Assembly: GCA_043228905.1 (NCBI GenBank)
Contig: JBHGNT010000021.1
Span: 8,928,001-8,992,000 of the forward strand
DNA: 64,000 bases
Direction: 5' to 3'
Origin: Azolla caroliniana
Taxonomy: Eukaryota > Plantae > Polypodiophyta
Shown here: piece after piece, positions 1 to 64,000 of the stretch
Position numbering within the stretch: position 1 is the stretch's first letter
How the letters are laid out: each line of letters opens with the position of its first letter
The notes under the pieces: model-generated
What the model was told of the DNA's origin: nothing
Databases searched by the model: none
What the model saw: only the letters and a program-made list of their open reading frames with translations
Translations under genes and position numbers: made by a program

Positions 1-15
1 AAATATATATATTCA

Positions 16-180
16 TATATTTATTCATCTAGTCACCGGACGCCGGTTCGTCGGATACCGTCGCCGGTTGTTGCAGGATATCGGTGCCGCCGTCGGTTAT
101 ATTTATTCATCTAGTCACCGGACGCCGGTTCGTCGGATACCGTCGCCGGTTGTTGCAGGATACCGGTGCCGCCGTCGGTT
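16..180. repeat. Tandem duplication, 82-bp unit x2
   Basis: TTATTCATCTAGTCACCGGACGCCGGTTCGTCGGATACCG... occurs at 21 and again at 103, nearly identical. Confidence 0.9.
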
Positions 181-243
181 ACCGGTCCGGTTTTGGTTGG
201 CCAAAACCATTTACGAGTAGCTAGCCCACCTCCACTCTTAGTT

Positions 244-1120
244 CAAGTTACCTTGAACTCTCTATGCTCCACACATAGACACAAAGATAATATCTTTTGC
301 TCTACCTTATATATGATGAGAGCCGTATTTGTCGTGCCTATGTGGGATATCTCACAATTTTCTCTTTTCCTTTCACAAACTTTATACCCTCATATCTTGA
401 CATTTAGTTGTCCGTTTCTTGTGTAATAAAGTGCATTCGAAACCTCCATCATTTTGTACTTAGATATTAAATTTATTTAAAATGTTATCTTCACAATTAT
501 TGTATTATGTGATTCATACTCGATTTCGTACGTTTTATGGGATTTTCACACTATTGCCGAAAATCTTCACGACACCGTATGTGTGTCGCAACCGAACCGT
601 AGACGTGTCCGCGCGCAAAAGTCCTGACCGTGTAGTGTACGCATCCACGCATGCGCACGTCTCAACCGCGCCGTAGTGTACGCATCCACACATGCGCGCA
701 TCCCGACCACTCCGTGTACGCATCCACGCACTCGTCCGCACACACGCGTCCATCCGAAACATCCACGCGTACGCTCAAAACTTGCACACGCGCGTACATC
801 CGAAGACGTCCATGCGCGCGTACATTTGAAAACGTCCATGCGGCCATGCACACGTGCATACACCCAAAGCGTTAAACACAATCGTGCATATGCGCGTACA
901 CCCAAAGCGTGCGCACCACACAATGTAGCCCAAGTCACCTTGAACATCCTGTGCTCCACACGTTGATCGAATGAATATATTTTGGTTTCCCTTATATATC
1001 CTGGGTTCCAATGTTGTCCTATCTATGTGGGATATCTCAAAGTTTTGTCTTTTCTTTCTTCTTCTTCAAACTTTACACCCACATAACTTGATACTTGTTT
1101 ATCCGTTTCATGCGTAGTAA
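244..1120. repeat. Diverged ~190-bp direct repeats (244-430, 931-1120) enclosing a purine/pyrimidine-alternating minisatellite (~580-930)
   Basis: CAAGTYACCTTGAAC...TGCTCCACA...CTATGTGGGATATCTCA...CAAACTTTAYACCC is shared by both copies; GTGTACGCATCCA recurs at ~636, ~676 and ~715. Confidence 0.7.
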
Positions 1121-1142
1121 AATACGCTATGAAGCTCTTGAA

Positions 1143-1300
1143 GACATTTATCTATATGAATACATTAAGCTAATCTTAAATAATTGTTTTACTAGTTTTC
1201 ATATCATGTGTGAAAAACACACGACATTTATCTATATGAATACATTAAGCTAATCTTAAATAATTGTTTTACTAAGTTTCATATCGTGTGTGAAAAACCA
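1143..1300. repeat. Tandem duplication, 80-bp unit x2
   Basis: GACATTTATCTATATGAATACATTAAGCTAATCTTAAATAATTGTTTTACTA at 1143 and 1223. Confidence 0.9.
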
Positions 1301-1499
1301 TACGACAATGGTCGTAATCACATTGTATCTTGGACAAACTAGATTTAGGACAATTCTGTAAATATGTCAAAGGGTACTTGCCCTAGCCTAGTCAGTATAT
1401 AAGGGACTTTGTAACCTAGTTTGTTGTTGTTGCTATTGTTAGAGAGTTGCCGCCACCATTGCAATAACCAATTTCTCTCTCTCTCTCTCTCTCTCTCTA

Positions 1500-1955
1500 T
1501 GTTATGGGCATGACCATATAATATCCCGTGGTGAGAATTTACCGTAGTATTCTATACACGTGGATAAGTTTGAGGGTTAAACGAGAAAGTAAAGAAGGGG
1601 AGGATTACTTTTAATCCTTGGGATTGAGACAACCCATTAGGCCAAGTGTGAACTTGCCTGGGGCCCTTGGGTATTGCTATAAATAAGAGACCTAGCTACC
1701 CTCATTTCATCTTTCTTTTGGCTACATCGAGACTTTGTTCTTGTGGTGGGTCAACTCTTGTAGCGAGTGCGCCAGCACCAGGTACGACTCGACACCACAA
1801 AGGTGGTATGGGACGCCGATCGAGGCTCGAGTCCGTCTCGATCCCTTCACTTGGGGGTGGTCGGGTGGATCAACAACCTTCTTTCTCTCTTTCCTCTCTA
1901 TCTAGATCTATCATTTATCCTTATCCTTTGCTTACATTAGTACATATCTCTAATA
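1500..1955 (+). repeat. 5' LTR of host chromovirus
   Basis: TGTTATGGGCATGACCATATAATATCCCGTGG...CTCTAATA aligns end to end with 36760-37207; TATA-like GCTATAAATAAG at ~1676. Confidence 0.88.
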
Positions 1956-1957
1956 GT

Positions 1958-1969
1958 TGGTATCCGAGC
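1958..1969 (+). promoter_or_regulatory. Primer binding site, initiator tRNA-Met (1 mismatch)
   Basis: TGGTATCCGAGC versus canonical TGGTATCAGAGC, 2 nt after the LTR end. Confidence 0.85.
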
Positions 1970-2397
1970 TCATGTTCTAATGTTTCTTTTGTTATCTTTG
2001 GTGTTCTTGATTGATGGTGATCGATTGATGTGCGGTTGGCCTTGATCCAATTAACGATCAACAAAGAACTTCGGTAACTCTTTCCTTAATTTTTTTTTTC
2101 TATTTTTTCTTCTCCCATCTAATCATGTATATAGTCTATATGTAATTTTTTTCATTAATTCAATGATGTTGTAGTGGCAATTAATTGGTTGTATAAAATG
2201 TTTACATATGTGTATGAGGTTAATACCTCATTTGACATATATTGAATATGTGATTAATGTCATATGCGCACGAGGTTAATACCTCAATTGCATTTTACGC
2301 TCACATACATATGTTACGTTGTCGTAGTGTATTTCGTACACTACGTGAAAAAGTAAAAATAATATAACCGATTTAATTACATATAAATAAATAAAAT

Positions 2398-2493
2398 AAA
2401 AATATCAAGATATTTATCACGTGCATAGGGCAAGATTCGAACCCTGTACCTCCACGTAGCTAAACCTCAACTTTACCATTATGCTACCTTATC
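2398..2493 (-). promoter_or_regulatory. tRNA-type RNA polymerase III A-box/B-box module inside the element A LTR (second copy ~5315-5410)
   Basis: Minus strand TAGCATAATGG (2486-2476), GGTTCGAATC (2443-2434) at tRNA spacing, then a T5 run at 2402-2398. Confidence 0.6.
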
Positions 2494-3189
2494 TTTAGTG
2501 TTCTACAAATAGATTTAATAACTATAAGTGGTTTATTTGCACCTACCTTTATTAAAAGGTAAATCGTGCATTTTTAGAGTGCGTGAATATTTTATAGAAA
2601 AACGCAAGCAACTAAAAAGTGACTCATGCACATCTAGCGTGCATGAGCACTATATTTAGCAAATAAAAGCAAGGATTAGAAAAGCATCACATGCACATTT
2701 AGTGTGCATGAACATATTAGAAAAAAAAAGCATGTAGCTATGCTTAGTCTCTCCCATCACTACATAAGGATGGGGAGCACAATGTAATAGGGGTGTGAAA
2801 TATTTGGGAAATTGGATATATTTCCTAAAACACCAATTAATAAAATATACTCGTGGGATTCACGAAGTTTAAGATAATCTATCTCTTTCAATCTAAATTC
2901 ATATTCTTACATAAATATTGATTAATGTAATACTTGTGGGATTCACAAGGTTTGATCTCTTTTCTCAATCTACTCTAATCTATTCTAAATTATTTCAATT
3001 TATTACTACGATTTAGATAAACTAAAACAATTATACTTGTGGGATTCACAAGTTTCTATATCTCTTTCTTATAATCTATTCATATTCATAACTAGATTAG
3101 CCTCAAATTCTTCCTCCTCCTAGTCCAAAACCCCAGTGGTTCCCACCCGACTCACGCAAACGATCCGGAGCCGAAAGGCACGACACAGT

Positions 3190-3207
3190 TGGTGAACCCG
3201 ACGTGAA
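3190..3207 (+). promoter_or_regulatory. Primer binding site complementary to tRNA-Trp (same at 7102-7119 and 51268-51285)
   Basis: TGGTGAACCCGACGTGAA is the reverse complement of the plant cytosolic tRNA-Trp 3' end (...TTCACGTCGGGTTCA-CCA), recalled from memory. Confidence 0.85.
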
Positions 3208-3223
3208 GGCGGGTGGCAAGGAG

Positions 3224-5284
3224 ATGGAGAATCAACAAGAGGCAATGAGTATAACAATGATGATGATGTTCGAGCGGATGCTACAAGAACAACGAGTGAT
3301 GTCGGAGATCACGGGGGCAGTAAAGCGGCTCATATAACGAAACGGACAATTCAACGGAAACGATGTGTCACGCTATCTACGTGACTACAAGGCGGAGATG
3401 ATACGATGTGGGATATCGGAAGGATTGCAAGTGACATCCTTCAATCGGGTGGCCACGGATGAGCTACAAGAGAGAATCCACAAGATACAGCAACAAAACT
3501 CGACATGGGGGTCATTTGAAGAAGCTTTACGAGAGGCATATGATTACAAGAGATCAAAGGGACAAGATCGGCAAAAATTCGACGAATGGGTGGCATCGGA
3601 GAAGACCCACCGAAGTGCAACACAAGCATTCCTAGAGTTCGAGCATCGTCTTGCTCAACTCTCGGAGCGGGAACAACGATTGGTGGGAGAAGATAAAGTC
3701 CTAATGTTCGTAAGATCGATCGATCGAAAAGAAAGGATGGACATCGGGATCAAACTCGAAGACGATGACGGTACGAATGGTCTTACTGAAGATTGGGCCG
3801 AAGTCCAAAGGGTATGCCGGAGACATGATGAGAGGAAGATGAGAATCTTGTCAACGACATGGCCGATGAAGGATGGTCGATTGAAGACAAACGATGGAGC
3901 TGATATGAAGGCCGAAATACAACATGATGGTGCGACGGAAGAGGGTGTAAAACAAGCTACCCTCTTGTCTTGCGAAAGAACAACGACGAAGGATAAGGCC
4001 GATAACCCAAGTGTAGAAGAAGATTTCAGAATACAAGTGTCCGAAACATCGGGTGAAAAAGGGGTAAGCATAATTGATGCAGTGAAAGAGAGCAAAGAGG
4101 ACTTGATTGAGGAGGTCGCCACGAAAGATGACATCGAATCGAAGGTGGCTATGGACGAATCAATGATGGATGGCCATATCGAGACTTCCCCACCACTGAT
4201 TCTAGAGACTCCGGCGGTTGCGTTCGAAAGGCAACGTGAGACCGAAGAGACGGAAGGTGGCGGAGAGAAAACAAAGGTCGAAGCCGACGCGTATGACGGA
4301 GAGATAGCCAAGAATATGGCTATGGGTGAAACAATGGAGGATGATAATACCGAGGATTCCTACCCACTAATTCTAGAGACTTCGGCGGTTGTGTCCGAGA
4401 ACCAACGTGAGACCGGAGAGACGGGAGGTGGCAGCAAGAAAGGTAAAGTCGGAAGCCGGTTCGGATGGAAGGTGATCCGGACGGGATTCCGATCCGAAAG
4501 AAAGCCGAACCGGGTAAAAGAGGATTCGACCAAAAGTCGACCCAAAAGAAAGCCGAACCGAAAGGAAGAAAATTCAACCGAAAGACGACACAAACGAAAG
4601 CCGAACCGGGCAAATGAGGATTCAGCCGAAAGACGACCCGAAAGAAAGCCGACCCGAAAAAGGGTCGACTCGGTCAAAACCGATCGACCGAGTCTGACTT
4701 GGCAGAACGCGAATATGGATGGAAGCCGACCTAGCCGAAAGCCAATCGGACGAGACCGATCCGGAAAGAAGCTAATCCGACTCAATCGGAGGTTGGACCG
4801 GTCGAGGCTGGTGAAAACGAGGAAAAGAAAGCCAACCGAAACCGAAACCGATAGATCGAAACTGGGCCGGAAGGAGACCGACTCAATCGAAACCGAACAA
4901 CCGATTCCGATTTGGCCGAATACGAATCCGATCGGAAGCCGATCAAACCGAAAGATGATCGGACAAGAGCGATCCGGAAAAAAGTCAAGGTTGATGAAGA
5001 CAAGAAAGAGGCCAGTAAAAGACACTACCACGAATGACAAGGGCCAAGAATATGACGAGAGAGAACAAAGAATATGGTGGATCGGATGGCGACAATGGTT
5101 CGGGTGGAAAGAATGGGTCTACTCAAAATGGAGAGACAAAGTTGACATAGCGGGACAAACAGAGGATGAAGGGGAGACAACGAGCATCGGCAACTTCGGC
5201 ACATACCGGAGGATGTGCGGGTTCGGAGGGGGCGAGTGTCGTAGTGTATTTCGTACATTACGTGAAAAAGTAAAAATAATATAA
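3224..5284 (+). pseudogene. gag: Gag-like ORF of element A: capsid-like N-terminus, acidic region, Arg/Lys-rich region, Trp-rich tail; one premature TAA near 3335
   Basis: ATG at 3224 is in frame with track ORF 3365-5284; GQFNGNDVSRYLRDYKAEM...GLTEDW aligns with element B GRFDGKDATKYLASYGAEM...GLTTDW; the ORF runs into the 3' LTR. Confidence 0.8.
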
Positions 5285-7141
5285 CCGATTTAATTACATA
5301 TAAATAAATAAAATAAGAATATCAAGATATTTATCACGTGCATAGGGCAAGATTCGAACCCTGTACCTCCACGTAGCTAAACCTCAACTTTACCATTGTG
5401 CTACCTTATCTTTAGTGTTCTACAAATAGATTTAATAACTATAAGTGGTTTATTTGCACCTACCTTTATTAAAAGGTAAATCGTGCATTTTTAGAGTGCG
5501 TGAATATTTTATAGAAAAACGCAAGCAACTAAAAAGTGACTCATGCACATCTAGCGTGCATGAGCACTATATTTAGCAAATAAAAGCAAGGATTAGAAAA
5601 GCATCACATGCACATTTAGTGTGCATGAACATATTAGAAAAAAAAAGCATGTAGCTATGCTTAGTCTCTCCCATCACTACATAAGGATGGGGAGCACAAT
5701 GTAATAGGGGTGTGAAATATTTGGGAAATTGGATATATTTCCTAAAACACCAATTAATAAAATATACTCGTGGGATTCACGAAGTTTAAGATAATCTATC
5801 TCTTTCAATCTAAATTCATATTCTTACATAAATATTGATTAATGTAATACTTGTGGGATTCACAAGGTTTGATCTCTTTTCTCAATCTACTCTAATCTAT
5901 TCTAAATTATTTCAATTTATTACTACGATTTAGATAAACTAAAACAATTATACTTGTGGGATTCACAAGTTTCTATATCTCTTTCTTATAATCTATTCAT
6001 ATTCATAACTAGATTAGCCTCAAATTCTTCCTCCTCCTAGTCCAAAACCCCAGTGGTTCCCACCCGACTCACGCAAACGATCCGGAGCTGAAAGGCACGA
6101 CAACGTATGCATATGAGGTCAATACCTCGATTTCGTTGTAAATGATATGCGTAAGAGGTCAATACCTCAATTGCTTATCACGATGAACCCTTACTTTTGG
6201 ATGTTTTGTGTGCGTAGATGGTATATGCCTCGATTACGTATCTTGATTACATCATTTTTGGCTATTTGATGTAACGATTTGTTTAATGTACACATATGTG
6301 GTCACGTTGTCGTGAAGAAAACCGTCCATAGGCGGAATCGGCGCACCAAGGCGTGGGAACCGGTTCTTCACGCGCGCACGCTCCAAGTAGTACATAGAAG
6401 CGAATTAGGAGGATAATCGGCAGGAACGGGCCCTAACTCAAGTGGAGACAAAGACCGCGCGAACAGTCTTTTCGGTCGCGCGCGCGAACTGTACGAGTCG
6501 GCGGCGTAACTACGCGGATGCGTGGAAAAACGGAGCGGATCCCTGTCCAAAAGGGACAGGGAATAAAGCTGACAGGACGGCCTGCTCGTCGGCCTATATA
6601 AGGAGCGGGAAAGAGCTGTTGCAGAGATATCTCGCGCAGAGAGGACGAAGTGCTGCCGGACCGTTTCTGGACGCTTCGCTCTCTGTTTCCTTCCTTCTTG
6701 AGCTCCATAGCTTTCCGTGCAGGGTTCCGAGGAGGCTCGCGCTGTTTTCGAGGAACGCCCGAGTGCTTCCGGCAGCACCTCCGACCAGCTACAGCCCTTT
6801 GAGCGTCGAAGTGAACAGGCATCGGCATCTGTTCGCCGGCCTGTTCGGTCGTAACCAACCTGTGCCCCGTCGAGGGTTGTAGTCGTGTTAGCCGTTTTTC
6901 TTAATATACACATTTAGCCATTCGCATCTGTCTGTGTCGGTGTCTGTTCGTGTTCTCCGTGCTGAAGGGCCGTGTCCCTGTGTACCCCCGGTCCTGCGTA
7001 GCCGGTTCTCTCTCTTTCCCCCTCCCTCGCTTGCTCTTTGGTTCGAGACCCCCGCGGTCCCGCCTCGATTCCACACGCACTTGCATAATATCCCGACATC
7101 TTGGTGAACCCGACGTGAAAGAGGCGGCAGAAGAGCAGAAG

Positions 7142-9268
7142 ATGAGGGGGTCGGATCTCGCAGAGGCCATGGCTTCGGCCGTGGATCGGATTGTAAACGC
7201 GCGCGAGAGCACCGGTGCCCTCGACAGAGCTATTGAGGCGGTCGTCGGTACGATCGGCCGGTTCGATGGGAAGGATGCCACGAAGTATTTGGCGTCCTAC
7301 GGTGCAGAGATGCTGATGCGGGACATTCCGGAAGGAAGGCGTCTTGCCGGATTTCCCCGAGTGGCGATGCCGAGCATCCATGCGGAGGTGCTCGAGGTGC
7401 GGGCGGAGAGCCGTACCTGGGAGGAGTTCGAAGGTCGGCTCCTAGAGAAATACGGGCTGGACGACGCGCTCCGGCTTTCGAAGCGAAGGTTCATGGAATG
7501 GGTGGAGTCCCCGGGGAAGGGAAGAAACGCGTCGGCACTCCTCCGGGAGTTCGAGGAAAACTTTGCGCGCCTTTCGGCGCTCGACCGAACCATCCTGGAC
7601 ACGAGCCGGGTCTTGCTGTTTGTCAAGTCGGTCGACGAGCGGGATCGGGAGCAAGTGGGCCTCTTGCTGGAAACCGAAGACGGGCTCACTACCGACTGGG
7701 CGGCTGTCAAGAAGGTCTGTGGCCGTTTCGACAAACGGCGAGAATGGGCGGATAACGGGGTAACCGGGTCGGGCTCGGTCGCAGCAAGGAAGTTCGAACC
7801 AGCGCCACAGGTGCGAAAGGAAGAGACCCGAGAGTGGTTGGAAACCGGTTCGGCTTCGACCGGCGTAGTCAGAGGCTCAACCGGAGGAGCGGCGCTGGAG
7901 GAATTGACGAGGGCGGTAAAGGACCTCCAAATCGCGCAAGCCCGAAGGGAAGGTGGCGAACCGGCTCGTGACCGACGGCTGGCGGCAGGAAACAGGTGCA
8001 TGTGGTGCGATGAAGTCGGCCACATTCGGAAGGACTGCGGCGACTTCGCGGAGGCGCTGAGGGACAGGGTGGTGTACCTGTGGGAAGGACGGGTGCATGC
8101 CAGCGACACCCGAAGGACCCTGAGCCGAAACGTCGGAAAAGGTGGTATGAAAAGGTTGATGGAAGAGGCGGCGGCCCGACACGCGGAAACCGTCCACTAC
8201 TCGGCGTCGGCCGGCATTCGAGTCGGGGGCGGCGAGGCCCGAAGGGAAAGCAAAGCCGGATTCTGGCCGACGATGCTGGAAGGCCTTGCCGGTGCAAGGC
8301 TTAAAGGGGAGGAATCGGACCGTGCGGAGAAACGGGTACGGGAGATGACCGGGTGGAGCGACCCGGTCGAGGAACGGACGGGCTTCGTGGAAGCCGCTTG
8401 CCAGAACTACGAGGCTCTGGTAGAAGAGAAGCGGGTGGGGAAACCCGGGACGACCGGGCCCTCACAACGATACGAGACCCGGTCCGGGCCACGACGGGAC
8501 GAATCCGGCGGGGCCGGCACGCAAGATAAACCCCAGAAGGGCGGGTACCGTCTGGGGACGGAGATAGAAAGGACCACGGACTTACGGAAGGTTCTGGAGG
8601 AACGGATCCTCGACAGCAAGGTGGAGTTGTCGTTACGAGAGGTGCTGGGAATCGCCAAGAAGGAGTTCCACGACTCCATCGTGGACTTGGTGAAACGGAA
8701 GAGGCTGTCGACGGAGACAGAACCGGAAAGACCGGTGGAAGTGCGGACGACGCACCTAGACGACATGGCGCTGGGAGACGAGTGGGCGGAAAGCCACTAT
8801 TCGAGGCCACACTGGGCCCGAGCGACCACGGAAACCCCGGTGAAGATCGGCGATGTCCAGGAACCGGTGACAGCTTTGGTGGACCACGGATCGGAGATCA
8901 ATTTGATGTCCATGGACTTCTATAAGAAGGGCAAATGGCCGATCAACACCAAGCACGGGTGGAAAATAAGGGCAGCAACGCGCGCCACCGAGGAACTGCA
9001 CGGGGCCTGTCCGAATGTGCGAGTCAAGATTGGCGACGTCGAGATTGACCAGCACTTCTTCGTGCAGGAGACGTCTTCGCATCCAGTCATTCTGGGAGAG
9101 CCGTACATCACGGCGGCGCGAATGGAGACCAAAGTGCTGGACAATGGTTCGGCCTACGCGAGAGTCAAAAGCCAAGACGGGCGCCATTCGGTCCAGTTTC
9201 TGACGGTAAGGCCGAACCACGAACGTAACCGCGATTCCCTCGGTTCCGAAACCCGAGAGGATTTTTAG
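7142..9268 (+). CDS. gag: Gag-protease polyprotein of element B
   Basis: First ATG after the PBS; zinc knuckle CMWCDEVGHIRKDC; aspartic protease motifs ALVDHGSEINLM and VILGEPY. Confidence 0.92.
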   Translation: MRGSDLAEAMASAVDRIVNARESTGALDRAIEAVVGTIGRFDGKDATKYLASYGAEMLMRDIPEGRRLAGFPRVAMPSIHAEVLEVRAESRTWEEFEGRLLEKYGLDDALRLSKRRFMEWVESPGKGRNASALLREFEENFARLSALDRTILDTSRVLLFVKSVDERDREQVGLLLETEDGLTTDWAAVKKVCGRFDKRREWADNGVTGSGSVAARKFEPAPQVRKEETREWLETGSASTGVVRGSTGGAALEELTRAVKDLQIAQARREGGEPARDRRLAAGNRCMWCDEVGHIRKDCGDFAEALRDRVVYLWEGRVHASDTRRTLSRNVGKGGMKRLMEEAAARHAETVHYSASAGIRVGGGEARRESKAGFWPTMLEGLAGARLKGEESDRAEKRVREMTGWSDPVEERTGFVEAACQNYEALVEEKRVGKPGTTGPSQRYETRSGPRRDESGGAGTQDKPQKGGYRLGTEIERTTDLRKVLEERILDSKVELSLREVLGIAKKEFHDSIVDLVKRKRLSTETEPERPVEVRTTHLDDMALGDEWAESHYSRPHWARATTETPVKIGDVQEPVTALVDHGSEINLMSMDFYKKGKWPINTKHGWKIRAATRATEELHGACPNVRVKIGDVEIDQHFFVQETSSHPVILGEPYITAARMETKVLDNGSAYARVKSQDGRHSVQFLTVRPNHERNRDSLGSETREDF

Positions 9269-9324
9269 AGAGGACTGCCAAGGCGTGGGGCCGCGACAGT
9301 CCGGATGCTCCGGGAAAACCCCAC
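9259..9324 (+). promoter_or_regulatory. Predicted -1 ribosomal frameshift signal (slippery G_GAT_TTT plus H-type pseudoknot)
   Basis: Heptamer 9259-9265 directly before the ORF1 TAG; 6-nt spacer; stem 1 GGACTG 9272-9277/CAGTCC 9297-9302; stem 2 GTGGGG 9285-9290/CCCCAC 9319-9324; pol is in the -1 frame. Confidence 0.75.
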
Positions 9325-12300
9325 ATCTGTACGATAAAACCGTGTACAATAGGTAGGAAATTTTGCTTCTCCGACAGCGGAGCATGTACGATGGTCGGCA
9401 TCACCGGCCGAGAGAAAACAAAGACGGAGGGGAGACTTCGGGCGTGCGGAGTTCTCGGCTCTGACGAAGGAATCAACGGAGCCGTGGAGGCAGTCTCTTT
9501 CGACGACACCTTGGGAATGCTGGGGAAGGTAGTCGAAGAAGACCTTAACGAAGACCGGACGATACCGGTATGTTCCGAAGAAATGTACGAAGTCATCGCG
9601 GACTTCGGTCGAGGGCTCGAGTCGGAACGGACGGCCCGGGTGAGCACCAAGTACAAGACGGTGGACCGGAAGGTGAGGCCAGTTGCGGCGCCCTTACCGG
9701 AGGGCAGTGAATCCCGGATAAAAGGGGTTGCATCGGACCCCAGCTTACGAGATCGGGCCTGCATAGGACACACCTTCACCAACGAGACGCTCCGCGAGCT
9801 GAAGATCGGTGGGGGCGGGTTCCTACTGCCGGCGGAGGAAGACCGGTTCCGGAGAATGCTCGGAAGGCACGGGAAAGCCTTCGCATTCTCGCCGGAGGAA
9901 ATCGGGTGCGTGGACCCGACGATCGTAGAGCCGATGGTGATATTCACGGTACCGCATGTATCGTGGAATCTCAAGCCAATTTCGGTTCCGAGAGCTCACA
10001 TCCCGAAGTTGATGGAGCTGTTGAAGCAGAAAGTTGATATGGGCATTCTCGAGCCGTCGAGCGCCCCGTATTCAAACCGCTGGTTTACCGTACCAAAGAA
10101 AAACGGATCATTGCGCTTCATTCAGGACCTGCAGCCGGTCAATAGAGTGACCATTCGGAACGCGGGGATCGGACCGACCATAGACGAGTTCGCGGAGGCC
10201 TTCGCCGGAAGGTCGATTTACTCGGTCGGTGATCTATACTCAGGGTATGACCAGTTCCAGCTAGCCGTGGAGAGCAGAGACATTACGACGATGCGAACTC
10301 CCCTCGGCCTAGTGCGGATGTGTACGCTGCCGCAAGGAGGGACCAACTCGGTGGCCCACATGGTGAATGCGATGAACAAGGTGCTGAGGGACTGCATCCC
10401 GAACATCACCATGCCGTTTCTAGACGACATCCCGATCAAGGGATGCCCGGTAGAAGAGAAGGACGAGACGATCGGGCCGGACGGATGCCGGCGATTCGTG
10501 ACGGCGCACATCGACGACTGCGAGAAGGTGCTGCAAAGGCTAGAGGAGGCGAGGCTCACCTTCTCGGGGGAGAAATCAGCCTTCGGGCAGTCGGAAATCA
10601 TGGTGGTCGGACACTTATGTGGGCCATATGGCCGGAAACCGTCTCCGGCAAAGGTAGAAGCCATCTCCGCGATGAAGCCCGACTGCAGCTCGGTCACGGA
10701 AGTGCGAAGATTCCTGGGGGCATGCGCATTCTACCACATATGGATCCCGCATTACGCCCACGTTGCGGAGCCGCTATACGGATTACTGAGGAAAGGGCAA
10801 AGATTCGAATGGCTAGACAAGCACACGGAGTCGGTCCGGAAGCTGAAGGAGGCTCTTTCGGCAGCACCGGCGCTCCGAAAGGCCGTCTACAGGAAGGGCA
10901 CCCCAGTGTACATAACGGTTGACACGAGTCCGACCGGAATCGGGTGGGTCGTCAACCAAGAAGACGAGGACGGCAATCGGTTCCCGATCCGATTCGGTGC
11001 GAAGGTCCTCAGCGAACGGCAGCGAGGATACGCCCAGGTTAAACGCGAACTCTGGGGTATCGTTTCGGCGGTGAAGGCCGACAAGGACTATCTGATCGGG
11101 ACGGAGGTAATCATAGAGACGGATTGCATGCCGATTCTCGGCATGATTTCCGGATGCGCGACGCCGGACCTGGCAATGCTCAGGTGGATAGCGTATATCA
11201 AGTCCCTAGACCCGGTAATACGACACATTTCCGGGAAAGACAACGCCATGGCCGACATGCTTTCAAGGGCGAGATTCGATGACGAGGGCGGCATGGTTTC
11301 GGAGGACGAAGACGTCGGCGTGGACTTCTTCGAGACTGCGTATGTAACAACAGACGGAACAAGCACTCCGGCGCTTAACGACTTCGACGCGAGCAAGTAC
11401 GACGGGGAGTGGCTGCAGATCGGTGGGTTTCTGAAGACAATGACGCCCGATGCGTCATGGACGAAGGACGAGGCCGACCGGATCCGGAAGAAAGCGTACC
11501 GGTTCTTTCTCCGGGATAGCTGTCTATGGAAGCACCCGAAGAAGAAGGACGGCGTTCCGCTCCGGGTGGTGGCGATGAAGGAAGAACAGGAGGAGCTGCT
11601 GACGGCCTACCACGACAGCCCTTGGGCTGGACACCGTGGAACATGGGCTACGTTTGAGAAACTGAAGGGGAAGTATTGGTGGCCGGGGCAGTACCAGGAC
11701 GTGCATCGGTTCGTGACAACTTGCGAGAGCTGTCAGATGCACTCCACAGTCCGACATCGGGACGAGCTTCACCCCACGTACCCTCCGACCATCCACTTCA
11801 AATGGATGGTAGATCTGGTGACGATGCCAATGGGAGTAGGACAGATGCGGTACCTGGTCCTAGCGCGGGAGGATCTGACGAACCAGGTGGAAGGCCGGGC
11901 CCTTCCGAACAAAACAACCGCGGCCGTATGCCGGTTCCTAGTCGAGGACGTGATATGCCGGTATGGGTGCGTCGGAAAGATCGTGGCTGACCGAGGGGAG
12001 TTGGACGCCGAAGAAGCCGCGGAGCTGTTCGACCGGCTGGGAGTCAAGCTCTCGCTCACCACTGCGTACAATCCGGAGGCGAATGGAAAGGTGGAGCGCG
12101 GACACGGACCGATCGTCAAGGCGTTGGTTCGGGCATGCAGAGGCCGAGTCGGTAACTGGCCGCGGCTGCTACCTTATGCTTTGTGGGCGGACCGGACCAC
12201 GCACAGTTCGGTAACCGGGTACATGCCGACGGAGCTCATGTTCGGCCAGAAGCCGATCATGCCGATGGAACGGACGATCTCCTCGTGGGCAACGGTCGAC

Positions 12301-12747
12301 TGGAGGGACGAGATGAGCCGGGAGGAGTTGTTGGCCGCGCGCATACGACAGCTCGAGCGGAGACCGGAGGACGTGGAACTGGCTGCGGAGAAGCTCCGAG
12401 TGGCGAGGAGAAAGAACAAAGCCAGGTTCGACCGAACGCACCGGCTCCGACCGAAGAAAATCGAAGAAGGTGACTGGGTGCTCGTCTACGATAGCAGCCT
12501 CGACAACCAGCACCGAGCTACACGGAAGTTCGCACGAAGGTGGTTCGGGCCTTACGTGGTACGGAGCGCCAATGACAACGGGACATACCACCTGGCGGAA
12601 CTCGACGGCACGAGAATGACGATACCGGTTGCAGGGAAACGGATCAAAGCGTTCAAGAAGCGACACGACGACGAGCCAGACCCGGCTCTCCTGGTCGGCA
12701 GTGACGAACGATCCGAAAACGAGGAAGAACCGACGGGCGAGGAATGA
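9265..12747 (+). CDS. pol: Pol (RT, RNase H, integrase) of element B, in the -1 frame relative to ORF1
   Basis: Frame open from 9229; RT DLYSGYDQ, LPQGGTNS, PFLDD; RNase H VDTSPTGIG; integrase H..GH..CESC, MVDLV/ADRGE/VERGH and a GPY module; no chromodomain. Confidence 0.95.
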   Translation, partial: LERTAKAWGRDSPDAPGKPHICTIKPCTIGRKFCFSDSGACTMVGITGREKTKTEGRLRACGVLGSDEGINGAVEAVSFDDTLGMLGKVVEEDLNEDRTIPVCSEEMYEVIADFGRGLESERTARVSTKYKTVDRKVRPVAAPLPEGSESRIKGVASDPSLRDRACIGHTFTNETLRELKIGGGGFLLPAEEDRFRRMLGRHGKAFAFSPEEIGCVDPTIVEPMVIFTVPHVSWNLKPISVPRAHIPKLMELLKQKVDMGILEPSSAPYSNRWFTVPKKNGSLRFIQDLQPVNRVTIRNAGIGPTIDEFAEAFAGRSIYSVGDLYSGYDQFQLAVESRDITTMRTPLGLVRMCTLPQGGTNSVAHMVNAMNKVLRDCIPNITMPFLDDIPIKGCPVEEKDETIGPDGCRRFVTAHIDDCEKVLQRLEEARLTFSGEKSAFGQSEIMVVGHLCGPYGRKPSPAKVEAISAMKPDCSSVTEVRRFLGACAFYHIWIPHYAHVAEPLYGLLRKGQRFEWLDKHTESVRKLKEALSAAPALRKAVYRKGTPVYITVDTSPTGIGWVVNQEDEDGNRFPIRFGAKVLSERQRGYAQVKRELWGIVSAVKADKDYLIGTEVIIETDCMPILGMISGCATPDLAMLRWIAYIKSLDPVIRHISGKDNAMADMLSRARFDDEGGMVSEDEDVGVDFFETAYVTTDGTSTPALNDFDASKYDGEWLQIGGFLKTMTPDASWTKDEADRIRKKAYRFFLRDSCLWKHPKKKDGVPLRVVAMKEEQEELLTAYHDSPWAGHRGTWATFEKLKGKYWWPGQYQDVHRFVTTCESCQMHSTVRHRDELHPTYPPTIHFKWMVDLVTMPMGVGQMRYLVLAREDLTNQVEGRALPNKTTAAVCRFLVEDVICRYGCVGKIVADRGELDAEEAAELFDRLGVKLSLTTAYNPEANGKVERGHGPIVKALVRACRGRVGNWPRLLPYALWADRTTHSSVTGYMPTELMFGQKPIMPMERTISSWATVDWRDEMSREELLAARIRQLERRPEDVELAAEKLRVARRKNKARFDRTHRLRPKKIEEGDWVLVYDSSLDNQHRATRKFARRWFGPYVVRSANDNGTYHLAELDGTRMTIPVAGKRIKAFKKRHDDEPDPALLVGSDERSENEEEPTGEE

Positions 12748-14033
12748 AGACGGGCCGGTTTTCTCCGTCCCAACTCTCTTGGCGCATACCGGAGGATGCG
12801 CGGTTAGGTGGGGGCGGATGTCGTGAAGAAAACCGTCCATAGGCGGAATCGGCGCACCAAGGCGTGGGAACCGGTTCTTCACGCGCGCACGCTCCAAGTA
12901 GTACATAGAAGCGAATTAGGAGGATAATCGGCAGGAACGGGCCCTAACTCAAGTGGAGACAAAGACCGCGCGAACAGTCTTTTCGGTCGCGCGCGCGAAC
13001 TGTACGAGTCGGCGGCGTAACTACGCGGATGCGTGGAAAAACGGAGCGGATCCCTGTCCAAAAGGGACAGGGAATAAAGCTGACAGGACGGCTTGCTCGT
13101 CGGCCTATATAAGGAGCGGGAAAGAGCTGTTGCAGAGATATCTCGCGCAGAGAGGACGAAGTGCTGCCGGACCGTTTCTGGACGCTTCGCTCTCTGTTTC
13201 CTTCCTTCTTGAGCTCCATAGCTTTCCGTGCAGGGTTCCGAGGAGGCTCGCGCTGTTTTCGAGGAACGCCCGAGTGCTTCCGGCAGCACCTCCGACCAGC
13301 TACAGCCCTTTGAGCGTCGAAGTGAACAGGCATCGACATCTGTTCGCCGGCCTGTTCGGTCGTAACCAACCTGTGCCCCGTCGAGGGTTGTAGTCGTGTT
13401 AGCCGTTTTTCTTAATATACACATTTAGCCATTCGCATCTGTCTGTGTCGGTGTCTGTTCGTGTTCTCCGTGCTGAAGGGCCGTGTCCCTGTGTACCCCC
13501 GGTCCTGCGTAGCCGGTTCTCTCTCTTTCCCCCTCCCTCGCTTGCTCTTTGGTTCGAGACCCCCGCGGTCCCGCCTCGATTCCACACGCACTTGCATAAT
13601 ATCCCGACAACGTGTATACATATTTGATCGTATATATGTGATAAGTAAACATACATGTATATTTGATATTACGTGCTTTCTATCGAATGTTTTCCTTGTC
13701 GGGAAAAGGATCTTGGTGGCTGTCCTCACATTTTTGTGAGAATGGCGTTTTCACCATCCCTTTTTCAACAATTTTTTGTTGACATCCCCGTTGGTCACTT
13801 TGATATTTCGTTACGTAATGAAACAATCATAGACACAATGGTGTTGAGTACGTAGGGTTTAACCCACTTCATGTGAGGTCGCTCCTATGACACACATATC
13901 CACCATCCCTCCCTCATTACATGGATATGATGCCACCATGAGATCATTCTTACAAAAGGCATTCGTAATAACGTAACCATGTGATGGGCCACGTGGGCCT
14001 ATTACGAAAAGAGGCCTCATTTGGCTTGACCAT

Positions 14034-15130
14034 TGTGAAAGTGTTTTTAGAATTCAAGGTATTGAAGTCTATAAGAATATAAGGTATGGTGCGTTCACAT
14101 CCGGAAGGCAAGATCACGAGCTAAGGTCTTGAGGATAAGTCAAACAAAAAGCAAGTCACGTGGAGAAAAGTAAAAGAAGAAAAAAGCGGGCACCAAAATG
14201 CAGTCTACAACGAACACTCATAACTCATTCGTTTGGAAGCCAAATATAATGTGTAAATATGGATTAGAAAGCTTATGACGAGAGCTATCCGTAGCTTTTT
14301 AAAACTCTAAATTTGGAGCATGGATGAGGGAGATATGACGATTAGAAGATCATTGTGTCATAGCTAAGAATAGGAGATGGAAAAGCTGTAAAAAAAGCGT
14401 GGAAAAGAAAGCAAGCGAAACTTATCTACTAGAGGAGAACTTCATATAAAGCAAGAAGAGTGAGGTGGTGAGGAGGAGCCTTTTTCTGGTGGGGTTTTTC
14501 TTGCCTATTCATGTAGTGCGTTTTTTCTAGTGATCAATTCATCCTTGTAGGCTTGAATTAATAAGGAGTGATGATCATAGAAACAAGAGAAAGAAGATAC
14601 ATAAACTCAAGCCTACAAGGATGAATTGATCACTAGAAAAAACGCACTACATGAATAGGCAAGAAAAACCCCACCAGAAAAAGGCTCCTCCTCACCACCT
14701 CACTCTTCTTGCTTTATATGAAGTTCTCCTCTAGTAGATAAGTTTCGCTTGCTTTCTTTTCCACGCTTTTTTTTACAGCTTTTCCATCTCCTATTCTTAG
14801 CTATGACACAACGATCTTCTAATCGTCATATCTCCCTCATCCATGCTCCAAATTTAGAGCTTTAAAAACCTACGGATAGCTCTCTTCACAAACTTTCCAA
14901 CCCATATTTACACATTATATTTGGCTTCCAAACGAATGAGTTATGAGCGTTCGTTGTAGACTGCATTTTGGTGCCCGCTTTTTTCTTCTTTTACTTTTCT
15001 CCACGTGACTTGCTTTTTGTTTGACTTATCCTCAAGACCTTAGCTCGTGATCTTGCCTTCCGGATGTGAACGCACCATACCTTATATTCTTGTAGACTTC
15101 AATACCTTGAATTCTAAAAACACTTTCACA
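14034..15130. repeat. Long inverted repeat, arms 14034-14556 and 14607-15130, 50-bp spacer
   Basis: TGTGAAAGTGTTTTTAGAATTC...GTAGGCTTGA is the reverse complement of TCAAGCCTAC...GAATTCTAAAAACACTTTCACA. Confidence 0.95.
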
Positions 15131-15388
15131 TTTAGCCCTCCCCCTTGCTTTTTTGTGAACCATTTATGGTGAACCCTAAGCTACTAATAAAACTAAAGGT
15201 TCTCCTTCGCCTTATTCATGGCTATAGACAAAGAAGGAGAAGATAAATAGAAAAGAAACAAACTATGTGAGTAAAACCCCCGCTAGTCGATAGGAAAAAC
15301 CTCACACTTCTAAACACACACACATACACATTGACAATTGCCATCACCATCTTTCTCCTTGTCAACACAAAGAAAGAGGTTACAACAA

Positions 15389-17062
15389 TTAGTATATCTT
15401 CATCAACTTTCCAAACAGAAGTAGGTCTATGTGATACATAACTCTTGATAGAAGTAAGCATGTTAACATATGAATAAATCTTTCGAGCGAGCGAACCTTT
15501 TGTACAAATACCTTCAAAGCTTCGAGACTTGTCAGAATTGTCATATTTTGAATTATGTCAATCTTTGCTTCATCAACATGACTTCCTTCTTGGCACACCA
15601 CATTCTCCACATTACCTTGTTTTTTATGTATGACCATTTCATCTAGAATCTCATCTCGAAAAGGAAGCAAAAATAAATCTCGTTTGGTTGAATCATTCAA
15701 GGATTGGAAGTTGACGTCTTTCTCCTTTGGAACAACCACAATAAGTGAGACAAACTTCAAATTCTCCAACTTGATGTGGTGCTTGATGCCTTCTACTCTT
15801 ATCTGTGAATACTCATTTATGAATAACTTTGTAAACTTAAAAAAGAGAGAAATAAACCTTAGATCCTCTTCTCCTTGGACATCGTTTGAAATCATCTTCT
15901 TTTTCCCCTTTAGGGTGATAATACTTTTCTCTTCAATGACTTCTTCTTCCTCCTTAGACACCATGTGGAATGATTTGTTTTCCCTATCCCACGAATATTC
16001 ATCAATTGTTATGCTTTCCTCTTCTTGCTTGCCAATGTCGATAGATGATTCCTTCTCCTTTATACATTTGATTAGTTGTGGTGGATCCTTTGATGGTGAT
16101 AAGTTAATGATACTCCAATCATGCATTACAAGTAAATCTCTTGGCTCTTGGTCAAATTGTTGTTGAAGAGTTGATGCCCACATAACTTTGTTGCTACTCA
16201 ATGCAAATCCAAAACATAAATCATGCACGAACACCTTCATACACTGCAACTTGGCACTTACCAATGCTTCCTTACACGCATTGATCTCCAAAAGCCAATC
16301 TCCAGCTATCACTTCTAGGTTACCTTCTTCATCTTGCAACTTCGTTGTGGGTACTTCACCATCAACAACTTCTTTTGTCATATCTTCCATTTCATCTTGC
16401 ACATATTCATCATCAACCACCATATCACTTGTTGTATCAATAATGTCCTCAACATGATGTACATTGGAATCACCATCCATAACATCGCTTCTCATAACTA
16501 TCTCCTTAGATTCGTCTTTCACATCATCATTCTTTATATCATGGTTGTCCTCATGAACTAGATGGGGGAACTCCACATTCATCACCTCTTCTTCATTGTC
16601 TCTAGAATCACCTTCATAGACATCATTATAACTCCAAAAATTAGAATAATGATATGAGGGAACCTGTTGAATCGGACATTGCAAGTAGGCTGGTTGTTGG
16701 CTCATGACCGATCCACAATTATTATAGCTTGGATTTATGGTATATGACGCCGATAATCCATATGCTTCACCGAATAACAACTTCTTCAATTGTTGATCAT
16801 AACTTTGACATACTCGAAGCAAATCATGGAAAGACCTTGGGTACTTCATATGCACTTCATATTGAAAATATGGATCTAGCCCTGCTTTGAATCTTTCCAT
16901 CTTGAAGTATACATCTTCAACGCCTCCAACAAGTCCAATCCAAGTGGACCATATATCCAAAAACGTCTTCTCATACTCGAGGTAGCACATTGGTGAAACC
17001 ATACGCAATTGGAAAAGTTCTCTTCGTAGATCTGTCGCATCGCGAACTCCATATCTTGCCAT
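15389..17062 (-). CDS. 557-aa Gag-derived fusion with an acidic linker and internally deleted RT fragments (catalytic core absent)
   Basis: ELFQLRMVSP...FKMERFKAGLD matches F gag; HHIKL, IVVVPK, KRDLFLLPFRDEILDE and VFVQKVRSLERFIHML match separated blocks of F RT; no FMDD. Confidence 0.75.
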   Translation of the reverse strand: MARYGVRDATDLRRELFQLRMVSPMCYLEYEKTFLDIWSTWIGLVGGVEDVYFKMERFKAGLDPYFQYEVHMKYPRSFHDLLRVCQSYDQQLKKLLFGEAYGLSASYTINPSYNNCGSVMSQQPAYLQCPIQQVPSYHYSNFWSYNDVYEGDSRDNEEEVMNVEFPHLVHEDNHDIKNDDVKDESKEIVMRSDVMDGDSNVHHVEDIIDTTSDMVVDDEYVQDEMEDMTKEVVDGEVPTTKLQDEEGNLEVIAGDWLLEINACKEALVSAKLQCMKVFVHDLCFGFALSSNKVMWASTLQQQFDQEPRDLLVMHDWSIINLSPSKDPPQLIKCIKEKESSIDIGKQEEESITIDEYSWDRENKSFHMVSKEEEEVIEEKSIITLKGKKKMISNDVQGEEDLRFISLFFKFTKLFINEYSQIRVEGIKHHIKLENLKFVSLIVVVPKEKDVNFQSLNDSTKRDLFLLPFRDEILDEMVIHKKQGNVENVVCQEGSHVDEAKIDIIQNMTILTSLEALKVFVQKVRSLERFIHMLTCLLLSRVMYHIDLLLFGKLMKIY

Positions 17063-17862
17063 TAGTTTGATGATGAATCGGTAGATCCAACCATCAATTA
17101 GTGGACAACCGTTCCTCCCGTTATACAGAAAGGATCGACCCTCCCTGGAGCGCCAAAAATGAAAAGAGAGATATGATGATAGAAAAGAGAGAGAAGGAAG
17201 ATATAGAAACCCAAATCTACAAAGATATATTAATAAGGAGTGATGATCATAGAAACAAGAGAAAGAAGATACATAAACTCAAGCCTACAAGGATGAATTG
17301 ATCACTAGAAAAACACACTACATGAATAGGCAAGAAAAACCCCACAAGAAAAAAGCTCCCCTCACCACCTCACTCTTCTTGCTTTATATGAAGTTCTCCT
17401 CTAGTAGATAAGTTTCGCTTGCTTTCTTTTCCACGCTTTTTTTACAGCTTTTCCATCTCCTATTCTTAGCTATGATACAACGATCTTCTAATCGTCATAT
17501 CTCCCTCGTAGAAGCTCTAAATTTAGAGCTTTAAAAACCTATGGATAGCTCTCTTCACAAACTTTCCAATCCATATTTACACATTATATTTGGCTTCCAA
17601 ACGAATGAGTTATGAGCGTTCGTTGTAGACTGCATTTTGGTGCCCGCTTTTTTCTTCTTTTACTTTTCTCCACGTGACTTGCTTTTTGTTTGACTCATCC
17701 TCAAGACCTTAGCTCGTGATCTTGCCTTCCGGATGTGAACGCACCATACCTTATATTCTTGTAGACTTCAATACCTTGAATTCTAAAAACACTTTCACAC
17801 AAGGTTGCACTTTGGCGTATGCCATTGTAATTATGAGACTTGAGGGTAGGTAACGTACCAAA

Positions 17863-18550
17863 TGTTGGGAATATGTCCCTCTAGTGGGAGGAAGAACCGA
17901 CTGATCGGAAAGCCGACAGTTGATGACAGGGAAGATCTGATTGTTCTGAAAGTTGACAGTCGAAGAGTCGAAAATAGTGAGTCGACTATTATTATTATAG
18001 TAATAATAATAATGATGATGTGTGGAAACAAGTCCCTCCAGATGGGAAAGAGAGAGGAGCCGAGTTGATGAGTGACCAGAAACGAGAAACGTGTATATAG
18101 CCAACTTGGGAGACTATAATTGTAAATAGTCTAAGTGTGTGCGCCCCATGAGGGCTATGTATGTAAATAACCAGAAAATTGCGTAAGTATATACGCAACT
18201 AGGGCAAACTTTAACCGTGTGACAAACAGAGTAGAAACAGAAGTTGTAGTGTGTAGGAGAGCGAGAGAGAGAGAGTGTGTGTGAGCCGTGCCATAGCTGT
18301 GTGAGTAACAACAGACCTGAAGAGCCTTGTGCGGCTGATACACTCGACAAAGTGTTGTATTCCTCTTGGTGTTGTATATCCACTTTGTATAGTGAAGATT
18401 CTGTTCACCCGTGGTTTTCCCCATTTTAGGGTTTCCACGTAAATCTCTGTGCACCATTGTTCATCTTGTCTTTTCTTGGCATATTTCTGTGATTCGTATT
18501 TCAATGCATAGTTCGTTTATTGTGATCTATTCTACAACGATTTCTCAACA
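17863..18550 (+). mobile_element. Ty1/copia solo LTR (related to the C and D LTRs)
   Basis: TGTTGGGA...TCTCAACA termini; approximate TSD CCAAA/CCAAC; GGGTTTCCACGTAAA and TTGTAAATAG motifs shared with the C and D LTRs. Confidence 0.7.
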
Positions 18551-19190
18551 CCAACAAAGTTTGTGGTAAACTAGGGGGAAATAAGGACTCTTGACATATA
18601 TGTTTCTTTTAAAAATATATATATGGGCAAATGCCTTGCATATCTCTTATACGCATGAAACATTAAACATTCAAAAAGAGCAACCTAATTGGTTAGCTCA
18701 AGTGTTTAATGCATTTGTTCTCGAGGTCTCGAGTTTAAATATAACCAAGACCATACAACATTGTTGATACATATTGACTATAACACATGTTCAGACTTGA
18801 GGTCTAAGTGCACTTCAGGGTCCTCGTAATAGGACTTAAAGAGCCGAAACCACATATGTGGGCACCAAAACATAGTTTATTGTTAACATTTTTTTTGTGT
18901 ATAAACTATTCATGACGCGAACATACATGGTTGAGCCTTGGGTAACCGCCATGAAAAAAATTGATATAGAGATCAGGGAAAGATATTTATTTGTCACCCC
19001 CATGGTTTTTAAAACACCTTTGTGTTACCATAGTAACTTGATCTTGAACCTCATCTCATAAGTCTAGAGGGGTATTGACGTGAGATCATGATATCGATTC
19101 ATGTTTGCCCATGATATGTCTACATCACGACATGATGTTATGACTATTTGTCTGACCTTATCCTATTTCTTTGCCAGAAATAACTATTCA

Positions 19191-20695
19191 ATGGCTCAAA
19201 ATAACGACCCGATGTCATCCGCTCAAGCAAAAGGAACTCAAGGAAATCCTCCTGGACAAATTTCCATTGAGATGTGTTTTTCACAAATAAGCCAATACCT
19301 TAGTTTCACCGCTCAACAGATGACCGAACTTCAGCAATCTCAAAGTGCTCTTAAGACACGTGTCATTAGTTTACAACGTGAGACTAATAGACTTGATGAG
19401 CGATAGGGTGAACCATCGTTTGTCATTAAGCCATTTACGGGAGAAAAAAAGGAAAGAACCGAAGAAGCAATCTGCACATGGCTGGGCCGATGGGAGTCTC
19501 ATTTTGAGCTCTATCCCACGTCAGATAGTATGAAGATTGCATATGTCGGCCGAGAACTAGGAGGTAAGGCTGCTGCGTGGTGGCGTAGGCTTCAAACTTT
19601 GGGGAAATTGCTCGATACCTGGATAGATTTTGTCACAGTTTTTAAGGGCCAATTTCAGCAACCTCCCTCTCAAACTGAGGCAACACAAGCTTTAATGAAC
19701 CTCTCTAGCAGGAAGTTTTCCTTGCTAGAAGACTATGTCCACCATGCTAGAACCCAAATCCAAAATTCGGGTCTAGAAGGGGACAATTGGTTAATAGCTT
19801 GTTTTGTCAATGGCATCCCCAATTTGGACTATCACTGGATAGTGCATGATAAGGATCCAAAATCCTTCGAAGAGGCCATTAAAATAGTTCTTCGCTATCA
19901 ACACACTTCGAAGAAGGACCACAACAAACCCAACGAAGCGCCCGGGACTAAGCAGTCACAATTCGCTAGGAAACGCAAGACACCCAACGAATTCATGGAT
20001 CGCGATTGTAAGCAACAACATCCTTTTTGTGTATTTTGAAAAAAGAAGGGTCATACAAAAGAGCAATGTCCAAAGCTCCAACAGAAAGAGCACAACAGCA
20101 AAGCTAAAGCTGCAGACCATAAAGGTCAGATTCCTAATGTCGTTCAAGTCTATACACATCATTTAAGTAATTGTCAATGTTCTTTCCCTCACTATGTATT
20201 CGGTCCCAATGATTTACTACGTGCAAACGGGTATATCAATGGATCTCCTGAACAATTTTTGTTTGATTCGAGAAGCTCACACAACTTTGTGAATGATAGT
20301 TTGGTTCAGATATGGGGAATCCAACCCACCATAAGTGATCACACCTATACGGTGCACTTGGCTAATAGAAGAGTACAATACATCAACGAGGCGATTCATT
20401 CATTAGGAATTTCTATTCATACTTATATAGAGGAAGTAGACTTCCATGTAATGAATCTTTGTACCACTTATGTAATACTGGGTTATCCTTGGTTCTATAA
20501 TAAAAGCTCTTCTTTATCTATTGATTGGGTTCATCAATTAATTACATTTGTACTGAACAATTGTACTCATTTTATTGAATGTGTTAAAAAACAATCTCTT
20601 TCAATTGTTTCCTCTCCATCAATATCTGAGTTGTCTTGTTCTACTCTATTTTATTGTGTACTTGATCTTGACATTCATGTTTACAATATCGATAA
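19191..20695 (+). pseudogene. gag: Host chromovirus gag and protease (stops and frameshifts)
   Basis: LGGKAAAWW, decayed knuckle CVF*KKKGHTKEQC, protease LFDSRSSHNFV and VILGYPW. Confidence 0.85.
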
Positions 20696-21367
20696 TGTTA
20701 GGAAATAGGTCCCTCTGGATGGGAAGTGAGAACCGGATGACGAGTACCCGGCAACGGAAGACCCGGTGAGAACCGGATGTGGCGTACTCGGCAATGGAAG
20801 ACCCGGTGAGGACCGGATGTGGCGTACCCGACAATGGAAGACCCGGTGAGAACCGGGTGTTGCAGGCCCGGTGAGAACCTCTCATCGGATGGAAGGGACA
20901 TATATGTAAATATGTTCTAGAGAGCCCACTGGGGCTATATTTGTAAATAGCCCGAAAGTCATATCAGTATAAATATGACCTACGGCAAAGACGAGGATGT
21001 AGAGTTATTGGTGTAACTTCTGTAACTGTGTACAAAGAAGAGAGAGAGAGAGAGGAAGAGGTTGTTGCCTCTGTTGTAACCGCTTGGTGGCAAAGCGAGG
21101 GAGTAAGAGGTCGTTGCCTCTCTGCCCCATTTTTGTATTACTTTACATAGTGATATTTTGCAGTCTGAGGACTGTCGTAGTTTTTTCCCATAATTGGGTT
21201 TTTCCACGTTAACATCTTGTGCACTCTCTTCTTTACTGTTTCGTGCGTAGATACATCTTCCCACATCCCTTATTTCTGTGATTGATCCAACGTCTCGGTT
21301 GTGGCCGAGCATAGCTTAGGGAACCGTATTCCTGTCAAATTGGTATCAGAGCGAAACGACACCGAAA

Positions 21368-24300
21368 ATGGACAAATTGTTGGGAGGCATGTTCAAGCTC
21401 ACCGGCTCCAATTACTCAGTGTGGAAGTCGAAGATGAGGGACATGCTCGTGGTTAAAAATCTTTGGTTGCTGGTTCAGTTCGAGGACAAGAGACCGGACA
21501 AAATCGATGCCACGATATGGGAGGTGGTGCACATGAAGACAACGACGTACATACAGTGCTTTATCGACATGAGTCTATACAACAACTTCAATGAAGAGAG
21601 CAAGGCTCATGAGCTCTGGGAGAAGATTGACATTATGTTTCAGATAAAAAATGTTGTTAATCAGGTTTCGGTATTTCGGAAGCTAGTAAGACTCCGGTAC
21701 CAAGATGGCTCCAACATGGCGGAGCACATGAATGCCTTCCAGGGGCTGATCCACCAGGCAACATCATTGGAAGTACCTCTCGCCGATGAGGTACTAGCAC
21801 TACTCCTGCTCGGTTCCCTCCCAGATAGCTGGGAGACGTTGGTTGTCACTTTGGGCAACGCTGGGCCGGAAGGAAAACGGTTATCCCTGGCAAGAGTGAA
21901 GTCGAGCTTGCTAGATGAGGAGGCACGTTGGAAAGACAAGGATACTGACGGGAACTGGTCGTTCTTTATGCGCAACGCTTGGCCACAATCGAGCTTAGAA
22001 TGATACATAGAAAACGGGAAATAAGATGCGACAGAAAGAAGAAGAAAATACACAGGAGGTTTACGTGGAAAACCCCAAACTAGGGGAAAAACCACGGCAG
22101 CCCACAGGCTGCAAACTGTCACTATGTAAGAATGTACAAAACAGTGAGTTCACGGAGGCCACGACCTCGTGCTCACGATCTTCGCCACAGGCGGCGGTTA
22201 CAACAGAGGCAGCGACCTCTTTTTCTCTCTCTCTCTCTTTGTACAACGTTGCGTACTCTCTCTTCTTCTTGCACCAACAAGAAGAATGACAACAACTCAC
22301 TAAAGGTTTGCCCTAAGTCATATTTATACTAATATGACTTTTCGGCTATTTACAAATATAGCCTCGATGGGCTCTCAGAAACATATTTACGAATATGTCT
22401 CTTCCTCCGGTTCTCACCGGGTTTGCGTCATCCGGCTCTCCGTAGCCGGGTGCTCCTCATCCGGTTCTCACCGGGTCTGCGTCATCCGGCTCTCCGTAGC
22501 CGGGTGCTCCTCATCCGGTTCTCACCGGGCCTGCACCATCCGGCTCTCCGTAGCCGGGTACTCCTCATCCGGTTCATACTGGGCCTGCACCATCCGGCTC
22601 TCCGTAGCGGGGTACTCCTCTTCCGGTTTCGGCCGAGGCCTATCGGCCTCGGCCGAGCTCGTTCATCAGCACTGTTCTTCTCCCTTCCCATCCGGAGGGA
22701 CCTGTCTCCCAACAAATACGAACTCCGACTCCAAAGCGCTCATTACCGAATCGGAACGCGGAAGACAAAGGAACCGTAGTCCCTAGAACCGGAAGAAGTC
22801 GGGGACACGGTCAAAGTCAAGGGGGAAGCCTACCTGCTTCTATTGCGGCAAGCCGGGACACTTCCAGAAGAATTGTCGGCACTTCAGGAAAGACAAGGAA
22901 ACCGATGGTACCGATTTGAAGCGGACACCGGACCGGAACGGTAAAGACTAGAGGGGAACGGACCGGAAGGGAACGACGGCAATCACGGCAAGTGAAGAAG
23001 AGTTGATGCTCATCACCGAGGAGAGTGAGCTAAACCTTGCCGGCGATGAGATGACCTGGGTGGTCGACTCCGGAGCGTCGTTCCACCTTACCCCGGACCG
23101 GAAATGCTTCTCATCCTACTCAGCTGGTGATCACGGCTGTGTCCAGATGGGGAATGAAGGTACATGCCGAATTGTCGGCATAGGAGACGTGTGGTTGACA
23201 ACACCAACCGGATGCAAGCTGCTGCTGAAGGATGTCCGACACGTTCCGGAGGTTCGACTGAACCTGATATGAGCCGGTCGGCTAGATGATGAAGGCTACA
23301 CGGGTAGCATCCAGAATGGTGTTATGAAGTTTAGCAAAGGGAGCCTGATTGTGGCTCGGGCCTGGAAGTCAACACGCTGTACTTGATGAATGCCCGGTTA
23401 TGCCTGGAGGAAGTGAACGTGGCATCCGACACTGTCGATGAGCTGTGGCACAAAAGGCTGTGTCACATGAGCGAGAAGGGGATGAAGACGCTTGTAGACG
23501 AAAACCTCATTCTAGTGAAGAACGTGCACTTGGAGAAGTGCACTGATTGTCTGGTAGGTAAACAAAACCGAACCTCCTTCTGATCGACGCCACCGATGAG
23601 ACGTAATGCACCACTGGAGTTGGTGCATACTGATGTATGTCAAGTGGACACGAAGTCACATGTCGGATCGCAGTACTTCGTGATGTTCATAGATGACCAC
23701 AGCCGGAAGCTGTGGGCCACACCATTGAAGACGAAGGATCAGGTGCTATCCGTCTTCAAAGAGCTCCACGTGAGAGTGGAAAGAGAAACCGGCCGGAAGC
23801 TGAAGGCGGTTCGAGCAGATAACGGAGGTGAATACCGGGGGCAGTTCGAGGAATGCTGTTGCTCGAAGGGAATCTGGCTCGAATTTACAGTGCCGAAGAC
23901 GCCGGAACTAAACGGGCTGGCCGAGAGGATGAACCGGACCATAATGGAGAGGGTCCGGAGTATGCTGGCGCATGCAAAATTACCCAAGACATTTTGGGCT
24001 GAGGTGCTGTCAACAGCGACGTATGTGATAAACAGATCACCCTCAGTGCCCTTGGATGGAGACACACCGCAAAAGGTGTGGACCGGTCAGGAAGTGTCCT
24101 ACCAGCATCTGAAGGTGTTCGGGTGTCTCGCGTACGTGCATGTTGCTAAGGACCGGAGAGGAAAGTTGGATCCAAAGACCCGGCCATGCATATTCCTCGG
24201 ATACGACGATGAGGAGTTCGGCTACCGAGTGTGGGATCTGGTTGACAAGAACGCTTTCCGGAGCCGAGATATTATCTTCATGGTGGACAAGACTCTTGCC

Positions 24301-26162
24301 GACTGGGAGTCAGAGAAGAAGATAATGAACTCCGATGAGATTCGGACACACCCGGTTAAGAGCCGGTTGACACTCGAGGAACCAGCCGGTTACGGTGAGG
24401 ATACCAAACTGGCAGAAGAAGAAGTAGAGGAAGTTGAAATCAGAACCGGCCAAGAGCCCGAATCGGATTCAGATGAAGATCAAATAGTGGAGCCGGTTGC
24501 CGAAGGCCAAAGACGGAAATATCCTCTCAGGGAGAGAAGGACCCCCGGAGATTTCCGGATGCAGAGCATGTGCTACTGACCGATGAGGGAGAGCTGGAAA
24601 GCTTTGAAGAAGCAAAGGATGACACCCACAACCGCAAATGGTTAAGTGCCATGCAGGATGAGATGGATTGCCTGCATGAGAACCATTCATACGAATTGGT
24701 GGAGTTGCCGAAAGAAAAATGGGCACTCCGAAATAAGTGGGTGTACATGTTGAAACCGGGAGATGCCGGCAACCCCCCAAGATACAAAGCCATGATCGTG
24801 GTGAAGGGGTTCCAGCAGAAGAAGGGCGTGGACTTCGACGAGATATTTGCCCCGGTAGTAAAGATGAACTTCATCCGGACGGTGTTGAGTATAGCGGCAA
24901 ACATGGACCTTGAGGTAGAGTAGCTGGACGTGAAGACGACATTCCTTCATGGTGACCTCGAAGAGGAGATCTACATGCAGCAACCGGAAGGATTCGTGGA
25001 GAAAGGGAAGGAGCACCTGGTTTGCCAGTTGAAGAAGAGCCTGTACGGACTGAAGCAGGCTCCCCGACAATGGTACCGAAAGTTCGACTCCTTCATGACC
25101 GATCAAGGGTACCACAAGATGCAGGCCGATCACTGCGTATTCGTGAAGAAGTTCGAAGGAGGCGACTTCCTGATACTCCTTCTATACGTGGACGACATGT
25201 TGATCGTCGGACGGGACCAAGCCAAAATACGGATGCTGAAGAAGGCTCTCAACCGAACTTTTGCAATGAAAGACTTGGGTCCAGCAAGACAGATGTTGGG
25301 GATGTATATCATCTAGGACTGGCCAAAGAAGCAATTGTGGTTATCACAGGAGAAGTACGTGACAAATGTGCTTCAGCGGTTCAACATGTCAGACGCGAAA
25401 CCGGTCGGATCGACACTTCCGGCAAACTGCAGATTATCCGGTAAGCAAAGCCCGAAGACGAAAGTAGAGAAGGCGGATATGATGAAGGTGCCATATGCCT
25501 CTGCCGTCTGGAGCTGAATGTACGCAATGGTGTGTACTCGACCGGATATTGGATACGCTGTCGAAGTGGTGAGCCAGTTTATGAGCAATCCTGGCAAGGA
25601 GCACTGGAATGCGGTTAAATGAATACTCCGGTACTTGAAGGGCACTTCGAATATGTGTCTCCGATTAAGCTCCGGTAAACCTCAACTTGACGGTTTTACC
25701 AATTCGGACATGTCGACTGATGTGGATACTAGCCGGTCTACATCCGAGTATGTAATGACATATGCAGGGGGAGCTGTTTCGTGGCAGTCGAGGCTGTAGA
25801 AGACGGTTGTGTTGTCAACCACGGAGGCGGAGTATATGGCGGCTGTGGAAGCCGTCAAGGAAATATTATGGATGAAGGACTTCATCGGATAGCTCGGTAT
25901 CCGGCAAGATGAATATCGGCTCTATTGCGACAGTCAAAGTGCCATCCACCTTGGTCAGAACGCAGCGTACCATTCCAGGACGAAGCATATCCAGCGTAGG
26001 TATCACTGGATCCGGGAGCGCGTAGAAGATCGAGAGTTCGCGTTGACAAAGATCCACACGGCCGAGAATGGGTCAGATATGTTGACCAAAGTACTGATAC
26101 CCGACAAGCTGGATGCATGTCAGAAGCGGATCGAACTAGTAAGACATCCCATGCCGGAGTGA
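21368..26162 (+). pseudogene. Copia gag-pol of element D, many stops and frameshifts, interrupted by a solo LTR
   Basis: WVVDSGASFH, LVHTDVC, RADNGGEY, LKKSLYGLKQAPRQW, LLYVDDML, TKHIQRRYHWIRE in copia order PR-INT-RT-RH. Confidence 0.92.
21946..22714 (-). mobile_element. Copia solo LTR inserted in the gag of element D, with a 54-bp tandem repeat
   Basis: Minus-strand start TGTTGGGAGACAGGTCCCTCCGGATGGG resembles the C and D LTR starts; TSD GATAC/AATAC; gag resumes (KDKDT|NSDSKALITES). Confidence 0.85.
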
Positions 26163-26901
26163 AGGTGGAGTTTGTTAGGAAATAGGTCCCTCCAGATGGG
26201 AAGTGAGAACCGGATGACGAGTACCCGGCAACGGAAGACTCGGTGAGAACTGGATGTGGAGTACCCGGCAACGGAAGACCTGGTGAGAACCGGATGTGGA
26301 GTACCCGGCAACGAAAGACCCGGTGAGAACCGGATGTGGCGTACCCGGCAACGGAAGACCCGGTGAGGACCGGATGTGGCGTACCCGGAAATGGAAGACC
26401 CGGTGAGAACCGGATGTTGCAGGCCCGGTGAGAATCTCTCATCGGATGGAAGGGACATATATGTAAATATGTTCCAGAGAGCCCACTGGGGCTATATTTG
26501 TAAATAGCCCGAAAGTCATATCAGTATAAATATGACCTACGGCAAAGACGATGATGTAGAGTTATTGGTGTAACTTTTGTAACTGTGTACAAAGAAGAGA
26601 GAGAGAGAGAGAGGAAGAGGTCGTTGCCTCTGTTGTAACTGCTTGGTGGTGAAGCGAGGGAGCAAGAGGTCGTTGCCTCTGTGCCCCATTGTTGTATTAC
26701 TTTACATAGTGATATTTTGTAGTCTGAGGACTGCTGTGGTTTTTTCCCATAATTGGGTTTTTCCACGTTAACATCTTGTGCACTCTCTTCTTTACTGTTT
26801 TGTGCGTAGATACATCTTCCCACATCCCTGTTTTCTGTGATTGATCCGACGTCTCGGTTGTGGCCGAGCATAGCTTAGGGAATCGTATTCCTGTCAGATA
26901 A

Positions 26902-27099
26902 TGTCTCGGTTCAATTAACATATTTTGAACAACAACAACTTGATGAAATCTTAAATGATTTTCGTGATGTTTTTCCGAGTGAAATACCAGATGGGTTACC
27001 TCCTAAACGTAATATAGACCATCGTATAGATATTGTACCTGGCATTGCACCAATAAGTATACCTCATCGCTTAAGTCAATCCAAAGAGGATGAGGTATC
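26902..27099 (+). pseudogene. Host chromovirus PR-RT linker fragment between elements D and F
   Basis: ILNDFRDVFPSEIPDGLPPKRNIDHRIDIVPG; continues as SKQLKDYL at 34065. Confidence 0.85.
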
Positions 27100-30000
27100 T
27101 GATAGGGGTGTATAAGATAATAGATAGTTATACACTATATGAGGGCTTGACCAAACCGATTAGATGGAGTTGAAAATCATAATATATTATATAGCTCTAG
27201 GTAATTATGATTAGAGAGTATAACTCAAGAAACTAAGAAAAAAGATAGAGAAAGCGAGCAAGAAATAAGAATGTTCTGATATTCCAACATCAAGAGAATA
27301 CAAAGGAGACAAACTCCACATTGAACTAAAACCAAAGACCTTCCTCTTCTAAGACACTTCTTCCTAACACTCCTCATTCACTCTTTTCCTTTACTCTTCC
27401 CCCCCTTCTCACTAATATCACTTCTTCTTTTATAACCTTCCTCTTCTTATCCACGTTCATGCTATTTTTAGAAGCTTTTTATCTCCCTATTTTTAGCTAT
27501 GACACATAGACCTTCTAATCGTCATATCTCCCTCATCCGATATCCAAATTAAGCGATTTAAAAAGCTATAGAAAGCTCTTTTTACAAGCTTTCTAATCCA
27601 TATTTAAACGTGATATTTGGATAAACAACGAGGGAGTTATGACCATTCTATTTTTACTGTTTTTTATAGTCTGCGTTTTCTCTTTTTACTTTTCTCTTGG
27701 TCTCGTACTTTTACTTTTGACTTCTTTCCTAAGGTCTTAGTTCGTGTTCTTATCCTCAAAAGGTGAATTATCTATACTTTATATTCTCCTAATGTTCAAT
27801 GGCTTAGATTCTAAAAACACTTTCACATTTAGCCCTCCTCCTTGTTAGAGGCTAAGCCATTTATGGCGAAGCACTTATTGGCAGTACTTAACAAACAAAA
27901 GCTCTCTCGCCAATCTCTTGGCTATAGACAATGAGAGAGATATAATAAAAAGAAAATAAAAAGATGTGAGTAAAACCCCCGCTAATCGGTAGGAAAAACC
28001 TCACATTCTCTACAAATAAAAAAGATAATCACTATTACCATCTTCCTCTTTGTTAATAGAGAGAAAGATGGGTCTACAATATGGACTATTAAGAAAATAA
28101 TGTATGGGGAAACAAGTCCACTTCTTGCTCCCATCCATCCGTATCAACAATATCATTAGTAACTTGGGGAATATAAGTAGGTCCCCGAGTTACATACTTT
28201 TTAAGGCGCCATCCGTTCACTCGATAAGAATGAAGTGCTCCATCCACATCTTTCAATTGGTAACTTCCGTTGTCATACTTTTTGTGAACCACAAAGGGTC
28301 CTTCCCACTTATTATCAAGCTTTTGTCCTTGAATATAATCATATCTATTATCATACCTAAGAACCAATGATCCTTCTTCAATGTGGTTGCCCTTGTGTTT
28401 TTTGTCATATGCCTCCTTTCTCTTCATTGCTTGATTTAAGTAATGCTCCACAGCTTCTTCTCTTGAATATTGTAGTAGATGGTTGCTCGCTAAACGACTC
28501 ATCACATCATTTCCTTTTGAGCGATGCGATGCCTCCATTAGTCTATTACTTTTGATCTCAAGTTCGATCGGAAGTAACGCTTCTTTTCCATAAACCAAAT
28601 AAAAAGGAGTAAAACCTGTGGAGGATTTATAAGAAACTCTATAAGCCCAAAGAGTATCATCCAAATACCTATCCCATGTTCTTACTTTGTCTTGCACTAA
28701 CTTTGTCAAATTCTTCACTATAAGCCCATTCACTTTCTCAACTGCACCATTTGCTTGAGGATAATAAGGCGTTGAATATCGATGCTTAATCTTCAACTTG
28801 CTTAATAGACAAGCTAACATTTCACTCCTAAAACCGGGTCCATGATCGGATACAATCTCCATGGGAACTCCAAATCTCGTACAAATATTCTTATACACAA
28901 ATTGGGCTACATCTTTGGCTTTAATCGAGGAAGTTGCTATAGCTTCCACCCACTTTGTCATGTAGTCAATGGCCACCAAAATAAACTCTTTACCATGTTG
29001 AGTTTTCGGAAGAGGTCCTACTGCATCAATTCCCCATTTCTCGAATGGAGCAAACACCACAATGGGTTGTAAAGGTCCACTTTGTAGATGTCTTATTCCC
29101 GCTTTTTGACATGCATCACAAGATCTACACCAATCATGCACATCCCTATGGATAGTAGGCCATGTAAAACCAATTAGTAAAATCTTTCTTATCATTATAT
29201 CATGGGCTAAATGCCCACCACAAACTTCTTCATGCAACTTAAAGAGTATCTTTATAATCTCGCTTTTGTTAGGAACTCTTCGTAAAACTCCATCTTTCCC
29301 TTTGTTGTACAAATCTTCACCCACCAAATGATATTGTGAAGCCTTTGCCACCAAACGCTTTCTTTGCAAAGCATTGAGGTTATTTGGAAACTCTCCTTTA
29401 TTAAGAAAATTATGTACTTCCTCTAGGGAGTCTACATCTTTGCACGTCTCCAAAACACCAACGAAACCTTCCTTGATCTTATCTAATTGGGCTTGAGCTA
29501 ATGCATCCGCTTCTTTATTGTATAATCTCCCCACATGCTTAACCTGTATCTTTTCAAAAGACCTTAGTAGACTCATTGCTTCTTTATAAAAATTTCTAAG
29601 CCCATCACTTTGACATTTCCAATTGCCTTGAATTTGTTTAATTACCAATAAGGAATCACCCTTAAGAATTAATCTTTTTATCTTCATAGCTTTACATAGA
29701 CGAAGACCATAACACAAGGTAGCATACTCCGCTTCATTATTTGAATTCACACCACTTAATGTAATACCTTCACTTTTTACTCTGTCTCCTTGAGGATCCT
29801 TGAGAATAATCCCACCCACGGCTATGTTTGTGGCTTTGCGAAATGCCCCATCAAAGAATAAGGTGAATGCATCCTCCATATCCGGCTCGGGAAGTGCCTT
29901 TCGTAGCTTTACCAAGTCTTCTTCATGAAAGGTTTCTCTAAAGGTGAGAAGATCCGCCAATTCGGCACGCATAGTTGATTCCAATTTGACTTCAAAATCA

Positions 30001-33000
30001 AACTCCGCCAATAGTAGAGCCCATTTAGCAATTCGTGCTGAAATGCTCACATGTTGGAGTACATATGGGAGTAATGACATGCTAGTGATTATTACAAAAT
30101 GATGAGGTAGTAGAAAGCTTCTAAACTTTTTACAAGCATATATAAGAGCTAACATCCACTTTTCTACTTCTAAGAATTCTTTCTCTACATCAGACATGGC
30201 TTTACTAATAAAATATATAGGATGCATAAGTCTATTTTCAGAATCTTGTTGCATAAGAATGGCTCCTATAGCATGAGATCCAACACTAAGAGAAAGAAAG
30301 AAGGTAGATGTTCTATCAGGTGGCTTTAGAATAGGAGCATTACATAATAGTTCTTTTATTCTTACATATTGCTCTTCAGTTGTAGATGTCCACAAGAAGT
30401 TGTTGGTGCGAAGAATAATGCGAAAAGGATAGAGAATTTGGGCCAACATATGAATGAATCGTTCAAAGTAACGAACTTTTTGAACAAATACCTCCAAATC
30501 TTTGATACTCGTGGGTGTTGTCATCTTTTGAATTGCTTCAATCTTTGAGCTATCAACTTTGATTCCTTCTTGAGACACCACATGACCAAGCATCACCACC
30601 TCCTTTTCACCTATGTGACACTTCTCTGGGTTGAGTTGCATTTTGCATTCCTCCAATCTTTTGAATGCCAAGCGAACCTTTTCCAAATGGTCTTTCCTGC
30701 TACTATAAATTGCAAAGTCATCCATAAAGACTCTAACAAACTTTCCAAAGAATGGTTGGAATACATGAATAGCAAGACGATTAAATGTAAAAACAGCATT
30801 TGTGAGTCCAAAGGGCATGCATCGATATGCAAAGCATCCCCATGGAGTGATGAATGTCGTCTTCTTTTGATCCTCTTCCGCAATACGAATTTGAAAATAA
30901 CCTGAATAGCCATCACAAACAGAGTACATTTCATGACCCGCAATTTCATCTAATATTTCATCTTGGAAAGGGAGAGGAAAGTGATCCCTCTTGGTAGCCG
31001 CATTTAGAGGTTTGTAATCAACACAAACCCTCCATTTTCCATTCTTTTTAGGTACCACCACAATGGGCGAAACCCATTCAGAATCTTCCACTGGGTAAAT
31101 GAATTGTGCACGCAACAAAGCTTTGACTTCCTTTAATAAGGCCTCCTTTTGCACGTGACCTAGCCTTCGCAACTTTTGCGCAACGGGAGTTGTACCCTCC
31201 TTTAGATTTATGTGATGTTGGATGACATCTACACCCCTAATATGAGCATAATCACTAATGAAAAGGTTAGGAAATTCAGAAATCAAATTAATAAATTGTT
31301 GCCTCTCTTGCCCTTTAAGATCTTTAGAAATCATCTTCTCTTTTTGCTCCATAGTAATTAAACCTCTTTCATCATCTTCTTCCTTCAAAACGGCATATGA
31401 TGTGGTCATTTCCCATTCTGACGAGGAATCTTCACTTTCATCACTTTCATATGCGGACCCACTATCATATTCAGTTATTCCATCTTCTTCTTTCTCAATA
31501 AGTCTTTGTTGCCGCATATCATAATGTATGCTCACTCCTTTTGATGGCGTTATGGTCATCAAACCTTTGCTCCAATCTTGGACAACATTGAGTTCTTGCA
31601 TCCATGGTCGTCCTAGTACCAAAGAATATGACGGTCCTTTTAGTGGTATTACATGAAAATCCATGGAAATGCTTACCCCAAAACACTTGATGACAACATC
31701 CTCCACTATGCCAATGCAATGGACCACTCCACCATCGGCTACAGCCACTCTTGCCGAAGATGACCTACTTATAGGAATTCCCACTTTGTTTACCACAAAT
31801 TCAGAAATCAAGCTTACTCTAGCACCACTATCAACCAACGCATCTTTGATGTGAAACCCTTTGATGGAGACGGGGATGGTGGGTCGTATGTCCTTTCGAT
31901 CTTCTACTCGCACGATTCCCACATAATGCACAGTCTTCCGACTTTGGCGAATACTTGCAAGTCGCCCCCACTCCTTTCGTAATGTGGGAGATAATTGGAG
32001 AAGTTGCGGCCATGTTATCCTTGGTCCACTTGAAATCAACTCATGCTTCAAATTGAAAGCTTCTACACCTTCACCCATAGGAATGTCCTCCATCTTGATC
32101 TTTCTTCTAGAGTGTCTCCTTCTCAATTTTTCCTCTTTCTCATTCTCCTTAGACTTCTTCTTTTGTCTTGAGGCACTAGATTCTCCTTCAACTTCTTTCT
32201 CCTTTTGCGAGGACCTTGTCCTTTTCACAGGAGCTACTTCAAAAGAATTATCACTATCATCAATAAAATTAAGAAGATTCACATTATGAGGAATTGTAGG
32301 AACCTGAGCCATAGGGAGTGTTACGTTTCCTTCGACTTCATTGTTGTTAGGTCGTTGTCCATTCCTTTGCACTTGATAAATGCCTCTTCCCATGCCTCTT
32401 TGTTGTCGATGAGGACATCTTGTTGAGATGTGTCCCTCCTCTTGACAAGAATAACAAATTACACCGTGATGCCCTCTAGAGCCACCACCATCGGGAATAG
32501 TGTTGTGAATTGCTTGGGATTGTCGCAAGTGGGTCATCACTTCATCAAAGCGCCGATTTACCAATGCCATGGTATCTTGTTCACTCCTCACTTGTTCAAC
32601 TTCTTGGGATATACTTGTTGGGTTTATTGTTGTGGTGGTATACACATTTGGAAACACTTGTCCCCCGTGCACAATTGAAGATGAGGCTTGAAAGTTGGCA
32701 CGAGGCATCAAATTTGCACCCAAAGCCGTCATTTGGGGATCCCCCAAGGAGCTCATCATCTTCACTTGTCGATCATAAGCTTGACAAACTTGGATAAGAG
32801 CTTGAAACGATGTGGGATCCTTCAAGTTTGCTTCCAAACGGAAATACATATCAAGACCCATCTTGAATCGTTCCATTTTAAACCACTCGTCTTCAGTGCC
32901 GCCACGAAGACGAATCCATGTAGTCCACAAATCCTTGAAATTTCTTTCATACTCAGTGAAACCAATTGGTGATTCCATCTTTAGTCGAAATAGCTCTTCC

Positions 33001-34064
33001 CTTACTTTGGTTGCACTTCGTCGTTGAATATATTTGGCACGAAACTGGTGCACCAACAATTGATATGCTCCCTGTTGGTTTGGAGGAAGAGAGTCATACC
33101 AATCTCGAGCTCGACCATAGAATGTAGCTACCAATAAAGGTAACTTCTCATTGTCGGTGATGCGTCCAATAGAGACAGCATGATGCTCAAAAGATGCCAA
33201 AAAGGCACCCGCATCTTGTGTTCTTTCACCTGAAAATGCAAATTGCATAGCTAAGTTAATGTAATATAGTAACACAATTAAATGATAAGTTCTCCCTCCT
33301 ATACGGAAAGGATCCGCCCTCCCTGGAGCGCCAAAATGATAGGGGTGTATAAGATAATAGATAGTTATACACTATATGAGGGCTTGACCAAACCGATTAG
33401 ATGGAGTTGAAAATCATAATATATTATATAGCTCTAGGTAATTATGATTAGAGAGTATAACTCAAGAAACTAAGAAAAAAGATAGAGAAAGCGAGCAAGA
33501 AATAAGAATGTTCTGATATTCCAACATCAAGAGAATACAAAGGAGACAAACTCCACATTGAACTAAAACCAAAGACCTTCCTCTTCTAAGACACTTCTTC
33601 CTAACACTCCTCATTCACTCTTTTCCTTTACTCTTCCCCCCCTTCTCACTAATATCACTTCTTCTTTTATAACCTTCCTCTTCTTATCCACGTTCATGCT
33701 ATTTTTAGAAGCTTTTTATCTCCCTATTTTTAGCTATGACACATCGACCTTCTAATCGTCATATCTCCCTCATCCGATATCCAAATTAAGCGATTTAAAA
33801 AGCTATAGAAAGATCTTTTTACAAGCTTTCTAATCCATATTTAAACGTGATATTTGGATAAACAACGAGGGAGTTATGACCATTCTATTTTTACTGTTTT
33901 TTATAGTCTGCGTTTTCTCTTTTTACTTTTCTCTTGGTCTCGTACTTTTACTTTTGACTTCTTTCCTAAGGTCTTAGTTCGTGTTCTTATCCTCAAAAGG
34001 TGAATTATCTATACTTTATATTCTCCTAATGTTCAATGGCTTAGATTCTAAAAACACTTTCACA
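27100..34064 (-). mobile_element. Element F: intact Ty3/gypsy of the Athila/Tat (OTA) group with an additional RNase H
   Basis: 728-bp LTRs 33337-34064 and 27100-27827 (~2 differences); PBS TGGCGCTCCAGGGAGGG 33333-33317 (tRNA-Arg or Asn-like, unresolved); PPT AAGGAGGAGGGCTAAA; TSD GTATC (27095-27099, 34065-34069). Confidence 0.96.
28089..33248 (-). CDS. Single-ORF Gag-PR-RT-RH(degenerate)-aRH-INT polyprotein of element F
   Basis: CYSCQEEGHISTRC; ALVDSGA; CDGYSGYFQ, VFMDD; extra RNase H FFDGA..NNEAEY..GDSLLV..NKEADALA; integrase WGIDAVGP, SDHG, VEKVNG, WEGPF. Confidence 0.95.
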   Translation of the reverse strand: MQFAFSGERTQDAGAFLASFEHHAVSIGRITDNEKLPLLVATFYGRARDWYDSLPPNQQGAYQLLVHQFRAKYIQRRSATKVREELFRLKMESPIGFTEYERNFKDLWTTWIRLRGGTEDEWFKMERFKMGLDMYFRLEANLKDPTSFQALIQVCQAYDRQVKMMSSLGDPQMTALGANLMPRANFQASSSIVHGGQVFPNVYTTTTINPTSISQEVEQVRSEQDTMALVNRRFDEVMTHLRQSQAIHNTIPDGGGSRGHHGVICYSCQEEGHISTRCPHRQQRGMGRGIYQVQRNGQRPNNNEVEGNVTLPMAQVPTIPHNVNLLNFIDDSDNSFEVAPVKRTRSSQKEKEVEGESSASRQKKKSKENEKEEKLRRRHSRRKIKMEDIPMGEGVEAFNLKHELISSGPRITWPQLLQLSPTLRKEWGRLASIRQSRKTVHYVGIVRVEDRKDIRPTIPVSIKGFHIKDALVDSGARVSLISEFVVNKVGIPISRSSSARVAVADGGVVHCIGIVEDVVIKCFGVSISMDFHVIPLKGPSYSLVLGRPWMQELNVVQDWSKGLMTITPSKGVSIHYDMRQQRLIEKEEDGITEYDSGSAYESDESEDSSSEWEMTTSYAVLKEEDDERGLITMEQKEKMISKDLKGQERQQFINLISEFPNLFISDYAHIRGVDVIQHHINLKEGTTPVAQKLRRLGHVQKEALLKEVKALLRAQFIYPVEDSEWVSPIVVVPKKNGKWRVCVDYKPLNAATKRDHFPLPFQDEILDEIAGHEMYSVCDGYSGYFQIRIAEEDQKKTTFITPWGCFAYRCMPFGLTNAVFTFNRLAIHVFQPFFGKFVRVFMDDFAIYSSRKDHLEKVRLAFKRLEECKMQLNPEKCHIGEKEVVMLGHVVSQEGIKVDSSKIEAIQKMTTPTSIKDLEVFVQKVRYFERFIHMLAQILYPFRIILRTNNFLWTSTTEEQYVRIKELLCNAPILKPPDRTSTFFLSLSVGSHAIGAILMQQDSENRLMHPIYFISKAMSDVEKEFLEVEKWMLALIYACKKFRSFLLPHHFVIITSMSLLPYVLQHVSISARIAKWALLLAEFDFEVKLESTMRAELADLLTFRETFHEEDLVKLRKALPEPDMEDAFTLFFDGAFRKATNIAVGGIILKDPQGDRVKSEGITLSGVNSNNEAEYATLCYGLRLCKAMKIKRLILKGDSLLVIKQIQGNWKCQSDGLRNFYKEAMSLLRSFEKIQVKHVGRLYNKEADALAQAQLDKIKEGFVGVLETCKDVDSLEEVHNFLNKGEFPNNLNALQRKRLVAKASQYHLVGEDLYNKGKDGVLRRVPNKSEIIKILFKLHEEVCGGHLAHDIMIRKILLIGFTWPTIHRDVHDWCRSCDACQKAGIRHLQSGPLQPIVVFAPFEKWGIDAVGPLPKTQHGKEFILVAIDYMTKWVEAIATSSIKAKDVAQFVYKNICTRFGVPMEIVSDHGPGFRSEMLACLLSKLKIKHRYSTPYYPQANGAVEKVNGLIVKNLTKLVQDKVRTWDRYLDDTLWAYRVSYKSSTGFTPFYLVYGKEALLPIELEIKSNRLMEASHRSKGNDVMSRLASNHLLQYSREEAVEHYLNQAMKRKEAYDKKHKGNHIEEGSLVLRYDNRYDYIQGQKLDNKWEGPFVVHKKYDNGSYQLKDVDGALHSYRVNGWRLKKYVTRGPTYIPQVTNDIVDTDGWEQEVDLFPHTLFS

Positions 34065-36745
34065 GTATCTAAGCAACTCAAGGACTATTTACGATTGGGT
34101 TACATATGTTATAGTAAATCTCCATGGGGTGCACTAGTTCTCTTAGTTAAAAAGAAAGAGGGCACATGGCGTATGTGTATTAATTACCGACGCTTGAATA
34201 AAGTGACAATCAAGAATTCCTATCCATTATCCCGAGCTGACGATCTAATTGACCGTGTCCAGGGAGCTCGGTATTTTACAAAACTTGATCTCCGTACTGG
34301 CTACCATCGAATTCGTATAAGTGAGGACGATGTTCCAAAAACGGCATTTCGTACGCGCTATGGCCATTATGAGTTTTTGGTTATGCCTTTTGGTTTGACC
34401 AATGCTTCGGCTACATTTTAACAAGAAATGAATGACATTTTCTGAGAACAACTTGGAAAATTTGTCGTTATTTTCTTGGATGATATTTTAGTTTATAGCC
34501 GTACATTACAAGAACATGCTAAACAAGTCCGCTTTGTTTTACAAACATTGCGTGACAAACAGTTTTATGCGAAGATCTCAAAATGTGAGTTCTTCAAGAA
34601 ATCAATTACTTATCTTGGACATCTCATAACCGAACGAGGAGTTGAAATTGATCCTTCTCGCATCGAGAAAATCAAGCTTTGCCCCACTCTTCGGAATATT
34701 CGAGAAGTTCGATAATTCCTTGGTTTTGTCGTGTTTTTGCGAAAATCCCTTCATAATTACTCCCAATTGACGACGCCGTTTACTGATATTCTAAAAGGTC
34801 AAACACGTAAGTCTACAAAACCTATTGTCTGGAATGCTACACTAGACCTCGCCTTTAAGGAACTCAAGGACTTGGTGTGGAAGGCTCCTTCTCTTCTTTT
34901 ACCTGATCCTTCAAAACCTTTTGAGGTTGAAACCGATGCAAGCGATTATGCTATAGGTGCTGTCTTATATCAAGATGGTAAACCAATAACATTCGAGAGT
35001 AAGAAACTTGATTCTGCTCAATGTCGGTATACCATTCAAGAAAGCTCAAAACATGGCGCCATTATCTTTATGGAAATCGCTTTGTGGTAACTACGGACCA
35101 CGAGTCCTTGAAATATTTTTGTGACCGACAAGACCTAAAAGATCGTAAGGCATGATGGGCTGATCTCATCCAGGACTTTGATTTTTCCATACGATATCGT
35201 AAAGGTTCCATGAATATTGTCGCTGATGCACTAAGTCGCATCCGTGAAGTTAACATGCTTAGCTTCACTGAAATAACATCGGATCTTTATGATCACCTTT
35301 GAGGAAAGTATCTTGATGACAGTTATTTTGCAGAATACTGAGCAAGAGTTGAGTCTGGAACAGACACCACCACATCCTCGAAGGAATACTTCCACATTGC
35401 TAACGGTCTGCTCTACCATAATGGGAAGGTTTGTGTTCCAAATTTACCCGAGGTCAAAAAGAGGATTCTTTTTTAATGCCATGATGCACCCTCAGTAAGG
35501 CACCCTGGAATACACTGTACACTCATTCTCATCTCCACTCAATTTTATTGGCCTAAGATGCGCCCTAACATACATAGCTATGTGACTAAATGTCACCAAT
35601 GTCAGGTTAACAAAGCCGAGCAACTTAAAGCCGCAGGACTTTTACATCCCTTGGACATTCCCAATAATAAGTGGGAAAGTATATCCATGGATTTTATTGT
35701 TAGCCCTCCTCGCACCGAAAAAGGCCACAATGCCATATGGGTTGTGGTTGATAGAATAACTAAAATGGCTAGATTTATTGCTACCAAAACCATGGTAACA
35801 ACTCTTGAATTGGCTTACCAGTTCGTTGACGAGTTATTTCGTTTTTATGGGTTACCGATGGATATCATGAGTGATTGAGATCCAAAGTTTACTAGTGACT
35901 TCTGGACGCAAGTCTTTAAGAAATTAGAAACTACATTGAGCATGAGCTCCACAGATCATCCTCAATTCGATGGACAAATAGAACGAGTAAATCAAATTAT
36001 TGAGGATATGGTTCGAGCATACGTTGGTACAAAACCAACAAAATGGGAACGTTATCTCCCAATTTTGGAGTTTTCTTATAACAACTCCAAGCATACATCG
36101 ACGGGATATAGTCCTTTTATGTTGATGTATGGTTTTCAGCCACGAGCCCCAGTTGATGTTAATATACATCATGATGAGTTGCGATGTACGCAAAACTTTC
36201 TTCGGGATATGCAAGATATGTTGCATATTGCATGAGATAATATAAAAACAGCTGAAGATAGAGCGCGTTTTTATGCCGATCATCATAGGCAACCTCGTGT
36301 ATTCAACCCTGGACAGAAGGTATTTTTACGTGTACCTCACAATTCTAAGACATTGTCTAAGGGTAAGTGCGCTAAGTTAGCCCCACGGTTTTGTGGACCT
36401 TTTACAGTCCTCAAACGCATTGGGTCATCAGCCTATTGTCTCGCTCTTCTCGATGGTGTTAAAATTCATCCAGTTTTTCATGTGAGTCGTCTAAAAGAAC
36501 TTCTAGGTTTTGGCAACGATACAGTTACAACTGAAACTCTGGTTACATCATGTACTAGAATTATCTTTTAAACCACATGTACTAGAAATAATTCTCGATG
36601 TTAAAACAAAAACATTATGTACTAAAAAAATCCGAGAATTTAAAATAAAATGGATGGATAAATCAATAAAAGATGCCACATGGGAACGCGAAAATACTCT
36701 CAGAACTAACTTCCCTAACTTTCCATTGCAAGAGTGCAATGTTTT
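34065..36745 (+). pseudogene. pol: Host chromovirus RT-RNase H-integrase-chromodomain (decayed)
   Basis: [60 protein letters not shown] and chromodomain-like EFKIKW..DATWE. Confidence 0.92.
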
Positions 36746-36759
36746 AAAGAGGGGGAGTA

Positions 36760-37207
36760 TATTACAGGAATGACCATATAATATCCCGTGGTGAGAATTT
36801 ACCGTAGTATTCTATACACGTGGATAAGTCTGAGGGTTAAACGAGAAAGTAAAGATGGGGATGATTACTTTTAATCCTTGGGATTGAGACAACCCATTAG
36901 GCCAAGTGTGAACTTGCCTGGGGCCCTTGGGTATCGCTATAAATAAGAGGCCTAGCTATTTCATCTTTCTTTTGACTACGTCGAGACTCTGTTCTTGTGG
37001 TGGGTCAACTCTAGTAGCGAGCGTGCTAGCACCAAGTATGACTCGACGCCACGACGGTGGTATGGGACATTGATCGAGGCTCGAGTCCGTCTTGATGCCT
37101 TCACTCGGGGGTGGTCGGGTGGATCGGCACCCTTCTTTCTCTCTCTCCTTTCTATCTATCATTCTTTTATCCTTATCATATGCTTACATTAGTTCATATC
37201 TCTAATA
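36760..37207 (+). repeat. 3' LTR of host chromovirus
   Basis: Follows the PPT; aligns with 1500-1955 with many substitutions and small indels. Confidence 0.88.
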
Positions 37208-37433
37208 CTCTCTCTTTCATACATCGTCCCGAGTTAGGAGTAAATGTCACCTAATGCTCTCTCATAATCTAGTTGAGGTAGTTGGATCATATGTATACTT
37301 GGGAGTCACTTTCAGTGCTCGCTCAGGTAAATTCTCGATGACCCAGGCAACCAAAGATAGGCTAATGAGAAGGTATGCATCCCTCTCACTCTTAGAGAGA
37401 CAATGCCACCAGGCATACTTTCTAGAGCCACGG

Positions 37434-38153
37434 TGTCATGAGGACTTTTTACCATGTTGGGAAAACCTAAGTGGAATGATTAAAACAAGATGTGGAACGT
37501 AGCACATATACCTATTAAATTCGTAACCTAGGAGTAAATAAGCAAATGTAAAGTGTAAGGTGTTCTACAAAAATTCGTTGAGTGTAAATATAATGATGTG
37601 GACTTGTGTGCACATAGGCACATAGGAAAGGGGAGTACGTGGGGGTACAAATATGATGGGCAATGACATTGAAAGCGTGAGGCGAGAGAGTTAAAGGCCC
37701 ACCGATTTAAGATCATGGGAGTTATTCCCCATTAAAGGAAACCGGATTTGACTCCTCTTTATGTAATTTGCCTCACCCCTTACAACTATAAAAGGGAGTG
37801 AGGGGTCACTTTTGAGGGGCTTCCACTTTTGGGGTTTTCTTTGGGGAGTCACCATTTTGAGGGTTTCAGTTTAGGGTTTCATTCTTCTTCTTCTTTACCT
37901 ATCCGGTTAGGGTTTCTTCTAGGGTTTTGATTTGGCCTACCCGGCCATTGTTGTAATCGTATATTGGATTCTTAATATAGTTTGTTGATGTATCTTGTCT
38001 CTATTTTCTCTACCATACTAACCTCTTATTCTTTCTCCTTTCCTCTTGAGCTCAAAGGTCAAAGGTTAAGCTCCCATTCCCCCTCTACTACCTAGTCCAA
38101 AACCCCTGCGGTCCCGCCTAAGATCCTTCACGTACCCACGGAATTACGCGACA
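37434..38153 (+). mobile_element. Solo LTR (720 bp) of the Trp-primed Ty3 lineage
   Basis: TGTCA...CGACA termini; 4-bp TSD ACGG (37430-37433, 38154-38157); U5 motif CCTAGTCCAAAACCCCTGCGGTCCCGCC shared with A and B. Confidence 0.85.
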
Positions 38154-38203
38154 ACGGACTAAGGGATGGCTCTTCGACTCACTAGTGACCCCTTCCCTCA
38201 TGT

Positions 38204-41200
38204 TGTTGGGATTACGGTCCCTCCGGATGGGATGATCGGATGTCCGGGAATCAGGAATGAAGACCCCGGTTCCGGATCCGGATGATGAAGACCCCGGTTA
38301 CGGAGCCGGATGATGAAGACCCCGGCTACGGAGCCGGATGATGAAGACCCCGGTTACGGAGCCGGATGATGAAGACCCCGGCTACGGAGCCGGATGACGA
38401 ATGTACCCGGAGAGAGATCCGGATGCGGGGACATATTAGTGAATATGTTTGCCAAGGGCCCTTGAGGCTGTATTTGTAAATAGCCCGAAAAGTCATATGT
38501 GTATAAATATGACTTAGGGCAAACAGTTTTGTAGTTGTTGCTCATTTTTTCTGTTTTCCACTTAGAGGGAGCGAAGTGAGAGCAGCCGAGAGAGAGAGTG
38601 AGAGAGAGGGAAAGGAAGAGGTCGACGCCTCTGTGTAATACCGCCGCCTGTGGCGAGGACAGCGAGCTCAAGGTCGTCGCCTTGCAGCTCGCCATTGTAC
38701 ATTCACTGCGTATAGTGATAGTTGGAGTCTTGCACTCCCGTGGTTTTTCCCGTCTAGGGTTTTCCACGTTAAACCCTGCGCGTTCGAGTCTCTCTCTGTG
38801 TTTTTCGATTTTCTGCTGCATTGATCCGTGTTTCCTCGGTTGTGGCCGAGAGGTGAAGGTTTGGAGAGCGACAATCCCCAACAATCTGGTATCAGAGCGA
38901 CTGCAGTGCAGAAAATGGAAGGCGGCAGCAGCGGGCAGCCGGGGATGATAGTGCTGAATGCGCAGAACTACGCCGACTGGAAGATAAAGATGGAGGATCT
39001 GCTCATTGTTCGGGACCTGTATGAACCGATCGACAGGTCGGAAATACCCAAGGGGGTACTTGAGACGGAATGGAGGCTTCTGAACCGGAAAGCCGTTGCA
39101 ACCATTCGGCAATACGTCGACGTGAGCGTTCTACAACATGTGGCGAACGACACTAACGCATATGAGATGTGGCAGAAGCTGTCGGGCCTCTACGAGAGGA
39201 AGAATGCGTTGAACCGGACCTCCCTGATGAGGAAGATAGTGAACCTCAAGTACCAGGACGGCGAGAGTATGGTGGAACACGTAAGCACGTTCATGGGATT
39301 CGTGAACCAGCTTGCGGCGATCAAGTTCCCGTTGGAGGATGCAATGCAAGCCATCATCCTGATGTGTACATTGCCGGCAAGCTGGGAGAACTTGGTGGTG
39401 ACTCTCAGCACCTCCTGCACCAAAGATAACTTGTCTCTACAAACGGTAAAGACAAGCATTTTGAACGAAGAAGCGCGTCGGAGAGATAAAGAACCGGCCT
39501 CCGATCCGAAGATGCTGCTTACCGAATCGGATCGGGGAAGAGAACGGAACCGGAGTCCGCAAAGACGGGAGAAGTCGGGGACCCGGTCGCAGTCAAGAGG
39601 AAGGCCCACATGCTTCCACTGTGGGAAGCCGGGGCACTTCCGAAAGAATTGTCGGCATTACCGAAAAGACAACGGAGCCGACGACACCGATTCGAAGAAG
39701 TCTTCGGAACGGAACGGTGCTTACCGGGGAGCCACTGACCGGAATGGTTCGGATCGGCGAGGGCAGGACCGAAAAGGAACGACGGCACTCGCGGCAAGTG
39801 AAGAGGAGATCATCACCGAAGAAGGTGAACTAAACATTGCCGGCGATGAGACTACCTGGGTGGTCGATTCCGGAGCGTCGTTCCACCTGACCCCGGAAAG
39901 AAGATACTTCTCATCCTACACAGCCGGTGAGCATGGCTGTGTTCGGATGGGAAATGAAGGTACGTGCCGGATTGCCGGCATAGGAGACGTGTGGTTGACA
40001 ACCTCGACCGGATGCAAAATGTTGCTGAAGGATGTCCGACACGTTCCGGAGGTTCGATTGAACCTGATTTCGGCCGGGAGGCTAGACGATGAAGGCTACA
40101 CAGGTAGCATCCGGAACTGCGTAATGAAGTTCAGCAAGGGGAGCCTGATAGTGGCTCGGGCCCGGAAAGTCAACACACTGTACCTTATGAATGCCTGGTT
40201 GTGTCCGGAGGAGTTGAACGTGGCAGCCGACACTGCCGGTGAGCTGTGGCACAAGAGACTGTGCCACATGAGTGAGAAGGGGATGAAGAGGCTTGCAGAA
40301 GACAACCTTATTCCAGTGAAGCATGTGCACCTGGAGAAGTGCACCGATTGCCTGGCCGGTAAGCAGAACCGAACCTCCTTCCACTCAAGGCCACCGACGA
40401 GACGTAGCGCACCATTGGAGTTGGTGCACACTGACGTGTGTCAAGTAGAAACGAAGTCACATGGCGGAGCCCAGTACTTCGTGACATTCATTGATGACCA
40501 CAGCCGGAAGCTGTGGACGGCACCGTTGAAGACAAAGGACCAAGTGTTGTGCGTCTTCAAAGAACTCCACGCGAGAGTGGAAAGGGAATCCGGCAAGAAG
40601 CTGAAAGCGATACGAGCGGATAACAGAGGGGAATACCGGGGGCAGTTCGAGGAGTACTGTCGCTCGAAGGGAATCCGGCTCGAGTTTACTGTGCCGAAGA
40701 CGCCGGAACTGAACGGGCTGGCCGAGAGGATGAACCAGACCATAATGGAGAGGGTCCGGAGTATGCTGGCGCATGCGAAATTACCCAAGGGGTTTTGGGC
40801 TGAGGCAATGTCGACGGCGACATACGTGATAAACAGATCACCCTCAGTACCTTTGGACAGAGACACGCCGCAGAGAGTGTGGACCGGTAGGGAAGTATCC
40901 TACCGGCATCTGAAGGTGTTCGGGTGTCTCGCATATGTGCATGTGGCAAAGGACCGGAGAGGAAAGCTAGATCCAAAGACCCGGCCATGCATATTCCTCG
41001 GTTACGGCGATGACGAGTTTGGCTACCGAGTATGGGACCCGGTCGACAAAAAGATATTCCGGAGTCGTGATATCATCTTCATGGAGGACAAGACACTCGC
41101 CGACTGGGAATCGGAGAAGAAGATGAAGAGCTCCAAGTCGACCGGTGAGGATCAACTCTACGAGGAGCAGTCCCGACCGGCAAGGGACCGGTTAGCACTC

Positions 41201-43672
41201 GAGGATCCGGCCGAAGACGGTGAAGAAACAGAACCGGCCGAGGAAGATGAAACTGATACCGGAACCGGCCCCGATCCCGAAATGGATTCGGATGAAGAGG
41301 AAACGGAGGAGCCAGTTACCGAAGCTCCGGAACGGAGATATCCTCTAAGAGAGAGAAGGGCCCCCCGGAGATTTCCGGAACCAGAGCACGTGCTGCTAAC
41401 CGACGAGGGGGAGCCGGAGAGTTTTGAAGAAGCAAAGCTTGACACTCATAGCCGTAGGTGGTTAAGTGCCATGCAGGAGGAGATGGATTCCCTGCATGAG
41501 AACCACACATATGAACTTGTGGAGTTGCCGAAAGGAAAGCGGGCACTTCGAAACAAGTGGGTGTTCAAGCTGAAACCGGGAGATGCCGGAAACCCCCTGA
41601 GATACAAAGCCAGGATCGTGGTGAAGGGGTTCCAGCAGAAGAAGGGCGTCGACTTCGACGAGATATTTGCCCCGGTAGTGAAGATGACCTCCATCCGGAC
41701 GGTGCTGAGCATAGCGGCAAGCATGGACCTCGAGGTAGAACAAATGGACGTGAAGACGGCATTCCTTCACGGTGACCTCGAAGAAGAGATCTACATGCAG
41801 CAACCGGAAGGATTCGAGGAGAAAGGGAAGGAGCACCTGGTATGCCGGTTGAAGAAGAGCCTTTACGGACTGAAGCAGGCTCCCCGGCAATGGTACCGGA
41901 AGTTCGACTCTTTCATGACCGACGAAGGGTACCACAAAACGCAGTCCGATCACTGCGTGTTTGTGAAGAAGTTCGAAGGAGAAGACTTTCTAATACTCCT
42001 CCTGTACGTGGACGACATGTTGATCGTCGGACGGGACCAGGTCAAGATACGGATGCTGAAGAAAGCACTTCACCGAACCTTCTCAATGAAGGACCTGGGT
42101 CCGTCGAGGCAAATACTAGGGATGCACATCATCCGGGACCGGAAGAAGAAGCAGTTGTGGCTGTCACAGGAGAAGTACGTGACAAAGGTGCTTCACCGGT
42201 TCAACATGTCGGAAGCAAGACCGGTCGGGTCAACCCTCCCGGCAAACTGCAAGTTGTCCAGCAAGCAAAGCCCCAAGACAAAGGCTGAGAAGGAGGACAT
42301 GATGAAAGTACCATATGCCTCTGCCATCGGAAGCTTGATGTACGCAATGGTGTGTACAAGACCGGACATAGGATATGCAGTCGGAGTGGTGAGCCGGTAC
42401 ATGAGCAATCCCGGCAAAGAGCACTGGAACGCGGCCAAGTGGATACTCCGATACCTGAAGGGCACGGCAAACGTGTGCCTCCGATTCGGCTCCGGTAAGC
42501 CCGAACTCGACGGCTTTACCGATTCGGATATGTCGGCTGATGCAGATACCAGCCGGTCCACATCAGGGTATGTGATGACGTATGCAGGGGGAGCTGTTTC
42601 GTGGCAGTCGAGGCTGCAGAAGACGGTTGCGTTGTCAACCACGGAGGCGGAGTACATGGCGGCTGTTGAAGCCGGCAAGGAAATAATATGGATGAAGGAC
42701 TTCATTAGAGAGCTCGGTATTCGGCAGGAGGAGTACCGACTCTACTGCGACAGTCAGAGTGCCATCCACCTTGCGAAGAACGCGGCCTATCACTCCCGGA
42801 CGAAGCACATCCAGCGAAGATATCACTGGATCCGGGAAAGGATAGAAGACCAGGAGTTCGTGCTGACAAAGATCCACACGGACGAGAACGGGTCAGATAT
42901 GCTGACCAAAGTGCTCACACCCGACAAGCTGGAAGCGTGCCGGAAGAGGGTCGGACTGGAAAGACATCCCATGCCGAAGTGAAGGGGGAGTTTGTTGGGA
43001 TTACGGTCCCTCCGGATGGGATGATCGGATGTTCGGGAATCAGGAATGAAGACCCCGGTTCCGGATCCGGATGATGAAGACCCCGGTTACGGAGCCGGAT
43101 GATGAAGACCCCGGCTACGGAGCCGGATGATGAAGACCCCGGTTACGGAGCCGGATGATGAAGACCCCGGCTACGGAGCCGGATGACGAATGTACCCGGA
43201 GAGAGATCCGGATGCGGGGACATATTAGTGAATATGTTTGCCAAGGGCCCTTGAGGCTGTATTTGTAAATAGCCCGAAAAGTCATATGTGTATAAATATG
43301 ACTTAGGGCAAACAGTTTTGTAGTTGTTGCTCATTTTTTCTGTTTTCCACTTAGAGGGAGCGAAGTGAGAGCAGCCGAGAGAGAGAGTGAGAGAGAGGGA
43401 AAGGAAGAGGTCGACGCCTCTGTGTAATACCGCCGCCTGTGGCGAGGACAGCGAGCTCAAGGTCATCGCCTTGCAGCTCGCCATTGTACATTCACTGCAT
43501 ATAGTGATAGTTGGAGTCTTGCACTCCCGTGGTTTTTCCCGTCTAGGGTTTTCCACGTTAAACCCTGCGCGTTCGAGTCTCTCTCTGTGTTTTTCGATTT
43601 TCTGCTGCATTGATCCGTGTTTCCTCGGTTGTGGCCGAGAGGTGAAGGTTTGGAGAGCGACAATCCCCAACA
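38204..43672 (+). mobile_element. Element C: intact Ty1/copia (Tork/TAR, Tnt1/Tto1-like)
   Basis: 680-bp LTRs 38204-38883 and 42993-43672 (~3 differences); PBS TGGTATCAGAGC 38887-38898; PPT GAAGGGGGAG; TSD CATGT; 28-bp tandem repeat in U3. Confidence 0.97.
38915..42982 (+). CDS. Copia gag-pol polyprotein (1355 aa from the first ATG after the PBS)
   Basis: CFHCGKPGHFRKNC; VVDSGAS; WHKRLCH..CTDC; VHTD/RADN/AERMN; YVDD; FTDSD; TKHI; no internal stops. Confidence 0.96.
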   Translation: MEGGSSGQPGMIVLNAQNYADWKIKMEDLLIVRDLYEPIDRSEIPKGVLETEWRLLNRKAVATIRQYVDVSVLQHVANDTNAYEMWQKLSGLYERKNALNRTSLMRKIVNLKYQDGESMVEHVSTFMGFVNQLAAIKFPLEDAMQAIILMCTLPASWENLVVTLSTSCTKDNLSLQTVKTSILNEEARRRDKEPASDPKMLLTESDRGRERNRSPQRREKSGTRSQSRGRPTCFHCGKPGHFRKNCRHYRKDNGADDTDSKKSSERNGAYRGATDRNGSDRRGQDRKGTTALAASEEEIITEEGELNIAGDETTWVVDSGASFHLTPERRYFSSYTAGEHGCVRMGNEGTCRIAGIGDVWLTTSTGCKMLLKDVRHVPEVRLNLISAGRLDDEGYTGSIRNCVMKFSKGSLIVARARKVNTLYLMNAWLCPEELNVAADTAGELWHKRLCHMSEKGMKRLAEDNLIPVKHVHLEKCTDCLAGKQNRTSFHSRPPTRRSAPLELVHTDVCQVETKSHGGAQYFVTFIDDHSRKLWTAPLKTKDQVLCVFKELHARVERESGKKLKAIRADNRGEYRGQFEEYCRSKGIRLEFTVPKTPELNGLAERMNQTIMERVRSMLAHAKLPKGFWAEAMSTATYVINRSPSVPLDRDTPQRVWTGREVSYRHLKVFGCLAYVHVAKDRRGKLDPKTRPCIFLGYGDDEFGYRVWDPVDKKIFRSRDIIFMEDKTLADWESEKKMKSSKSTGEDQLYEEQSRPARDRLALEDPAEDGEETEPAEEDETDTGTGPDPEMDSDEEETEEPVTEAPERRYPLRERRAPRRFPEPEHVLLTDEGEPESFEEAKLDTHSRRWLSAMQEEMDSLHENHTYELVELPKGKRALRNKWVFKLKPGDAGNPLRYKARIVVKGFQQKKGVDFDEIFAPVVKMTSIRTVLSIAASMDLEVEQMDVKTAFLHGDLEEEIYMQQPEGFEEKGKEHLVCRLKKSLYGLKQAPRQWYRKFDSFMTDEGYHKTQSDHCVFVKKFEGEDFLILLLYVDDMLIVGRDQVKIRMLKKALHRTFSMKDLGPSRQILGMHIIRDRKKKQLWLSQEKYVTKVLHRFNMSEARPVGSTLPANCKLSSKQSPKTKAEKEDMMKVPYASAIGSLMYAMVCTRPDIGYAVGVVSRYMSNPGKEHWNAAKWILRYLKGTANVCLRFGSGKPELDGFTDSDMSADADTSRSTSGYVMTYAGGAVSWQSRLQKTVALSTTEAEYMAAVEAGKEIIWMKDFIRELGIRQEEYRLYCDSQSAIHLAKNAAYHSRTKHIQRRYHWIRERIEDQEFVLTKIHTDENGSDMLTKVLTPDKLEACRKRVGLERHPMPK

Positions 43673-44182
43673 CATGTATGCATCAATAGTATGGGCTCCA
43701 GGTCTACCATCTTTCATGTGGACGCAATTAGAGAGACCTTTGGTGACGATGTTATCACGTCAACTCCGAAGCAAATTGACAGTACCACATGACATTATTA
43801 GAGCAGAGTTCAGTCTGCCCCCGATGTTAGTAGAAGCACTGTTTCAAGTGGTAGTTTTTATTCATCGGATACATAGCCAACCACAAGATAGGATATCCCG
43901 TCGAGCCTTTGAGGCATCCTGATCCCTACATGTGTCTGGAGACACTAGCTCTTGGTATAGTACTGTGGTGAGTTGGTTACTTGCAAACGACATAGACATT
44001 AATAACCTACCCCCCCTTAAGTACAACCATGGGACTGATCAAACTCTAATATCTCATGAAGACCGTAATAAAGTGCTACGCCAAGAAATATGGCAAATTT
44101 ACACTCGATATAAATGGATCACCCCACTAGAGCCACTCCCATCTAAAATGTTATACTATAAGGAACACTTCTTGCACTTCTC

Positions 44183-47100
44183 TTGATTCTTTACATGGTA
44201 TCAGAGCGATTTGGTAGCTCGATCTAGCCCATTCGCCTCATCATGATCGTGTGTTGTGCTCCACGCCGATGACCAAGAACCGGCTCATCGCTATCATAGC
44301 TTCGCTACATAGCTCGCATTCGAAGGAAGAAGAAGAAGAAGAATCGACATAATGAATACTCAAATGGGGAGCGCTCTCCCTACCGAGAAGTTGGATCGAA
44401 ACAACTTCGCATCTTGGGAGTACAAGATGCACCAATACCTTGTCGGACAAGGCTATTGGAGCTACATCAAAGGAGCGCATGAAGACTGACCCGCCGAAGT
44501 GGCTCCTGCATACGCGACATGGGAGCAAGCCCCGTGATGTATTGCTTGGCGACGTGTGTTCATGATCACATGCTCGGCTACATTCGCGAAGCCAAGACGC
44601 CGAAGGAAGCGTGGGAAAATCTACAAAAGATTTTCGCCGCCAACACGATCGCGAGGAAGCTTCAACTCCGCCAAGAGTTGAACAACATTCAACAAAGGGA
44701 CATGTCCATCACGACATACACCTTGAAGATCAAGGAGCTTTGTGACTCGCTCGGCCCAATAAGCGTAAGTATAGATGATGATGAGATGGTGCAAATATGC
44801 CTCGGCAGCCTCGCACCACGGTTTGGCGCGATGCGAACCGCCATTCTAGCACGGGAGAAATCTCCCTCCTTGGAGCTCCAATCAATGCTATTGGTCTAAG
44901 AAAACCACGTGCGTACAAGGAGCAATGAATTGGAAGGTCACATGCTCTACACGCACTCTAATGGAGGAAGAGGAAGCGAACGAGCGAGAGGCCGATTCGG
45001 CCAAGGACAAGGCGGACGAGGTCCGACCTACGACAACAACTCCCAATTTCGGCTGCAAAACGGAGGCCAACGAGGAACCTTCGCAAGAAGGGGGAGCTTC
45101 CAGTCCGGCCCGAGCCATCAAAATGCAACCGAATGTGGATATTGCGGAAAGCTCGGCCACCACGAAGAAGAGTGCCGAAAGAAGATGCGTGAATCGGCTT
45201 CCACAAGCCGACAACTCACGAATTACGCACACAACTCCGACTATGAAGATTGTGGCGGAATGTATGCACACAACTCCGACCGTGGCGAAATGTATGGGCA
45301 CAACTCCGACTACGAAGATCGTGGCGGAATGTACGCATACAACTCCGACCGTGGCGGAATGTTCATGATGAAACATAGAGCAAACTCTATGTCGGCCTCT
45401 ACCTCAACTAGTGCCCTCAATCTGGAGGACGTATGGTTTGTTGACTCCGGAGCCTCAAACCATATGACATCCCATAAAGAATGGTTGCTCGAACTTTGAG
45501 AGCCAGAGCGACCCGGTTATGTCGAAACCGGAGATGACACTACGCACCCGATTCAACACATCGGCAATATTCTGTTCGGAAAAGAAGGTAAGCAAAATTA
45601 CATTAAAAATGTCTTGCATGTCCCGACCATTACAAAGAATTTGGTCTCTGTCGACCAAATTGTAGAGCAAGGGATGCAAGTTCGATTTAATCAAGGCGGT
45701 TGCTTCATCGAAAAAGAGGGCCGACTCATCGCACGCGGATGAAGAGAGGGCCGGATGTTCATTCTCGATTCACGCAAGATGAAATCCGCCATGTTCGCGA
45801 AAAACACGAAAGCTGACTCCGACATAGAGCTATGGCACAAGCGAATCGGCCACATCAATCTCAACAAACTCAAAGCAATGAAATCAAAAGGAGTCGTCAT
45901 CGAACTCCTGACATTCAAAGAGAAGGAGATTGAAGGTGTATGTGAAGCGTGCCAATTCGGCAAGCAACACCGACACCCATTCCCGAAACAGCGGAATGTG
46001 AGCAAAGGTCTACTCGACGTAGTCCATTCCGACGTATGGGGACCAGCGCAGACAGCCACATTCGGCGGATGCCGATATTACGTGCTCTTCATCGACGACT
46101 TCTCTAGGCACACTCGGATCTACCCGATGCGGGAAAAGAGCGAAGTGTTCGGACACTTCCAAAATTTCAAGAATGAAGTTGAGAAAGCCAGGGGTCGACA
46201 TGTACGATGCCTTTGATCGGATGGCGGCAAGGAGTACTTCTTGGACGATTTCACGGCGTATCTCCGAAAGGAAGGAATTCGGCGAGAATTCACTTACCGA
46301 CACACTCCGCAACAAAACGGAGTAGCCGAGCGCAAAAATCGGCACATCCTCGAAGTAGCGTGGGCCATGATGAACGAGAAGCATATGCCCAAGTCGTATT
46401 GGGCCGAAGCTGCAAATACGGACGTCTACCTAATAAATCGGTGCACAACATCCGGCGTGGACGAGGTCACTCCACACGAAAAGTACTTCGGAAAGAAGCC
46501 GGACTTATCGCACATCCGGATATTCGACGCGATAGCGTACGTGCACATCCCCGACGAGAAGCGTCAAAAGCTTGACCCGAAGTTGGAGAAATGTATCCTC
46601 ATAGGATACTCATTGGAGCAAAAGGGGTACAAGTGCTACAACTCCTCAACTCGAAAATCTCGAGTAAGTCGAGACGTCGTTTTTGACGAGTCCGCATCCT
46701 GGTATGCACCAGAGACAACTCCGACTCCGACTCCGCTCGACCCAGAATTCGCCGAACAAGAGATCGAGGATGAAGATCGCCTTATGCGCATATTCGAAGA
46801 AAGTCCGATCACGACCCGATTGAGCAGATCACAAGAGCCTTTGAGTTATCAAAGCACATCACGGCCTAGCCCGAAGATGGACAAAGGCAAGGCGAAAATG
46901 TCGGAATACGAAGACGATCGCTTCAACGACGATGAGTCGACTCACTCACTCGACAGTGAGTTCGGCGGTTTCGAGGTACCAATCGGAGCTAAGAAAGCCC
47001 TCATCTCTGCAAATGAAAAGCTTCGCCGATCCACTCGTGAAAAGAACCCCGTAAGCCGATTCGGCTACAACGATTATATGGCGTACCATTACGCCTTTAT

Positions 47101-48474
47101 GATGAAGGTAGTGACAGTACGAGAGCCGGAAACCTTTTCGGAAGCTGCAAAGGACCCACGATGGATCGAAGCAATGAACGAGGAGATGCAGGCACTACGG
47201 AAGAACGAGACGTGGGATCTCGTTCCCACCTCACCACACAAAAAGGCGATTGGATGCAGATGGATCTACAAGGTGAAGTATAACGCCGATGGCTCCATAA
47301 ACCGCTACAAAGCTCGACTCATAGTGAAAGGATACGCTCAGACGCATGGCGTCGACTACGCAGAGACCTTTGCCTCGGTGGCAAAGATGACGACGATGCG
47401 AACCGTAATTGCGATTGCCGCGGCGAAAGGGTGGCACCTCCATCAAATGGACATCAAGAACGCCTTTCTACAAGGCGAATTAGAAGAGGAGGTGTACATG
47501 ATCTAACCACCCGGTTTCAACTCGAGCACCCATCCGAAAGCTGTTTGCCAACTCAAGAAGCCACTCTACGGCCTCAAGCAAGCACCGCATGCTTGGCATT
47601 CGAAGATAACGCAATATCTTCATCAAATCGGCTTCCGTATGTCAAAATCGGACAACTCCCTCTACATACGAAGCGATTCCGCAAGTCCGATCGTCATCAT
47701 CTTATATCTGGATGACCTAGTCATTGGAGGTGAGCATCTCATCGAAATCAATAAAGTCAAATCCCTCCTTTCCAACAAGTTCGAGATGACGGACATGAAG
47801 GAGCTCCACTACTTCCTCGGCATCGAGGTAATTCGGACTCCGGCCGGAATCATGATCTCTCAACGGCACTACATCCTCAACTTGTTATACAAGTTCGGGA
47901 TGGCTGAGTGCAAATCCATGGCAACCCCGCTCGATCGTAATCTCAAACTAGATGCACACTCCGGCACCAAAGCGTGTGAGCCGACTCAGTATTGGCACCT
48001 CATCGGGAGTCTCATCTACCTCACGATCACATGACCCAATCTCAGTTATCCGGTCGGTCTCCTTAGGGAATTCATGCAAACACCGCGTGATACTCGCTTG
48101 GATTGCGCTAAGCGAGTTCTACGATATGTGAGTGGCACAATGGATTGTGGCATCCTCTACAAGACCGCGATGCCAATACGACTCGAGGGGTACACGGACA
48201 CCGATTGGGCCGGCTACAAAGCCGATAGATGATCAACCTCCGGATTTGTTTTCTCCCTCGGCAGCGGAGCAATATCCTGGAGTAGAAAGAAGCAACCTAC
48301 CATCGCTCTTTCGAGTATGGAGGCGGAATACAGGGGCGCAGCCGTAGCTGCGTGTGAAGCCGTATGGCTCAAGAGGATTTTGAAGGATCTGGGCGTACCC
48401 ATCAAGGATCCGACTTCCCTTTATTGTGACAACATCAGCAGTATCTATCTGGCTCGGAACTCTGTGTTCCACGC
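44183..48474 (+). mobile_element. Element H: decayed, truncated Ty1/copia of a different lineage
   Basis: LTR stub ending TTACA then PBS 44196-44207; KLDRNNFASWEYKM, CGYCGKLGHHEEEC, WFVDSGASNHM, VHSDVWGP, YLDD; cut within RNase H (..SVFHA) by the next insertion. Confidence 0.9.
45224..45362 (+). repeat. In-frame tandem repeat between gag and protease of element H
   Basis: YAHNSD(YED)RGGM unit x4. Confidence 0.85.
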
Positions 48475-49846
48475 TGTCGTGCCTTTTGGCGCCAGATCGT
48501 TTGTGTGAGTCGGTGGGAACCACTGGGGTTATGAACTAGGAAGAGGAAGAATTTGAGGCGATTTTAATTATGTATATATTATTAGAAGCTTGTGAATCCC
48601 ACAAGTAGAGTTGTTTTAGTTTGTCTTAATCATAGTAATAAATTGAAATAGTTTAGAATAGTTTAGAGTAGAAATAGAAAAGAGATCAAACCTTGTGAAT
48701 CCCACAAGTATTACATTAATCAATATTTATGTAAGAATATGAATTTAGATTGAAAGAGATAGATTATATAAAACTTCGTGAATCCCACGATTATATTAAT
48801 TGGTGTTTTAGGAAATATATCCAATTTCCCAAATATTTTTCACACACCCATTACATTGTGCTCCTCATCCTTATATAGAGATGAGAGAGTCTTTTCTAAC
48901 CCATGCATTTTCTCTAATTATAGACTCCGTGCTTTTCCTATAGATAGACTATATGCTTTATCTAAAGTGATTATGCTTTTTCTAACTTGTGCGTTTTTTT
49001 ATCAACTATAGCGTTCATGCACGCTAGATGTGCATGCGTAGCTTTTTCTTTTAGCATGCGTTTTTCTTTTAACTAAAGTTTATCCTACGTGAACTTACCT
49101 TTTTTTATGTGGGACATCAACTTTTTAACACGAATGAAATGCTAGTGTAATGGTAAGACATTACATTATTAACATGGAGGTGCAAGGTTTGAATCTTGCC
49201 CTATGCATGTTATATATATTTTAATATTTTCTACTATTTATTCATATTTATTAAACCGGTACTTTATAAGTTTTTCACGTAGTGTACAAAATACACTGTG
49301 ACACTCGCCCCCTCCGAACCCGCACATCCTCCGGTATATGCCGAAGTTGTCGGTGATTGTTAGTCTCGTCTGTTTGTTCTCCGCATGGTTGGTTTTGTCG
49401 CCGGTCATTTTTGGTTGCCGGCTCCGATCAGTTTCCGGTTCAGTTCGGTTGCCGGCTCTATCCGGTCTCTGGTTACCGGCCCTCGTAATTCTTCGTTACT
49501 TGTTCTACCCTCCGTTTCTCTCGCTATGTCAGCTTTGTTTCTCCATTTTGAGCACATCCATTCTTTCCACCCGAACCATTGTCGCCATCCGATCCACCAT
49601 AGTCTTCGTTCATTCTTTGCATTGCCATGAGTGGTTGTCATGGTCCCTTGTGGTCCTCTTGAGCATCTCGGCGTGTTGTCTCTCTCTGCTCCGCGCTTGT
49701 CTTCCGTAGGTTCTAACGCGTCGATGTCAACCTTCGAATATGCGCTCGTTGTTAGGTCCTTGTGTGGCTTTAATGCATGTTTCATTTCTCGTTGTTGCGC
49801 ATGCGTCGTATTACGCCGTAGCGCATGCTTCGCATTCCATCGTAGT
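48475..49846 (-). mobile_element. Truncated A-family element: 3' LTR (48475-49303), PPT and ORF tail
   Basis: Reverse complement of the A LTR (diverged); PPT 49304-49315; ORF 49405-49785 has LWWIGWRQWFGWKEW; flank ACGC at 48471-48474. Confidence 0.9.
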
Positions 49847-51061
49847 GCAATTTCGTTTTGGCCTAGGATATTCCCTAGGATGACCAGGCACTAATGGAGC
49901 AATTTCGTTTTGGCCTACGTAATGATGTTAAAGATTTACTCTTAACTTTCCCTGAGGAGCCAAAGTCATTGACAAAAGCAATTAGTGGTGCGGTGCGATG
50001 CGATAATCGCCTCTCCGAACGACGTTCGGAACGTCAGTTCCAAATGCCAATGACAAGATCGGAGCTGACCTACGCTTTAATCGTAGCAAAGCCTTTCCCA
50101 AGGGAGTAATTCAATACGTCTCCAACAAATACTCTGACTCCAATGGAAATCGACACCACATGTCGTCACGGACCACTATCAGAAGAAGAAAAGCAGCGAC
50201 GCGGAGCAAAATCGATTATGCCTTTATTGTGGTGGACCAGGGCATATTGCAATGAATTGCCCCCATTGGCTGAAAAGGCAGGTAAATCAAATAACCAGTA
50301 GTACTAATAGTACTAAACTGAGTCTATTTCTCTAGGTGTGTCTGATAGTCCTAATAGCCCAAGACTTTCAAACAAATTTGAAATCCTTAGTCAACCACAA
50401 GAAGAGTTAAACAATTAAGTCCAGCCAAAATAGGAGTCGTTTGGTTGGATAGCCCTAGATCTGTGCAACCCATTAGTGGTTCCATTTCCTCTAAGCAAGT
50501 TAGCAATGTGTTCTTAGCTCAAGTAATGGTTAGTACTAAAAGTACTCCTCCAGTACATGTCTTAGCACTCTTAGATTTTGGAGCCAACTCTTGCTTCATG
50601 GATAGGAATTTTGTCCAAGCTCATCAAATATCCCTAAACAAAGTCACATGTCCAGCCTCTGTAGTAGTCATTGATGGTCGTCCTATTGCTTTTGGAAATA
50701 TTATAGAAGAGTCAAAACCCGTTAATATTGTCCTAGATAACTTAGAATGTGTAGTATCATTTAATATAATTCGTATCCCAGAACATCCCATAGATTTTGG
50801 GATTACCATGGTTCGAATTACATAACCCAACGATAGATTTGAGAACAAGAGAAATACGGTGTCGACAAACCCAAGGATCTACTCATAAGATTGCAACCAT
50901 TTCGCTACATCAGTTGCGTGAGGATGGATGCAAGGAAGAAATGTTTCCCTTCACAATATCAGTAAACCCCTCCAACATCAATAAAGAGGAGTCCACCATT
51001 CAACTTCCAGAGAAGTATCGTCATTATGCCGATGTGTTTGATAAAGTACGAGCCAGTACGC

Positions 51062-54000
51062 TGTCGCGAAAATACGACGAGGATACGTGAACTTGAGGCA
51101 GGACCCCGGGGCCTCCGACCAGAGAATATCAAATTCGTGTGTTTATGTACTAAGAATTAACCGAAATAAGAAAGATTGACAAATTTCATTAACAAATAGA
51201 AAGAAAGATTACAATTAATCCCAATCTCTCAAGTTCACGTATCCTCGTCATATTTTCGCGACATCTTTGGTGAACCCGACGTGAAATGAGGCGGCAGGAG
51301 GATATTTCATGGAGATATATAAATACAAAGAGCCGAAGAGATGCAGCCTATACGAGTTCGACTAATGGGTATCATCATTAAAGACCCACCAAAGTGCCAT
51401 GCATGCTTTCGTTGAGTTCGAGTGTCGCTTTGCACAACTCTCGGAGCGGGATCAAAGATTGGTGGGGGTGGAAAAATTCCTAATGTTTGTGAAGTCAATC
51501 GATCAGAAGGAAAGGAAGGCCATTGGAATCCGACTTGAGGATGATGATGGTGCAAATGGCCTCACCGAGGATTGGATGAAAGTGGAAAGAGTATGTCAAC
51601 TGAACGATAAGAGGAAGACAAGATTCTCATCGGCAACAACACAACCCATGATAGATGGTGAAAGGAGGATGGGAAGCAACTACAAACTACCACCTAAAGA
51701 AGAGAGCTTGAAAAGGGAAGGTTCGATGGTACTCGACATAGAGGCCTTCATAAACGAGGCATATGAGAATTTAAAGGTGCAAGTTGAGGCCAAAGAGAAT
51801 CTTATAATGGAACCAAAACCGATTAAAATGGTTATCAAGGAAGAAGAGACCTCCCAACAAAGGTGGAGTAATGATACGGCCAATACGAAGGCCCAAGTTC
51901 GGTACGACAACACCACGGAAGAAGGTGTGGAATAAGACACCTTCTCGTCTTGCAAAGAAACTATGATGAAGAATGAAACCAATGAATCGAGGGTGGCGAA
52001 TGCCACTTCAAGTGAGGACAAATGTTTCGGAACACGCATCGTGTCTGAAACATCAAGTGATGAAGGTGCAAGCATGAGCAAAGCTTGCATGATCAAGGGA
52101 GATAAAAAGTGTGAGGCCGACATGATTGAGGAGATAGCCACAAAAAATGACATCGAGTCAGAGGTGGCTATGGACGAGTCAATGGCGGATGGCCGTTTCG
52201 AGACTTTCTCCACACTTGTTCTAGAGACTTGGGCAGATGCGTTAGAAAACAAATGTGAGACCCAAGAGACAGAAGGTGGCGGCGAGGAAGTGGAGGCCGA
52301 AGCTAACACATGCGAAGAAGAAAGAGACGTCAAGGCGAAGCGGGTAGACAACGATCATGAAGAGACTTTCCCCACAAAAGTTCTTGAGACTTGGGCATTA
52401 ACTGATGTAAGACCCAAGAGACAGAAGGTGGTGGAAAAAAGACAAAGATCAAAGCCAAGCAAACAACCACAAGGTGGAAGTGGCTAAAGGTAGCACGACA
52501 AAGGCAATGCCAAACAACAAAATTCCTCCACACTCGTTTGAGAGACTTGAGCAGTAATTGATGTAAGACCCAAGCAAAGGACGGTGGCGGCGAGGAAGCA
52601 AGGGTTAAAGCCAATGTGCGTAACAAGGATGTAAAGCAAAGCAAAATGACGAAAGTCCATGCGTGCGACAAAGAGGTCAAGCAAAGCACGAAGACAAAAG
52701 CTAATGTGTGTGACAAAGAGACCAAGCAAACCTCAAAAAGCAAAGATATGGACCAAGTGGGCCAAGCGGATATGAAAGATGTGATCACAAAATCTAACAA
52801 GGATAATACTAGTGTAGAAGTCATAGTCAACTCCAAGACGAGAGTATACCACAAAAGTGGACAAAGTGGGAAGCATGCGATGTGGTCACTTAAGGACCTA
52901 GAGGAGAGCATGCCGCTAAAGAACAAATCGTTAAGAGTACTCAAGAATACTATTTCGATAAGGCCTTTGAAAGGCATGCATGGAACAAGAAAGAATGATA
53001 AAAGAAAATTAGATGACCAAGGAGATGGCCGAGATGAAGGTGGCACATGCATAAGGAGTGAAGCATTATGCTCTAGAGGAGCAAAGAGAGCCATGACAAT
53101 TGGTCATGGAAATGCAAAGAGTGGATGAAGAATATGGTGGATTTGATGCCAATGGCAATTCGAGTACATCGATGGAAAAGTATAGTAAACAAAAGTGGAG
53201 CCTCACTGAAATTGGCACATATCGGTGGATGTGCAGGTTTGGTGGGAGCGAATGTCGTGTGAATCTTCACACACTATGTAAAAAAATAATGAAATAATTA
53301 TTTTAGATCAGATTATTAGCTTGTTATAGAAAGATGGATGTACTCAAGAACTTCAAAACGCATTTTACTACATACAAAATGGACAACTACATATCAAGTT
53401 ATGAGAACATGAAGTTTGAGAAGATAGAGAAAATAGAACTATGATTTATCCCACATAGATAGGAAACTTAAGGCCCTAGCTATATAAGCACATTGAGATC
53501 CCTCACTTTTCATTTGTGCCAAGAGCACTTTGGCCACTTTGTCTAGATGGATGAATGTGCCCAAGTTACCAAAAAAGCAAACCAGAACCGGCCGGTAATC
53601 AAATCGAAACTTGCGAAACTGGCAATCGGATGGAGTCAGAAACCAGGTAGATCCGGCAATCGGAAATCGGTGACCGGACGGAACCGACGACTGGACGAGG
53701 TTGGATGCGGACTAGATGGACCGGATGGGCGATGATCGAGACGGACGGATTGGATGGGCGACGATCGAGACAGACGGATGATATGATCATGTGGCAAATT
53801 AAAGTAAAGTAAAAGAGACTAAAGTAAAGGCCACGTGGATGCATGCAACTAAAGTTGGAGGGCATGCATAAAGTAAAGATCATATGGAAGGCATGAAAAG
53901 AAAAAGTGGAGAGATTATGCAACTAAAGTAAAAACGCCATGTGGAATGCATGCAAAGGGATAGGAGATGTAAACTGAAGTTCCTTCATGCAAGTGTATGG

Positions 54001-55506
54001 GTGAGAGACAAAAAGGAAGAATCCGAATTTTCTTAGGGGACCTATCACTCATAATTCCAAAATTTCCATATGGAAGTTATTCAACTCATAAACCATAATC
54101 TCTTATCAAAGCCAAAAAACCCTAATTTTCTTTTGAATCCATATCTCAAATTCTTCTAATCTATTATTCTAGTAATCTCCATAAGCTAAAACTTTTGTAA
54201 TCCCAATCTTGGGATTGATTGTAATCTTTCTTTTCCTTTGTTAATGAAATTTGTCAATCTTTCTTATTTCGGTTAATTCTTAGTACATAAACACACGAAT
54301 TTGATATTCTCTGGTCGGAGGCCCCGGGGTCCTGCCTCAAGTTCACGTATCCTTGTCGTATTTTAGCAATATCTTTTAATACGACGAGGATACGTGAACT
54401 TGAGGCAGGACCCCGGGGCCTCCGACCAGAGAATATCAAATTCGTGTGTTTATGTACTAAGAATTAACCGAAATAAAAAAGATTGACAAATTTCATTAAT
54501 AAATAGAAAGAAAGATTACAATTAATCCCAAGATTGGGATTAGAAAAAGTTTAGCTAATGAAGATTGCTAGAGTAATAGATTAGAAGAATTTGAGATATG
54601 GATTCAAAAGAAAATTAGGGTTTTTTGGCTTTGATAAGAGATTATAGTTTATGAGTTGAATAACTTCCGTATGGAAAATTTGGAATTATGAGTGATAGAT
54701 CCCCTAAGAAAATTTGAATTCTTCCTTTTTGTCTCTCACCCATACACTTGCATGAAGGAACTTCAGTTTGCATCTCCCCATCCCTTTGCATGCGTTCCAC
54801 ATGGCGTTTTTACTTTAGTTGCATGATCTCTCCACTTTTTCTTTTCATGCCTTCCATATGATCTTTACTTTATGCATGCCTTCCAACTTTAGTTGCATGC
54901 GTCCACATGGCCTTTACTTTAGTCTCTTTTACTTTAATTTGTCACATGATCCTATCATCCGTCCATCTCGATCGTCGCCCATCCAATCCGTCTGTCTCGA
55001 TCACCGCCCATCCAATCCGCGTCCAACCTTGTTCGATCGCCGGTTCCACCTGATCACCGATTCCGTAAAGTCATCGGTTGCCGGATTCACCCAATTTCCA
55101 ACTCCATCCGATTGTTGGTTTCACCAGTTCTGATTTGATTACCAACCGGTTCCGGTTTAGTTTCCGACCGGTTCCGGTTTGGTTTTTTGGTAAGTTGGCC
55201 ACATTCATCCATCTAGACAAAGTGGCTAAAGTGCTCTTGGCACAAATGAAAAATGAGGGATCTCAATGTGCTTATATAGCTAGGGCCTTAAGTTTCCTAT
55301 CTATGTGGGATAAATCATAGTTCTATTTTCTCTTTCTTCTCAAACTTCATGTTCTCATAACTTGATATGTAGTTGTCCATTTTGTATGTAGTAAAATGCG
55401 TTTTGAAGTTCTTGAGTACATCCATCTTTCTATAATAAGCTACTAATCTAATCTACAATAATTATTTCATTATTTTTTTACACAGTGTGTGAAGATTCAC
55501 ACGACA
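51062..55506. mobile_element. Element I: rearranged gag-only element of the Trp-primed lineage
   Basis: Outer termini belong to a minus-strand LTR with TSD ACGC (51058-51061, 55507-55510); inside, plus-strand U5 stub (~51229-51263), PBS 51268, decayed A-like ORF, PPT and LTR 53253-54371. Confidence 0.88.
53253..55506. repeat. Long inverted repeat, arms 53253-54362 and 54378-55506, 15-bp spacer
   Basis: TGTCGTGTGAATCTTCACACACT.. versus ..AGTGTGTGAAGATTCACACGACA; the arms align throughout with substitutions and indels. Confidence 0.95.
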
Positions 55507-56377
55507 ACGCTTCCTCACCATCGATCGTATGATTGCCCCATCGATTTACAACTAGGAAAAGAGACACCATGGGGAACGATCTACAATTTGTCACTAACCG
55601 AGCTAGAAGTCCTTGGAGCCTATATAGAGGAGAATTTGGCAAATGGTTTCATTCGACATTCGAAATCTCTAGCCGACGCACCCATTTTCTTCGTCAAGAA
55701 AAAGGATGGATCACTTCATCTTGTTGTAGATTACCGCGGATTGAATAAAGTAACCATCAGGAATAGGTATGCACTTCCCCTTATCTCAAGTCTTTTAGAA
55801 CGGATCAATGGTGCAAGGTTCTTCACAAAGATCAACTTACAAGGAGCATATAACCTCGTATGGATCCAACCAAGATATGAATGGAAGACTACGTTTCGCA
55901 CCAGATATGGGCACTTCGAGTATACGGTCAAGCCATTCGGCTTCACTGATGCGCCATCAGTCTTCCAACACATGTTAAATGATATATTTTGAGATCTCTT
56001 GGATGATTTTTTAATCATCTATTTGGATGATGTGCTAGTTTATTCGAAGACCCAAGAGGAGCATGATTCTCATGTACTGTTAGTACTAAAATGACTTCGA
56101 GAACATGGTCTTTATGCAAAGCTGGAAAAATGTAGTTTCAGGTGCAACTACGTAGAATTTTTGGGCTATTTCATTTCCTCAGAAGGTATCTCCATGGATC
56201 CAGCTAAGGTCAAAATGGTGGTAGAGTGGCAGACTCCGCGTTCGTTGCGAGATGTGCAATGTTTTGTAGGCTTTGTCAATTTTCACCGCAAGTTCATATA
56301 GGATTACTCAAAGCTTGTTCTACCTCTCACACAACTTACCAGGAAGGGACAATCATTCGTTTGGTCTAAAGAAATGG

Positions 56378-57387
56378 ACAAGAGCCCCCGAGCGATCAAA
56401 GCACATCTCGGCCGAGTCCGAAGATGGACAAAGGGAAGGCAAATATGCCAAAGTATGAAGACGATCACTTCGATGGCAATGAATCAACTCACTCCGTCGA
56501 TAGCGAGTTTGAAGGCCTTGAGATCCGGACAAATGGAGCGGAGAACGCCGTAGTATCCGCAAACAAGAAGCTCCGTCGATCCACCCGTGAAAAGAACCCC
56601 GTAAGCCAATTCAACTACAACGATTATATGGCGTACCATTACGCTTTTATGATGAAGGTGGCAACAGTACGGGAGCCAGAAACCTTTTCCGAAGCCACGA
56701 TGGATCGAAGCAATGAACGAGGAGATGCGTGCATTACACAAGAACGAGACATGGGATTTCGTTCCCCACTCACCGCATAGGAAGGCAATCGGATGTAGAT
56801 GGATCTACAAGGTGAAGTATAATGCTAACAACTCCATCAACCGCTACAAAGCTCGACTCGTACCGAAAGGATACGCACAAACACATGGCATCGACTACGA
56901 AGAGACCTTTGCCCTAGTAGCAAAGATGACGATGGTGTGGACCGTGATCGCACATGTAGCAGCAAAAGGGTGGCACCTCCATCAAATGGACGTCAAGAAC
57001 ACCTTTCTTCAAGGCGAATTAGACGAGGAGTTGTACATGGTACAACCACCCGGCTTCGAATTGAGCATTCATCCAAAAGCCGTATGCCAACTCAAGAAGC
57101 CTCTCTACAGCCTCAAGCAAGCACTGCGTGCTTGGCATTCGAAGATTACGCAATATCTTCTTGAAATCGGCTTTCAAATGTCGAAATTTGACAACTCCCT
57201 CTGCGTACGACATGACTCTAGAAGCTTAATTGTCACCATCCTATACGTGGATCATCTGGTCATTGGAGGTGAAATTCTTGTCGACATCAACAAGGTCAAG
57301 TCCCTCCTCTTCGGAAAATTTGAGATGACGGACATGAAGGAGATCCATTACTTCCTTAGCATCGAAGTAATTCGGATTCCGGCCTGC
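56378..57387 (+). mobile_element. Copia fragment (INT-RT linker and RT) of the element H family
   Basis: Paralogous to ~46832-47845 (MDKGKA..MAYHYAFMMKV..REPETF..KAIGCRWIYKVK). Confidence 0.9.
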
Positions 57388-60300
57388 TGTTACCGGCCGG
57401 CAAAGGAGTCCAGAGTGTGAAACAAAGGAGTTATTTAATTATTAAGGAATGGTTGTAAGTGAGCTATTAGTGTGGACGGACGGACCGGAATCAGTATGCC
57501 ATTCCGGATCCGGACCGATCCCGAACAAGTGCGGATGGCACCGTTTTGTACTACAAACCGGAAACCTATTTAAAGGCCCGGATACAATGTAATGTGGAGC
57601 GGATAATTAATGAAGCTTAGTGTTTTATCTCTCTGTGTTAATGGTCGTTCTGCATTCATTGTTATATCTTACGCGTGTGATTATTAAGGACGATCTTGCT
57701 AAGTAACCTAATTAAGTCGGATTAATCATTGAGCCTAATCCTCTTGTCGTAACACCCTTTGGTGAAGTGTCTTCCGTAGACACCCTGTGTTAGGCCATTG
57801 TCCGGCCCTAAGAGTTAACACAGTTTTTGGCGACCACGATTCCTGTTTTTGCAGCGAACGACGACATGAATGGATGACTAGATCAATGCACGACCTGGTT
57901 ACAGATCGAACTCGACGCCTTGCCAAAAGGCAAAGGAGACGTGAGGCTTTCCAACAAGCGGCGCAAGAAATTAGAGTGGATCGCTCGTTTTCCAACGTAA
58001 TCCGGAGAGTCGCGGAGGAGTCCTTCTGGTTACAGCAAACATCGCACCCGGACGACGGCAGCAGCCTAAGCAGCCTCCGGGAAACCGAATCCCTTCTCCA
58101 GGCATTGGCAAGCGGAGAAGGCGAAGCATAAGCCTTTTCAGCGTATGAATCGGATTCCGAAGGGGGATACAACGTGCACACGAACTACCGTAGGACGAAA
58201 GATCAGACACCTTACCGACACCGGAAGTCGAGGAGGAGAGGCCTCCGTCACCAAAAGAAGAGGAAAGACCACCGACGCCGGAGACAAATCAGGAACGACC
58301 ACCGACGCCGGAGAAAAACCAAGAACGACCACCAACACCACCAGCCCGCGCACCGATACCGGACGACGACATGTCGTTCCAGTACTCCAAGTATAGAGAT
58401 TATCCGGACACGGAAGCTCATGTTCACGCCTTTGAACAGACATGGGAAGCAAACCATGTGTCCCAACGATTGACCCCGGAGGAAGAGGAACGCTCTAAGA
58501 TAGTGGAATTTGGCATGACATTGGAGGGACCGACAGCAAGATGGCAATAGACGCAGGACCCGTCTACCATCACCACCTTTGCAGATTTTAAAGCTAAATT
58601 CTTGCATTTTTTCCACAACGAGGTGGACTAGACAGTAATGGTGGGCTTGTTTTATACCATCCGACAGGAGGCAGGGGAGAGCATTCCCTAGTTTTTCATC
58701 CGGTTTCAACGGATGCATAGTCAGCTTGCCCGCGCACCCCCGGAGGAGGAATTACGGACTATATTCCTAAATGCGCTCCAAGAACCCCTACGCACGGTTT
58801 GCACGGTAATTGACTTCCGCGCAAATACCATCGACCAGGTCATTGACCGGGTGAGAGAGTTGGAAAAGACAAGCTCCTGGCTCACACTGGGAGCACTCCA
58901 ACAGGCGTTACCGTCCGATGAAGACCTCCGATTTCGGCAAGCAATACAGTGCACAACCTGCTTGAATTCCGGACACTCGGCACTAGAATGCACTATGAGG
59001 ACGCAATGTGTAATCTGTCAATCCAAGGGCCATACGACGGATAGGTGCGAGTATAATCTATTGAACCGGCAAGCACTGCCCGTCCGACAAATAGAGCCAC
59101 GCAACAGCTGGGGTGAAGAAGAGGAACGCTGGCGGTGAATGGACCGCGACCGACCGGCACAAGATGTCCGGTATGGCGATCAACGGGAGAATGATGTCTA
59201 GTACGGCGATCGGCGGGATAACTACGACCGGTACGATAGATATGATCGGTACCGGGATTACAATAGACGATACGAACATTACGACCGGGAGCACTCCCCC
59301 GGGTATCGTCAGCAGCGGGAGGAATACGGCAGATATAACGACCAACCTCGTCAAGAGTACCACAATAAGAAGAACTATAACAAAAAACGGCATTTCAAAA
59401 AAGGCGGCCACCCACGGGATCCGGAACAAGGAGCTTCAAGCAGCCAACCGGCCCAAAACCCCGCGCTTACCACAGGACCTGCCCTGGGTACAACAAACAA
59501 TGCCGAATCCAGCAATACCCAATAAGCCTACTGCTACTACTGCCGACAGGAAGGCCATTATAGTAATCAATGCCCGACGAAGAGCTATGACAAACGACTG
59601 GCAGTAAATATGGTAGTCCCTGAAGTGGCAGATCTGCAGCAGGTGACCACAAGGTCAAAGGGCATGGCCAAGGAATGGGAGACGCAGGAGACCATCCGGA
59701 AGCAAGCGATGGAATGGGTGAAGAAAGCAAACGAGCAAAACGTAATAGACTTAGAGCGGCAAAAGGAGAACACCGTAGGGCTTGCCGGCGGCAGTCACTC
59801 TGAGAATGAGACATGGCAAGCGTTGCAAGAATGCCAGATTACGCTGCCACTAGGAAGACTCCTACAGCTCGTGCCGAGATTCACGAAAGGACTGAAGACA
59901 GCCATGACGGAAGGAGAATCATCACCGGCACCGGTACTCTTCTCGAATCCGGAGGAGGGACCAACGGTGGTGGACACCAACTGTCCGGTAATTACTGCCA
60001 TTGTATAAGGGAAAGACCTCCCCGGCACAGTAATACACGAAGGCTCCGGTGTGAATGTAATAAGCCTCCGGACGTGTGATGCCCTGGGAATTCACGAGTG
60101 GGAGCCGCGTCCGTTCTGGTTACGGATGGCCGATACAAGCTCAGTGCAGCCGACATGATTAATACGAAACTTAGAAGTCACCGTTGACGGTCATATATTT
60201 CACATCTCGGCAATAGTGCTACAATTACAGGCACAAGGCGCGTACCCACTATTGTTGGGGCGGCCGTGGTTGAAAACGACACATATCAAACAGAATTGGA

Positions 60301-63300
60301 GGAAAAATATAATTACCTTCCGGCGAGGAAAAGCCAAGGTACGTGTACCAACACAGCCAAGGACGAGCATTGGCAAGGAATGTACACGCAGAGTGCGTCA
60401 ACATGCTAGAAGGGTTAGCTGACGAAGAAGAAGCTCAGTACTTGCAGGAAAACCCGAAGATCGTACCCCTCTTCGAAATTGACATTGTCAAAGCAGTAGC
60501 ACCATACTTACCGCAGCTGGAAGAGACTGAAGCAAAACCGGATAAGGATGCAATCCGAGAGTTACGGCAAGCGCAAGAAGCGTTGGAACGGGAAATGGCC
60601 ATTTCACAGCGCATAAAAGCGTCGCAACTTGAAGAGGTGAACCTAGGGACCACGAACGAAGCAAAACCGGTGCACATCGCCAAAGAGATGAAGTCTGAAG
60701 ACAAAACGACGATGATCACACTTCTCATGGAATTTCGCGACGTGTTTGCCTGGTCATACGAAGACATCCGAGGGCTCGACCCTCAGTTATACCAGCATCA
60801 GATTCACTTGAGCAAGGACGCAAAACCAGTGGCACAAAGACGGTACCGGATGAATCCCAATTATGCCGCCAAAGTCAAGGAGGAAATCGACAAACTGCTA
60901 AGAGTTGGCTTTATCCGTCCGGTAAAGAAAGCGACATGGCTGAGCCCGATCGTAGTCGTACCGAAGAAGAACGGAAAATTTTGAGTTTGTGTGGACTACC
61001 GGAAACTTAATGCGGCTACGATAACAGATGCGTTTCCACTTCTGTTCACAGATGGAGTGTTGGATGCCGTCGCCGGCCATGAGGTCTATAGCTTTCTAGA
61101 TGGATTCAGCGGGTATAATCAGATCCGGATGCACCCCGACGACCAAGAGAAAACGGCTTTCGTCACCAAATGGGGGGTGTTTGTGGCCATGGTGATGATG
61201 TTCGGACTCAAAACAACACCGGCAACATTCCAACGAATCATCATGGAAATCTTTGGTGAATATATCCCGGCTTTTATGCAGGTTTTCCTTGACGATTTCG
61301 CCGTCTATAGCCGGGAAGAGGATCATTTGCAACACCTCCGTCTTTGTCTAGAAAAGAGTAGAGCGTACCGGCTAAGCTTGAATCCGGCGAAGTGTGTATT
61401 TGGTGTGTCCAGTGGAACCCTACTAGGACATATTGTGAGCAAGGAAGGCATTGCAGTCGACCCGGACAAAGTGAAAGCCATATTAGAAGCACCGGCGCCG
61501 GCAACGGCAAAGGCATTGAGCCAGTTCTTAGGCCAGATCCGGTGGCACAGCCGGATGCTCCGATACTTGGCCGACCTGGCTACACCGTTGTATGCCACGG
61601 TACATCGAACACCATTCCAGTGGACCGACACCGAGGATAGGGCGTATAGGGCCCTCAAGGTACTATTGTCGCAAGCACCGGTAGTGCAGCCTCCGGATTG
61701 GAGTAAAGAATTTCATGTGTTCGTGGACGCCTCTGACATCGCAATCGAAAGCGCACTGATGCAACTTACGGAGCCAAAGTGGTACCGGCCAGTGTACTAT
61801 GCCAGCCGAAAGCTATCCCAAGCGGAACGGAACTACTCTACCACGGAACGGGAAGCCCTAGGGATGATCTACAATGTGACAAAGTTTCGGCATTATTTAT
61901 TGGGAAGGAAGTTTTCCTTCCATGTAGATCATTCGGCACTCCTCTACCTGGTGTCCAAGGCGTCACTCACTAGTAAGTTGGCCTGGTGGACCTTACTGTT
62001 ACAGGAATTCGAGTTCGAAATATTCCACCGACCCGGTATACAACATGCCGTAGCAGATTATTTAAGCCGATTAGAGTCCGGAGAGACGAGCGACGGAGTA
62101 GCAGACGAGTTTCCGGATGCGGAGCTGTTTTGAGTCACTACGGAAACGGCAGCAGATGAAGCGGTGGCATAGGAAGACAAGTGGCTCACAAATATGCACC
62201 AGTTTCTGAGCACAGGACTGCCTCCGGAGGAGATGAACCAGGACGAAAGGAAACGCCTGGTGGTGCAAAGCCGACATTTCTGCTTACTGCGAGACACTTT
62301 ACCACAAGGGCGCGGACGACATATGGAGACGGGTTGTGCGCAATGATGAAAAGGACCTCATACTGAGGGAAGCCCATTGCGGAGTTGCCGAAGATGCGAC
62401 GGCCAGGAAAATATGGCAAAGTGGCCTATGGTGGCCAACTACATTAAGAGATGTTGTACAGTACGCAAAAGAATGTGACCTATGCCAGCGAATGGGCCAG
62501 CCAACAGAGCAAGCTCGGATGCCACACCAGCTTGTACTACCACTCGAACCATTCCAGAAGTGGGGGCTGGACTTTGTTGGACCGTTCAAACCACCGGCAA
62601 TGAGAACAGGTAATCGGTACATCATCGTCGCGACGGATTACTGCACGAAATGGGTGGAGGCCAAAGCCTTAAGAGACAACACCGCTGCGTCAACGGCAAA
62701 ATTTCTATACGAATACATCTGGTGCCGTTACGGATGCCCAATCGAATTAATAAGCGACCAAGGGGGGCACTTTCTCGGCCAAGTAGTTGAAAGCCTAACG
62801 ACATTCTATGTCGTTGTCCATAAATGGAGCACACCGTACTATCCGCAAGCAAACAGGTTAGCTGAGTCGACGAACAAAACGCTCCAGAATATCCTTCAAA
62901 AGATCGTCAACGAAAACCGAACGGATTGGGATACCAAGCTACATAGCGCGCTTTGGGCATACCGGACAGCATACAAAACGAGCATCCGAACAACACCGTT
63001 CCGGTTAGCGTTCGGACTAGATGCGGTCATGCTGGTGGAATTCCAAGTACCAAGCTTACGAATCCAGCTACGGGAACGACTGAACGAGAAGGAGTCGGAG
63101 GCAATACGGTTAACAGCGTTGTGTGAACTCGAGGAACAACAACTAGCAAGCATCTTGCACTTAGAATTGGAACAACAGCGACGGAAAGCATTTGTCGACC
63201 GACACACGAAAGGAAATGAAAAAATGTTCGAAATCGGCAAGCCGGTGTTAGTATTTCAGACCCGGATGGGCAAGATTCCGGGTAAACTATGGTTTAGATG

Positions 63301-64000
63301 GACCGGCCCGTATTGGCTGACATGTGAGTATAATGGGTCCTACCAGTTAGGGACACTTGCCGGCGAAGTGCTAGGCAAATGGGTCAATGGATTCAGATTG
63401 AAGCCATATAGAGGACCGATGCCCAAGAACCCATTTGAGCAAAGGACCGACACCGGATTGGGAACCGGTGCGGAAACGGCAACCTGTGAGGGAAACGGCA
63501 ACCACCAAGACGGAGGAGACGGCAAGCTGGTAACTGGGGAGAATGAGGCGATGGCAAACCGTAATGAGGCTGGTAAGGGTCCGATAGGACCAACGGACAA
63601 GTAACCTCACACTACATTTTATCAAAAAAAAGAAAAAAAGCGAAGTAATCATGCAAAAGCGAGGTATGAACGGACAAGAGAGTGAGGAGCGAAAAGGTAC
63701 GTAGTGGGCATTTAAGTGCCACCACAGGACATAATGCTATTTTAGGACACGACCTGCACACGCTCGAAAAAGGCGCCAGAATGAACAGAGAAAAACCACA
63801 GTGCATGGAGACCTTCTCATTTCGCGAACCCAAGAGCACAGAAGCACCAAGGCTTTGGCAGATCACCAGACGAGAACCTACGCACAGAGAACCCCCGCTT
63901 TCTGAACTCTCTCTCTCTCACTCTCACTCTCATCACCATCCAACCTCGCCACCACAATCCAACCTCGACACAGACATGGACCCGCAAACGCTAACGGAAG
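57388..64000 (+). mobile_element. Element G: decayed Athila/Tat-group Ty3 element, 3' end outside the window
   Basis: LTR-like 57388-~57820 (TGTTAC..TTAACA, TATTTAAA); PBS TGGCGACCAC at 57828 (tRNA-Arg-like); gag with CCHC knuckles; FLDGFSGYNQ, FLDD, FVDASD, WGLDFVGP, WTGPY; many stops; no extra RNase H. Confidence 0.88.

Follow-up and report, generated by a model that had tools for sequence, protein, structure and literature searches.

The window analysed here, a 64,000-nucleotide stretch of Azolla caroliniana DNA, carries several insertions of one LTR retrotransposon lineage at targets with a central CpG, and the question it raises is whether this lineage chooses such targets and, if so, by what means. 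The first-pass annotation had listed five insertions. All five positions proved right; each has LTR ends of the form TGTC..GACA, the flanks are CpG-centred in 5/5, and four have exact 4-bp target site duplications (TSDs), namely ACGT (element A), ACGT (element B), ACGG (a solo LTR) and ACGC (element I). The fifth, a truncated copy, has a single flank, which reads ACGC on the forward strand and GCGT in the orientation of the element. A further LTR that was missing from that list and a second, older fragment lie at the left end of the window. The features are as follows (overall spans of A, B, the solo LTR and I include the TSD).

1..578, reverse strand: further LTR of the lineage, U3 start at 574, flank CCGT on the forward strand (ACGG in element orientation)
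584..1311, reverse strand: second, older LTR fragment, ending at 1307, flank ATGG on the forward strand (CCAT in element orientation)
2316..6106, forward strand: element A, non-autonomous and gag-only, recognised by its LTR pair, ends and primer binding site (PBS)
2320-3185 and 5237-6102, forward strand: LTRs of A, 99.5% identical
3190, forward strand: PBS of A, followed by its ORF at 3365-5284
2316-2319 and 6103-6106: TSD of A, ACGT
6304..13613, forward strand: element B, autonomous
6308-7098 and 12819-13609, forward strand: LTRs of B, 99.7% identical
7102, forward strand: PBS of B, TGGTGAACCCGACGTGAA, 3 nt past the 5' LTR
6950-9268 and 9391-12747, forward strand: gag-protease ORF and RT-RNaseH-integrase ORF of B
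12818, forward strand: end of the PPT of B
6304-6307 and 13610-13613: TSD of B, ACGT
37430..38157, forward strand: solo LTR 37434-38153, TGTC..GACA ends, ACGG on both sides
48471..49611, reverse strand: truncated A-family copy with 3' LTR at 48475-49303, PPT before the LTR and an internal remnant to about 49611
51058..55510, unstranded: element I, a rearranged foldback copy at 51062-55506 with ACGC on both sides
Layout of I: an inverted U5 piece; U5, Trp PBS at 51268 and a gag remnant; a forward LTR from 53253; an inverted LTR to 55506

The LTR boundaries are genuine: they follow from LTR-LTR comparison, the letters of the TSD neither follow the 5' LTR end nor precede the 3' LTR start, and the empty site of A is present in contigs of four public sequencing runs. 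In these contigs position 2315 is joined to 6103, so that 3787 bases are absent (the 3783-bp element plus 4) and 4 letters are shared at the joint. The ATGG flank at 1307 is the sole non-CpG flank of the lineage in the window, and it may be a decayed CpG. Other elements of the window had been said to have 5-bp TSDs that lack CpG; this holds for GATAA, GTATC and CATGT, and the fourth such duplication, GATAC, was looked for there and not located. The solo LTR resembles the 3' LTR of metagenome contig L008, which follows the PPT of the lineage and is flanked by ACGT, and the LTR and PBS region of I shares 85-90% identity with contigs L033, L035 and L015, the latter two of which encode Pol and the first the C-terminal part of Pol.

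Two long sense ORFs alone lie between the LTRs of B, with no extra ORF. The pol product matches the Pfam families RVT_1 (234-408), RT_RNaseH (474-603), Integrase_H2C2 (730-785) and rve (804-895), and the domain order RT-RNaseH-integrase downstream of a gag-protease ORF is that of Ty3/gypsy elements. The pol ORF stops about 55 residues past a GPY/F-type motif, and no chromodomain was found in it (Pfam, E <= 0.01). At the same threshold B gave no RVT_3 or RNase_H match that would indicate an archaeal-type RNase H; the Tat-like element at 27100-34064 of the same window, a positive control for this domain, matched RVT_3 at 1.9e-25. No env-like third ORF lies in the interval from 12747, where pol ends, to 12819, where the 3' LTR begins. 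The N-terminus of the A ORF is related to B gag (36% identity, E = 2e-28). In A, B and I the PBS TGGTGAACCCGACGTGAA is 3-4 nt downstream of the LTR, and we take it to be of tRNA-Trp type from the 3' end of plant tRNA-Trp; a search of the window and of ten loci for a tRNA gene that would confirm this gave none. The earlier reading of one Ty3/gypsy lineage that has TGTC..GACA ends, lacks a chromodomain and uses a tRNA-Trp-type primer is borne out. Among metagenome relatives the Trp-type PBS recurs at 26 places (24 loci), most Riccia copies have it too, and a minority second type, TGGTGCTTCCACTGAGAG, is found in four relatives. A text search showed only that the 3'-terminal 12-mer complementary to the PBS recurs in plant small-RNA papers.

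The closest named relatives of B among the matches listed are from Riccia liverworts, at about 60% identity, and no P. patens protein is named among those matches; a search with gag returned metagenome proteins and one Riccia protein. The B gag weakly matches DUF4100 (PF13352; 29.8 bits, cut-off 27.9), which is also found in Riccia gags and is a repeat domain from Physcomitrella patens (Hori et al.). A lineage with similar properties, the non-chromovirus Ty3/gypsy lineage Phygy of REXdb, has been described from this moss (Neumann et al. 2019, PMC6317226). The 186 Phygy elements of that study have a 4-bp TSD in 100% of cases with the motif NCGN (Additional file 5), a PBS for tRNA-Trp in 81% and for tRNA-Thr in 6%, no chromodomain, archaeal-type RNase H or extra ORF, and a length of 7656-9968 bp. 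Jedlicka et al. (2019, PMC6911290) likewise found Phygy TSDs to be mostly 4 bp, and 4-bp TSDs pooled over families to have a GC-rich centre and AT-rich neighbours.

B agrees with Phygy in its 4-bp TSD, NCGN motif and tRNA-Trp PBS, in the lack of chromodomain, archaeal-type RNase H and extra ORF, and in being a compact element whose interior is filled by coding sequence; a minority second PBS type occurs in both (tRNA-Thr there, that of the four relatives here). They differ in that B, at 7302 bp (its Riccia relatives measure 8.7-9.9 kb), is slightly under the published range of 7.66-9.97 kb, that the host is evidently other than P. patens, the DUF4100 match being weak and the closest named relatives coming from Riccia, that the motif here is narrowed from NCGN to about M-C-G-K, and that gag-only non-autonomous derivatives (A and I) here share the same target. 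From the diagnostic traits and the DUF4100 link, rather than from a tree, we infer that the lineage of B is Phygy in the REXdb sense. The targeting had been put forward as an undescribed plant mode, with the proviso that an existing description would take the novelty away; because CpG-centred 4-bp targeting was already published for Phygy in 2019 (PMC6317226) it is not new, and the elements of the window confirm and modestly extend the published Phygy habit.

Other lineages fit B less well. The TatI subclade of REXdb has the same 4-bp TSD and tRNA-Trp PBS (PMC6317226, Additional file 5), but 100% of TatI elements carry an archaeal-type RNase H, of which B shows none at E <= 0.01. Selgy, an element of about 5 kb with a tRNA-Ala PBS, does not match the Trp-type PBS and the 7.3-kb length of B. 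Chromoviruses (Tekay, CRM, Reina, Galadriel and Tcn1) have a chromodomain, a PBS mostly for tRNA-Met or self-priming, and mostly 5-bp TSDs (PMC6317226); B differs in its PBS, its 4-bp TSD and its lack of a chromodomain match. The third, env-like ORF of errantivirus-like gypsy elements of the ZAM type is missing from B.

How general the target rule is can be judged from a census of 33 sites, which pools the window, Riccia sorocarpa and those metagenome contigs that carry relatives at 57-95% Pol identity; 19 of the 33 are single flanks for which the TSD length is assumed. Contig L003, whose LTR match is just 122 bp, contributed its 5' flank alone, and contigs L008 and L021, where the LTR end directly abuts the PBS (a collapsed or tandem assembly), were left out of the flank count. 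NCGN makes up 5.25% of the 4-mers of the window, and against this background the chance of 5/5 NCGN for the first-listed insertions is about 4e-7; over the census NCGN is found in 30/33 flanks (P ~1e-35), so the claim that 4-bp TSDs at CpG-centred targets are far above chance stands. All 14 complete flank pairs have an exact 4-bp NCGN duplication, nine complete insertions in R. sorocarpa show the same habit, and it is conserved among relatives down to 57% Pol identity. The three flanks that are not NCGN are CCAT, CCAG and CCTT. We note that contig L051, one of the exceptions, has a coverage of 1.6x, and that metagenome contigs may be chimeric.

The near-invariant bases of the 33 sites are the two central positions alone, C and G, and CG is the centre in about 90%. 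The first-pass annotation had proposed the palindrome YACGTR, of which the central CG is upheld and the pyrimidine at -1 weakly so (20/28, p = 0.036); the purine at +1 (12/19) is not significant, ACGT accounts for 10/33 TSDs, and the base counts reject the strict palindrome YACGTR as the consensus. Position 1 of the TSD is A in 20/33 and C in 10/33, while hardly any site has T at position 1 or A at position 4. The target consensus is roughly M-C-G-K, with ACGT, CCGG, ACGC and ACGG the commonest forms. The asymmetry between A at position 1 (20/33) and T at position 4 (15/33) is too weak to claim.

We consider it likely that these insertions represent a Phygy-type bryophyte lineage of non-chromovirus Ty3/gypsy elements whose integrase makes a 4-bp stagger and strongly prefers a central CpG. 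B is the autonomous member, and A, I and the copy at 48475 are gag-only or rearranged dependants, in addition to one solo LTR. On this reading the integrase attaches the two LTR ends, each CA-3', at positions 4 bp apart in the target, and it has a strong preference for CpG at the two central bases that is probably intrinsic to the intasome. Such a target would place a pyrimidine-purine step at the middle of the staggered cut, where retroviral intasomes kink DNA, and the fact that TA and CA are so strictly passed over in favour of CG would imply additional symmetric base contacts. Recognition at the level of the integrase is the most economical explanation, as judged from target sites and protein domains.

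Mechanistically, the closest parallel to a 4-bp target that contains CG and is chosen by the integrase itself is found in the Drosophila gypsy group, which has 4-bp TSDs and clade-specific palindromic motifs, ATAT, TATA and TRYA (Linheiro and Bergman 2012, PMC3276498), and in ZAM, whose target CGCGCg is bound directly by the ZAM integrase (Faye et al. 2008, PMC2527525). These are, however, insect elements of other clades, many with an env gene, and unlike the NCGN found here the gypsy-group motifs are mostly AT-rich and ZAM requires a longer CG repeat. Serrao et al. (2015, PMC4422553) attribute retroviral target choice to central flexible Y/R steps and integrase base contacts. The 4-bp-stagger intasomes of the prototype foamy virus type are similar in their weakly palindromic target, flexible pyrimidine-purine centre and contacts by specific integrase residues; the retroviral preference is slight, any Y/R step being accepted, whereas CG is the centre of about 90% of sites here. 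No explanation of how an LTR integrase reaches such a choice of one dinucleotide was found in the literature searched.

An alternative that we regard as improbable is that the integrase or a partner recognises symmetrically methylated CpG, which would steer insertions into silenced, TE-rich DNA. Every target of the lineage in the window is indeed TE sequence, the flanks of A are highly repeated in the sequencing runs as judged by depth, and two of the three exceptions in the census (CCAT and CCAG) depart from NCGN by the kind of transition that a methylated CpG undergoes on deamination. Several Riccia insertions, however, lie within a few kb of genes for VPS28, ribosomal S12/S23, a tRNA synthetase and TFIIB, indicating that targeting also reaches DNA outside repeat deserts, and a methyl group is superfluous to a preference for the sequence CG. 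It is very unlikely that the integrase is tethered by a host bZIP or bHLH factor sitting on sites with an ACGT core, such as the G-box (CACGTG) and the A-box (TACGTA). B does sit in CACGTG and A in TACGTA, but the five complete ACGT sites include only this one G-box and one A-box, 23/33 sites are other than ACGT, and the CCGG, CCGC, ACGC, ACGG and GCGG sites have no ACGT core; moreover, known tethers give a regional bias and not a base-pair register with the scissile bonds. The earlier suggestions of a G-box or A-box core read by the integrase and of a bound factor of this kind are not sustained. Chance, wrongly placed LTR boundaries and random integration followed by biased survival can all be dismissed as sources of the pattern, for although the window supplies a small sample of five to seven sites and metagenome contigs may be chimeric, the probabilities given above, the boundaries fixed by LTR-LTR comparison and the empty site, and the independent published set of 186 elements (PMC6317226) all speak against them, and selection is unable to yield a single-base register.

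The combination of NCGN target, 4-bp TSD and Trp-type PBS is not peculiar to Physcomitrella, as both this genome and Riccia sorocarpa show it, along with metagenome relatives down to 57% Pol identity, and gag-only dependants obey the same target rule. For annotation, LTR finders that demand 5-bp TSDs will overlook this Phygy-like lineage or misplace its boundaries. It is conceivable, though unlikely, that CpG-centred 4-bp integration is an ancient trait of one integrase clade of mosses and liverworts, predating their split, and that it works by direct symmetric reading of CpG, possibly in its methylated form. If this were true, it would be the first LTR integrase of plants to recognise its target base-specifically and possibly epigenetically, and if methylated CpG were read, the elements would target themselves to silenced DNA.

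Self-comparison and boundary reading show that nested transposable elements make up all 64 kb of the window. Five of the insertions (elements A, B and I, a solo LTR and a truncated minus-strand copy) belong to one Ty3/gypsy lineage, whose LTRs begin with TGTC and end with GACA and whose autonomous member is B. The lineage features are the following, the last two lying to the left of the range covered by the first-pass annotation:

2320-3185 and 5237-6102, + strand: LTRs of element A, 99.5% identical; outer flanks ACGT/ACGT
6308-7098 and 12819-13609, + strand: LTRs of element B, 99.7% identical; outer flanks ACGT/ACGT
6950-9268, + strand: B gag-protease ORF
9391-12747, + strand: B RT-RNaseH-integrase ORF
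37434-38153, + strand: solo LTR; flanks ACGG/ACGG
48475-49303, - strand: 3' LTR of the truncated copy, preceded by a polypurine tract; flank ACGC (+ strand)
51062-55506: element I, rearranged; flanks ACGC/ACGC
574: extra LTR end; CpG-centred flank
1307: second extra LTR end, of an older fragment (584-1307); non-CpG flank

At the inner LTR junctions other bases stand in this place (cagt/cgag in A, tctt/cgga in B), which marks ACGT as duplicated target DNA rather than LTR sequence. The older fragment has ATGT/ATGG outside it (575-583, 1308-1311), with TG in the expected place of CG, and this may be a target site duplication (TSD) that has lost its CpGs to decay in both flanks. The sequence TGGTGAACCCGACGTGAA, which we take to be a tRNA-Trp-type primer binding site (PBS) from the plant tRNA-Trp 3' end, lies 3-4 bases past the LTR in A, B and I. 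The gag-protease and pol genes of B are in different frames, with ~120 nt between them (9268 to 9391; window 9229-9391). The N-terminus of A's single long ORF is 36% identical to B gag (E = 2e-28); the LTR and PBS region of I matches contigs L033, L035 and L015 at 85-90% identity, and their Pol (its C-terminal part in L033) is ~70% identical to that of B; and the solo LTR is similar to the 3' LTR of contig L008, itself downstream of a lineage-typical polypurine tract. Element I consists of an inverted 163-bp U5 piece, forward U5 with Trp PBS and gag remnant, and a forward LTR (starting at 53253, with a degenerate polypurine tract ahead) that abuts an inverted LTR, giving a palindrome at 53240-55520 of 89% identity. 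The clean ACGC/ACGC around this foldback suggests that I seems to be an integrated aberrant cDNA having two LTR-type ends.

Of all 4-mers in the window, 5.25% are NCGN, and at this background the CpG-centred flanks noted earlier for all five insertions have P ~4e-7. A search with B Pol found relatives with gag-pol at 57-63% identity in the liverwort Riccia sorocarpa (chromosome-scale assembly), and copies up to 95% identical in one ENA metagenome assembly series. The sample comprised ten Riccia loci, one long ENA contig and 80 metagenome contigs, in which LTR ends were placed by LTR pairs, PBS and polypurine tract, the flanks being unused in placing. Exact 4-bp TSDs flank nine complete insertions in Riccia (ACGA, ACGC, ACGT three times, ACGG, CCGG three times), and a solo LTR in L004 has ACGC. 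Window and relatives together, 30/33 flanks are NCGN (P ~1e-35 for at least this number at the background rate), as are all 14 complete flank pairs, each 4 bp long. Position 2 is C in 33/33 and position 3 G in 30/33; position 1 is A 20, C 10, G 2 and T 1, and position 4 is T 15, G 9, C 8 and A 1, so that the motif is roughly MCGK. The central CG of the YACGTR consensus proposed at first thus stands; its outer letters fare less well, since ACGT is the most frequent single form yet makes up only 10/33 sites, the 5' pyrimidine is weakly favoured (20/28, p = 0.036 uncorrected) and the 3' purine is not significant (12/19). The three non-NCGN flanks are CCAT and CCAG, each one G-to-A transition from NCGN, as methylated-CpG decay would give, and CCTT, whose contig may be chimeric, having 1.6x coverage and an inverted pol fragment abutting the LTR. 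Four relatives (L004:447-470 and, in Riccia, L086, L088 and L090) have TGTC..GACA ends and NCGN TSDs with another PBS, TGGTGCTTCCACT(A/G)AGAG, which may be of tRNA-Thr type; the primer switch left the target rule unchanged. At L008:978, L008:7496 and L021:6371 the PBS again directly follows the LTR end, and these are tandem or circularly collapsed element assemblies, not insertion junctions.

Logan contigs from four public runs were placed on window 1800-6400. Contigs in all four join 2315 to 6103, omitting 3787 bases (the 3783-bp element A plus 4), and four letters fit either side of the joint, which is the unoccupied A target with a single ACGT; with the flanks of A also repetitive, the contigs may derive from paralogous copies rather than alleles, the boundaries and 4-bp length being fixed regardless. 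Over the same interval the window has A for contig G at ~40 places and T for contig C at ~29, against 10-17 differences in the opposite direction; this copy thus carries excess G-to-A and C-to-T changes, as expected from deamination in methylated repeats. Three other window elements have 5-bp duplications without CpG (GATAA, GTATC, CATGT), as had been reported, while a fourth named with them, GATAC, was not located in the window. The GTATC element, at 27100-34064 (- strand), is an intact Tat-type gypsy with LTRs 99.7% identical and a 1728-aa polyprotein that includes archaeal-type RNase H (RVT_3). LTR-like repeats at 14557-15130 and 17229-17799 (within 14034-17799) are related to its LTRs at 75%; they have no evident TSD, and an inverted copy at 14034-14562 forms a 1.1-kb palindrome. 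A copia element (20696-26896) has 40-bp tandem repeats of unequal copy number in its two LTRs (20656-20911, 26133-26468) and an internal 54-bp tandem array at 22399-22668.

Pfam found neither chromodomain nor archaeal-type RNase H in B, and the strong RVT_3 match in the Tat-type element, a positive control, makes the latter absence meaningful. TatI shares the Trp PBS and 4-bp TSD and is ruled out by the missing archaeal-type RNase H; Selgy is ruled out by its tRNA-Ala PBS. For Phygy, a non-chromovirus lineage described from Physcomitrella patens, Neumann et al. 2019 (PMC6317226, Additional file 5; n=186) give 4-bp TSDs (100%), NCGN and no extra domains, with a tRNA-Trp PBS in 81% and a tRNA-Thr PBS in 6%. 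Jedlicka et al. 2019 (PMC6911290) found 4-bp TSDs in most Phygy and, with families pooled, a GC-rich central dinucleotide with AT-rich neighbours in 4-bp TSDs. Later annotation of a liverwort genome includes elements classified as Phygy. Every testable Phygy feature is present in B except length, B being 350 bp short; the assignment is by diagnostic traits and a DUF4100 (PF13352) match rather than by a tree with REXdb references. That domain, a repeat domain from P. patens, is matched by the gags of B (weakly, 29.8 bits) and Riccia, and provides an indirect sequence-level link to Phygy; the low score in B also suggests an origin of the window outside P. patens. The pattern is therefore the published Phygy syndrome, and not the undescribed plant targeting mode suggested earlier.

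Joining takes place at the conserved CA-3' LTR termini, across a 4-bp stagger in the target that has CG as its middle two bases. By three published lines the intasome itself probably makes the target choice: Drosophila gypsy-group elements with 4-bp TSDs have clade-specific palindromic motifs (PMC3276498), the CGCGCg target of ZAM is bound directly by its integrase (PMC2527525), and retroviral target choice depends on a central flexible pyrimidine-purine step and specific integrase residue contacts (PMC4422553). CpG is a step of this kind, and the near exclusion of TA and CA there implies that additional symmetric base contacts may be involved. Dependence on CpG methylation is unlikely; every window target is in repeats, but in Riccia ordinary genes are found within a few kb of several insertions. 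The bZIP/bHLH factor earlier supposed to tether integrase at ACGT cores is highly improbable, as ACGT is absent from two thirds of the sites. The first observation is borne out and reinforced; the first interpretation is partly right in mechanism class and wrong in novelty. The additions to what is known of Phygy are modest: conservation of the target rule in liverwort relatives, its hold on gag-only dependants too, a motif tightened from NCGN to about MCGK, and the empty-site evidence.
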